Source: Balanoglossus misakiensis (Eukaryota > Animalia > Hemichordata). From it: a DNA stretch of 64,000 bases. A model generated the notes under the pieces. It made no database searches. It was given only the letters and a program-made list of their open reading frames with translations, and was not told where the DNA came from. The stretch covers positions 12,309,654 to 12,373,653 of the forward strand of contig CM082577.2 in NCBI GenBank assembly GCA_040954595.2, in the 5' to 3' direction. The position numbers and the translations under genes are program-made. Positions 1-64,000 of the stretch are shown here, piece after piece. The number at the start of each line of letters is the position of its first letter. Within the stretch, counting starts at the first letter, position 1.

Positions 1-2
1 TC

Positions 3-1553
3 ATCGAGGAAGTTGTCATAGCATGTAAAATTGTGGAAGTAAGTAAGCAGTGGAGTCAGGCTGAATTTGAAGACTTCTGTGATGGGTTGAGTATTCTTTC
101 ATGTGTAGATACTCTTAAACTTAGTGGTTGTCATTTTGGAGATGTTGGTGCAGAGAGTTTAAATAAAGGGATGGGGAATATGATTGGGCTGGAACACCTG
201 GATCTTAGTCGTAATAACATTGGAGATGTTGGTGCAGAGAGTTTAAGTAGAGGGATGGGGAATATGACTGGGCTGAGACACCTGGATCTTAGTCATAATA
301 ACATTGGAGATGTTGGTGCTGAGAGTTTAAGTAGAGGGATGGGGAATATGACTGGGTTGGGACACCTGGATCTTAGTCGTAATAACATTGGAGATGTTGG
401 TGCAGAGAGTTTAAGTAGAGGGATGGGGAATATGACTGGGCTGATGCAACTGGATCTTAGTCGTAATAACATTGGAGATGTTGGTGCAGAGAGTTTAAGT
501 AGAGGGATTGGGAATATGACTGAGCTGAGACAACTGGATCTTAGTCATAATAACATTGGATATGTTGGTGCAGAGAGTTTAAGTAAAGGGATGGGGAATA
601 TGACTGAGCTGTGGTACCTGAATCTTAGTCATAATAACATTGGAGATGTTGGTGCAGAGAGTTTAAGTAGAGGGATGGGGAATATGACTGGGCTGAGACA
701 ACTGGATCTTAGTCGTAATAACATTGGAGATGTTGGTGCAGAGAGTTTAAGTAAAGGGATGGGGAATATGACTGGGCTGAAATACCTGCATCTTAGTCAT
801 AATAACATTGGAGATGTTGGTGCAGAGAGTTTAATTAGAGGGATTGGGAATATGATTTGGCTGAGACACCTGGATCTTAGTCATAATAACATTGGAGTTG
901 TTGGTGCAGAGAGTTTAAGTAAAGGGATGGGGAATATGACTTGGCTGAGATACCTGAATCTTAGTCATAATAACATTGGAGATGTTGGTGCAGAGAGTTT
1001 AAGTAAAGGGATGGGGAATATGACTGGGCTGAAATACCTGCATCTTAGTCATAATAACATTGGAGATGTTGGTGCAGAGAGTTTAAGTAAAGGGATGGGG
1101 AATATGACTGGGCTGAAATACCTGCATCTTAGTCATAATAACATTGGAGATGTTGGTGCAGAGAGTTTAAGTAGAGGGATTGGGAATATGACTTGGCTGA
1201 GACACCTGGATCTTAGTCATAATAACATTGGAGATGTTGGTGCAGAGAGCTTAAGAAAATTGAACTATATGACTTGGTCAGAGGATCTTGTTGGCAAAAG
1301 GACTGCTTTGGTTGAGCCATATACCACTTTTAAGTCAGAAATTAGACATAAAAAAAGTCAATCACTAGCAAAAGAATCTGGTCGCAGTGAAAGTCACAAG
1401 TTGAAGTATGACACAAAAACTGCTGCAATGTCTGACTTTAATGTAAGTGAATCAGATGTTGATGTTGATGTTCTCTTATCTAGGAAATTTAAAAGACAAA
1501 GTGAGTCATATACCGCTTCTAGGTCTGAATTTGGACACGAAAAGAAGTCTTAG
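3..1553 (+). CDS. 3' coding exon of an RI-type leucine-rich-repeat protein (NLRC3/NLR-like LRR region); 5' end lies outside the window
   Basis: Frame is open from nt 3. 28-aa repeats LxxLxLSxNNIGDVGAESLSxG are typical of NLR/RI LRRs. Stop TAG at 1551-1553. No NACHT domain is visible, so NLR identity is inferred. Confidence 0.85.
   Translation: MEEVVIACKIVEVSKQWSQAEFEDFCDGLSILSCVDTLKLSGCHFGDVGAESLNKGMGNMIGLEHLDLSRNNIGDVGAESLSRGMGNMTGLRHLDLSHNNIGDVGAESLSRGMGNMTGLGHLDLSRNNIGDVGAESLSRGMGNMTGLMQLDLSRNNIGDVGAESLSRGIGNMTELRQLDLSHNNIGYVGAESLSKGMGNMTELWYLNLSHNNIGDVGAESLSRGMGNMTGLRQLDLSRNNIGDVGAESLSKGMGNMTGLKYLHLSHNNIGDVGAESLIRGIGNMIWLRHLDLSHNNIGVVGAESLSKGMGNMTWLRYLNLSHNNIGDVGAESLSKGMGNMTGLKYLHLSHNNIGDVGAESLSKGMGNMTGLKYLHLSHNNIGDVGAESLSRGIGNMTWLRHLDLSHNNIGDVGAESLRKLNYMTWSEDLVGKRTALVEPYTTFKSEIRHKKSQSLAKESGRSESHKLKYDTKTAAMSDFNVSESDVDVDVLLSRKFKRQSESYTASRSEFGHEKKS
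138..1253 (+). repeat. 84-bp coding tandem repeat (13 full LRR units plus a partial unit)
   Basis: G(D/Y/V)VGAESL recurs every 84 nt at 138, 222 ... 1230. Confidence 0.97.
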
Positions 1554-1945
1554 GCTAAAAGACAATAAGATCTGTTTCCAACTTCTCAATACAAGTCAAA
1601 ATCTGGTTGTTGTAAAAGTCATAAGCTGAAATATGATACAAAATGTGCCGGTGTTCCAATGTTTGGCTTACTCTATTTTACAGAAGAGGGTTCTGCTGAA
1701 TCTGGTGTAGATGTTTTCTTCTCTGGCGAATTTGAAAGATTGGGTGAGCAGCATACATCTTTTTAGGTATGAATTTGGAGATGAAAAAAAGTCTTTGGGG
1801 GAAAAAGACAGGAAGATCTATTTGCTACTTGTCAATGCAAGTCAAAAACTGGTACTTATGAAAGTCACAAACCAATAAAGATTGGATGATCCATTGGCAA
1901 TGTCTAATGTCAGAATCTGGTCGCTATGAAAGTTACAAAGCAAAA
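1310..1945 (+). repeat. Degenerate ~225-245 bp tandem repeat straddling the LRR-gene stop codon
   Basis: aatctggt..aaagtca(c/t)aa motif near 1375, 1600, 1846 and 1914; 1488-1610 aligns by eye with 1731-1855. Confidence 0.7.
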
Positions 1946-2499
1946 TGATTGTATGATCCATTTCCCATCTCTAATTAAAGCCATGACGTCTCCACATTGG
2001 ATTCAGTAAATATAACATCATTTTAAGTCACTTGTTTTTCATGAGTGTACCATGAGTTTTGGAGCATTGTCCATGAACAATGAGTGATACTGGTCTGTTG
2101 TGGGTATTTCTGACTTGAATGTGTTTTTCCAGGTCATATCTGAAAGTCAATATTCAAGTTGGTATTAGTCGTTTCAGTCAGCTGTGACTCAATTGTGCTT
2201 TTTCCCGTAGTCCAACTGCTGACCTGTTTCCAACCAATAAGTCACTGTTTTTTGCTGTGGTTTGGGAAGGTTGGTGGTAAATGGTTTCAGATCAGTAACA
2301 CTTCTGTTCCACATCAATATGACTGCATTGACATACCAATGGGAACCTGTTGAAATGACTGGGGAAGACCATGCAGTAATTATTGATCCAGATGCCGTCC
2401 ATAACAAAAATAGTGTAGGTAAAACCACGGCAGTTCAAACACATGATCGACATATACAATACGCCCATTAGGTTGTACATAATCATCGATGTGCATTGT

Positions 2500-3085
2500 T
2501 TGTATCATTTTCATAATGACATATTGTGTCTTCTTTTTTCCTGGGAACACTGCAGTGGTCCTCACATGACATTTTATTCCTGAGTGTCTAATTACTCTGG
2601 TGGTGCCTTATGGATATTTGTTCACTTGCTCTCACAGTCTGACCTTTCAGTTCAAAATGGTTGTAAGTTTGGGTATTGTTTTGAGTTGTTGTTTTATGGC
2701 CAAAGTTTCTGTACAATTTCTGTTCTGGTAGATTTTCCTGTAGCCTTCTGTCAACTGATGAACATGTTTCCAAGTAACAGATAAAACCAGGAATTGGAAG
2801 GCACATACAAACTTTACTTAGTGACCATACAGGCAGCCATACCAATGAACATATTCCATTGTAGTACGTCGCTCATCCACACATATTAATTTTGTTAGTG
2901 TCATTTTCACATATGACTTTATTTTGCAACACTGCAGTAATATACGTGCACACTTTTTTTATTCCAGAGTAGATCTTATTAAAGTGGGCCTTATGGATAT
3001 TTGTTCACATGCCCTGACAGCTTGAACTGTAAATGGCCTGTAACTTTGGGTATTTGTTTGAGGTGTTGTTTGATGACAAAAGTTA
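2500..3085 (+). repeat. Degenerate local duplication (~2500-2710 vs ~2895-3085)
   Basis: Shared blocks aacactgcagt, gccttatggatatttgttcac and tttgggtatt in the same order. Confidence 0.65.
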
Positions 3086-5259
3086 CCATAGTACTTACCA
3101 TATAAGCTGAGATAGAGAACTAATGAATATTAAACAATGAATAATAATTTCCCTCCACTAGTTTGTCGATTTGCCAGAAGGACTGTGATGATCATGAAAT
3201 AAACAGAAATCAATCATTCGTCAAAACACATTTCATTGTCATATGTGCCAAGATCAGTTAAAAAGTCAGGTTGTGTCTGAACCAGAAAATAGAACTTCTC
3301 CAACTCATTACAAAGATCATACAATTGTCATCAGCTCCCAATTGGAATAATTATGTAATGTATATCGGAAGGAGATTTTCAGATCTTTAGGCATTGATTG
3401 TCCATATGTAACATACATTATAGTCCTATATTTATTTTATTTTTTATCAAGACTTGAAATTGGCAGTACTTATTAACCAGACATTTCAAGTGTATGAATT
3501 GGTTGAGTTTTAACCTATTACCTGTATATGTTGTAAATATTACATTTCCTTTTCATATCTTGTCAAAATTTGTTTTCACACTGGATATTTTATCAATCAG
3601 AATTTTTTATTAGGCCATTTTATTGAAGTTGAACTTTCATTTCTACAGTGGTGAGTACATTTTTAATAATGACTAGTTTATAATGGTTTTTGTTCGGAGT
3701 GGTACAGAAGAATTGAATCCACCATTACACTTTTATGAACTTTAATATTTTGGAATTTCTTTTAACATTTAATATTATTTGCAATCATGTACATTGGAGC
3801 AGTTCCACTTTGTGTCTGCTTGGACTTGCTAGCAACTGTGTTGTATGGGACCCATACTTTCAGCTGCAGGTGAGATGACCTCTACCCTTTAATCTGTTCT
3901 GTTTATTTTATGTTTTATGTTTATTGTTGTTAAGTTTAATACATTTTTGTTAAGTATTACCAAGAGTTTTCATAATTATTCCATTCTAAATGTAGATTAA
4001 ACCTCTGATATAAATCCAGCAATCATGTTTTAATTTGTGTTGTTTACTTTTGTTTAGGTTTATCATTGAAAATTTATTATTTATTAGTATTACATATAGT
4101 AGTCAATTTATGATCATTATTTAATTTTTAATGACTTGGTTCAAAGGAAGTTATGAATTGTGCACGCAAGTTTTATATTGTGTTATATTTTTGTTCTAGT
4201 TTATTCATTTATTATTGATAGAAACTTTTTTGTTGATTATTGCATGAAGCATTAAATTTCCATCATTATTACATTATTTTCTAGTTTATTTTATATGAGA
4301 ATTTGGTTTAAAGGGAAAAATTGATAACTTTTGAAAATTTCGGTTATTTTCGTTTCATTTGATGGGCTATTGATGTTTGTCTACTCACTGAAACATGTTC
4401 AATGGATAGTTGTTACAATTCAACTCACACCCTGTACTTGAATATAACAAAATGTCAGCAATATAATTTTTGGTATGGACCAAAAATTAAATGATGGAAG
4501 AATTCATGTGTAATATCCATATATGGGTTGTGAAGTGAGTTGTGACAATCGGTCAATGAGCATGTTTCGGTTAGTAGAACAACATAAAAAGTCCATCGAA
4601 AGAATCTAAAATAACAAAATAATGTCAAAAGTTTGTGACTTTGTTCCTTTATCTGTGATATAATTGTTTGAATGAAAGCGAACACAGTATACTGGAGTTT
4701 GAGCAGAACATCCGCTAACTGCAGAGAATTTACCAACTCAGCTCTGTGCAATCAAGCTCACTCTATATTCACCCCCACACAAACAGTTCCACATAAACAC
4801 ATCTTGCATGAAATGATGCCAAAGTCAACAAAAACCCCTGACTTGGTCAGGTTTTACGTATAATCACAACCAGTCCTTCAAATCTGAAATACTTGCCATA
4901 GGACCAAATTTTAATGACCACAAATTAACCTGTCTCAAATCTATAATGTTTTCAATTTGATCTGAAAAAAAAATATTTTGGATCCAGTACATCCAATCAA
5001 ATCACTATAATCCCCCAAATTGAATCCAGGTTCAGTTGTGATTAGCGCCCTCATGTGGTCATAATACCACAGAAGTAATCTTTCGTACGACATTTTACAT
5101 ACACATCAATTGATTGAGCAAAATCATGACTTAGAATTTATTCTTTTAAAACTTTCACTTATCTACAGTCCACAGAAACAGGTTTTATGCACAGATAGGG
5201 TTGGAGTATCTGTCTATAGGCTAGATCAAGCTGATCCCATGGGTACTAAATCCACAAGA

Positions 5260-6755
5260 TGACCATGAAGAACAGAAACATAAGAAGATCCTATAGAGGG
5301 CGTCTGTTGGTTAATATTTAACAGACTCGCATGACTGGAAGCGGGATGTGATAGGGTGCAAGCTGGAGGCTGGATTTTGAAGAGATCTACCAGAACTGAA
5401 AGTAAGTGTTTTCTTGCTACTGCAATCTATAATTCTTGATAAATCTGGAAAATAAGTGCATGAGGAATTATTTGAATTGGATTTTTGAACAGCATTCCTG
5501 CAAAATAATAGTTTAAACGGCAAATCTACTTGTGTTCAGGGGTCACCTGGGGACACTTTAAGTGGCATTTTCAGTAGCTATTTCCTTGTACTAAATTTGG
5601 GATCAAGAAAATATCAATAGCGATAAAAGACGGATAGTATCGTTCTTAGGCTGCATTCACAAACACCTCTGGAGGGGGAGGGGGAGAATTGAGGGGGGGA
5701 TTTGAAAAAATTGAGGGTATGTAAGGAGGGGGATTTGAAATAATTTAGGGACTGAAAGGGGGGGGGGGACTTGAAAACTTTAAGGGCTAAATATTTATTT
5801 TGAGTCCACATAAATGCAGTTTTGAACCTTTCATAATACAAATTGTTCTCATGTGGGAAGGGGACACCCCCTCCCACACCCACCCCATCATTCATCAACA
5901 CCTTTAAATCATTGACTGGTTTATCTAGTGTCCCCCCCCCCCATGCTAACTTTGAGCGCCGAAGGTTAAATTTGTCCTCCCCAACATACCGGTAGTTGAG
6001 TTAATTTGCTTTTGGGTTCATTAAAATGCAGTTTTGAACTCTGTATTTTATAAACTTTTCCCTCCCAAACCCACCCCCTTCAATTCTCGGTTTACAATGT
6101 CTCCCAACACAGAATACAAAATACTTAATAAATACAAACAATGTTCAGTTTTAATACCCAATGATAAGGGGAAACATCAGTTTCAATTACCTTTCATGGG
6201 AGCGCTGTTTTTCTTTTTTACAAGATAGATAGGTGATGTGTTTTGCTGTGTGAAAGAAAATGGGGGGGGGGGGGGATTTGAAAATTTTAGCAGTTCGGAA
6301 GTGGGGGATTTGAAAATATTTTGGGTTGTGTACGGCATGTGAAAATTAACGGTAAAAAAAATTGAATTCCCCCCCCCCCTCCAAAGGTGTTTGTGAATGC
6401 AGCCTTAGTGTTTTTGGTTGTTCAGCTAAATTCAAAGACTAGACCGGAATCATTATGAGTTCAGAAAGTAGTTGACATTTGTGATTTAATTCATTAGTGA
6501 CGTTCTCAGACAATAGCCCTTACCACTAGCGAATAACAGGTAGTCATAATGATATTCAGGCAGTCCCTCGACTGGGTGTGTTGTAGAGACCACACAGCCG
6601 AGGGAGTGGTTATGGACTATGGACCTCAGCTCGGTAGGCGATCGATTTTAAAGTAGTGGACAAGTTGTATTTTCACGACAGCCACAGGAGTAGAAGTCTG
6701 AGGTATGACAAAATCTTTTGTATATAATCACATCAACAAACAAACATTAAAACCA
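5260..6755 (+). promoter_or_regulatory. Putative 5' region / non-coding first exon of gene A; paralogous to 22955-23652
   Basis: Colinear similarity to 22955-23652 once the MITE is removed; conserved donor aaa/gtaagtg at ~5402 and ~23087. Promoter role is inferred from position only. Confidence 0.5.
5649..6404. mobile_element. PIF/Harbinger-type MITE
   Basis: TIRs ggctgcattcacaaacacc / ggtgtttgtgaatgcagcc; TTA TSD on both sides; empty site with a single TTA in the paralogous region near 23330. Confidence 0.92.
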
Positions 6756-8576
6756 GTGAGAAGAGTGTGTCCAATCCACAACAAAATTACGACTCCTTAT
6801 TTTTCTATTCTTATTTCTATTCAACATTCCATTTCTCAGTTCACAATACAAACCTAAAAATGACGGTTCCATGAGAATATCAGTGGGTAAAATCAATACG
6901 AGAAAGATGGCGATGATGATTGACAGGCAAAATGTATCAAAATTCTGGTCCTCATGACTGATCCACGAATCTGATTCGCAGACAAGACGCAAAGAGTATA
7001 AAACTTGAAGTCGACTTGACTTTATGAATGAAAATTGTCCCATCATTTTCATATCTGTGGGGGTTCACAGATCGTTGCGCTGGCGGAAGAAAGTAATCCC
7101 GCAAAATAAAATGCTGGGCTGCTCGAATTTTTTAGCAAGAAATTGGAATACTTTTATCCTACCTCTTCAAACGAAAAATAAGAAGACAGTTCATGTGATA
7201 AATATTTTTCGTTGTTTGACATCATCATATACAATGTACTCTTGGTTTCCGAGGAGTCGTATATCTTCTCGCCTGCAGCTCGAAGTTGCACGGCTCAACA
7301 AAAACCACTCGTGTGTGATGTATGTCAAAAAATGAAAAATATCATGGGATTTAGATATCTACACATATATGATTTATAAATACCCAAACCTGGAAATAAT
7401 CATGAAAGCAATTTTATTTTTATCAAATTTTTGAATGCTGTCACATATGCTACCCTCCGGACATGAACTTTTAATGAAACATATTTTTAAATGCACTGTA
7501 GGTCAGTTTTGATAAATTAGTAATATTTAACTAAATTAACATATCAACATATTTCTCTCAAGAACTGTTTTGATGGATCAGTAGATAGAGAAAGAGACTG
7601 GAGGCACATCCCTGAGGGTGACCTGATGCAATTTTGTTTTTTTTGTCTTTCACTTCAGCTTTCTTTTCCAACATTTCTAGGCTTCTAACCACAATTGGAA
7701 TTCTGAAAGAAAATTTATCATTGTTTTTTTGTTAATAGATTTATTGCTCAACAACACACTCAGGGAGTGCGATAAGGCAAAATTGACACAACTGTCATTT
7801 TACTGAACTCAACGAAGCTGCTGCTGGTAACTGTGGTCTGCACACTGCAACTATTTGATGAGATAACATTAACAAGGTACGTACCATAGAGTAAGATTGC
7901 GAACACAAGTTTAAGTAATGATAACTGAATTTAGATTAAGGTCTAGCTATATTCTGTCCATACTTAGACATGGTGTTAATGTATAGTATAGTTAAAATTT
8001 AACCATACATATTGTAGCCTGTGACCTCATTTGACCTTCCAGGCTCCACTGCCCTTCCACAGTGTCAATCTGTCAATCATGTAGAATATCTAACTGTATG
8101 GACTGCATGTTTTGTCGCCATTCTATAAAGGCTATAGAATTAAGTTACACAGTACCACACAACCTGGACATTGGTCATATGGAGGTCTACAGATAGACTT
8201 AAAATTCTCATAATTTAACACGTTCATGTTCTCACTGAAAAAAGCATTTAGTCTTTTTAGGTACAAGATGTAAGAACAACAAATACCGAAAAAAAATCCT
8301 TAGTAATGATTATGGTTAAATAAAACTGTATTTGCATGGTCACTCATGATGTCAAATGCAGAGTATTTGGTTAATATTTAATCAGACATGTTGTACTTGT
8401 AGCCTGGTTTCTAACAGACTGTGACCTCAATTGACCTTCTAGGGGCTCCACACTCAGTGTTGCACTGTGACTGTGTGCATAGATATTTAAACAGTCACTC
8501 TTTAGGGAAACATTGTTACATCTGACATTCATGTACATGTATATCCTTGCCCATACTTTTTCCTGGTAGAAACACA

Positions 8577-10284
8577 ATGTCAGAACCATCTGCAGCACTG
8601 GTTGTATTGAAATCATGGGACAAAGATGCAAAGACCTCCCAACCAACTCAAGCTACAATCAAACATCTCAAAGAAAACACACTCCAGTCTGAGAATATTT
8701 CTGAATTACACTGTACTACCCTTGAGGTTGAAGTGAGCGAAGAACAAAGGAAAGATGCAGAGAGTGTTGGTGTTAATTTGATCACACCTATAAGAGACAA
8801 GAGATTGGATCCTTCTGAAGACCCCCCTGTAACAAACTGGCTTGTTAACCATGGTACATACTTCCCAGGACTGAAGGACCTGAAAAACATCAAGCATGTG
8901 GTCGGATTCTCTCCAAAGACAAAAAATGCTGCAGCTGCAATCCATGAAAGTCTCTTCCCTGAAGCCAAACTTCATCAACTCCATCTTCCTGATCCACCTC
9001 CTGGGGCACTGTTTGTGTATGATGAATGGAACAAAGAAGACTGTGGCTTGACTGGGTTTCACAGAAATCTCGTACAAGATTTCTGTGCAAGGAAACTTGA
9101 AGAAGGAGCACCTGTTAAAGCCTACTCCACCTTTGTTGGTGTCAAAGCCAGTGATGACCAGAAGGCAGATGCTGCCAGTTGTCGTGTTACGTTGGTTCTT
9201 GCACAAAGACAGGGAAGACTCGACCCAGATGACGACAAGCCAGAATTGAAGTGGTTGCTGTATCATAAAATCTTCTATCCTGACTTACAAAAGCTTGTAA
9301 ACATCCAGCATGTTGTTGGTTACGCTCCCAAGACCGGCCTCGCTGCTGCTGACATCAGAGAGAAAGTATTTCCAGGTGCAGAACTAGTGATGATCAACCA
9401 TGCCTATGAAGATGATAACTGTCTGCTGGGATTATCAACAGAAAAGTTCAGTGAAATGATGCTGAAGATGGCCAGTGAAGCTGACATCATTTTCTCAATT
9501 GGTCCCAGTGTGTATGAACATTTCAAGAGACAATACCGGGCTGCCTTTGATGACAGGGAACTACACAAGATCCCTCATGCAGAGATTGTCCCCAAACCTG
9601 CTGAAGCCTTTTTCAAGATGGACCCACAGTTACCAGATGGAATGACTACTCACAGCATACTGACATACGGACAGATTGATACCCAAGAAGCCTTGGACAG
9701 ATGTGAGACACTAGCAGCTTCTATTGGAAGTGCAGCACAAGTACTGAAAGATGTTTATGACAAACTTCTTTATTGGTCAATACAGGGAGCTTCTCGACAA
9801 GCAGGTCATGCTGAACGAAAAAATCTCCTAAAGCAGATAAACAGCGATCACGTAAAGGCACATCTTCTCCCTGCTTACTCGGCAAAGACCTTAAGGAGAT
9901 CACTTTATCAATCTGACATTTGCCTTCCACCACCTTTCAGTGTGGACTATGGATTTAGTGGTTTAGAAGGTGTAGCATCCGGAACACCAACCTATCCCAC
10001 TGAATATTCCCAGCTTGGAAAGTTGGTCAAGAAATACTTTCCATACTACGCAGACAGATTTGTAGTTTCACAGTCACCTGATAAGATTTCAGAGAAGGTA
10101 ATACTGAGTGTCAAGAATCCCAGGTTAGCTTTTGAAGAAGCTAAGGAGCTGAAGGAGGCTTTCATGGAGAGTGAAGATGTCAAGAAGAGCTATGCAACAT
10201 TTGCCAGTTTGTTGACACCAAAAGGAAGAAAACAACAGGAAGCTGAACATGACCAATGCAGTAAGGAAACAACAAAAGCAACAG
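8577..10284 (+). CDS. Gene A exon 1: glycosyltransferase family 4-like (GT-B, GT4-conflict-type) domain with an extra N-terminal half-copy
   Basis: LFVYDEWNKEDCGLTGFHRNL, VVGYAPKTG, ADIIFSIGP and DICLPPPFSVDYGFSGLEGVASGTP match GT4 motifs. Acceptor AG 8568-69, ATG 8577, donor 10285. Confidence 0.8.
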
Positions 10285-13200
10285 GTACAGTTTAAGTAAT
10301 CTTATGTTTGGTAAAGAATTCATGGTTAAGTTTTCTTTATTCTTCAACTTCAAGGCTGGATGTCTGCACTTTGAATTCAATCCTCATTCAGATAGTGTTG
10401 CAACATGTTAATAAATAATGTGGCTCTAAGTTTCCCCATAGCAATACCCCAATTGTACTAGTCTATTTTTTGTTGTTGAAAGACCAGATCTAAATGCACT
10501 GGTGCATGAGGTAAATGGTATGTTCTATAATAGGATCAGTTTTTTTTGCCAGCTAATCATTCAAACAATAAGTTTGCTTCAAACATTGTCATATAGCTTA
10601 TGTACTTCTGCCATTCTGAAACAGCAATTGCAGTTCCAGTCCAGCCAGATGGAGATGTCCGTCAACAAAATCCAACAACAGCAGCAGAGCAGCAGACATC
10701 AAGTCAACCACCAGCAAAGAGAACAGCAGAAGAAGCATTGAATGACACAAACCAACAAACTACGAAAGTCCACATTGAGGAATTGGAAGAAACGGATACA
10801 AGTATGACAGCAGAGCCACTACAAAACACAGAAAACCATGATGACACAACAATTACAATCCGTGTCGGACTGGATGAAAATGTGTATCAGCAGCATCTAC
10901 AAGACGAAGCACCGAATGAAGCAATGCAGCAGACGGCTTCTGCATCATGGGATAAATGCAAACAGGATTTGGAGAGAAGAGCAGCTGAAGTGGTAACCAA
11001 CAGCGATGACGTCAACAAAGTCAAGAAGGCCTGCACTGACACAATGGGTGAAGTGGACGTAACCAATTTGAAGGAGGGATCGCTGCAAATCACAGTCAAC
11101 ATGTGTAGACTTTACAACCTCTACAGATTGCGGGGAAGCTGTCTTGAATCAAGAAGTTTAGCCAAGGTGTTAGAACCAATCTTCACGACAGATGAAATGA
11201 CAGAGGCCAACACAGCTGGAATTCCACTACAGTTGACAGCAACATATGACCAAGCCAGGTTTGATGAACTGGAACTATTCTTCCTGAACAGTAAGTCTGT
11301 TCCTAAGTTTCTGATTTTTAGTTTTACAGTTTGCATTTCTGATTTGTACATTTTGGCACTAGCCATAATATGGGCCGGCTTCTTGGTCTAAGACAGTACA
11401 GACATCCTCTCCAGCAACTAAAGAAATAGTAACTTCCCTCATAAGCATGGTAATCAGACCAGACTGTATGACTGCTCATGAACAAGAGCAAATATAAAGT
11501 AAGACAGCCAGGCTGCTCAGTCTACACATGATTACATGAATAACACTTGGTTCAGCTTATAACAAAGAACTGCACCGAAACACTAAAACACTTTAAAATA
11601 AATTTTAAAGATGCAAAATAATAATTGTTTCTAAGAAACACAATTAAAACATTTGCATGGTTAACTGTCATCTCTTTAAGCTAATTTCTCAAGTCTTAAA
11701 CATTTTTTCCATGACCAAAGAATCAAGAGTGTATGTATTACACTACACATTTCCTGTTTTATTATCTTCCACTTCCAGGAGATGGTGGGGGAATAAAATC
11801 AGTGAAAGTGTGTGATGACAGTGTAGAAGAGGAAAGTGATGATGATATAATTGATCAGGTAATGATACATTTAGATTGTTATGTGAGTGAATGAAACAAT
11901 ATCATGTTAAATTAAATGACAACACAGTTACTGTAATGATTCTGAAAACAATAATGAGTTCGTCTTTTTTAACGATTATTCACTACCAAATACTGATAAA
12001 TACTAATTTATAAAAGCTCCATTATATCCAACTAAGGATCACAGAACATGCATGGCTTTCCAAGATGCAGAGATGGAAATTCATTCTGATCATTTCCAGA
12101 CTGACCTGAAACGAGGTAAGTACAAGTTTTGGGGCTTGATCATCATGTTAATACTTGTATGTTGTTATATCATTTGAGTTTCCTAAACCTTACTGTTACT
12201 CTGGGCAAAGGTGCCAATTTAGGTCTCTTGGATAGAGACCATTTAATCACAGATAGAGACATTTCATCATTATTGTTTTACCAAGAAGTTAAAAGAATTG
12301 TACATATATGTCTTGCAGGTGGGACAATATACAAGACATTTCTGGAAATTGATCCAGCATGTGAATTCCAGAAGTTAGCTGACAAATATGCACCTCTGAT
12401 ATTTGACAGTGAGCAGTGTAAAAGACAGAAAGGAAGAGAGTTTGACATCATACAACTATCAGGGAAAATGACCAAGAAAGTTCAGAATATCCTATCTCAC
12501 AGACCTCAAGTCTTAGAGTTACTGGGTGTTAGAAGGTATCTTATGACTGACACAGAAAGGGCTGATTTCAGTGAATCAGGTAATAAACAGTTATTTTTTT
12601 AAACATTACTAGCAATTCAGTCACCAAATCTGACAAGCATTACACACTCTAAAGGTTTGAAACTGAAACTCTGAGAAATTTTTCTTTCAGTACCAAGATA
12701 TGAGGTTGTAGTAAAGTGTAAGCTTTTCTGTGATAGTGGTATTTTTACAAAGCAGCCAAATAGTACAGGAAATATTTTCCCCATTTTAAAAAATGACTAA
12801 GTCTCACAAGTCACAACAAATAAGTATCGCCATTCATCCATCGGTAATATTTTCTATCAATTTATACTGAACTAGAGCATTCAAAATTGATGGAATTTGA
12901 CAAAGCCATTTCCTGAATATCCTACCGAGGTCAATAATTTTGTGAAATTTACTTAATCACAGATTTAAATAAGAAGGTGAAAGTAAAGTATTTGATTGCT
13001 TAATGTACATCATACATTTAAATTATTATTCATTCTTCTTCATTTCAGATTTGGAGGGAAAAATCATACAATATGGCACACCAGTTTTTTCCATTGCAGA
13101 TGAATCTATAAGCTCTAAAGCAAAAAGCTTACTGCCCTTTGAAGTTAGTCTAAAACAGTTCCAAGAAATGCAGTCCTTGAAATCAGATAAGAAATCTCTA

Positions 13201-16200
13201 AAACAGCAGTTGGATGAGACCTTGGCAGAAAAGTTCAAACTTCGAGCAGAAAACACAATTCTAGAGAATCAGTTAAAAGAAGCAATTCAGGAAAAGTTCC
13301 TCTTAGAAAAGCAGTACAAAGATTGTGTTCAGAATCTTGAAAAAACTGAAAAAGTAGCTTTCACACAACTTCTGGATGTCATTTTTCTCAAGCAAAGATT
13401 AGAAGAATCAGACCCTAGACACATCCAAGAGTTGAAGTCCAAACTCGATCAGAAAGACCGAATAATTGCTGAACTCAGATCAAAATTATCTAAAAAACAG
13501 GATGAGCAATCTGATAATGAGCTGAAACTGAAAAAGGCTATGGGTCTTCAACTGGGAGAAGATATAACGTTGAAAACTGGACAAGGTGAGATTAATTTAA
13601 GTTTTTTTGTTTGCTGTGGTCATTATGACATTAAACAGGTTCATATTAAGCCTTGTAAATGAGTCATTGCTCAGTGATGATTACAACAATATTAGCAATC
13701 TTAACTATAAAATTGTGAAACAAAATGTTGCTGATATTTTTCTACTTTTAAATGAGGTCAGCATATACTTGTTTTATTTCAACACTGTTTATCGGACTTT
13801 TGAAGATATATTGTTAGACAAACTCAGGGGAAGTAAATTTTTGTCTTCTCATTTCAATTTTGAATTAAAGCTGGTGATACTGAAACTACTGAAGAAAAAG
13901 AAACTGGGGATGCCAAAACCAAACCAACACAGCCTGAGATAACAAGAGAAGAGGCATCTGGGTCTGCAGACCTAACCAAACAAGATAAACCTAGGTCAAC
14001 AGAAAGACAGACTACAGGTGAGAAAGGTAAGGCAATGAAACCTGACATACTCAGAAAATGTATGGAGGCTAAATGTACCGTACAGAACACATTTCACTGG
14101 CATCTGTTCAGAGTAAAGCATCAGTGGCTTAGTCTTTTAGTGTTTCCTCAAGGATTACATGTTAACCCTTTTACCTCCTAGTTCCCTCTATAGAGGTCCA
14201 CATTTACCGTAGAAAACAATAGATTTGGACCAAACCATGGTGGTGAAAGAGTTAAAAGCACTGTATGTGTTACTTTGTTACATTTATAGCTTACCCCACT
14301 GCATTCATTGTACAAATTTTGTAATTCAAATTAGGAACTTACCAATTTTTTAAAAATCCAAATGACAATCTGGAACAGCCAGTGGCGTTGAGACAGACCA
14401 TTATCACGACTCATCCTAAGTGACTGCAGGTTTTCCATCTCTCAGATCATCTGCAATGATTAACAAACTCCTTTCAGATCTTCTAGTAAAAATTATGCCA
14501 ACAAGTTTATTTTACTTTCAAGTAGCCCACTGTAGGACAACATTATCAGTAAATTCCCTGAAGTTAAAGTAACAACAATTATTTGTTCAACAAAAATACT
14601 CACTTGGTCTCAGAAAGTGGCAGCCTTCTCAGCTAAGGACAGTAGATTTGTCTTCTGTTCACTGTTGTTACAATTACTGATTTGAAAGCAGACCATCTCT
14701 GCATGGCTAGAAAAAGAAACAAAGATAATATGCCACATTATAAGTGTATATTCACCTCATTCACGGGACATTTTTCTATTCCGATTTACCAGTGTAACCC
14801 AAACCAAGAACTGGCTGACCTAATAGTTTCAAAATAATTATAACCATGTTATCAAGAAATATCAAAATCAATATACTCAACATTATTAACCATCTTTAAA
14901 ATTAAAAGACAATGCTCATTGTTTCACTGATCTGTTCATGTATGTTACCATGGTTACTTGGTAATGAAAAACTTCAAATGTATAGAGTACTTTGACAGAA
15001 AATTTATCCAATCATTTATTCAATCTGTTAAAAGAAGTTTTATTAAAACACTAACTCTTGCATAGTGCCATATTTTTCAAAATAAATTCAGTTGTCATGG
15101 TTACCAGTTAATAATGTTACTATAATAAATTTGTTCAGGAAAATAATGAACTGAGGAATTATGAATGGTCTATTAAGTCAAAAGTTACAAGAGACAGATA
15201 TTGTAAAATGTGTTACCATGGGAACATCAATGTTAATATATCCATGAATTTTTAAATAAGAATGTCTTTCATGCATATTATAATAATCTGTCAATATTGA
15301 GACAAAATAAATTTCCTCCTCGGTATTGCAGAGAATTAGAAATAGTTCCGGAAACTGGTTACTCTGGTTGCCATGGTTACTTGTCACTGTAAACATTGTG
15401 TGGAGAAACTGCCTTTTAGTGGTTCAGTTGCCATAGCAATGACTCGTTTCTTTTGTAATATGTTTTCTCTTGTCAAAATTAACAATAAAATACTAACTCT
15501 AGCATATTCTTAATTCAACCTCTTTTTCTCCTAATAGGTGACTGGTCAATGAGGACACTGGACGGCCAAAGTCGAAAGCCAGGACGAAAGTTTAAAGAAC
15601 CAAGAGGTATGGTGTTCCATGGTGACCAACTGGTGGTGTGTGACCAAGGCAACAGGGTTGTACAGATACTGAATCAAGATTACACCTGTGACAAAGTCTT
15701 GGGAAGTTTTGATGGTCAGTTTGCAAAGCCATTCCAGCCACAGGATGTAGCTGTCTCCCATGACAACATCTACTTCATAAATGATGATGGAAGTTCTCAA
15801 ATTGTTGTTTGTGATCAAAACAATAAAATTCTTAGAATAATTACTCTACCTGCAGGCACCGATGTCTATGGCATCGCTCTAATGAAAGGATTTGTTTTGG
15901 TCACTGATGTCAGAGGTCATCGGCTACTCAAGTACACCCAAGATGGTCAGTATGTTGCAGAGGTTGGTGGTCGAGGTGATGGCCAAACACAATTCCATTA
16001 CCCATACTCTGTGGCGGTCAACAGTAAGAATGTCATCATGGTGTCTGACTGTGGCAATCACTGCATCAAGTGTTTTGATGCTGAATTGAAATTCTTGTAT
16101 CGATTTGGTGGGGAAGGTTCAGGTCCTGGTCAGCTGAGGTTTCCACAAAGCATTGACATTGATGACGACAATAATTTGTATGTGTGTGATTTTAATAGGA

Positions 16201-16376
16201 TTGCGAACTGGAGATTTGGTGGAGCGTGGATCTGTCACTTATTTAAAGGTGAGGTGAGAAGCCCTCGGTTCCTTGCAGTCAGCGGTGACAGAGTTGCTGT
16301 TAGAGAGGATGGTAAAGACCAAATCAAAGTATTCTACAAGCAGAAATACATGTCCACACGACATCAAAAACAGTGA
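8577..16376 (+). CDS. Gene A: GT4-like (duplicated N-lobe) + TRADD-N-like + unknown domain + coiled coil + NHL repeats; join(8577..10284,10625..11290,11779..11858,12037..12115,12319..12579,13049..13585,13871..14026,15538..16376)
   Basis: All introns are GT-AG and phase-compatible (1,1,0,1,1,1,1); total 4326 nt = 1441 aa + stop. Alternative in-frame sites: acceptor 12100, donor 14017. Confidence 0.8.
10625..11290 (+). CDS. Gene A exon 2: low-complexity linker + TRADD-N-like domain
   Basis: VTNLKEGSLQITVNM..LYRLR..SRSLAKVLEPIFTTDEM pattern; phase 1-1 exon. Confidence 0.7.
12319..12579 (+). CDS. Gene A exon 5: uncharacterised globular segment
   Basis: Open, AG/GT-bounded phase 1-1 exon. Confidence 0.7.
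13049..13585 (+). CDS. Gene A exon 6: coiled-coil region
   Basis: Heptad-like L/K/E/Q-rich sequence; phase 1-1 exon. Confidence 0.8.
14166..14251. mobile_element. Tiny piggyBac-type MITE
   Basis: TTAA on both sides; imperfect TIRs cccttttacctcc / ggtggtgaaagag. Confidence 0.6.
15538..16376 (+). CDS. Gene A terminal exon: NHL-repeat beta-propeller (TRIM2/3-like)
   Basis: FKEPRGM, VCDQGNRVVQI, GQ(T/L)xFxYP/FP and VSDCGNHCIKCF NHL motifs; acceptor AG 15536-37; stop TGA. Confidence 0.92.
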
Positions 16377-16415
16377 AATTTTGGAGGAGATCTAGAGACC
16401 ACATCGATAAATTTA

Positions 16416-17394
16416 GGGACTGTTCAGTTTTTACGGCTGGGGGGGGGGGGCAATTTGTGTCATCGCTTTACAAAATCAGACCGAGCCCCCCCCCCCCCCC
16501 CCCTTCACCCAGGCCCAAAAATATGATGACCCACCCCGAAAACATTTGCCATCCTGATCTTATGGACACTGTATGCAATAAAGGGAAAGGGGCTTGTCAC
16601 ATCTCAATTATAAATGTCTTAAAGAAATTTATATTAAAGTATATAATAGTATAGCGTTGCAATAAAGAAATCTATTAATAAATTAAAATGACACGTCAAT
16701 ACAATAGTTGGTAGAATTGGTAAAACAAGAAAAGTGGAGGGTGTGGGAGGGCGTGCCACCCTCCCACATAAGAAAATTTTGTAAAATATGTAGCTCAAAA
16801 TTGCTTTTTAATGAAATCAAAAGCAAATTAATTCAATGTTGGGGAGGAAAAAGTTGACTTTTGCCAGTCAAAGTTAACATCAGTAGGGGTGGGGTGGAAG
16901 GTACTCTGCCCTGGAACACTAGATGTGGCGAAGAATGGAGGGGTTGGGCAAGGGAGGGGGTGTCCCCCTCCCACAATAAGAAAATTTTGTAAAATATGTA
17001 GCTCAAACTTGCATTTTAATGAACTCAAAAGCAAACTATCTCAATGTTTGGGAGGACCAATTCTGCTTTTGCCACTCCACTCAAAGTAAGCATCGGTGTG
17101 GGTGGGGTGGCAAGTACTCTACCTTGGTACACTAGACAAACCAGCAAATAAATGAAATGTGCTGGCGGAGAATGAAGGGGGGTGGGTGTGTTCCCCATTA
17201 ACATTAGAAAATTTTGTAAAATATAGGGCGCGAAACTGCAATTTGTGGACTCAAACGCAAAAGTTCGCTGGCAAGAGTATGTGACCCCTCTAAACGTTTT
17301 AAAAAAGATGATCCCCTCCCCTTTCTATTTCAAATATTTAAGTGACCCCCCTGGATTTTGCCAGCCCCCCTAGCCGTAAAATCTGAACGGTCCC
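16416..17394. mobile_element. PIF/Harbinger-type MITE with internal ~210-230 bp repeats, in the 3' UTR of gene A
   Basis: TIRs gggactgttcagtttttacggct / agccgtaaaatctgaacggtccc; TTA TSD; agaaaattttgtaaaatat recurs at ~16771, 16979 and 17206. Confidence 0.9.
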
Positions 17395-18569
17395 TTACGA
17401 CCTGTTTGCACGCCATGGCAACAAAGTTCAAACTGAACCAATTCTGAACCAAAACTGAATTCCACATTTTAAAATAAAATTCCGAACAGAAACTAATTGT
17501 AGGTGCTGTCGCTACATGTACTGAGTGTAGGAAAAATAAACTGAGGCTGTTTTGAATTATTTTTGCAGTTTATTTTGAGGGATTTTTAGACAAGACTGAC
17601 ACTGTTTGAAACGAAATGCATTCCGTCAACTTGACACTCAATTTTGACACTCAAACTTATTATGTGCGGTCCACTTTCCATCAAATCTCCATTGCATCCG
17701 AAGAGATGAAGGCGATTCATCAATTTATGTGTGCAAAAACTTACCTGTAAATGGCCAGATATATATTGCGTCTATATAGATTACCATTCGTTAGTCCGAA
17801 ATTGTTGTTATTTCAAAAATATATGTACAAGAGATGTGAACGAAATAGTCATTTTGTTGTTTTAACGCCATTTGTTTTTACTGTGTAGAGGGCGCACTTA
17901 CAGCTCGATGTACTGCGATGTAGATTGTAGTGCGGAAAAGAGATATGTAGAAAATGTTGACTGGTTCTATGTTTCGTTGATTTCAAGAGGTAAACTTTGG
18001 CTGTACCGTCTGAAAGTCAATTACTTTACGAAAAGATAAAGTATTCTTAGTTCAAAGGCATACTTAAATTCCGTCGACAGGGGCGCTATGATCATTTTTG
18101 CTATCAGGCCGACTGGGCCAACTTTTTCCCAGAGTTTGGATAGCTGTTCTCAAGACCTTTCAGTCAATCTCGATTTTCTGACGATTTTTGTTCATTCTGG
18201 TTTGCCTAGTAGATGACATTTACTGAGGACTTTTTTTTGTAACGCGTGATTTGAAATACAACTGAAACCCTTTAACGTCGCGTTTTTGTGATTTTTCATA
18301 TTCATTCGCGCGAATTTCTCGAGAATAAAACTGTTTTGATGATAGGGACTGTTCAGAATCTACTTCCACGGGTGGGGGGGGGGGAGGATTTTCAGGGGAC
18401 CACCCATTTTCTCCAAGAAAAATTAGGGGGACCAGAAAATTTTCAGGAAATTGAAGGGGGGACCAAAGATTTCCTCCACAATTTACTAGGGGGGACCATG
18501 GAGAAAAATCACCAGAAGAATATTGAACAGTGAAGAATTACGCAGGCGCATGGCAATACCTGAAATACG

Positions 18570-20165
18570 AAAATTACCTAGTATCCAAAATATTTTGCTT
18601 TTGGCGAACTCTGTAACTGGCGAAAGTTTGGACTCCCTTTGTATGAAGTATGAAGGTGGATCTACATATTGGTAGAGATACAGTCCGGCATGTATTCCCA
18701 ATTATCAGAAATATCAAATAACCACGAATTCTTGGATGGGATTTTATTACCAAACACCATGCAATAATAGACACGCAAGATGAGGTCTTCAAAATCTGGA
18801 ATTAATTGGTTAATTCCACAACTGAAGAAAATAAGTCATTGTCCTATTAGCTGTGATGCAGTTGTATTGTCTACAATTAATCTTCCAACCCGAAGTGAAA
18901 CTCTTATATCACTGCAAACCCGTAAACATCACATTTTGCCAGATGGATATGATGGTGTTTTAGAATCTAATTAACATGGTGAACAAGGTATTTTGGTCGC
19001 CAGAACTTTAACGTCAGCTCCTAATGGTTTAATCACTATTTCTGTGTTGAATCTCCAAACAGAAGATGTTACAGTTCACAGCGGATTGCCACTTAGAAAA
19101 TTCTACTCTACCACTAAAAAGGGCCTACTCCATACCCGAGCCTGTGGTAAGTCGCATAACAATTCAACACCCGAACATTTCTAGTAATAAACCTACAGGT
19201 GCCATCCGTCAATCTGAATAAAGCCACGCTTACAGATGAAATGAAAACGAAAGCAGAGAAATTACTCGCCGATTTCAGTGACATTTTCAGCAGGGAACTC
19301 AACGATTATGGCCGAACAACTCTGACGCGAATTAAAATTTGTACTGGGGAAACTTTACCCATTAAGAAAAGACCCGTTCGTACTTCTCCAGCAATGCATC
19401 ATGATGAAATACAAAGGCAAGTTGATAAGCTGATTCAGAAGGATGTCATTGAAGAAAGTTGCAGTCCATGGGCAGCCCCAATAGTAATGGTTAAGAAAAA
19501 GGATGGATCATATCGCTTCTATGTGGACTATCGTCATTTGAACAAGGTCACTGTTCAAGATTCACACCCTTTTGGCCAAGAAAATACGCGCTAAACTGTT
19601 TAGAGCTCCGTACACCGGAAGTAAAAATAACGATGTCAAATATACAAAATTTATGAAAATTGCGAGAATCACGCAAGAACTATGACGTCATTCTTCTACA
19701 CTACGGCGGCCAACGATAAAAAAAATTGCAAAATAAAACAATATCCCTACATACCTACCTACCTACCTACCCTATTTTTGAAAACTATGTAATCGGAACA
19801 GCACATATTATTTTTGGGCCTTACCTCGCATTGATGACTCCTTAGATGCTCTGGGAGGTTCCGTTTATTTCGCGGTGATTGACCTTACCAGTGGATACTG
19901 GCAGATTGCAAAGGATCGAGAAGACAGAGAAAAGGCGGCACTTACAACAGGTGATGGTGACTATACCAATTCAAAGTAATTATGGGACTTACGAATGCAC
20001 CAGCTACAATTCAGCGCCGAATGGAGCTTGTTCTGCATGGGCTACGTTGGTCTAAGGTTTTAGTATCTGGGTGATGGTCTTGTCCTGGGGAAAACATTTG
20101 GCGATCATCTGAAGAACCTAGAAGAAGTGTTTGCCAGATTCCGTGCTGCTAATCTTAAAATCAGA
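18570..20165 (+). mobile_element. Degenerate Gypsy pol relic (protease-RT) with stops and frameshifts
   Basis: ILGWDF, SPWAAPIVMVKKKDGSYRFYVDYRHLN, PRIDDSLDAL and GYWQI motifs. Confidence 0.9.
19574..19820. mobile_element. GGCC-ended MITE inserted in the Gypsy relic RT
   Basis: Splits the RT motif DSHP|LPRIDD; TTA/TTT flanks; same family as 21334-21749. Confidence 0.85.
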
Positions 20166-20174
20166 CCAGATTCG

Positions 20175-21165
20175 TTTCTACAAGAGTTTCGGTCATGTCG
20201 ATTCTTCCTTATTTAGAAAGTCCGGACCCTTCCACCAAGTAGTGTTGTCAACCAATTTTGACAAATTGTTCCAATTCCAGCGGGAAATTGTTTGGTTGGT
20301 ACGTATCGCCACTGATCAGAATTCGTTGAATCCTGGATTTCACCAATGCGATTAGCAACAAATGGCTTGAAATGTCGGCTACGTCCTCGTATACCAACCA
20401 TGCCTTCTGACCAGAAAGTTGACTGTTTAAGATCAATCTGCAACGATGTTGAAGTGGCTATGGCCAGTCTCAAACCCCAAATTGCTCCCATCAATTAAAG
20501 ACAAGGAATACTTCTCACTGTTTGTGGTACTACTCTGGTTTTGGCAGCTACGATTTGGCAGAATACTGCCCCCATCATCATATGTGTATCTTTTGTAAGT
20601 TACTGCACAGTATAGGCATCTTGCGGCGAATCTATGAATCTATGTAGGCCGAGCGACTTCTTTTCTTGCGATGACAATTGATTTTCGCTCCGATAGTATA
20701 CGGAGCCAACATACAAAGTGGTTCACACAGTGTAGCCATCTTCTTCAGGAAGTTACGTTTAGTGAAGACAAATCCGGCATGAGGGTTTGGTCGAAATGTG
20801 AAGACATCTTCATTTGCCAACCATAACACACAAAGTGTCTTCATCTGGGCGTTGCTTTCATTGAAGTCTAGCTTGAAGGCTCGGTCATCTGACGGGATTT
20901 GCGAATTTGTTTGCGAATTTGACAGCCACTTGTGAGCTAGCTTAGGACTATGAGCATGCATACCGGCTTTCTCCCAAAGTTCACACAATTGTCGATAAAG
21001 CGGGGTACCCCGTTCATCATTCATAACTGAGTCCATACTGTCATCCATACATTTTGACTTTAACACGGTTTCTGCTGCCATAGGAAATTCATCTTGATGA
21101 GCCTTTGGCATGTGTTTGAGTGACAAACTGGGCTTGAAATGGTGAACAGTTTGCTCCGAATACTA
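20175..21165 (-). mobile_element. Degenerate BEL/Pao retrotransposon fragment (RT-RNase H)
   Basis: MDD, HKWLSNS, TKRNFLKKMATL, FVANRIGEIQ and WRYVPT motifs typical of Pao elements. Confidence 0.88.
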
Positions 21166-21333
21166 CTTAAAACAAACATGGGTAACATTTTTTGAAACTG
21201 TTGATTCCAATCACAGGAATCAGATGGCAAATTTTAAAATATTTTATCAGTTTTTGTTTGATTTTTAATTTTTTTATTATTTTACCCCAAGTGTTTTGCC
21301 TGTAAAGAAAACGTGAAAATGTTGGCCACCTAA

Positions 21334-21749
21334 GGCCCCCCAAAATATGTGCTGTTCCGATTACATGGCCGTATTGTAGAAGAATGACGTCATAGTTCTT
21401 GCATGATGCGCGCGATATCGTCCTATTTCGCGCAATTTTCATAAATATTGTAATTTGACACATTACTTTTACTTCCGGGTTTACGAAGCTCTAAAAAGTT
21501 TACAATAGGCGGGTTAAAATTAGGGTAGGTTGGGTAATCGATTACATGGCCGTATTGTAGAAGAATGACGTCATAGTTCTTGCATGATGCGCGCGATATC
21601 GTCCTATTTCGCGCAATTTTCATAAATATTGTAATTTGACACATTACTTTTACTTCCGGGTTTACGAAGCTCTAAAAAGTTTACGGTAGGCGCGTTAAAA
21701 TTAGGGTAGGTCGGGTAATCGGAACAGCACATATTTTTTTATTTTGGCC
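21334..21749. mobile_element. GGCC-ended MITE with a 181-bp internal tandem duplication
   Basis: TAA TSD; TIR core atatgtgctgttccgattac; ~21359-21539 repeated at ~21540-21720. Confidence 0.88.
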
Positions 21750-22954
21750 TAAGCTTTTTTTTTATTTTGGCCTCTGTGCCTATCAACTAGCTTTCTCACC
21801 AGATCGATGAATATCCCTAAGGAAACATTTTATATCTAATTAATTTTCTAAAATAAGTCATTTAGGTGTGTCAGCTGACCAGGCAATGTTTGTGTTGTCC
21901 TGGCCAACTCTCCTAAATATGAACAATATCACAGTACGTGTTACTATAAAGAGAGTCAGCCAGTGTTAGGGAGAAGACAGAATGTATAGGTATGTTGGAT
22001 TTTAACACATGACAGATAACAAGAACTACTACAATAACAATAATACTTTTTTTTGATAAAAATAATAATTATATTACATTTTCCTTTTTTTTCATATTAA
22101 TAAATAACAAATATGTTTTTATTCATTTTACCAAAACTATGAGCCTGAGTACCATGTGCTGTAATTCCACACTCAATAACTATAGACATCTAAAGGACTC
22201 ATATGCTTGACAAAGTTGTTTTATTGCACGTCAACGAATACTCACAGTAAGTGCAGACCATGTTAAGGATTGTTGAAAATAACACCAAATATTAATAAGA
22301 CTATAATATTATTTATTTATTAATTACTGCTATGGACACAATGTCTGAAACAAACTTATTATTCGGTGGTCCCACTCCTAAGAATTAATGGTTCGCATAG
22401 CTACAGTCCAAATAATATGGGCATTATATAGGCAAAGTGACGACCATGGAACATCTGTTTGGAGTAGCCTGGTCTCGATACCCAGTGTGTTTTATAGATA
22501 GACTTGTCGGAGAACAAATAACTGTTATTTGAACTTATATGACCTTGCATCGCCAGGCGGATCCTGATGGAGATCACTTTCAACCAATCAGGCACTTCCT
22601 TTACTTTGCCCAATCACATTTCAGCTCGCCTTCTCAAATGTAGCAATTGGTGCTTGTTATTACGTTCGCCTTGTGTTGATCTGCAACTTTTGGAATTTTT
22701 CCGCGCCAGTTGGATTCCAGCGGTTGAGTTATCAACATTGCTTGTCTTTAGCAATAAAACGTGCTTTTTGTATTGTACGTTTTCCCTGTCCTCGTCGGAC
22801 CTTTTAAGCAACCTTGTTCATCTAAATACCGCAACAAGAATCACACACTCGTGTGTGAGTCTATATATCTAAAACACACAGGGTATGGAGACCAGGCTAG
22901 TTTTGAGAAACGTGGCTTGGTATAGCCTAGGCTTGGTAGCGCTGGTTCACTGAT

Positions 22955-23652
22955 TGACTGTGAACAACAGAATTCTATGAACGAACCAAAGAGGGCGTCT
23001 GGGTTAATTTTTAACAGACTGGAGGTAGGACACCAGCACGATACAAGTTGGAGGCAGAATTCGGAATAGTTCTTTCTTCGGTAAAAGTAAGTGCTTTCTT
23101 GATGAATTCTCCAATTATTCTTGACAGATTTTGAAGATAAGTGCATGAGGAATTATTTGAATTGGATTTTTGAACAGTTTTCCTGCAAAATAATAGTTTA
23201 AACGGCAAATCTACTTGTGTTCAGGGGTCACCTGGGGTCACTTTAAGTGGCATTTTCAGTAGCTTTTCCTTGTACTAAATTTGGGATCAGGCAGACATAT
23301 GTAGCGATAGAAGACAAATAGCATCATTTTTAGTATTTCGGGTTGTTCAGCTAAATTCATAGTCTAGACTGGATTCATTATGAGATTTGAAAGTAGTTGA
23401 ACTTTGTGATTGAATTCATTAGTGGCGTACTCAGACCATAGGTCATAATGATATTCAGCAAGTCCCTCGACTGGGTGTTTTGTAGAGACCACACAGCTGC
23501 AGGAGTGGTTGGACTATGGACCTCAGCTCAGGTGTCGATCGATTTCAAAGTAGTGGACTAGCTGTATTTTCCCAACAGCCACAAGAGTAGAAGTCTGAGG
23601 CCTGACAAAATCTTTTGTATTTATAGTCCCAATCAACAAACATTAAAACCAA
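22955..23652 (+). promoter_or_regulatory. Putative 5' region / non-coding first exon of gene B; paralog of 5260-6755
   Basis: Long colinear similarity, e.g. gcatgaggaattatttgaattggatttttgaacag and ttcctgcaaaataatagtttaaacggcaaatctacttgtgttcaggggtcacctgggg. Confidence 0.55.
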
Positions 23653-23692
23653 TTAGAAGAGTTTACTAGGTAGAGCTTCCAATGGGAATAAT

Positions 23693-24342
23693 AGAATCTC
23701 ACACTTCCGAGGACCTGGGATCGTATTTCTCACACGAGTTGGGGATTTTTGTCCCACACGAGCCGCAGGCCGTGTGGGACAAAAAATCCCCGAAGAGTGT
23801 GAGAAATATGATCCCAGGTCCTTGGTGTGTGAGATTCTTTTTCTCACACGACCAGAAATTTGCGATATTAACGTTTATTTACAATAAAAGAACTAAATCT
23901 ATAAAATACCAACTGATAACTGCATGACCGGCCATATATTGATCCGTCCCGCAAAACATAGTCCCCATTTCATCACGAGTTTACAGTACACACATGCTAC
24001 AATAATGTGCCCAACACATTAAAATATGGAGATTGTTTCCAGTGGCATAAATTCACGCGATATCTAGAAAATACAACAGTTTTTTGCGAGTCTGTCGCCA
24101 ACCACGTACACCTCTGTCGTCTGCACATGACCTGATCACATTGTAGTGCCGGTTTGTGTACAACACATCACATAATTGGATAATATTTGCTTGTTCTGAG
24201 GGGTATGAAAATCATTATCCAATGAATCAGAGCCCGTGTCAGAAAACAGTTGTCTGTGTGCGCATTAACACATCTAGTGTGGGATTGATTTGATCCCACA
24301 CTCTCTATCCCACACTCCCAGCGGCCAGGAGTGTGAGAAAGT
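23693..24342. mobile_element. Non-autonomous element with a ~145-bp terminal hairpin (23693-23838)
   Basis: Palindrome centred on gccGCAggc; short IR tttctcacac / gtgtgagaaa bounds the remainder. Confidence 0.7.
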
Positions 24343-24927
24343 AGTAGAAAAGTTTGGTCTAGATAGTAATGACACAACAATCGCTGGGCTGGTGTTGTTG
24401 TGCACTTTTCAATTTGGTATTTGGCATAGATGCTGGGAGGACATGAGCTGATTCTCCTCACAGAATTTATCATCTACATACAGTGTGCCCTCTAACAAAC
24501 CTAATTTTAAAATCTTTGAGTTTATTTGAGAATTTCTAAAAATTTCTCTGAGTCAGCCCTATACTTTTACATGTATTCTTGAGTCACCAGTGAGTTTGTT
24601 GAGTCAGTGGCGTGTCATATGGGCTTAGAGGGTGCAGTGAAGATGTACATATGGATACACATCAGTGTGTATTGGGACACAATTAATTATGGCCACTTAT
24701 GTGACCATTTCATAATTATTCATATGGGCTTAGAGTGCACACGGTCTACATGTACATGTATGCATGGGGTTGTCCACAACACAAATCAACATCTTCGTTC
24801 CATACACTTTTTTTCATAATTACTTTTATTTACTTCCACATTTATTAATTCTGAAATGGTTGGTGTCAGTAGGCAAACTTTTTGGGTAAAATTGATTCAA
24901 TTCCAACATGGTACAAAGATAACATAG

Positions 24928-26365
24928 CAGGGCTCGAAATTCGTTTTTTTTCTTGGTAGCCTCAGTGGGCTACCATTTTCTAAAGTTGGTAGCCCAAGAG
25001 CAATAGCTGGTAGTCCACATAATACAATGATAAATCAATGTACATTGTATACTGCTACATGTACGGTAGCAGGTCTATATCTGTTTGAGAACGTTGGTAA
25101 ATTTTTAATATACATACTGCTATGGTGAACAATTATATTGTTGATTGACACGTGTCAAAATGCACACGAGTCCGCGGCCGGTTGAACCCAGTGTTTTCTC
25201 CAGGATGTTGAGAGAAGGGGGAATGTCCCCCCTTAGTCCAAAATTAAGGGGGATTTGGTCGAAGTAAATGTCACGATTGACAATTTTGAACGTTAACTTA
25301 CTAACTGCCTTCATTCCATATTAAAAACAGTATTAGTAAATTACAACATTTTACATGTGAACTTGACAACAAATTAACAGTTACAGTTTTTTCTTCTTTA
25401 AATTAGTAGGTTTTGCAGAGGAAGACACCAACTTGCATAACTTTCAGGGCATGTAATTTAAAAAAGCCTGGAGAGCTGAAAATAACTCTCCTGAAATTAA
25501 TTACACAAGTGGTAGGAGAGTGACTAACTGCTCCCCTGGCAAGGAGAGTGAAATGAATAAAATAAATGCAACTGCAAAAACAATAGTGTCTTTCTTTAAT
25601 ACTATACCCGGTAAAAAAATTCTTGTTTGATTTTAAAAGTTTCAGTTTTTTTAGCTGCCAAAATAATAGATTTTGAAACCATTATTATAGTGAAATAAAT
25701 TGAAGTAGTATATATTCCTTCAGATTTCTGCCAACACTTCCCATCTGTGGCTAAGCACACTACTCAAATGGACAGTCTCTGTACATATTGAATGACTTTC
25801 CTTCCAAACAAGGTCATGGAAAACTGAGATGAACGCAGTTCTTTTAATTTGCATAAAATTGTTACGTTCAGCCATCACTTGAGTGCAGAGTGTGTGCTCT
25901 AAATTTAGACGGTGTCCAGATAGGCTGTTCCAACAATTGCACACTATAGCCCTGGAGCTAAATTACACGTGAATGAATGTGAAAGTCATCTACAACATAG
26001 TTTTGGGGGGTGGGAAGTTAAAATGTATAGGCCAGCACGCAGTAATATCGGCCGTTTTCCCAGTGTTTTGACTGACGGTGCATGCTACGGAGGCTTGGAC
26101 GCGCATGTACTGGCCGGGTGGGCTGCTCACGAAGGGGCGATGGTCGCCCCTTGAACTTGTTACAAGGGGCGATTCAAGTGTAAAAGAGGGGGAATCGCGC
26201 GTCCTGGAGAAAACACTGCTGGTTGTATCATTATAAACTGTAACAAGTCCAAGATACGTCGCACGCATGGTAGCCCAATCGGGCTACCACTGGTGTCAAA
26301 TTGGTAGCCCGATCGCAAACATTGGTAGTCTGTGGACGCGGGGCTACCGCGAATTTCGAGCCCTG
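24928..26365. mobile_element. Non-autonomous hAT-like DNA transposon with 5-bp TSD (hAT5-like)
   Basis: TIRs cagggctcgaaattcg / cgaatttcgagccctg; CATAG on both sides; subterminal ggtagcc/ggctacc repeats. Confidence 0.88.
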
Positions 26366-26471
26366 CATAGTGGGATATGTATTTCAGTTTGTATCATGAT
26401 ATACTAGTAATCCAATATTATGTCTATATCTGGCGACTAATTTTAACAATTTTTGTCATTGAAATAACTTA

Positions 26472-27149
26472 AGTCTTGTTCTCACTAAAAGTTTCGACAC
26501 CAGTGTTATGCCAGTGTTTACTCTCTGCAAACACAGGGGATTAGCCCACAGAATCTCCGTGCGTCCACACACTAAACTTTTGGCCACTGTTTTGAAATAA
26601 ACACCGTCTAAATGGCCATGTTTAGCAACACGGCAACTAACAAAATTGAGGACGTCGAGGACATTACAGCAACATGTTTCAGTTTCTATACCTGCATATG
26701 CGTTCTAGACGACTTTGTGACAGTTTTGATAATGTTTAGAAGTAAATGAATGTTAATCCATAAATGGAGAATGCCTCAGCTTTTCGGTGATCGAGAGAAC
26801 CTTCCGAAAGTTGGTAGCAGACAGAAGTGTTGCAGACCTGGCAAACTGCGAATGGTTTGAAAACCACTCGCGTCCAGTGTGATTGACTTAACAATGGAAA
26901 CTGACCAAAGACAATGGGCTATACCTAATAAACATACCCAAAAGTCACTGCAGGGTGGCGCTTTTGAACGGTGTTTGTTTATCTTTGCGTTCTCACTGAC
27001 TATTTGCGTCGGAGCGCTGGCCCTGACCCGCCACCCATCGCCGTCGCAAATTAACACCGGCTTAAAGCGTTCTCACTTGTTTTTTTCCGTCGGTGTCAAA
27101 TCTACACCGTTGTAGCACCGGTGTAAACGTGCCAGTGAGAACGCCACAT
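26472..27149 (+). mobile_element. ~680-bp MITE, copy 1 (inverted twin at 56223-56911)
   Basis: Imperfect TIR core gttctcact / agtgagaac; AT-rich short TSD; near-identical reverse complement at 56223-56911. Confidence 0.88.
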
Positions 27150-27318
27150 TAAATTATTCATCAAAAATTGAGCTTTCATTTTACCCCAGCCCTTCAGCAC
27201 AGGTATAACATTACCAAATGTACAGCCATACCTAATTGTACCAATATTCTTTTAACAGGTACATAGCAGCTGATGTTATTTGAGCGGTGGTATGTTATTC
27301 TGATGAATCTATATTGAA

Positions 27319-28482
27319 ATGGCATCTTTGCAAGCAGAAGACTGTCAAAAAAGACCTACAAAGTCAAATCTAGATCTGTTCAAGGTATATCTTCTTCAAC
27401 TGGCAAAGGAAATAAGCCAAGGTGGGTAGATCTGTGTGTACACAGTACAGTTGTTTTCAGAACTCAGACTGTACAGAAAGAAGGTTGACTGTGTGTTCTC
27501 TTCGGCCCCTGGAGGGACCAGGTCTACAACACAATTTGTCATTCCTACGTGTAACAACTAGGATATGCCTCCAAATTTTCAGAGCGAGACCCATTACTCA
27601 GAGAAATTGATGCTTAAATAAATTGCACCGAAAATTAAGTGCTACACAAGAGTGTAGATTTTATTCCACATAACAGTTTATACATTGTACCAATCATTTT
27701 TTGCTGACAACAACTATAATTTGTTCATGTCCAGAGACATAAAAATCTTGAACTGTAAAGTGTCAGTGTGAATTTATGCCATATGTGTTTTATAATATGA
27801 TCATGGCATCCATTATGGCTGACAGACTATGTTTGATGATGACACCCCCATTGTTAATGTACAATTTAACTTTTAAACCTGATTCAGAAACGTTTGAATT
27901 TAGCCAATAAGACATCAGTACAGTAGGTCATAGTGCAATGAGGAAAAAGACAGTTATTTAAATCTCTTTTTTTCTTTCTCAAAGATGGCCTGTGTAGCTT
28001 GGTAGAAGCAGTGGCTGCTTTAATGAACCCTCCAATACCTAAAAGTGTAAGGGAAGACATTTTGAAAAGCAATCGTCCATACAGTTTGTTCGAAGCATTA
28101 TGTGACCATGGACATTTATCAAGAGAAAAACCTGAAACTCTTATTCAGCTGTTGGAAATCGCCAAACTTTACATGTTAGCGAAGCATGTAGAAGTTCGAT
28201 ATGAGAAAAGCTTTGACAAAGACTGTCCATATGAGGAAGTGACAAGAGAAGTAGAGTCTAGGATGAAAGCTGATAGCCAGAAACAGATAAGTGACAGAAG
28301 TGGAGAGAGTTTGCCAACATTTCCAACTGAGAGGACCTCACCAGGAATACAGCTACCATCTCCCTCACAGCATCCAAGTCCCTCTGGAGAAGTGCAGTCA
28401 ATGACATCAACTCGTCCCAAGATTCCAGCACTGACAGCCACTCATTCCAAGACTCAAGTATCTACCATAGAATCTCATCATG
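27319..28482 (+). CDS. Gene B exons 1-2 (27319-27421, 27985-28482): death effector domain + S/P/T-rich linker
   Basis: FKVYLLQLAKEISQ/DGL..LFEALCDHGHLSREKPETLIQLLEIAKLYMLAKHV fits the DED six-helix pattern. Confidence 0.75.
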
Positions 28483-31400
28483 GTAAGCACTTGCAGCATT
28501 AACAAATATACATTCGTATTATACAAATACTGTAATCACCCTAAATGTTCAACCACAATAAAATAATTATGATTTTGAAAGAGATGAAATCATAGGAAAA
28601 AAAATGTTTATCTTAGATGGTCAAAGTGGCTGAAACATGGCATTTTGAGGTCATCTGACCCTTGAAAAAGTGCCATGCTCAATATATTCAAAAGGTCATG
28701 GTTAGATGCTGTTGTCATGACCATATATCCTACATTAAGGTTTTGATTGCTCTCGATTTTTTTTCCTTTGTCTTAGGCCAAAGTAAGTAAATTTTTTGTT
28801 TTGCGTCCACTCAAAATTCTAAAAGGTACGAGGGTAAGCGGTCAAAAAACACACACACACAAAATAACACAAAATTAGTTTGCCTTTATTTGATAGTTTT
28901 GTTCGTGCAATATGCATATTTATGTAGTAGTGTGACACACTTCTACAATATGATCAAAATACAATATCATTTGTAGCCTTTAATCTACATTTGCTTTCCT
29001 TTTAGTAGTTTTAGATTTCTTTGTGTGCTGAATGTGGCCACTGTCTCTACAAGTTCTGCTGACTGGTACTGTTCCCGCATATCCGGTGTAATAGAGATGA
29101 GATGATTTCCTGTTCCACACCATAGCAAATACTAGGATAATTCAATCTGGCACGGTAGTAAAGGGAGAAACTTCCATCTTCTAAGTTTGGTTGATCACGA
29201 TGAAACATTTCTGTGAATAAATGTTTTTGAAAATTCTGTAAACAAAATACAACACAAAAACATGCTCATGGGTATAGTGATAACATCTCACTACAAAGTA
29301 TGATTCATATACCACCCCATGGGATGAAAATTTTCAATATCAAAATATGATTGTACTGCAGTAAACACAAATGTTGTACATTCACTGAACTTCAGTCCCA
29401 CCACCTCCCTATTTTTTATTATAACACACCATGCAGCGAACCCTCGATCGTGATTCGTCAATACACCGTCCCGTGACCTTAGTCATTTCGAACTGTTCCC
29501 TAGGGCATCAGTTCGATCGGTTTCTGCCCGGTACTGTTGCCTGGATGTGGTGTGTGTCGTGTTTGGTGTGTTATAAAACACATGATGAGTGACATTCGGG
29601 CAACAGTGTATTTTTGATGACCTCGGGACTGCCAGTCACACCAAAACAGTCTGTTTTCCCTCGGGCTATGCCCTCAGGAAAACAAGACTGTTTTAGTTGT
29701 GACTAGCAGTGCCCTCGGTCATCAAAATACAGTTGCCCTCATTGTCAGTCATCATGTGTATACTGATCTACAACTACCACCATAGAATTTGCTTATGCCT
29801 ACACCCCCTAAATGCTCCCTTTCTCTAGCTAGTACCTTTTTGAACGGGCGATCAGGAAGAATAAGATGGCTTCCACAGGAATAATCACAATTATCCATGA
29901 AGATCTCAATCTGGCCCATTTCATCACTGGTCTGCTTTTTAGTGCGGTATGGTATGTCACGAAAAACAGCTTCCGTAGGATTTTTATGATAAAATTGATT
30001 TTTTTGCTGTTTTGGCTTCTATGGGGACCCAACTACCCGAAAATGATGGGGTGCAATTTTAAGGGCCCCTCCATCATATTTTTCTGGGGGGGGGGGTACT
30101 TCCGTTTTGTGGTATACAATGTAATGTGTATTCCCGTAGGATTTTTGTGCTAAAATAGATTTTTTTGCTGTTTTGGCTTCAATGGGGACCCAACTACCCG
30201 AAAATGATGGGGTGCAATTTTTAGGGCCCCTCCATCATATTTTTTCGGAGGGGGGGGGGGTCACTCCCGTTTTGGCCTCCCCGAAGATATTTATTCACCT
30301 ATCTACTCCATTTTCGTAGAATTTTCTGCTAAAGAATTTTTTTTTGCTGTTTTGACTTAAATGGGGACCCACCTGGTCACAAAAGATCACATGCAAATTT
30401 TAGGGCCCCTCTATTACATTTGTGAGGGGCACTTCCATTTCGACAATCTTAACGGTATTTGTTCACCTATTTCGTGTATTCTTGTAGGAGTTTTTGCTAA
30501 TAGTTATTTGTTTTGTTTGCTGTTTTGGTTTCAATATAGAAATAATGGACGACGCCCTGACCATTAACGTTTGTTTATGGGCAAGGGCGAGGGGAAAGCC
30601 AAAAATTCATGGGCGAGGTTTCCGAGCCCATGAATTTTGGTTTTCCGCGAGCCCGCGCCCAAAAAAACGTTAATGGTCAGGACGGAGTCGGTTATTTCCA
30701 TTATATTACCAACAAAGTCAAGAAAACCGTTAAAATTTACGAAAATGTTCTACTAGGGGCCCCGGAACTTGTGTTACGCAAAATGTTGTATTCACCAAAC
30801 TGTTTGCTAATATTACTATTCAGATTTATGGGCATGTAAACAAACCATTACTGAGTATTTGTGGTCAGTGACGTCGTTCATCTCGACCAATTAAAATGCG
30901 ACGCACAGGTCATGGTAATATAATGATGAATAAACATCCCCAAAACGATGGAAATCAATTTGTTGGACCCCTCCATCACATTTTCTTGCCAGGGGGGTGG
31001 AGGGGGGTTGGGGGGGTCACTTTAGTTTTAGCAGCCCTGGAGATATTTGTTCATTGATCTAACCTTCATAGTGTGACATGTGTATTTGTAAAGGATTTCT
31101 TCCAATTTCTTTTTTTTTAACTTCTGTGGGGACCTAACTGCTCAAAAATGAGGGAGGTCAAATTTTAGGGCCTCTCCACAATTTGGGAATCTCAAATATT
31201 AGATGGTTTATGGGGTAAACATATCAGTTACCTACATTTGTATCAGTTGTCGCATATACTACAGCGCTATGTTAGTTTTATAAATATACTTAGTTGAATT
31301 ATGACACTAACAAATAAACCACAAATATCTCTTTGGTTTGGCATAATATACCTCCCCTCACCTTGGACCGCCACCCAACTCATCACCACACTCATGTTTT

Positions 31401-34400
31401 CTATGGTTTACAAAAGTATAGTATACTAGGCTATACCAAAAAGTATAATGTATTAGGGTTACTCTTTTTTCTCTTTCCCGGGGCAATTAGTGAAAGTCTG
31501 TGTAGATGTGAACTTTTTCGTTAAGAGTTGTTTATTCTTTCGTAGCACAATCAATGTCTGAGATATTTACCATTGTACTAAAATTCTCACCGATATCAGT
31601 CTGTGCAAAAACTCTGAAGTACGTTTTAGTTCAACACTTGTTTTTTGGGGTATTAAAACGATATTCAGTTGAACTCATTTCGTAAATAAAGCCTGTGAAG
31701 TACATATCAGTTCAAGTATTGTCTATTTTAAAGTAGTATTTTCAAAATTTTCACGCCAATAGCGTAATAGTGCTGTAAAAAGCCCTTGAACTATGTCTTA
31801 CTTCTAAAACTTGTTTTTGGTAAACATTAACAATATCATATTTGGCTCATTTTGAAGCTCAATAGTACTGAAAATAAAACAAGTCTGTGAACTGCATCTC
31901 AGTTTTATTACTAAATACATATTGGCTATTTTCTTAGCACCGTAAGCCGCGTTTTACGTTGCAGATCGATAGCTATTTGGACATTTTGCAATAAACTACA
32001 GAATTAATATGTCAGATAAAAACAAGATTTGCGTGATCTGTGGAAAGGGTGCCACCCCTTCATCACAATGAAGGATAAATCATACGCAACAAATTGTCCT
32101 TAGATCAAACAGAACTGGCTTTTGTGAAAATGATGATTGAGAATACCAAGATATCAGATCAGAATCGTTATGCTTCTTGGGTTGTTTATTGCACCTTCCG
32201 TGGTAGGGAGGGTGCCTCAAGGGTCTATTTTATGAGATGGGACTGTAGCTCGGAAAATAAACTAAAATACACATTATGTACTTTATTATGTATATAAAGG
32301 AGTTTTAATTTACCTTAGTATACTAAATTTAGAATAAACGAAAAAATCTAAGATTAAAAAATAACTGTTACAACGGGTTGGCCAAAACAAATATAGAGAA
32401 CCCCCCCCCCCCCCCCCCCCCCCCCCCACCAAAATATGTGGTAAAGGGGTCCAACATTTTGCACACCATCACTTTTCGGCAGTCAGTCTGCATTCAAGCC
32501 AAAGGAGCAAACCAAATTGCAAGAAATACCACGACAATACTAACAGTACAGTAAATAGGTGAACAAGTATCTTCAGGGTGGCCAAAACAGAAATGATTAC
32601 CCCCCCCCCCCCCAAGACATGATGGAAGGTTCCAAAAATTTGAACCCCATCATTTTAGTTCTGGTGGAGCCCCATTGAAACCAAAACATCAAAGAAAAAT
32701 AATATTTTTAGCAAAATATTCTATGAGAAGAGAGTAAATAGGCCAACAAACAACCAAACAACTTCGGAGTGGCCAAAATGGAGTGCCCCCCAAATAAAAA
32801 GTGGCGGAGGGGCCCTATAATTTGCACCCGATTTTTTTTGGCCAGGTGGGTCCCCTCCAAAGCAAAAACAACAAAAACAAATTAAGTGTAGCCCAAATTC
32901 CCATGATAATAGAGTAAATAGGTGAACAAATATCCTTGAGTGACCAAAACAGAAGAGACCACCCGAAAAAAATTGATGGAGGGGCCCTAAAAATTGCACC
33001 CCATGATTTTTGGGTAGTTGGGTCCCCATTGATGCCAAAACAGCAAAAAAATCAACTTTGCGCGGCTACTAGAGGCCATGTTGATTTCAAGTACACAATA
33101 CACCTGGCCAGACAGCGTTTTAGTCGCCCGATCGATACGATGACCACATCGCTTTCCAGTCGTTTCGGCACCACAGATTTTTGACCCCAGTCGCTTCGGC
33201 CCCCAATTTTCACGACCCCGGTCTGTTTCGGTACTTATCGGTAATCAGTCAGATCGCACGGTGCTCATTTGCATATGAAAGTTCGTCAAGCCAGCGACCG
33301 TTAACTTTCAAACAGACTGATTTTCAACTTGATTTTTACACTCCGTGATACAATAAAATACCATGCTAGCTCGATAAATTACAAAAGTGATTCCCATTTT
33401 ACACTGCAGACGTAAATTTTATGAGAATCTGTCGGTAGTAGTAGTTTTTAACGTGTTTTCGGTGGTATGTTGGTGACCTCGGAAGAGACGTCCACAAACG
33501 TGCCAAAAATCATTTGAAGACGACCTCGGAAGTTAACCAAGTTTTCGTGACAGATAGGTCTAATATCGGTCCCAACATCCGTGAAAAGAAATTAATTCGA
33601 AATGCCTGTGTAACGGTCAGCTTAAAAATAATCGATGTACTTCGACGATATGACCCGGAAGTATAGGCCCTACGTTGACCTCTGAATGTCAGGATTGTAA
33701 ATACGGAAGTGTTGCGTTGATCGTGAAACGGCACGTTTATCGTGGGGAAAACGGTTTCTAAAAGACACTTGTCAAGTAAAAGTTACTGGATAGTGTATAA
33801 CACTCTAAGGTACCATATTAGCCAAGTTTTAACTCAATTACTGGCCTGATTTCAACACAACATCGATCAATCGCACGAGTGCCGCGCCCGGGTGTTCCAC
33901 CGCGGCCGTATACCTATGTAGTGTTTACACTGACACTAATACTGTTGCTAAGTGTAAGGATACACCTACCTAGCTCTAAGTAGCTATGAAGTCACTTGGA
34001 CTGGTACTAGTGGTAGTTAGGCGGATCGGCCGGATGAGCACGTATACGCACGTCTGGTCGGTTTGGGGGTTCGGATAGCAAGTGAAGCAGCCGACGGAAG
34101 AGCGAGGGATCCCGGATGTAACGTCATCCTCGTAACACTTCGGAATGCTTCGGGAGTTGAGGGATATGATCGGCGCTATGACGCAATAACCTCGTTCCAC
34201 AACACTCTCCTCCGTTCTGTTTTTGGCTTGTTTCCAGGGCACCAATAAATAATATGTAATCGGGCGGCAAATGTCGTATACTGTCCTCCAGTCTTTCCCG
34301 TAGCGACGGGATGTAACGAAATATAATAGTTCACTGTGAAATAAGCGAGGAAAGTCTGTCTCCGGGTAGACGGAATTAGACATTCCTTAAAAATAAACTG

Positions 34401-37400
34401 TTTAAAGTAAACTGCACCGTGAGGAAAGTCTGTCTCCGGGTAGACGGAATTAGACATTCCTCGAAAATAAATTGCTTAAAGTAAACTGCACCGTGAGGAA
34501 CGTCTGTCTCCGAGTAGACGGAATTAGACATTACTCGAAAATAAATTGTTTAAAGTAAACTGTTCAGTAACTGAAATGTTTCCACCGTATCTACGGTTAG
34601 GACAGAGCAGGGCTTTACACCTGGTACACATTCTTGGTGTTGGCCACGGTAGTCTCCAGAAGTTCGCGGGTGGACACTCCCCTCACTCCTGCTACTGCGG
34701 ATGCCACGTCTCCGATGTATCGTGGAGTGTTGACGTCCACTTCTTGGGTCAGCGGGAAGTACGGAGAGTCAGTTTCAATAAGTATTTTGTTCTCATCCGC
34801 AGAAACTGGGGTTGTGGTAGATTGATGGCTCTCTGGTGGTCTGCTAGTGCCTTCCCCGTCGGGTCGTTCTGGATTTCCGTTATCTGCTGATTCTCCCCCA
34901 GGCTTCACCGCTGTCGACGGTTCATCCCGGAACGAATCAAACAGCTCACGGAACTGTTTCCGTTGCTCCGGTGATATTTTGCTGATCATAATGGAGATAA
35001 TCCTCCAATGGATGATTACCGCTGGAGAGTTCGGTGGCTTCAGCAAAAACTTCTCTGGAATCTCCCAACTATTCGAAAGGCACAGGTGTCTCATCAGCCT
35101 TTGATACTCGTCGGACAGCTCAGAGGTGGCTGGTATCCTCTCCACTTCGCTATGGTCGTCCACGAAGGACCTCCATAGCATCTCCTTTGTCGCTCCAGCG
35201 CCAAGAATCCACTTAGCTAGCTGGTCTAGAGCCATGCCCATTTTCTCTGTGTCCGGTTCTTCATTGCGGTACTTCATCTCCCATAATGCGGGCGAGATGT
35301 GAGTGTACAGGACGTGGTGTTTTAGCTTTGACGTTGTCAGGTAGCAGTCCTGTACGGGGCACTTGCATAGCTTTTGGCGATTCTTCTTTCGGTCCGGGTT
35401 CTTACCAGAGTTGGCTGCTCTGCTGCCAGGGTCGGTTGGAATAGACGGGATTGATGGTTGTCCCCCTTTCACCGTTGATTGGTTTGTTCGGGACACCTTT
35501 CTGGAGATTTCGTACTCCCCTCCGGATACCACGGAGAAGGTAGAAATAACTTTAAAGTTTTCCCGTTTCTTCCCCTTCTTCTCCGCCGTCGACTGAAACC
35601 GACGTTTCCCCCTGGTTGGGGCGGGAGGTGGGACTGACCGCTGGCTGGCCTGGTCGGTGGATGAAGCTGAGGTTGTCGCTGTAGCTGGTGGGCGTTCATT
35701 CGTCTCCTCGTGTCCACGAGATTGTTCCGAGTGAACGCCATTCCCATTAGACTCAACTGTCGGTGCCTGGTCAGGACGGTCACTGTCTACCGGGATCTCG
35801 GCCTGGTCCGCTGGAGTGGATGCGGATATTAAAACGTCCTCTCCAGTTGCCGCATTTTGTCTAGTTGTCACTAGGTCTGTCCGGTAGCTCAGTCTGCAGT
35901 CCCTGACCATCCCTCGTTCGTTGAACTCATGGTGGTAGACTGGCTTCACCTTTGGTTGGTTCATCCTGGGGTTTTTGTGAGGGATGTTCTCCTGCATCCA
36001 GGCCAATGAGCAGCAAAACTCACACTTGTGAGCTTCCGTTACCCACCCCCAGTCTCCTCTTTGAACGGCGATCTTGTACTGCCTGGTGACCAGATCTTGA
36101 ATTATACCTGACTCCAGGCCCATGCAGAAACCAAGCTCTGACATTAATTCCCGGGCCGGAATCAGGTATCTTCTGGCGATCTTTTCTTCAATGCTGTTCA
36201 CCACACGTCGCCACCGTTCCGGATCACGCAGACTAGAGGTTTTCTTCTGGCGTTCTTCAGCCATTTAAATTAAATGTAAATAAAAAACTTTATAATAACG
36301 TAAAAATAATAATTATTCTCTTCAGATCCCGTATACCTCGGGATAATTCCTGCCCGATCAGTTGGCCACGGGTTGGTAGGATGTACAAATGCAATACAAT
36401 TTGTCAGATGTTTGTCCATCAGATGAGTTAGTCCTGTTTTTGTTTTTCTCTAGATTGGACTTGTACTTTACTATCCATGATGGTAGTTTCTCTTGTTTGC
36501 ACAAGGTTAGTCTATCATGGTTCACAGTAATAATCATCCTGGGTAATTTAACTCTGAATATGAATGGTGTTCTTTGTTCTATTATTACACCTGGACCCTT
36601 CCATGGTTTTGAAAGTTTCCTACATTTTCCAGGTTTTGTAGCGGTATCCAATATATATACACAGTCTCCCACGTGATATGTATGAATATTCGCTTTAATA
36701 TCGTAGTCACGTTTCATTCGTTTCTGGCTCGTTTTTAGAGTTTCGCGAGCGACTTCGTGAGCAAATTTAATGGCATTTTCTAATTCTACTACGTAAGTGT
36801 CCTCTGATTGACATCTGTTGTTAGATAAATTGCCAAACATTAGATCTGCGGGATGATTTACTTCCCGTCCGAGCATCAACCTATTGGGTGTGAACCCAGT
36901 TTGACGATTTACGGATGATCTCAATGCGCCTGCTATTTGGTGCAGATATTTGTCCCATTTATTTTGCGAATTGCCAATAAAACACCTAACGGCATCCATT
37001 AGGGTTCGATTGTAACGTTCTACTTGGCCATTAGCAGAGGGTCGGTACGGTGTAGTCCTGGCTTTGTGTATTTTGAGTACCTCACAAATGGCAGTAAACA
37101 ATTTACTCTCAAAGTTCCTACCCTGATCAGTAAATATCTGAAACGGGTAGCCAAAACGAGAAAAGAATTCGTTCACTGCCGCTTGCGCAGTGACTTCTGC
37201 AGTTTGTGATGGAAGCGGTACACATTCTACCCACTTTGTAAACTGATCTACCATGACTAAGATGTGTTCGTTTCCCTTGTCTGTCTTTGGCAGAGGCCCC
37301 AAGAAATCTAGGTGCACTCGTTCCATGGGACTGCTTGCATGGTAGTTAGTTAATGTACACTTTGCGTGTCGGGTGGGTTTCTTATTTTGACTACAAATAT

Positions 37401-40400
37401 CACAAGAGGTAACGAATCGACGTACATCCTGTGACACTCCGTACCAATAATACTTATTCATCACCCGTATTCTAGTGCGCGTTATACCCTGATGACCTGA
37501 CGATGGCAAATTATGATTCATTTCAAGTATTTCAGCTTGTAATGATCTAGGGATTACCAACAGCTTTCTTTGGTCATCCTCTCCCACTCTCCAAAGGACA
37601 CCATTTTCCAAGAGGTATAGTTCCCTGTTAATCCAGTAATTTTTTGCTGCTGGACTAGCCAAAAACAGTTTCCCTTCGGAAGGTGTTTCCTTTGAGCGTA
37701 ACCAAGATAACAAAATATCAAGATCTCGGTCGTCTGATTGAGCCTCCATAAGGTTATTGCTACCATAACTAGAGACTTCCGCTCTTATGGAATCGGCTCG
37801 AGTCATAACATATACTTTGGGATACATGTGGGAGTTTTGTTCAAGGCATGGCTTTGATACAATCTCTAAATTTGTATGGTGAGTTTCACTTTCTTGTTCT
37901 CTCTCATGAGTTTCCGCTGGTATATGTTCCCTTACCACAGGATCCCACAACCAGTCTAGACCATAACTGTAATCAATGTCTCCACCTGGATCCCCATTAC
38001 CAGGTGATGTAGGATGAACACATTGTATTTCTTTTTGAATGCCAGTGCCTTGCGCCAATGGTACAACGTCATCGACCTCATCGATAAATCTTGCCCAATT
38101 TCGGTGGACGCGCTTACAGTATTTGCAACCTCCACAGGGCAGGTCGCCTGGTTCTATATTGTGTTTGTACTCCTGACACCCGATATCAACGGGTATCCTT
38201 GATAACGCATCGGCGTTACAATGTTTTTTCCCTGGGCGATGTTCTACGGTCATATTGTATTGACTCAATTCTTCCAGCCACCTAGCAAGTTGTCCCTGTG
38301 GGTCTTTGAAACGTAGTAACCATAGTAAACTGCTATGGTCCGTCCTCACTGTGAAGTGATTACCCAACAGGTAATGTCTAAATTGGCGTGTGAAACGTAC
38401 TATAGCCAGCAGTTCTTTACGCGTAGTGCAATAACGCCTTTGTTCATTTGTTAAAGCAAAACTGCCATAGGAGATTACTTTCTCCTCACTCTTTTGGACT
38501 TGGATGAGTTCTGCACCAATTGCGACATCGGAGGCGTCTGTGTCTAAAATAAAAGGGTCTTCAGTATTGGGAAGTGCGAGTACCGGAGCTGACACCAGCG
38601 AACTTTTAATATTCTCAAATGATTCTTGCTGTTCTTTGCCCCATACAAATGCCTTCTTCCCAGTCACTTGATATAATGGTGTTGCTATATCCGCAAACCC
38701 TTTGATAAATGAACGATGGTAATTTGCCAAACCTAAGAATTTCTCCACGTCTTTAGTACTTCGTGGAATTGGCCATTTTTCTACAGCTTCAACAGACGAA
38801 TCTTCTAATTGTATTCCCCCTTGTTGAACAATTCTACCCAAGAACCCTACTTTACGCTGAAAGAGTTCGCATTTGCGTAGTTTTAGCCTCAGCTGATATT
38901 CTCGGAATCGTTGGAAGACGTTCCGTAAGTTCTTTAAGTGATCCTGGTATGAAGATCCAAGAACAAGAATATCATCTAAGAAAGCTAGCACCACGTCCCA
39001 GGTAAGACCTCTCATAACTAAGTTCATTACCCTGGCGAAGGTAGCTGGTGCATTACACAAACCAAAAGGCATACGTGTGAACTCAAACAAACCATACTTT
39101 GTAGTAAAGGCTGTTTTATGCTGGTCGGCTGGATCAATTCCTATCTGCCAATATGCTGAATTAGCATCTAATTTCGAGAACCACTCGTTCCCAGCGAGTG
39201 TGTCCATACATTCTTCTACCAAAGGGAGAGGAAATACATCTTTAACTGTGATATTATTCAAAGCACGATAATCCACACACCATCATACTGATCCATCCCT
39301 TTTTCTGACTAAAACAGGAGCTGATGCCCAGTCCGATATCGACGGTTTAATAACACCAGCCTCTTGCATTTTCTTTAAATGTGTTTCCTCCTCTTGAGCA
39401 AAACGTATCGGCGTTCGTCTCAAACGTTGCTTAATGGGCTTTTCATTTCCTGTACTAATCTTATGTTTAATAGCAGTGAAATTGCCTAAGTCGTAATCGT
39501 TTTCAGCAAACACATCTTGGTATTCATATAATAACTTCTGCAGTTCCTCCGCTTCATGATCATTTAGATGTGTGCTGGAGCGCAAAAATAGGCTTTGTAA
39601 ATATTGGGGCAATACATTCATTTCTCCCGTTTTTACATTGGTTGTCACTTGCCCCACATGTGTGATGTCATCAGGAACTTCAGGAGACACCAAAGTGGTC
39701 GAAACTGCCCTGGCTATTATCTTCCCAGAACAGATTGTAACTTTACCAGGTGATGGGTTTACCAGACAAACTACTGGATGTTCCGCACCCTCCTGATAAA
39801 TCCTTGGGATTACTACCCTTTGATCATGTTCCGGTTCAATGATATACTCTGGTAATCTTTTATCCATGTTACAAGAAATTCTGACCACATGGAAAGGTGG
39901 AATTTCGATCGACTCAGGGACAGTTACTTTGGCTACCAAAGGTTGCTTTGAATTCCCCTTGTATGACATTTTCACTACGTTTTTGCCTATCCTAAGCTGC
40001 TCTTTGTCAAAAAGAACTTGGGCTCCACTTGGTTTTAGGATATCTAAACCAAGCAACATATCGTTCCCAATGGGCGCAACGTATAGGTTTTCTTGGAAAC
40101 ACTGGCTGCCCAATTTTATTTCTATTGGACCAGCAACAAACGCTTGCATTTGCAATTCTCTTCCTGCGGTCTGCATGGATACTTTCTTTATGATGCGTGG
40201 TTTAATATTGAAGCTGTTGTATAATCTATCCGATATTATAGTCACTTCAGCCGCTGTGTCGACTATAGCGTGAGTTAGACACCCATTCAACTGTATTGGT
40301 ACAGTATACATCGAACCAGAGCTGATGTGACATATCACGATTTTCTCCTGGTTCGCCTTTGTGCTTTCTGTTTCTGATGTGTTTTTCCCTCCCATTTTTC

Positions 40401-43400
40401 TGTTTTCCGAATCCGTTTCTACGGATGCAGAACTCGGAATATGCAGAGTCTTATTCCCGTGTCGACGGAAATCAGATTCATCACTATCGTAATCATCTTG
40501 CCTATTACCTGTCTCTACAGGTGATAGTAAAGATGATTTACATTGTTTCTGAGGCCCCCTAATGATCGAGCGGGTCAAGCTTAGGCCTCGTCCGCCGACC
40601 CGTTGTCGTTTTCCTCGACAAATTGTACTTGTTTTCTTGCTGACTCATTTTTTGCTGGAGACATTTGAGGGCAATTTCTTTTGTAATGTCCCATGTTGCC
40701 ACAGTGGAAGCAACCCCTGCTGTTTGGAGAAGGAGATCGGCTAGTACAGTAGAACGTCGATTATCCGCACGTCGATTATCCGCATTGTTCGGTCATCCGA
40801 ACTCACTCTGTGTCCCCCGAAAAGTCTACCTGTACTAGGCGTATACCTTGTTAACCATTGTTGATATTCACGGCCCTCGCTGTCAAAGGAAGGCATCATA
40901 CAGCACTTTCCTCTTTTAAAAAGTTATTTCTTTAAACAACCTTACCGCCCATTAGCCTTTTGTTTTAATTAAAGTGTTAATGTTTTGTATCCCCGGGTAT
41001 GAATCATTTGGATGCAATCGCAAGAGGTGTGAAAATAAACAGCTCGACAATGGCACGGTTCGTCAGCCGCAAAGCTTTGCCAGCCTTGCTAAAAGGTTGC
41101 GACCGATGGTCGGCTTCTTCATTAAACGTTCGCGGCATTTTGTCAAAACTTGAAAGTGTTAACTAGTTCGGTAGAAGTGTTTAAAAACCCTTGGGTTTTG
41201 GGAAATTTCACCATTTGTAATTCCAGTAGTGATCTGCCGAGAAACATCGAACCGACCGACATCGCATTGCTTCCGCCATTACTGTCCATGCCATCATGGC
41301 TATGTCATGAAGCGAGCGTCACATGCTCGACCTCACGTCGTCATTCTTGTATTTATTTTTTACTTTCTCATAATTTTACTTTGTGCAGTATTTGAAACCA
41401 TCCAAATTTACTTAGAAATAAAAATAGAATGGAAAACGATGTGTCTTGTCTACTATGGACGGGTTTATGTATGCGTGTTATATGTCAGATGTGACCCCGC
41501 CCCCCTAAGTTTGCGTATCCGAACCGATCGCATAACCGAACCAAAAGCCTGTCCCCCTAGCTGTTCGGATAATCGACGTTCTACTGTATATCGACTCCTC
41601 TCTGTTAATTTACCGACGACACGTTTCATCTGCGTGTCGACTGACTCCCACATAGTGGTCATTTTTGTCATTTGGGCTTCAACTTGGGCCATATGTCTTT
41701 CCATGGTTTTGACTACATCAGTAATATTATGGTCCCTTGCTGGTCGACGGTTACCCATGTCTTGGTGATTTCGTGTATCATGTTGATTTGACATGGACGA
41801 ATGACGCGTCACGGCCTGCACTGAGACCAATTCATCCTCTTGGTCTCTTTCTGGGGTGATATATCTCACCTCTTTGCGCTGTTTCCCATAAATAGCCTTA
41901 TGGTTGTGCTGGTACCAACGCATACAATCGATTGCATCCTCGATGGTTTTTGGACGCTGATTGGCTATATATTGGCCAGCTTCCTTGTCCGTCGAGCCCT
42001 GACAAAATCGCATTACTGCTTGTTTGTACATGTGTTCGTCAGATACATCACTATAGGCCCTCACCGCGAGCGATAGTACTCTATCAGCCCAGTCCTCGAG
42101 AACTTCGTCGGGCTGTTGCCGTGCTTGTTGAAATTCAACTTGCGCGGTCTCCGGTAATTCACGGAAACCAAATCGGCGTTCTAATTTCCGCATTACATGG
42201 TCAAAACTGATACTGGTATCTCGTTCGACCAGTAATGTGTAATAGTCGCTCGCTTTCCCTTCAAGAAACCAGCACAAGTAATCCTTACGCACGTCAGCTG
42301 ACCACTGACTAGCATTAGCATATTTGAGAAATTTCGTCTTGAAGGTTCTCCAGTTTGAGGTTCCATTATAAATTAATGTTTTGGGAATGCTTGACGGCTT
42401 CGGAAAAGAGTTTGTTGTTCGCTCTTCAAATCCGTTGCCGCCATTAACATTCCCGGATCCTCGTCTATAGGTATGTCCGGATGGATATATTTCGGAGACC
42501 TGGGGATCATATTCCCGGATATCTCGAGATGACATTGGCGTATAATGATGGTCGGGTTCGCGAGGGGAAGACCTGCTATCACTAAATACAGGTTGTAGAT
42601 AGGGAGTCGGTGATCTGCTGTGGCGTCTTCGTTCATATTCTGGTGACTGAGTCAGATCTATTGAATAATATTGTTGACGTGGTGTTCTCTCCCTACTTTC
42701 CCTATTTACTCTACTGAGTGGTCCGCGGTTTTCGTTTCTACGATCACGGTCATCCTCGCGAAGCGAATACGGATCTCTGTCTCTCATGGAGACTCCGTTT
42801 TTATATTCACGGGAATTTTCATCCCAAGTCAAATTGGTTTGTCTATTCACTCCCGAATTTCGACGGGTGTTGGTAGCGAAATCGTCTCCGCTTTGTTCGT
42901 TCTTTAGATTGACGATTTTAGCTACGTTTTCATGAATTTGTTTTTCTCTTTCCATCCATACGACTTTGTCCTGTTTTATTTCAGCTCTATCATCACCATT
43001 ATCCTCTCTTTCCGTATCTCCCTTTACTTTATCTGAAGCGTATGTACGGTCTTCTTCAGTTTCATTTTCGCTCGCGCTTTGGTGTTCGTTGGTAGCGGTT
43101 TGGTCCTCGAATATGACTATGCATATGACGCAGCATTTCCTCGGTTACCCTGCCGAATTTTTTTCTGAGGTGTGTGATCTTTTTGGCTATATGTTTGCCA
43201 ATCCCCGGGAGTTTTAATAACTCCTCATACGAGCACTCGTTGATGTTTATTTCTGACATCTTTTAAATAAGCACAAATTATGCGTATTGGGGTGTAACGG
43301 GGAATTAATAAATACTATTTAAATCCCTTATTATTCTAAAAGTGGAAAAAATGTTCGGGCTTAGTACCCTTTATTTATTTAAAGAATCCCTAGCTAATAA

Positions 43401-46400
43401 CAATAAATATTCTATATTGATTTAAAAAATAAAATGTTAGTTTGGCCTTAATTATATATCGTATATGAATAGAAATGATCCTGATATATAAAAAATTATT
43501 TTGTAGCACTAGTTTTCAAAAATTCGTTGCTTTCTTATGATACCGAGAACAACGGTGACGTCAGAGAAGCAACGAACGACCACAGCCTGTGCGCGTGACC
43601 CTAAGCGCGCGAATTTTTCCGTACGAGAAAAAAGAATTTGTAAAACAACTTCTAAAAATGAAATTTTTCAAACAACAACACAGTTATTTTTTCTTTTTTA
43701 AATAATAGACAAAACTGGAGATGATGATTCCAGTTTTCTGTGAGTCACCGTGAATATTTTGCGGTGATTACTTACGGCACCTGTTGCTCGTTATATACGC
43801 GAGCTTGTCACAGTTGTCGAGATAAAAAAAAATTTGAAAGAGCCGTAAAATTCTTAAAAAACGTTTTTAGAAAGTGAAATTTCAGGACAAAGTTCTTTAA
43901 CTATAAATGTTCAAAACTGGTCCAAAATTTTTTATTTTGCAAAAATCAAAAAAGTTTTACGGCCTCTTGAAAATTTGTCTATTTTATCGTTTTCTATATT
44001 TCGCGCGTGATGTGCACAGCACTGGGTCGGGTTTTTTCTTTTTCTTGAAAAAAAATTTCCTGGGAGGAAATTCCACAAAAAGTACAATAATTCAGTGAAG
44101 AACAATAAAAACTATCTAGTGCTACTAATTTTTATATCGGTATCATTCACGGAATTAGTAAAAAATTATTTGAAAAAAAAAAAAAAAAAATTGTTGGTGC
44201 GCGTGATCGTGAAAAGAGCACGGAACACAACGCAAACCTGAGTAAATCTCGGCAAAGGCTCGAAAAATTTACTCGCAGCGCCAATGTAGTGTTTACACTG
44301 ACACTAATACTGTTGCTAAGTGTAAGGATACACCTACCTAGCTCTAAGTAGCTATGAAGTCACTTGGACTGGTACTAGTGGTAGTTAGGCGGATCGGCCG
44401 GATGAGCACGTATACGCACGTCTGGTCGGTTTGGGGGTTCGGATAGCAAGTGAAGCAGCCGACGGAAGAGCGAGGGATCCCGGATGTAACGTCATCCTCG
44501 TAACACTTCGGAATGCTTCGGGAGTTGAGGGATATGATCGGCGCTATGACGCAATAACCTCGTTCCACAACACCTACATTGGGCTTCAAACAAATATTTA
44601 CCCATGCACAGAATGCCAGGTTTACCGTACGTGACTACGTGTGAGGAGCTCAGCTGACGTATTTGTATTTTTTCTTTCCTTATCGTGGGATATAAGTAGA
44701 CTTTTCGAAAATGCCAAGTGTAACTTCGAAACCACTTCCCTTTATTCGCTGATGATATATGCAATAAATACAACATTTGTGTCTGAAAGCGAGCGATTTG
44801 TCATCATTGCATTGGGTTGATAAATAATAATAATATTAATTTATTTATTAAACAGTGTTCAAAATACTACTACAAAATACAGAATGAAGAGTTAAAAATA
44901 CAACAAAATACAGAATAAATTGTCAACTCAGACAGCTAAAATAAAACAGTCAACTGCAACACCACCACCACAAAAATCAGTCTTCATCAATCTGAAAGAA
45001 CAATAAAATAAAAAAAGTGAGTTTACTTGACGGGCAAACTTTCACAAAATAATTGTTAGGGTTTAGTAAAACTCGGGAGTACATATCAGCAATCAAAATT
45101 TCTTCGCACGAGAGAGGAGGGAAAACTACGCAGCCGGTTCAATCCCATGATCAAGCCTGCGCCAGCGTATATACGTACACATGCATGCTGTCTTCTCCCG
45201 CCATTTTGCAGAAGAAGTGGCGCTCACGGGTTGAAAAGTAAACAAAATGGCGCTCACATGTTGAAAAGTAAACAAAATTGAACTGTTCATATCGTCACTA
45301 TGAAAGCTTGGAAGTGAATGAAAACTCAAAGAGAGGGAGTTTGATGTCTATATTTTGATAAAAGTTTGAAATTTCGGGGTAAAATCCATGTGTAACGGTC
45401 AGCTTAAAAATAATCGAGAGGATGTCAACGCTATGTGTTTTTTCACAGTCGTCAGAAATTTCGTGATTACAAAGAAACTACACGACAGAAGTTGCCAAAA
45501 AATCATTCAGTAACAATCCAGTATACCTACCTTCAAGTGAATCCACAGTTTTGTCTTAAAATAATCCACATCGCCTGAAAACACCTATACTTTTTGAAGT
45601 CTGCAAATTCACTGGCATTGACAAAACTATAAAATAATGAGAATAATGAACGCCCCAAAGACCCATAATGATCTCAAGCACACATTGTGCTCCATAATAT
45701 ACTCGGCTTCGCCTCGTATATTATGACGCACAATGTGTGCTTTCGTCCATTATGGGTCTTTGGGGCGTTCATTATTCTCTAACCATAAACCTTTAGGACG
45801 ACTAATTCCTTGGCTTCATTCATGTTAAATTACGGGGATTCCAGCAGTAGTCCAGTCGACAGTCCTATATGCTCAATGGTGAACCTAGAAATGTTCTTTC
45901 CTATGAAGTTTTTTTGCTGATTTGCATTCATATGGGTCCCTAAAGCAATTTTAGCTTAGTTGCCAAAATGGCAACTTTGGGCAATTCTTCTAACTTGCAT
46001 AATCAAAAATGGCCGCCAAACACATTCTCTAAAATTAACATTTTGCCCAGTTTGGCTCAAAATGGTGTGTAATAAATCATTTTAGGGATTTGCTTCATAT
46101 GGGCAGCTAAAACAACACAATTTTAATGTCAAAAAGAGAGTTACGGGCAACTTTCCTAATTTGCATAATCAAAAATGGCCGCCGAATACCTTTAAAATTT
46201 AAAGTTTGCTCTGTTTGTCCAAAAATGATGTGTTATGCCTCATTTTCAGGATTTTCATTCACATGGGCATCTAAAACAACTTCGACTTGGTTGCCATGGC
46301 AGTATTGGACAACTCTCCTAATTTGCATAATCCAAGATGGCCGCCGATTGCCTTTAAAATTAACATTATGCCCCGTTTCTCCCTAAATGATGTGTTATGC

Positions 46401-49400
46401 CTCATTTTCATGATTTTCATTCACATGTGTATCTTAAACAATTTAGACTTGGTTACCATGGCAGTATTTGGCAACCCTTCTAATTTGCATAATTCAAAAT
46501 GGCCGCGAAACATCTTTTCGGGAATGTAATTTTGCCGTTCTTGTCCCAGGATCATGTGAAAAACCTCATTTTATTTTCATTACAGTTGAGCAACCATTAC
46601 TGATGTTAATTTATTCAATACAGGTCACTTCAGTGTAAAAATTGCCGAGCCAATATTAAATTTGACCTCCTGGTTGACGATGACTGGACAATTTGAACAC
46701 CTTGTTATTTATCTTGGGGTTTGCCAAATCATGCTTAACAAATATCCATTGTAGCACAATATATTTATGTATGACCAAAAAATGTTAAATATTAATCATG
46801 TATTTCCCCCAATTTTTTTAAATGTGCTGTCCTCGAGGAGAGTTTACAATGTTTTGAACTTAGCAAAACCTACTGTAGTAAGCGGGTGTTTTCAATCAAA
46901 TGGCACTAATTTTTTCTTATCAAATGTTGAATGAGTAATTACTCTTTAAAGTGCTTATGACATGCCCTATACAACCACGCGTAAAATCACTCTTTGGGTC
47001 TTGAAGTTAACGTATGTTACTATCTGGCATTGCGTATCACCCTCTGTGCTTAGATAACAGGCAAGTAAAAGTGGCGAGTGGGCGTGTACTCCTAACCCAA
47101 CTCAGTCGATTTTTTTCGGCTTTTCAAAGTTAAGCGGAAGACTTATCTTGATGTGGACAAATAGTCTTTCACACCTTTTTTAAATCCTCTGCCTGTAATG
47201 TTAGGCAAGGGCTTCCTAAATGCTTTGAACACTGCTTATATAGTTTGTCTTTGTCTGTGGACTTAATTACTCATGGCCCGCTAATTACACTTTACTGTAA
47301 ACAGAATGGTACACTAGAACCTAGTGTACTTGTTTGTCCATATGCAAATACCTTCGCCTGGCTCGAGTGCGAAGTGGCTCCCTGATCACAGGATGGCAGA
47401 TAATTTACTGGATGATAAAACTTGTTTTCTCCCGAGCTGCAATAAGTCTGGAAATTAAAATCGTTTAAGGCAAAGGCCATAAAGAAAATGATGATGTGTA
47501 CAAATGAACGGCGTGATGATGAAACCTTTACAAGAATGGGGCAGGTTTTGGAGGAGAAGCATTAGTAGATGTTCATCAAGGCTGTGACTGGTCATACATA
47601 TCAAAAGAATTTCGGATAAGATGAAGAAGGGTTTAGTAGATCCTGACGAACCACCTGTTGTCAGAATCTTACAATCACAAGTACAAGTCTTTGATTTTAA
47701 ACCACACAGCCTGTTTTGAGCTTCACCCTGTGATGCTATAAATCCCAAGCATCCCGATAGGTGGACTAGAGTGGTACAGTGTGAAAGAAAGGGACCTTGC
47801 CAACAAAACTCACTGAAACCAACGATAGATACGCAATCCTTAGCCTGAAGAACCAACACTTCATCACCAAAATAAGACTAACCAGCTTGGTAAACATTTG
47901 CTTTCGTGTCAGTTTTACACCAAAACTCGTATACTTATCGTACAATTCAATGGATGTCCAAGTACATAGTTTTTTTATTAATGTACATCTCATCGATAAG
48001 CGTTTTCAAAGCTACATCATCAATCTTCAAGCACTGGTCAGCATGCACAGGAATTTTCCTGAATTCACCATAACAACTAATATAATACTGTGCCTCAGCT
48101 GTAGCTAAGTCATGTGCACCATGACACACCGCAAAGCAACTTCCCTACTCCACACATCGTTTTGATCATTACAATACTTTAATACAACATATTTGAAAGG
48201 TGGGGCATCTTTAACACCCTTTCATCAGCGTGTGTTGACAGACTTCAACTGCGAGCATGCGCAGTTGCTGTAGGGCGTACCGTTTTACGTCACACCATGG
48301 TTAGAATAGGACTGCCGTAAAGTGGCATTTGTCGAAATTAAAATTTGGCGACAAAATACCGCCGTGGATTGGAAATTTATGCAAATGAAGTTTGTGGGTT
48401 TTTCCTCAAAAAAGCCTACGCAAAACAAAGAATTTACTTACTTTGGCCTTATCTTTCTTTCCAGAAATGCTCAATAAAAAATATATAAAAAAAAGTTTTG
48501 AATGCTCTCATTTGTAACCTAGTGCCAAATGTATGGAGGTAGTGGTAGTGTTGTAGTTGTGTATTTTATATCAAACACTTAGAGTGCAGAGTATTTAGTT
48601 ATTAAACAATAATTTTAAAAGAATACCATACATACACAATTAATTCACCCAGCCATGTTTATCTTTCATATACTTCAGGTATATCATATGTCGGTGATGT
48701 TGCTGCTAGCAGTGCAGTTAGTTCAGCTGAAATACAGAAAGAGATGACGACGATGATGAAAGATCCAGAAGGTGAAACCACAAGTGTACAACACCACATA
48801 GACACACATGATTTACGTCGTGCACTGTATCCCTTGATGGCAAGACTGCATTCATCATCACCTCTGCAACAAACTGATTCAGTAGTTATGGACACTAATG
48901 AGAAAGGTAAGATTTTTTACAAATTTAAAATATACAGGAGCCGTTCAAGATACACATTGCTTATCAATGATAGCCATTCAAAGATTCCACTATGCAAGTA
49001 TTGACAGCTACCATTACCCATCCCTAACTTCAAATGTTCACTGATGCTTTTCATGTAAATTTTCCATGTCAAAAACTTTGTCATATGTGTGTGCAGCACG
49101 CACAGTTGTTGACAGGAGTGCCCTGGAACTTTCACCTACATGTATAGCTACTAGCAAATCATCTCGGTCAAACTCTCTACAACGTAGTACTTTATAATGG
49201 AGACAATGATGTATGAACATTTATCATTGGTTACTGCATGTAAGTAAAAACAGTACCGTTCTTGAGAACATACATTTTATATGATTGTGTAAAACATTTG
49301 TGAATTTAAAGTAATTTAGAAGACAGAAAAGTGTCACAATGACAAGTTGAGAAAATGGGAAGTTTCCATTATGCTCCCCCTGTGGGTTGTCAACTCTTCA

Positions 49401-52400
49401 GAACAGAATCATGGAAAGAGGAATAGTCTGTATATGTAAAGAGTAACCATGCAAACCTCACTACCCGCAAAATGTACACACACATGTAAATACATTCAGA
49501 GTTATTTTTTTATAAACTTTATTTCGGACTCATGGTCCATATTACAGTAGGATTAGTTGAAAGGGGGAAAAAATAGATTACATATCTAAATGACGAAAAG
49601 AAGCTTATTCCAAAGGCTCAAAGTTTCAGAATTAAAATACAATATATCATGCACGTGCCGCACAATGACATTTTGGCAGTTCAAGAGTCTTTGTTTGAGA
49701 CTAAAAATTTGCCTTCTCTACAGGGCATCGAATGTATCGATTCTGTTCGTCACAAACATAGAGCTCGCACTACTTCGTCTTTCATATCCCAATAGGATAC
49801 GAGCAGCGTTGTTGTATGCAACTTTAGATTTCCTCATTGTGCTGACAGTGAATTTTACCCACATTGGGCTTCCATACATTTGATAACAATATGTTTTGAA
49901 GAGAATACTCTTGATGTCAAAAGTACATCTGAAAAAATTTCTCTTAAGAATATTAGCTGACACATAAAAACATCGCATCTGTCGCTCAATATCATCATCA
50001 TCATGGAGATGATCGTTGAGGATGAAACCCAGATGCTTTTTCTTTGTTACAAATGCTAGTTTAACTCCATTAAGATAAATAGAAGGAATGCGACGAATCA
50101 TAGAAGAATCCGATTTGATACACATACAGTTAGTCTTTTTGTCATTAAATAAAATATCATGAGTATTACCATAGTCGCCACAGATATCGACCAACTTCTG
50201 AGTCCCCTTGACCGAAGAACTAATAAGACATATATCATCGGCATACATTAAATGGTTGATAAAATATCCTCCAATATTACAGCCTGTTTTGGAGTTTGAC
50301 AACATCATACTCAACTGATCAACATAAATATTAAAAAACTTAGGTGACAAGATTCCACCTTATATCTCACCATTGGAACTAATATCATTTAAACCTTTTG
50401 GACTGTGCTCTTTCAATGCAACCATAAGGTGAACAAACTATTTCTGGTCTGTCTTTTGTGTAGTGCCTGTTTTGAAATGATGACTTGTTTGCATGAAATT
50501 CTACAAGAGATTATACGTACTATAAGAGATACTGTCACGGGATATATGGGTTTTGTGTGTATTAGTGTTACATGTGGGTGGGGACGTGGTCAATGTGAAA
50601 TTGGATAGAGGGATGTTTGATGCAAAATGAAAAGAGAACTTATATATCAGTAGCTACCATGTGTCAATCCCTGACAAAAAAAAATATTGGCAGAACTTCA
50701 TTCTACCGTATGGCTTGATCAACTTATCATTTGTGCAATTGTGTAATGCTGATCTGGAGTTTTGCTTTATCATAGTGGATTTTCTTCTGTGTGTTATCCA
50801 CAAGCAACCGTGTCAAAAGATGTTGTATTCTTCATTCTGGTTCTGGCCATATGAAAATTGTAAGAGCAAATCTTAGAGGAGAATGTATCTGCTGCAGTCA
50901 TAATTCTAGGATATTCACTTTCATGGGTAGGGGAGGGAATTTTGTGTATCACTGTGAGACCAAGTTTCTCCTTCCTGGACTGATAAAATAAAAAGGGACA
51001 ACAATGTAGATGAAGGATTATTGATGTTTAAGGGTCAGTATCATGAATTTGTTGCCAAAATTCACTTTTGGAAAAATTTACTCTTTCAGAGTGGATTTTG
51101 ACTGAGGTGCTTGTAAAAATAAGTCCTATTCTAGAAATACAGTGTAACTACAATGCTGACACTAGAGTCAGTTATTCCTGAATATATGTCTTACAGTATT
51201 CAACAATTGTATTCTGATCTATTTTCAGATAAGGACCTCAAAACGACCATCATATTCCTGGCTGAAAAGTGGAATCGTGTGAAGGACACTGTATCTGCCC
51301 TCAACTGTCAACTCGCCAGCAGTGTAGCTGAAGACAGACAACGTAAAACATGCTGTGTTGTTTTGGAGGCAAGTGACGAAGAAAGGAAAGATGCAGCTGA
51401 CTGCGGAGTTGAGTTGATACTTCCAAGTTTGAGAGAAGATCTGCAGGATGCCTTTGGAAAAGATGAGCCAGTTCCAAAATGGATTCTTGTACCAGAGACT
51501 TACTTTACAACCCTCACAGAGTTACAAAATGTGGAATACATTGTGGAACACGTCAAGCCTTCAGCAAAACTCCTGGTTGCAAATGTTTTGAGGAAACGAT
51601 ATTTCAAAGATGCTAAGATTATTCTCATGAATCACATCGTCCCATCAGCTGAAGTACAATGCAAACACATCGAATTTGCTGAGGAGGCATCTGCAGTTTT
51701 CTCTGTTGGACCAGACGTCTTTGAATATTACAAGAGACTCTACGAAACAACCAAAATTCCAGTAAGACATGAATTGTATCTTCCAAGACCAGAGAAAGCA
51801 TTCTTTGATCTTAATGTGAATCAGATAGAAAAAACAAGTGACTTGAAACAAATCCTGACTGTGATAACTGATGAAGATTTGAAATCCACACGATATAAAA
51901 CACTGGCAGCTGAAGTTGGAAAAACAGCCGGTACATTCAACCAGATGCAAATGACGGTTCCATTGTGGTGTGTTCGTACTCCATCAGAAGACGATCTTGA
52001 TTACAAAATTAACATTTTGACAGCGAACTTGAAGTGTTCCTGTTTATTACCAAAGGGTTATCCCCCATATAGCTCTCAAGATGATATTTACAGAGATTTA
52101 CGCCTGAGTAATGTCTGTATTATACCACCTGATGAGCCATTCAGGATGGAGGGATTACGATCCATTGCTGCAGGACTACCTGTGTTAGTTCCGGAAAGAA
52201 CTGCCTTAGCAGCATTTATGAACACATGCTTTGACCATGAAGCAAAGTATTTCCTGTATGACCCTTCTGTTGATGGGGATTTATCAAAACAGATCAATAC
52301 GATGTTGAACACAACACATGCAATACCCGTGGCGACACGTTTGAAGAATATGTATCTCAGTCACACAGAGATTACTAACAGTCATGAAAAGTTCAGAGCT

Positions 52401-55400
52401 TGTTTCAAAGAAGTTCAGAGTACACAGCCTGCACAAAGTAAGTATCTTTCCTTTTCCACACACAATCCCAAAACAAAAGGTGCAGTCTCAGACACAGGAT
52501 AGAATGAAAGGGCAGTAACCTGATGAAATATATTTTTGAATTGAAAATTTCACTTCAGATGATTTTAACAAGCAACACCTCATCCTGTTCCAGCAAAATG
52601 AAAGTGAACTTGAAGTTGAAAAATGATGATGGTGTGACTTTTCTGTAGCTCTTTCTTGGAACAAATATTTTATAAAAAAAAAACTGTGAATGTTTACATT
52701 GTGACAGTGAAGCATTTTAACAACCTGTAAATATAGGTATAAGACTGGAATAATTTTAGTCATTAGATTTTTGTGCTTTTTTCTACCAGTTCCAACATCT
52801 CAATCACAAGTGCAGAATGGAAAGACTCCTTCAACTCATGAAGCTTTAGCAACGTTTGAAGATGGCCAGCATGCCCAGTCACCCTCAGCCAAGCCAGAAA
52901 ACCTGGGTAAGTACACTTTATTTGGTAAGTGGCAGGCTCCGGAAGATTTAAAAAGTCATGATTACCGAACCAATGATCATGAAATAAAGAAATAAAAAAA
53001 CTAGCTTTTCTCCCCTGCAGTATGTAATTTGTAAATCTTCATATTTTAATTACCGGTAATCATGTTAAGAGATTTTTGCTGCAACTGTTAATTTTCTGTT
53101 TTCTAGTTATATCCGTAAGTCCCAAATCACCAGCCCATAATGTAAGGAGTCCTTTAACTGATGAAGGTGTAGGAAGTTTAGAAAATGCCTGTTCTTCCCA
53201 GTTACTCTCACACCAGCCACAAAACCTTGGTAAGTACATTTTGATTGCTTTCTTTGATTGGATCAGTTGTGTTAAAAATACATGTATACACTCATTTTCG
53301 CTGAACTGCTGTTATTTTAAAAATTTTAACTTTTCTCTTACAGGAAGTCCAGAATCTGCCGTTGTTTCAGATGAGAAACCAACAAGTGAAACTAGCAAAT
53401 CAAAGTTGATACAACGGAAAAGGCCATTGATGCCAAGTAAGTTGTGTTTCCTGACTTGTAAGTTGTACTCTTTCATGATTTCACAGAACCTTCCTTTTTC
53501 TCATCATCTATCAATCACTTTTCCTGAACACCAAAGGTTCTTGGACAGTCACCCAACAGACATTTAATCTAATCTTGTCCCAAATATCAAAACTGACTGG
53601 TGAAATGGTCATTAAACCACTAACAGTGGCAGTTGATGTCACCTACTCAAAACACACATGAGATATCTGAGCTTTGACATTAACAGTAATTGACACTGTC
53701 TGATTTCTCTATTTTCAGTAGAATGAAAACATATTACTCTTTTAGGAGAAAATATTTTGATTATTAATTAAAAGTAACCACTAAAATGTTTTACTGTTTA
53801 TTCAATCTGTAGCTCTTTATTGTGAAGTAAACCTAGAGTTTGAAGAAAAGAAGATGAAGATGGAGATGGAAAAAATGAGAGTGGAAACAGAACACAAGAA
53901 AATGGAGCTTGAAGCAGAACATAAAAGGATGGAGCTTGAAACGGAACAGAAAAGGATGGACCATGAAACAGAACAGAAAAGGATGGACCATGAAACGGAA
54001 CAGAAAAGGATGGACCATGAAACGGAACAGAAAAGGATGGACCATGAAACAGAACACAAAAGGATTGAGCTTGAAACAGAAAAGACGAAGATCGAAATGG
54101 AGAAAGAAAACAAAGCAATGGAGCTTGAAAGAGAGAAAATGGATACTGGAAGAGAGAAAATTGATACTGAAAGGGAGAAAATGAAGCAGAAACAGCTGTT
54201 GATAAATCAAATAACAGCACTTTATGAACTTCAGATAAAGAGAATCACAGCTAGAGATGACCCGGATATGATGGAACAGTTGGATGAAGCTTTTGAGAAA
54301 TACAAAGCAAGACTTGATGGAGTTGTGCAAAGCTCTTTGTGGTTCTTACTAAGTTTCCTTTCAGAGGAAGACATTGATTATTTCTGGCAGAAATACAATG
54401 CTGGAGAAATTGATGAAATGCTGAGTGGTATCCTAATAACATCCGAGATGAGATCCCTAGCAGAGAAAGCTGGATGCGTTGTCAGAATCCGAATGAAGAT
54501 AGATGAAAAGCAGTATCAGACTGTCAAACACATACTTCATGGTGAGTATTATAGTTTTCACAACTATTATTATTGAATAACTTGAAGCAGCAAATGAGGT
54601 TGAATTGAATTCCACAAAAGAATTGAACGGAGAAAATCTCTAACTTTTGGTTATTTTATTTCGATAGGTATATTGTTCTTCTCATTGTAACATACATGTT
54701 CAATAACCAGTTGTCATCACTCAATTCACAACCCTTACATGTACACATTAATATTTTCATCATTTAAAGGTCTCATGCCATGCCCTATACAACCACGCGT
54801 AAAATCACTATTTGGGTCTTGAAGTTAACGTATGTTACTATCTTGCAATGCGTTTTGCCCCTTGTGCTTAGATAACAAGCAAGTAAAAGTGGCGGGTGGG
54901 CGTGTACCCCTAACCCAACTCAGTCGATTTTTTTCGGCTTTTCGAAGTTAAGCCGAAGACTTATCTTGATGTGGACAAATAGTCTTTCACACCTTTGTAA
55001 ATCCTCTGCCTGCAATGTGAGGCAAGGGCTTCCTTTGCTTTGAACACTGTTTATATAGCTTGTCTTTGCCTGTGGACTTAATTACTCATGGACCGATAAT
55101 TACACTTTACTGTAAACAGAATGGTACACTACCACGTAGTGTACTTGTTTGTCCATATGCAAATACCTTCGCCTGGCTCGAGTGCGAAGTGGCTCCCCGA
55201 TCACAGGCATGAAAAAAGGGGGCAAATTCCGGCATTCGTGCACATTTTTCGGAACCGACACAATAGGCAATGCATAGACAGGTACCCTAGGTGAGCTTTT
55301 GACGTGGAAAAATGAAAACTTTAATCTTTGGTCAATACCAGAATTATATTGCCGACTTTCTCATGCCACATCCATGTACAGGGTGCAGATGGTTGTAACA

Positions 55401-58400
55401 ACTGGTCATTTATTAGTTCACACTTCGCAGACCATGAACTTATAAACAAATGTGCGACTGTTTGCAGTTTATCAATGATTTCAGCGTTCTTTGGGAAGTG
55501 ATCATTGTGCAACTGGCCATAAAATGTAGTCTTGGTTGCACAATAAAAATCTATTTGATCACCAAAATTCACTTTTTTGGAATTTTTCTCTGGGTTATTC
55601 AGAGCAGTTACTCTCACCCAGCCACATTACCCTGGTATTCAGTAGAGTTTATTTGATGTCAGCTGATCTTTTAAAAAAAAGTGCCATGGTTAGATTGTAC
55701 CCTTATTAACCACAGACCATCCTACATAAGTTTTGAATGCTCTCATGGCCAAATGTATGCAATTAAAATGTAAATTTATTTTTGGAAGAAATTGGTAAAG
55801 TTGGAAACACCTTCCGTTTACATTTCAGCAGGGTCTGCCAATAAAGACACAGCTGATGGTAACAAACAAAACCAGGTAAGTAACAATCTGATTTCTAAGA
55901 GTATAAAACGGACAAGCACAAAGAGGATCATTATGGAATTAAATCGCACTGTTTGCTGTAAAACCTTATTCATTCAGTTTTACCACTAACGGTATGATTT
56001 AATTCCCAAAATTTTGTATGGGGGTCACACACACACCATTAAGACCGTTCTGAAGCATCTCAGATGAAATACTGGCGTAAATTGTTACGTGTGTACAGTT
56101 GTAAGTGGTCCTGAAATGTCTTAGATTTGAGACGGCTTTGCCGGTCAGACCAGAGCCGGTGTAAGGATTAACTCCTCTCCACAACCCATTGTCTATGGGG
56201 CTGAGCCTCAGCACCTATACATATGTGGCGTTCTCACTGGCACGTTTACACCGGTGCTACAACGGTGTAGATTTGACACCGACGGAAAAAAACAAGTGAG
56301 AACGCTTTACGCCGGTGTTACGCCGGTGTTGATTTGCGACGGCGATGGGTGGCGGGTCAGGGCCAGCGCTCCGACGCAAATAGTCAGTGAGAACGCAAAG
56401 ATAAACAAACGCCGTTCAAAAGCGCCACCCTGCAGTGACTTTTGGGTATGTTTATTAGGTATAGCCCATTGTCTTTGGTCAGTTTCCATTGTCAAGTCAA
56501 TCACACTGGACGCGAGTGGTTTTCAAACCATTCGCAGTTTGCCAGGTCTGCAACACTTCTGTCTGCTACCAACTTTCGGAAGGTTCTCTCCATCACCGAA
56601 AAGATGAGGCATTTTCCATTTATGGATTAACATTCATTTACTTCTAAACATTATCAAAACTGTCACAAAGTCGTCTAGAACGCATATGCAGGTATAGAAA
56701 CTGAAACATGTTGCTGTAATGTCCTCGACGTCCTCAATTTTGTTAGTTGCCGTGATGCTAAACATGGCGATTTAGACGGTGTTTATTTCAAAACAGTGGC
56801 CAAAAGTTTAGTGTGTGGACGCACGGAGATTCTGTGGGCTAATCCCCTGTGTTTGCAGAGAGTAAACACTGGCATAACACTGGTGTCGAAACTTTTAGTG
56901 AGAACAAGACTATAAACTTTGTGTGTGTGGACACAACGCGACTCAAAGGATTAACGCTTTGTGTTTACCATACACAAATAGATAAGTGTCTCAATTTTTT
57001 TCGTGTGTGAACCTGGTATCTGAGTGCAAGTCTGTTTACTGTGTTATACCACAAATTTGCCGAGTTTTTGGCGTGTTTGGTCTCAGCTCAAGTCCGGGTG
57101 TGTGACGTCACTTCCGCTTTGGATGGGTTTTGAATACTCAAATAACAACTGTGACAAGTAGTCACTGAAGAAATTCTCCCGTGGAGTATCAGAGAGAGAA
57201 GAGACCTCTTGTAGTGGAGGTGCTGTGTTCAAATCAGCCTAGCTCTTTGCTGTTTTTTATCTAAATAAATAAAATGTTTCTTTGTAGAAGTTAAAGTCCC
57301 TCCGAACTTAGATCATGGCCAGGTGATGATGGACATATTAAACCGACTGTTTCTAAGGAAGAAAGAGTGGGTTTACTAGTGAACCTGACAGTCTCTGACA
57401 AAGAAACAAACAAAAGGACATCACTTACCATAATTGGTAATGATGAGACAATCGATTATGGAAAATAAGTAGCATGGTTTGAACAATGGGGCACAATGCA
57501 AATAGTGGTACCGGAGTTCGCCCAGGGCCGTTATACAGAAAATGGCTACATTGTATGGTGTACATGTAGAGCTAATTAACCGCCCAGGGCCGTTAATCGA
57601 CAGAAAAGTTTATCTACCATTTAGCTAAATGCAGAAGTATATTTTAGTTGACACTCATTGCAATCATTTAAATGATGATAAACAAAGGGTACAGTGTTGT
57701 GAAACACTTATTTCCCAATATACAATGTATTTCAATGATTTTTTTTTTTTTTTTAATATTTACAATTACACATTCATACAAATTGGCATTGGAACAAACT
57801 GATATTGCAAAACGGTTTCATAAATTTTCTTGAAACATTCGAACTAACATATTCAAAAACCCTCAAAATCGCTCTTATCACAGTCCGACAAAAAAACCCT
57901 CGCATGACTGCCCAAATTTCGCCGGCGCTATCAGTACTGCAAACACTGCCGATGTCGTCATTGAGGTGGTCTGCCTGGCTAAGGACACTCGAGGTATGTA
58001 TTGTCTCAAAACTGACAAAGTATGAGTGGAAGTACGAACTCTGTGCACAACTAAATGTCCGGTTTCCGAAAATATCCTACGTTAATGCTTCAAAGAAAGT
58101 GATCGCCCAGACGCATCGAAAAGTACATGTCTACTCGAGGCTAGCCGGAAGTGCCTTGCCCGTATGCGTGACCCTCACCACCTTCGTCAAAGTCCATGGT
58201 CAAAGGCTACTAATCACCTGACTAGGACTTTTCTCGCTCGATCATCGCGATCGCGTCGACTGACAATCGAGATGCGATGTTCATTTTTAACTGAAAATTA
58301 GGCCTCAAAAAACAAATTGTTCATAAATTCCCGATCATTTGATCATCGGCCGACATTAGAGAGATTTTCATTACCGAAAGTCGGGCTTCAAAAATAAACA

Positions 58401-61400
58401 AGTTCGTAAATTCCCAATCATACATTGATTTATTTTCGTAAATGTCCATTTTTCTTCGTAATTTATGAGTGTTAAGAGCGACAGTGAGAGCAATAAGTAC
58501 AAGTCATCGATGTCATCGAATCCATGTTGGCAAGAAGCACCTCGACATCAAATTTCATGATGGTCAACCTGGAACAATTTTGGCTCATATTATTTTCAGT
58601 AGGGGTTGGTGAAAGTACATGAGCAGCAATTTTGCAGGGAAAAATCAGACCACTATTGTTTTTTTCTTATCGGATGAAAAATGAAAAGGGGTAATGAATC
58701 TTAAAAAGGAACAAGAGACGCACAAAGGCATTTTGTATGTGTTAGTCAACATAGATCCAATGTCGTCACTGAATGGAATGTTCTGCTTCAACGCGTTCCA
58801 GAGTGCCACTGTCAATCATATGAACCCGCGGCCTTGGGTAATAAACTGCTACAGTTGACAGTGCGTTCTTCTGGACCATTCCACTTACATATTAAGTATG
58901 GTTGATAAGGAGGTATGATCATAAGCACTGCACCAAAAATTTGAGATGCCTTAATTACTATTTTAACCTTTTTAAGCTTATTACTATTTCCTTGACGCTT
59001 TCCTTGACTTTTTTCAGCGGATTGGTCAAAGTGAAATGCCACCGACCAAGTCCAAAGTGAAACAGTAATTCTAAATAACGGCCCACCACAAATAACTGAC
59101 TGTGGTTTCGGGTGGGCGAACTCTCACTAAACTCCAGTATAACTACAGGTTAATGCTAATTAACACAGAAGGATTTTTAGGTCCCATTGGTTTTTACCAT
59201 GGGACCTTATGGGATCGGTTGCGTCTGTATGTATGTATGTATGGATGTATGTATGTCTGTATGTCCGTCCACATCAAAAACTTGAAAACCGCTGCGCGTA
59301 TAACCTCGATATTTGGTGTGCAGATGCAGGCAGGGCTGTAGATGGGAGTTTGTCCAAATGAAGTTGTCATTGCCAAAAATATGCAAATTAGCTGGAAAAA
59401 TGTGAATTTTGGTCAAAACTCAGTAACTCAAGAACTACTGGTCAGATTGCTTTGCAAAGTGGTGTGTATTTACTTTATTAAGTTGTTTTAATTAGGCAGG
59501 AACTCCCTCCTGTGTTTCATATAAACATAGCAAATTCCTGAATGATTACATAACTGGCTAAGTTTTATAGAGGCCAGCTGTTCTATTTAGTGTATGTACA
59601 GTACATATGCCATTGGCAGCTTATGGGTCAGTCAGTGTTTGCCCATTGATCTCTCTCTATGTGTGTGTGTGTGTCTGTATGTGGCCATGTACTCCGGTGT
59701 AGACTTTTTCTTGTGTAATCCCTCAATGGGACCGCCGTGTCCTTGACGCAATTTTTTATTTGTTTGTTTGTTTGCTTAGAGAAACCTACCTCAAATCACA
59801 TTTCTATTTTGTGACTTCATTACTTAATATACTACATTTCAATTGTTGTGACATTGTTCTCATGCTCCTCCTTCATTACTTACAGGATGGAGAGACACCT
59901 TTGCACCTTGCAGCAGAGTATGGTGATGAAGGCCGTGTCAGATTGTTATTGGAACACAAAGCTGATGCTAACATACAAAACAAGGTAAATACCAACCTGA
60001 CTTCTACAGGTTAATTCTAATCAACATACAAACATTTGTTGGTGTGTTTTTGTTTATTTAAGGAAACCTCGCATTACATTTCATTTTTGTGACATTGTTC
60101 TCATGCTCCTCCTTCATTACTTACAGGATGGAGACACACCCTTCCATATTGCAGCAAGGTCTGGCAATAAAGGCTGTGTCAGATTGTTATTGGAACACAA
60201 AGCTGATGCTAACATACAAAACAAGGTAAATACCAACCTGACTTCTACAGGTTAATTCTAATCAACATACAAACATTTGTTGGTGTGTTTTTGTTTATTT
60301 AAGGAAACCTCGCATTACATTTCATTTTTGTGACATTGTTCTCATGCTCCTCCTTCATTACTTACAGGATGGAGACACACCCTTCCATATTGCAGCAAGG
60401 TCTGGCAATAAAGGCTGTGTCAGATTGTTATTGGAACACAAAGCTGATACTAACATACAAAACAAGGTAAATACCAACCTGACTTCTACAAGTTAATGAT
60501 ATAAATGTGGAAAGATTTATGTATTTACATGTATTTGTTTGTTTAAAAAAACCTCGCAGTTCAATTGTCATTTTGTGACATTGTTCTCATGCTCCTCCTT
60601 CATTGCGTACAGGATGGAGTTAATGCTTCAAAGAAAGTGATCGCCCAGACGCATCGAAAAGTACATGTCTACTCGAGGCTAGCCGGAAGTGCCTTGCCCG
60701 TATGCGTGACCCTCACCACCTTCGTCAAAGTCCATGGTCAAAGGCTACTAATCACCTGACTAGGACTTTTCTCGCTCGATCATCGCGATCGCGTCGACTG
60801 ACAATCGAGATGCGATGTTCATTTTTAACTGAAAATTAGGCCTCAAAAAACAAATTGTTCATAAATTCCCGATCATTTGATCATCGGCCGACATTAGAGA
60901 GATTTTCATTACCGAAAGTCGGGCTTCAAAAATAAACAAGTTCGTAAATTCCCAATCATACATTGATTTATTTTCGTAAATGTCCATTTTTCTTCGTAAT
61001 TTATGAGTGTTAAGAGCGACAGTGAGAGCAATAAGTACAAGTCATCGATGTCATCGAATCCATGTTGGCAAGAAGCACCTCGACATCAAATTTCATGATG
61101 GTCAACCTGGAACAATTTTGGCTCATATTATTTTCAGTAGGGGTTGGTGAAAGTACATGAGCAGCAATTTTGCAGGGAAAAATCAGACCACTATTGTTTT
61201 TTTCTTATCGGATGAAAAATGAAAAGGGGGTAATGAATCTTAAAAAGGAACAAGAGACGCACAAAGGCATTTTGTATGTGTTAGTCAACATAGATCCAAT
61301 GTCGTCACTGAATGGAATGTTCTGCTTCAATGCGTTCCAGAGTGCCACTGTCAATCATATGAACCCGCGGCCTTGGGTAATAAACTGCTACAGTTGACAG

Positions 61401-64000
61401 TGCGTTCTTCTGGACCATTCCACTTACATATTAAGTATGGTTGATAAGGAGGTATGATCATAAGCACTGCACCAAAAATTTGAGATGCCTTAATTACTAT
61501 TTTAACCTTTTTAAGCTTATTACTATTTCCTTGACGCTTTCCTTGACTTTTTTCAGCGGATTGGTCAAAGTGAAATGCCACCGACCAAGTCCAAAGTGAA
61601 ACAGTAATTCTAAATAACGGCCCACCACAAATAACTGACTGTGGTTTCGGGTGGGCGAACTCTCACTAAACTCCAGTATAACTACAGGTTAATGCTAATT
61701 AACACAGAAGGATTTTTAGGTCCCATTGGTTTTTACCATGGGACCTTATGGGATCGGTTGCGTCTGTATGTATGTATGGATGTATGTATGTCTGTATGTC
61801 CGTCCACATCAAAAACTTGAAAACCGCTGCGCGTATAACCTCGATATTTGGTGTGCAGATGCAGGCAGGGCTGTAGATGGGAGTTTGTCCAAATGAAGTT
61901 GTCATTGCCAAAAATATGCAAATTAGCTGGAAAAATGTGAATTTTGGTCAAAACTCAGTAACTCAAGAACTACTGGTCAGATTGCTTTGCAAAGTGGTGT
62001 GTATTTACTTTATTAAGTTGTTTTAATTAGGCAGGAACTCCCTCCTGTGTTTCATATAAACATAGCAAATTCCTGAATGATTACATAACTGGCTAAGTTT
62101 TATAGAGGCCAGCTGTTCTATTTAGTGTATGTACAGTACATATGCCATTGGCAGCTTATGGGTCAGTCAGTGTTTGCCCATTGATCTCTCTCTATGTGTG
62201 TGTGTGTGTCTGTATGTGGCCATGTACTCCGGTGTAGACTTTTTCTTGTGTAATCCCTCAATGGGACCGCCGTGTCCTTGACGCAATTTTTTATTTGTTT
62301 GTTTGTTTGCTTAGAGAAACCTACCTCAAATCACATTTCTATTTTGTGACTTCATTACTTAATATACTACATTTCAATTGTTGTGACATTGTTCTCATGC
62401 TCCTCCTTCATTACTTACAGGATGGAGAGACACCTTTGCACCTTGCAGCAGAGTATGGTGATGAAGGCCGTGTCAGATTGTTATTGGAACACAAAGCTGA
62501 TGCTAACATACAAAACAAGGTAAATACCAACCTGACTTCTACAGGTTAATTCTAATCAACATACAAACATTTGTTGGTGTGTTTTTGTTTATTTAAGGAA
62601 ACCTCGCATTACATTTCATTTTTGTGACATTGTTCTCATGCTCCTCCTTCATTACTTACAGGATGGAGACACACCCTTCCATATTGCAGCAAGGTCTGGC
62701 AATAAAGGCTGTGTCAGATTGTTATTGGAACACAAAGCTGATGCTAACATACAAAACAAGGTAAATACCAACCTGACTTCTACAGGTTAATTCTAATCAA
62801 CATACAAACATTTGTTGGTGTGTTTTTGTTTATTTAAGGAAACCTCGCATTACATTTCATTTTTGTGACATTGTTCTCATGCTCCTCCTTCATTACTTAC
62901 AGGATGGAGACACACCCTTCCATATTGCAGCAAGGTCTGGCAATAAAGGCTGTGTCAGATTGTTATTGGAATACAAAGCTGATACTAACATACAAAACAA
63001 GGTAAATACCAACCTGACTTCTACAGGTTAATGATATAAATGTGGAAAGATTTATGTATTTACATGTATTTGTTTGTTTAAAAAAACCTCGCAGTTCAAT
63101 TGTCATTTTGTGACATTGTTCTCATGCTCCTCCTTCATTGCGTACAGGATGGAGAGACACCTTTGCACCTTGCAGCAGAGTATGGTGATGAAGGCCGTGT
63201 CAGATTGTTATTGGAACACAAAGCTGATGCTAACATACAAAACAAGGTAAATACCAACCTGACTTCTACAGGTTAATTCTAATCAACATACAAACATTTG
63301 TTGGTGTGTTTTTGTTTATTTAAGGAAACCTCGCATTACATTTCATTTTTGTGACATTGTTCTCATGCTCCTCCTTCATTACTTACAGGATGGAGACACA
63401 CCTTTACACAAGGTAGCAAGGTCTGGCAGTAAAGGCTGTGTCAGATTGTTATTGGAACACAAAGCTGATACTGACATACAAAACAAAGTAAATACCAACC
63501 TGACTTCTACAGGTTAATGCTATCAATGTGGAAAGATTAATTCATATATAAAAATTTTATCTCCAGAAAAGCAATATTACCAGTACATAATTCTTTGTAA
63601 TGAGGGAGAGATCCCTACTGAGATTTGTACACACAGCATGCATGATTACATAACCGGCTAACTTTAAAAGAGACCAGCTGTTCTATTTTTTGTATGTACA
63701 GTACACATGCCATTGGCAGCTTATGGGTCAGTCAGTGTTTGCCCGTTGATCTCTCCATGTGTGTGTGTGTGTGTGTGTGCATGTGTATGTCTGTCTGTAT
63801 ATGTACTACTGTGTAGACTTTTTCTTGTGTAATCCCTAAATGGGACCACAGTGTCCTTGACACGATTTTTGTGACATTGGAGAAAAAAATCTCCTTCTCC
63901 TCCTTCATTACTTAGGGTGGAGACACACCCTTCCATATTGCAGCAAGGTCTGGCAATAAAGGCTGTGTCATATTGTTATTGGAACACAAAGCTGATACTA
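27319..64000 (+). CDS. Gene B: DED + GT4-like + coiled coil + TRADD-N-like + ankyrin repeats; join(27319..27421,27985..28482,48679..48906,51229..52437,52790..52906,53107..53229,53344..53436,53813..54541,55829..55875, ankyrin exons 59886..>64000)
   Basis: All junctions are GT-AG. Eight phase-1 introns, then phase 0 into the 99-bp ankyrin exons. First nine exons = 3147 nt, open. The link to the ankyrin exons is inferred from phase only. Confidence 0.7.
29419..29759. mobile_element. Non-autonomous element with a ~180-bp terminal hairpin (29578-29759)
   Basis: Palindrome acacatgatga..tcatcatgtgt; short IR ttataacacacca / tggtgtgttataa. Confidence 0.72.
29829..33072. mobile_element. Foldback-like element with inverted arrays of ~160-190 bp subrepeats
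   Basis: ggggacccaactacccgaaaatgatggggtgcaatttt..gggcccctccatca units at ~29990-31190 and their reverse complements at ~32380-33060; ends approximate. Confidence 0.65.
30539..30924. mobile_element. Non-autonomous element with a ~160-bp terminal hairpin (30539-30698)
   Basis: Palindrome centred on gggcGAggtttccGAgccc; short IR attatattacc / ggtaatataat. Confidence 0.72.
33917..34204 (-). repeat. 3' LTR; polypurine tract adjacent at 34205-34214
   Basis: Identical by eye to 44285-44572; PPT cggaggagag on the minus strand. Confidence 0.96.
34347..34562. repeat. 74-bp tandem repeat x3 in the Gypsy 3' UTR
   Basis: gaggaa(a/c)gtctgtctccg(g/a)gtagacggaattagacatt at 34347, 34421 and 34495. Confidence 0.93.
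34615..36264 (-). CDS. Gypsy ORF3: C2H2-like zinc finger + helical domain + C-terminal segment of a TatD-family nuclease
   Basis: CPVQDC..LKHHVLYTH. ILIETDSPYFP..NTPRYIGDVASAVAGVRGVSTRELLETTVANTKNVY matches the TatD C-terminus. N-terminal TatD motifs (DxHxH, GExGLD) are absent. Confidence 0.75.
   Translation of the reverse strand: MAEERQKKTSSLRDPERWRRVVNSIEEKIARRYLIPARELMSELGFCMGLESGIIQDLVTRQYKIAVQRGDWGWVTEAHKCEFCCSLAWMQENIPHKNPRMNQPKVKPVYHHEFNERGMVRDCRLSYRTDLVTTRQNAATGEDVLISASTPADQAEIPVDSDRPDQAPTVESNGNGVHSEQSRGHEETNERPPATATTSASSTDQASQRSVPPPAPTRGKRRFQSTAEKKGKKRENFKVISTFSVVSGGEYEISRKVSRTNQSTVKGGQPSIPSIPTDPGSRAANSGKNPDRKKNRQKLCKCPVQDCYLTTSKLKHHVLYTHISPALWEMKYRNEEPDTEKMGMALDQLAKWILGAGATKEMLWRSFVDDHSEVERIPATSELSDEYQRLMRHLCLSNSWEIPEKFLLKPPNSPAVIIHWRIISIMISKISPEQRKQFRELFDSFRDEPSTAVKPGGESADNGNPERPDGEGTSRPPESHQSTTTPVSADENKILIETDSPYFPLTQEVDVNTPRYIGDVASAVAGVRGVSTRELLETTVANTKNVYQV
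36358..40578 (-). pseudogene. pol: Gypsy pol (protease, RT, RNase H, integrase) with one in-frame TGA at 39283-39285
   Basis: AIVDTAA, FLDD, DTDASD, HHCC zinc finger, DFLGP..TDQG..VER, GPG. DGSV*WCVDY joins the two ORFs in frame. Confidence 0.95.
40551..40614 (-). promoter_or_regulatory. Predicted -1 ribosomal frameshift signal (gag-pol)
   Basis: G_GAA_AAC in the gag frame, 5-nt spacer, stem CGGGUC/GACCCG, loop GAGGCC pairing with downstream GGCCUC; pol is in the -1 frame. Confidence 0.75.
40581..43259 (-). pseudogene. gag: Gypsy gag (N-terminal HhH, capsid, CCHC knuckle), disrupted by a frameshift near 43120 and by a MITE
   Basis: YNGTSNWRTF..RQQPDEVLEDWADRV capsid. Removing the MITE restores ERSRYTSRSPSPNSRGCFHCGNMGHYKRNC..*. 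HhH motif ININECSYEELLKLPGIG. Confidence 0.88.
40747..41586. mobile_element. Tc1/mariner-pogo type MITE inserted in gag
   Basis: TIRs cagtagaacgtcgattatccg / cggataatcgacgttctactg; TA TSD; excision restores the gag frame. Confidence 0.95.
44272..44283 (-). other. Primer binding site TGGCGCTGCGAG (probably tRNA-Ser)
   Basis: 1 nt inside the 5' LTR and begins TGG; the tRNA assignment is inference. Confidence 0.8.
44285..44572 (-). repeat. 5' LTR
   Basis: 288 bp, TG..CA, followed by the CCTA TSD. Confidence 0.96.
45639..45779. repeat. 141-bp hairpin, probable terminus of a non-autonomous element
   Basis: gagaataatgaacgccccaaagaccc..ggcttcgcc..gggtctttggggcgttcattattctc. Confidence 0.85.
45930..46560. 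repeat. Degenerate ~162-bp tandem repeat x4 (transposon-internal)
   Basis: taa(t/c)ttgcataat..aa.atggccgc at ~45991, 46157, 46319 and 46481. Confidence 0.8.
46961..47395 (+). mobile_element. ~433-bp dispersed repeat, copy 1
   Basis: Direct copy at 54779-55211; catgcc..gg(c)atg ends. Confidence 0.85.
47440..48230. mobile_element. Scrambled coding relic of a large DNA transposon
   Basis: HDLATAEAQYYISCY (DLxAAEAxYHxxC-like) on the minus strand; FDFK..KHPDRW on the plus strand. Confidence 0.5.
48679..48906 (+). CDS. Gene B exon 3 (linker)
   Basis: ttcag acceptor, gtaaga donor, open, phase 1-1. Confidence 0.72.
49511..50360 (-). mobile_element. 5'-truncated non-LTR retrotransposon (L2/CR1-group RT C-terminus)
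   Basis: LSPKFFNIYVDQL..HLMYADD..KHLG; 3' end ccgaaataaa. Confidence 0.9.
51229..52437 (+). CDS. Gene B exon 4: GT4-like domain
   Basis: IIFLAEKW, ASAVFSVGP and NVCIIPPDEPFRMEGLRSIAAGLPVLV; homologous to gene A exon 1; phase 1-1. Confidence 0.82.
52790..53436 (+). CDS. Gene B exons 5-7 (52790-52906, 53107-53229, 53344-53436): S/P-rich linkers
   Basis: AG/GTAAGT-bounded, all phase 1-1; exons 5 and 6 resemble each other. Confidence 0.72.
53813..54541 (+). CDS. Gene B exon 8: charged coiled-coil repeat + TRADD-N-like domain
   Basis: MDHETEQKR repeats, then QSSLWFLLSF..IDYFWQKYNAGEIDEMLSGILITSEM..IRMKIDEKQY. Confidence 0.8.
53875..54090 (+). repeat. 27-bp coding tandem repeat (9-aa period)
   Basis: atggaccatgaaac(a/g)gaacagaaaagg and variants. 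Confidence 0.92.
54779..55211 (+). mobile_element. ~433-bp dispersed repeat, copy 2
   Basis: Matches 46961-47395. Confidence 0.85.
56223..56911 (-). mobile_element. ~680-bp MITE, copy 2 (inverted relative to 26472-27149)
   Basis: Reverse-complement match with only a few differences; the chance ORFs in the two copies are nearly identical. Confidence 0.88.
57102..57117 (-). promoter_or_regulatory. Overlapping ETS-CRE motif GCGGAAGTGACGTCAC
   Basis: Plus strand reads gtgacgtcacttccgc; function unproven. Confidence 0.5.
58081..63153 (+). repeat. Near-identical 2.5-kb tandem duplication (58081-60618 / 60619-63153)
   Basis: Junction gatgga|gttaatgcttc; copies differ by +1 G, -4 nt in (tatg)n and about three substitutions. 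Confidence 0.95.
59173..59470 (+). mobile_element. Helentron/HINE-like fragment with a (TGTA)n/GTCC microsatellite (duplicated at ~61712)
   Basis: ttttta-ggtccca..tgggacc subterminal IR followed by a microsatellite. Confidence 0.45.
59886..64000 (+). CDS. Array of 99-bp single-ankyrin exons: 59886-59984, 60127-60225, 60368-60466, (60613 broken), 62421-62519, 62662-62760, 62903-63001, 63148-63246, 63389-63487, 63916->64000
   Basis: Each encodes (D/G)GxTPxHxAAxxGxxGxVRLLLEHKADxNIQNK-like sequence, AG/GT-bounded, phase 0; exon+intron unit is 241 bp. Confidence 0.93.

What the first reader, a model, noticed from the sequence alone, without database searches (positions are those of the whole stretch)
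8577..64000. Modular GT4-like / TRADD-N-like receptor cluster with swappable C-terminal repeat domains (NHL vs ankyrin), next to an LRR gene
Seen: two adjacent genes share a GT4-like exon, a coiled coil and a TRADD-N-like module but in different order. One ends in an NHL propeller; the other has an N-terminal DED and ends in ankyrins. An LRR gene lies immediately upstream. Known: GT4-type and TRADD-N-like domains occur in cnidarian/amphioxus NLR-like and bacterial conflict proteins. Inference: a NACHT-less innate receptor family in which a repeat sensor is coupled to a GT fold and death-fold/TRADD-N adaptors. I do not recall these exact architectures being characterised.
Basis: partly seen in the sequence, partly recalled or inferred. 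Interest (0 to 1): 0.82.

Follow-up and report, generated by a model that had tools for sequence, protein, structure and literature searches.

The report
Acorn-worm sensors with dead glycosyltransferase
Two neighbouring genes, likely from an acorn worm, are predicted to join a sugar-transferase fold that has lost most of its usual donor-binding residues to a TRADD-N hinge and to different repeat tails; this gene layout is already published as likely immune proteins of marine animals, but the eroded active site suggests these copies are non-enzymatic sensors rather than sugar-adding weapons.

Summary
Gene A (8577-16376, 8 exons, 1441 aa, open) reads: extra GT4 N-lobe, GT4, TRADD-N-like, unknown ~110-aa domain, coiled coil, NHL propeller. 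Gene B (27319 to beyond 64000) reads: DED, GT4, coiled coil, TRADD-N-like, one-repeat-per-exon ankyrins. The GT-B fold is confirmed, and TRADD-N is the top structural match.

The family is not new. Kaur et al. 2021 (eLife) describe GT4+TRADD-N proteins in hemichordates, amphioxus and cnidarians, and list ankyrin, beta-propeller, TPR and LRR tails.

Corrections: A and B are distant subfamilies (GT4 28% identical) and their coiled coils look unrelated. The traceable swap is LRR to ankyrin in B's lineage, exactly at a phase-1 intron. The upstream LRR gene is likely a third family member.

Additions: A and B each keep only 1 of 4 canonical donor-binding residues. 60 of 61 non-amphioxus GT4-to-TRADD-N domains keep 2 or fewer, while 6 of 6 in the amphioxus clade keep 3-4. 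A's subfamily also carries a duplicated N-lobe.

Best reading: likely non-catalytic intracellular immune sensors or scaffolds diversified by exon shuffling; function untested. New variant of a known kind.

The parts
3..1553 (+). 3' coding exon of an LRR gene (13 canonical 28-aa repeats), likely a third TRADD-N family member whose 5' part lies outside the window
   Evidence: Pfam LRR_6 2e-90. The two best hits are NACHT-less P. flava DED-TRADDN-helical-LRR (61%) and GT4-TRADDN-helical-LRR (48%) proteins. Concave-face positions pN 0.31 vs pS 0.14 among 12 repeats.
8577..10284 (+). Gene A exon 1: duplicated GT4 N-lobe (aa ~5-135) plus complete GT4-conflict domain with eroded donor site (Q366, D374, V456 at the R, K and E1 positions; E464 kept)
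   Evidence: pLDDT 93, pTM 0.90; MshA top hit, E 4e-12
10625..11290 (+). Gene A exon 2: linker plus TRADD-N-like domain (aa ~640-791; GS turn at 721-722)
11779..11858 (+). Gene A exon 3 (acidic linker; completes the RDGG end of the TRADD-N module seen in relatives)
   Evidence: joined form in run X3
12037..12115 (+). Gene A exon 4 (alternative in-frame acceptor at 12100)
   Evidence: X3 joint 11855 to 12039
12319..12579 (+). Gene A exon 5: conserved alpha/beta-looking domain of unknown family (about 110 aa with the start of exon 6)
   Evidence: Found in 15 of 173 relatives plus gene A; no Pfam or Atlas hit
13049..13585 (+). Gene A exon 6: coiled-coil region
13871..14026 (+). Gene A exon 7: low-complexity linker (alternative donor at 14017)
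15538..16376 (+). Gene A exon 8: NHL beta-propeller and stop codon
   Evidence: Pfam NHL 3e-17; a 1772-nt X3 contig of a paralogue joins exon-2, exon-6 and exon-8 sequence
27319..27421 (+). Gene B exon 1: ATG and first part of the DED
27985..28482 (+). Gene B exon 2: rest of the DED plus linker
   Evidence: Pfam DED E 8e-4, below cut-off
33917..44572 (-). Gypsy-type LTR retrotransposon inside the predicted intron 2 of gene B
   Evidence: Gag, protease, RT, RNase H and integrase Pfam hits; identical ~288-bp LTRs and CCTA target-site duplication
48679..48906 (+). Gene B predicted linker exon 3
   Evidence: Phase 1-1, open; similar to the region before GT4 in P. flava DED-GT4 protein P0041
51229..52437 (+). 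Gene B exon 4: GT4-conflict domain with eroded donor site (T490, T497, R587 at the R, K and E2 positions; E579 kept)
   Evidence: an X3 piece ends at 52437
52790..53436 (+). Gene B linker exons 5-7 (52790-52906, 53107-53229, 53344-53436)
   Evidence: Phase 1-1, open; the end of exon 7 matches P0036/P0037
53813..54541 (+). Gene B exon 8: 27-bp-repeat coiled coil plus TRADD-N-like domain; its donor is the tail-swap point
   Evidence: an X3 piece ends at 54541
55829..55875 (+). Gene B predicted phase 1-to-0 adaptor exon before the ankyrin exons
   Evidence: splice signals and phase only
59886..64000 (+). Ankyrin array: eight complete 99-nt phase-0 exons (59886, 60127, 60368, 62421, 62662, 62903, 63148, 63389), one truncated copy at 60613 and one at 63916 cut by the window end

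Best explanation
These genes are predicted to encode hemichordate-type GT4 + TRADD-N proteins whose glycosyltransferase fold has lost three of four usual donor-binding residues, so they likely work as non-enzymatic intracellular immune sensors or scaffolds with exchangeable repeat tails.

Shown: the domain content, the folds, the residue losses, and replacement of an LRR tail by ankyrin exons at a phase-1 intron in gene B's lineage.

Inferred: (1) the NHL, ankyrin or LRR tail binds a microbial or damage-linked ligand; (2) TRADD-N acts as the hinge that releases the flanking domains, as Kaur et al. propose for the family; (3) output is by assembly rather than catalysis, through the DED recruiting DED-bearing adaptors or caspases in gene B and through coiled-coil oligomerisation in gene A, which has no death fold; (4) the retained GT-B fold, with its extra acceptor-side lobe in A, serves as a glycan or nucleotide-sugar binding, decoy or scaffold module.
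For: Folds.

Position mapping: an intact amphioxus GT4 aligns to Pyrococcus glycogen synthase at GR..KG and EPFGLV.LE. Passages of PMC8760489 say the two Glu bind donor sugar and ribose and that Arg/Lys bind the pyrophosphate. Genes A and B each keep 1 of these 4 residues.

Census of 171 GT4 domains: outside the amphioxus-type clade, 60 of 61 domains followed by TRADD-N keep 2 or fewer of 4. Inside it, 6 of 6 keep 3-4. Hemichordates also hold intact GT4s without a following TRADD-N (P0047, P0048, P0053, P0060, P0076).

The fold is kept in a large family: 35 hits at 32-52% identity, 33 from P. flava and 2 from Glandiceps.

Tail swap: B's TRADD-N sits in a 7-row clade whose other 6 rows all end in LRRs (SH-aLRT 97), and similarity to them stops at the exon-8 donor. 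All introns between GT4, TRADD-N and their neighbours are phase 1. Relatives carry NHL, TPR, NB-ARC-TPR, LRR, Bcl-2 or PARP14-like tails. The LRR neighbour varies mainly at concave-face positions.

Contigs of run X3 skip the predicted introns in paralogues.
Against: No activity, ligand or immune expression was measured. In some GT4 enzymes one of the two Glu is expendable. A-type proteins keep E2 and the N-lobe His, and 50 of the 61 GT4-to-TRADD-N domains outside the amphioxus-type clade have Asp/Glu one position after the lost E1, which could be a retooled active site.

The 61 eroded domains are mostly close paralogues from two or three species, so they are not independent, and the TRADD-N profile was seeded with hemichordate sequences. 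The ankyrin copies show no excess of amino-acid change (pN 0.087, pS 0.103 among 5 distinct copies). The LRR pN/pS rests on few synonymous differences between non-independent repeats.

Gene A has no death-fold output domain. The DED-GT4 splice of gene B is unproven, and an in-frame ATG lies just upstream of its GT4 exon.
Confidence: 0.5

Rival explanations
1. The GT4 domains are active effectors with altered chemistry or donor. The repeat tail targets an invader or host molecule, TRADD-N gates activity, and GT4 modifies the target (the Kaur et al. model).
For: Kaur et al. treat GT4 as an effector. The GT-B fold is intact. A-type keeps E2, His275 and a shifted acidic residue. One Glu is expendable in some GT4s.
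Against: Both pyrophosphate-binding basic residues are missing in A and B, on top of one Glu. The E1 column is hypervariable in these clades (15 different residues among 61 rows), whereas intact clades are nearly invariant there.
Confidence: 0.25
2. The proteins are mainly negative regulators or decoys. The dead GT4 and TRADD-N/DED compete with or dimerise with intact GT4 effectors or death-fold adaptors, as cFLIP does with caspase-8 (analogy recalled), or act as bait for pathogen inhibitors of the active GT4s.
For: Intact and eroded GT4 clades coexist in the same hemichordate genomes. Large, fast-changing paralogue sets fit bait or decoy evolution.
Against: Each eroded GT4 is fused to its own variable repeat tail, which fits sensing better than plain inhibition. 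No partner is identified.
Confidence: 0.15
3. One or both models are not functional genes. Gene B is a decaying or chimeric copy (DED exons cut off by the retrotransposon, ankyrin array partly an assembly duplicate), or the family has a non-immune role.
For: A very recent LTR insertion lies in the 20-kb intron. A 2.5-kb duplication is 2531 of 2534 identical and truncates an ankyrin exon. No contig identical to A or B was seen across a splice junction.
Against: All 25 modelled complete exons are open and phase-compatible. The same DED-GT4-TRADD-N front exists in P. flava P0037. Spliced-looking paralogue contigs exist.
Confidence: 0.1

Closest known systems
GT4 + TRADD-N (DEDD2 clade) proteins of cephalochordates, hemichordates and cnidarians (Kaur, Iyer, Burroughs, Aravind 2021, eLife 10:e70394, PMC8195603)
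   Same: GT4 before a TRADD-N hinge, with variable tails. Their source data list GT4+TRADDN+Ankyrin (XP_019626189, XP_015754284), +Beta-propeller (XP_019644604, NHL), +TPRs, +LRRs and +Bcl-2. My TRADD-N profile hits two of those accessions. They also note association with retrotransposons.
   Different: They propose an active GT4 effector; here the donor site is eroded. The duplicated N-lobe, the exon-5 domain and the exact DED-GT4-CC-TRADDN-ankyrin order were not in the parts I read. The string DED+GT4 occurs 4 times in the stored, cut file, and the rows shown do not continue into TRADD-N. Swaps here map to phase-1 introns; 'exon shuffling' has 0 hits in their main text.
Ptychodera flava and Glandiceps talaboti uncharacterised RefSeq proteins (e.g. 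XP_070560471, XP_070546064, XP_070571552; P0002-type GT4-NHL proteins)
   Same: Closest sequences (45-60% identity in GT4). The same A-type architecture (N-lobe duplicate, GT4, TRADD-N, CC, NHL) and B-type front end, with the same motif erosion.
   Different: All long B-type relatives found end in a ~600-aa helical region plus LRRs, not ankyrins. They are annotated only as uncharacterised or by misleading names.
GT4 enzymes MshA, BshA, TviE (GT-B fold)
   Same: Fold (Foldseek E 4e-12 to MshA).
   Different: The EX7E motif and Arg/Lys pyrophosphate clamp are largely lost; there is an extra N-lobe; and the domain is fused to adaptors and repeats.
Animal NLRs, including GT4-bearing NACHT-LRR proteins of amphioxus and corals (P0281, P0261)
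   Same: Effector or adaptor front with a repeat sensor tail; related LRR type.
   Different: No NACHT/NB-ARC domain in genes A or B, nor a genuine P-loop motif in the closest LRR-tailed relatives.

Membership tests
TRADD-N superfamily (Kaur 2021) | RRM-like two-layer alpha+beta fold with four-stranded sheet, closest to TRADD-N | tested here: met
   Gene A domain: strands 6-13, 75-80, 84-89, 134-138; top hit 1F3V in Foldseek and 1F2H in VIA-align, Z 6.5, rmsd 4.4, 111 aligned, tied with other folds. Gene B's domain was not folded; it is linked by profile (E 5e-33, profile includes it) and by Atlas.
TRADD-N superfamily (Kaur 2021) | Conserved uS motif at the beta2-beta3 turn | tested here: met
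   EGS at aa 720-722 of A, between model strands 75-80 and 84-89; QSS at 963-965 of B
TRADD-N superfamily (Kaur 2021) | Pfam TRADD-like_N (PF20694) or TRADD_N score above cut-off | tested here: not met
   No hit for either window domain; 4 of 25 aligned members hit PF20694 weakly, best E 0.021
GT4 + TRADDN-DEDD2 architecture class | GT4 upstream of a TRADD-N that lies between constant and variable parts | tested here: met
   profile hits XP_019644604 (E 2.5e-6) and XP_006811676 (E 1.3e-4), both listed as TRADDN-DEDD2 in the paper
GT4 + TRADDN-DEDD2 architecture class | Phylogenetic placement in the DEDD2 rather than the NCOA6 clade | not tested
   No DEDD2 or NCOA6 reference sequences were in my trees
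GT4-conflict (PF20706) | Score above curated cut-off and GT-B fold | tested here: met
   124.6 and 77.9 bits vs cut-off 26
Active GT4 glycosyltransferase | EX7E motif plus Arg/Lys pyrophosphate-binding pair | tested here: not met
   A keeps only E2, B only E1
Active GT4 glycosyltransferase | Sugar transfer from an NDP-sugar | not testable with these tools
   Needs an enzyme assay
NLR / STAND receptor | NACHT or NB-ARC NTPase | tested here: not met
   No such Pfam hit in the 13 ORFs of the three genes that were scanned; no further exon found in the window by tblastn with 173 relatives
TRIM-NHL | RING/B-box before coiled coil and NHL | tested here: not met
   No RING or B-box hit in gene A's six long exons
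Innate immune receptor | Ligand binding and signalling on challenge | not testable with these tools
   Inferred from architecture only

The most novel reading that the evidence does not exclude
Acorn worms have turned an ancestral glycosylating immune effector into a large family of pseudo-glycosyltransferase receptors. The dead GT-B pocket, with a duplicated acceptor lobe, reads microbial glycans or nucleotide-sugar metabolites, or baits pathogen inhibitors. Phase-1 exon shuffling after the TRADD-N hinge supplies new NHL, ankyrin, LRR or TPR specificity. This would be an NTPase-free alternative to NLRs in a deuterostome.
Probability: 0.3. Interest if true: 0.72.

Novelty: new variant of a known kind. 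Interest (0 to 1): 0.42.

Why it matters
The published model treats animal GT4-conflict domains as enzymes that glycosylate invaders. In the hemichordate GT4-to-TRADD-N subfamilies sampled here the donor site is eroded, while amphioxus counterparts and other hemichordate GT4s keep it. That gives matched intact and eroded pairs for a direct assay of whether this immune module works by catalysis or by binding. The locus also pins one tail swap (LRR to ankyrin) to a single intron. The architecture itself is already catalogued, and nothing functional is shown, which caps the interest.

Tried and rejected
No whole genome is held for this window, so no genome-wide census was possible.

No RNA holder was listed.

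Sequence searches of the PDB with A's GT4 and with the TRADD-N profile found nothing; only structure comparison worked. A near-length homolog search with B's TRADD-N domain found nothing.

Exon-5 domain: no Pfam hit, no Atlas hit, and no profile match to the TRADD-N alignment (probability 0.2%). The idea of a second TRADD-N is unsupported.

Complex prediction of GT4 with TRADD-N gave no verdict (0.62, but one control scored 0.57).

A NACHT remnant in the LRR-tailed relatives was suspected by eye, but Pfam shows none. The region matches the helical region of an amphioxus CARD-GT4-Death-LRR protein (E 2e-6).

Two independent losses of GT activity in A and B were considered. The tree gives three well-supported groups without a root, so one shared loss followed by different Glu losses fits equally well.

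The regex motif count mis-anchored gene A and a few others and was replaced by column counts. 3 of 174 domains of 280 aa or fewer were dropped. The family-specific Arg of PSR was removed from the final count.

Whether the 2.5-kb ankyrin duplication is real is undecided: one piece in it has depth 61 against about 30 for other exact pieces, which also fits homozygosity.

Rfam found nothing.

Literature searches listed no paper on inactive GT4 in these proteins. PMC3879445 has no occurrence of 'glycosyl' or 'Saccoglossus'. Subscription papers are mostly outside the library.

Full report
What is in the window. The window is AT-rich animal DNA with three same-strand genes. Gene A has eight GT-AG exons from 8577 to 16376 that give an open 1441-aa protein. 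Gene B has 17 complete exons from 27319 to 63487 that give an open 1313 aa, and it continues past the window end. An LRR exon occupies 3-1553. Pfam finds GT4-conflict in both genes, NHL in A, a sub-threshold DED and ankyrins in B, and LRRs in the neighbour. The best relatives are Ptychodera flava proteins at 45-60% identity, then Glandiceps, Saccoglossus and Branchiostoma. The source is therefore likely an acorn worm; no identical protein was found.

Are the splice models real? Relatives continue across my junctions, for example FFLN|RDGG between A exons 2 and 3. Contigs of run X3, whose kind is only guessed as DNA, skip the predicted introns. They show joints 11291 to exon-3 sequence and 11855 to 12039, a 1772-nt contig linking exon-2, exon-6 and NHL-exon sequence, and pieces ending at 12579, 52437 and 54541. 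These are paralogues at about 85-95% identity, so they support the family's exon structure, not expression of A or B; that X3 is RNA is my inference. Summed contig depth in X1 over A's GT4, TRADD-N and NHL exons is roughly 670-6400 against about 30 for exact intron pieces. This fits many paralogues but is not a copy number. The DED-GT4 join in B crosses a 20-kb intron with a Gypsy-type element whose LTRs are identical. It is inferred from phase and from P0037, which has the same front end.

Folds. A's exon 1 models with pLDDT 93 and pTM 0.90 and matches GT-B enzymes, MshA first. It carries an extra copy of the first ~130 residues of the N-lobe (48 of 129 identical to the second). 40 of 183 GT4 domains examined have one or two such extra lobes, and these fall in A's clade. 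The exon-2 domain models as a four-stranded alpha/beta sandwich whose top match is TRADD-N by two aligners (modest scores). It has the uS turn that Kaur et al. name as the family mark, and Atlas neighbours of both A's and B's domains are TRADD-like_N clusters. Pfam's own model does not reach them.

A and B are not rearrangements of one chassis. Their GT4 domains are 28% identical, their coiled coils look unrelated, and they fall in separate, fully supported clades. B's nearest long relatives (P0036-38, P0292) end in a helical region plus LRRs. B's TRADD-N nests among six LRR-tailed proteins, and similarity to them ends exactly at the exon-8 donor. So ankyrin exons likely replaced an LRR tail at a phase-1 intron; nearly all domain-flanking introns here are phase 1. 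The upstream LRR exon is most like NACHT-less DED- or GT4-TRADDN-helical-LRR proteins (top two of 1074 hits). The cluster therefore probably holds LRR, NHL and ankyrin versions of one family.

The GT4 donor site. An intact amphioxus GT4 aligns with glycogen synthase at the Arg, Lys and two Glu positions. Passages of PMC8760489 give these roles in donor binding and note that one Glu can be expendable. A keeps only the second Glu and B only the first. Of 171 domains, 60 of 61 followed by TRADD-N outside the amphioxus-type clade keep two or fewer of the four. 6 of 6 inside that clade keep three or four, as do 60 of its other 64 members and 22 of the 40 remaining domains. Against a dead enzyme: 50 of the 61 have an acidic residue one place after the lost first Glu, the N-lobe His is kept, and the rows are close kin.

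What is known. I read the abstract, sections 8, 10, 11 and 12, passages of sections 13 and 15, and searches of two supplements of Kaur et al. 2021. In the supplements I saw 60 of 1690 GT4 places and 30 of 60 Saccoglossus places in the Figure 4 data, which was cut when stored. They describe GT4 before TRADD-N in hemichordates, cephalochordates and cnidarians, list ankyrin, beta-propeller, TPR, LRR and Bcl-2 tails, propose TRADD-N as an autoinhibitory hinge, and treat GT4 as an active effector. None of the 12 of 18 passages shown calls a GT4 inactive. For PMC8760489 and bioRxiv 10.1101/2025.10.15.682550 I saw passages only; for PMC3879445 only a null term search; other papers only as search listings. 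Two unreviewed earlier notes on other pieces of this genome report the same family with lost GT residues. I had reached that reading before seeing them, and they are not independent evidence.

Mechanism. Most likely (0.5) these are non-catalytic intracellular sensors or scaffolds. The tail recognises, TRADD-N relays, and output is by DED- or coiled-coil-driven assembly, with the GT-B fold kept for binding, bait or structure. Rivals are a retooled active effector (0.25), a negative regulator or decoy for intact GT4 paralogues (0.15), and non-functional or non-immune copies (0.1). Domain content, folds, residue losses and the swap point are shown; every functional step is inferred.

Verdict. A real, intact-looking locus of a published family, with an apparently unreported hemichordate twist (eroded donor site, duplicated N-lobe, an unknown domain) and one traceable tail swap. 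New variant of a known kind; interest 0.42.

Noticed in passing
window 33917-44572 (-): Gypsy-type LTR retrotransposon with identical ~288-bp LTRs and a CCTA target-site duplication, so very recent. An in-frame stop interrupts the pol frame near 39283. An extra 549-aa ORF (34615-36264) after integrase ends in a TatD DNase-like fragment (Pfam E 3e-9).
   Followed up: partly
window 58081-60618 and 60619-63153: 2.5-kb tandem duplication, 2531 of 2534 bases identical, that doubles three ankyrin exons and leaves a truncated exon start at 60613. It may be real or an assembly duplicate. The 142-nt introns between ankyrin exons are identical in 5 of 5 compared.
   Followed up: partly
window 5260-5649 and 6405-6766 vs 22955-23662: Non-coding blocks upstream of genes A and B are about 80% identical, in the same order and strand. 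Each pair holds an AG...GT-bounded candidate 5' exon (5325-5401, 23018-23086), although the two GT4 domains are only 28% alike. This suggests a recently shared 5' region or a repeat.
   Followed up: partly
window 12319-12579: Conserved ~110-aa alpha/beta-looking domain of A-type proteins with no Pfam or Atlas match.
   Followed up: partly
window 3-1260: 84-bp LRR units are homogenised except at the concave-face positions, where most changes alter the amino acid.
   Followed up: partly
window 18800-21200 and 49718-50359: Decayed retroelement fragments (Gypsy-like RT pieces, a Pao/BEL-like fragment by eye, and a LINE-type RT fragment on the minus strand).
   Followed up: no
P0092 (Glandiceps XP_077990954): Eroded GT4 + TRADD-N fused to a whole PARP14-like module (RRM, KH, Macro, WWE, PARP).
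   Followed up: no
P0036-P0038, P0177, P0230, P0292: A ~600-aa region between TRADD-N and the LRRs resembles by eye the helical back half of a NACHT module but lacks a P-loop and has no Pfam match.
   Followed up: partly
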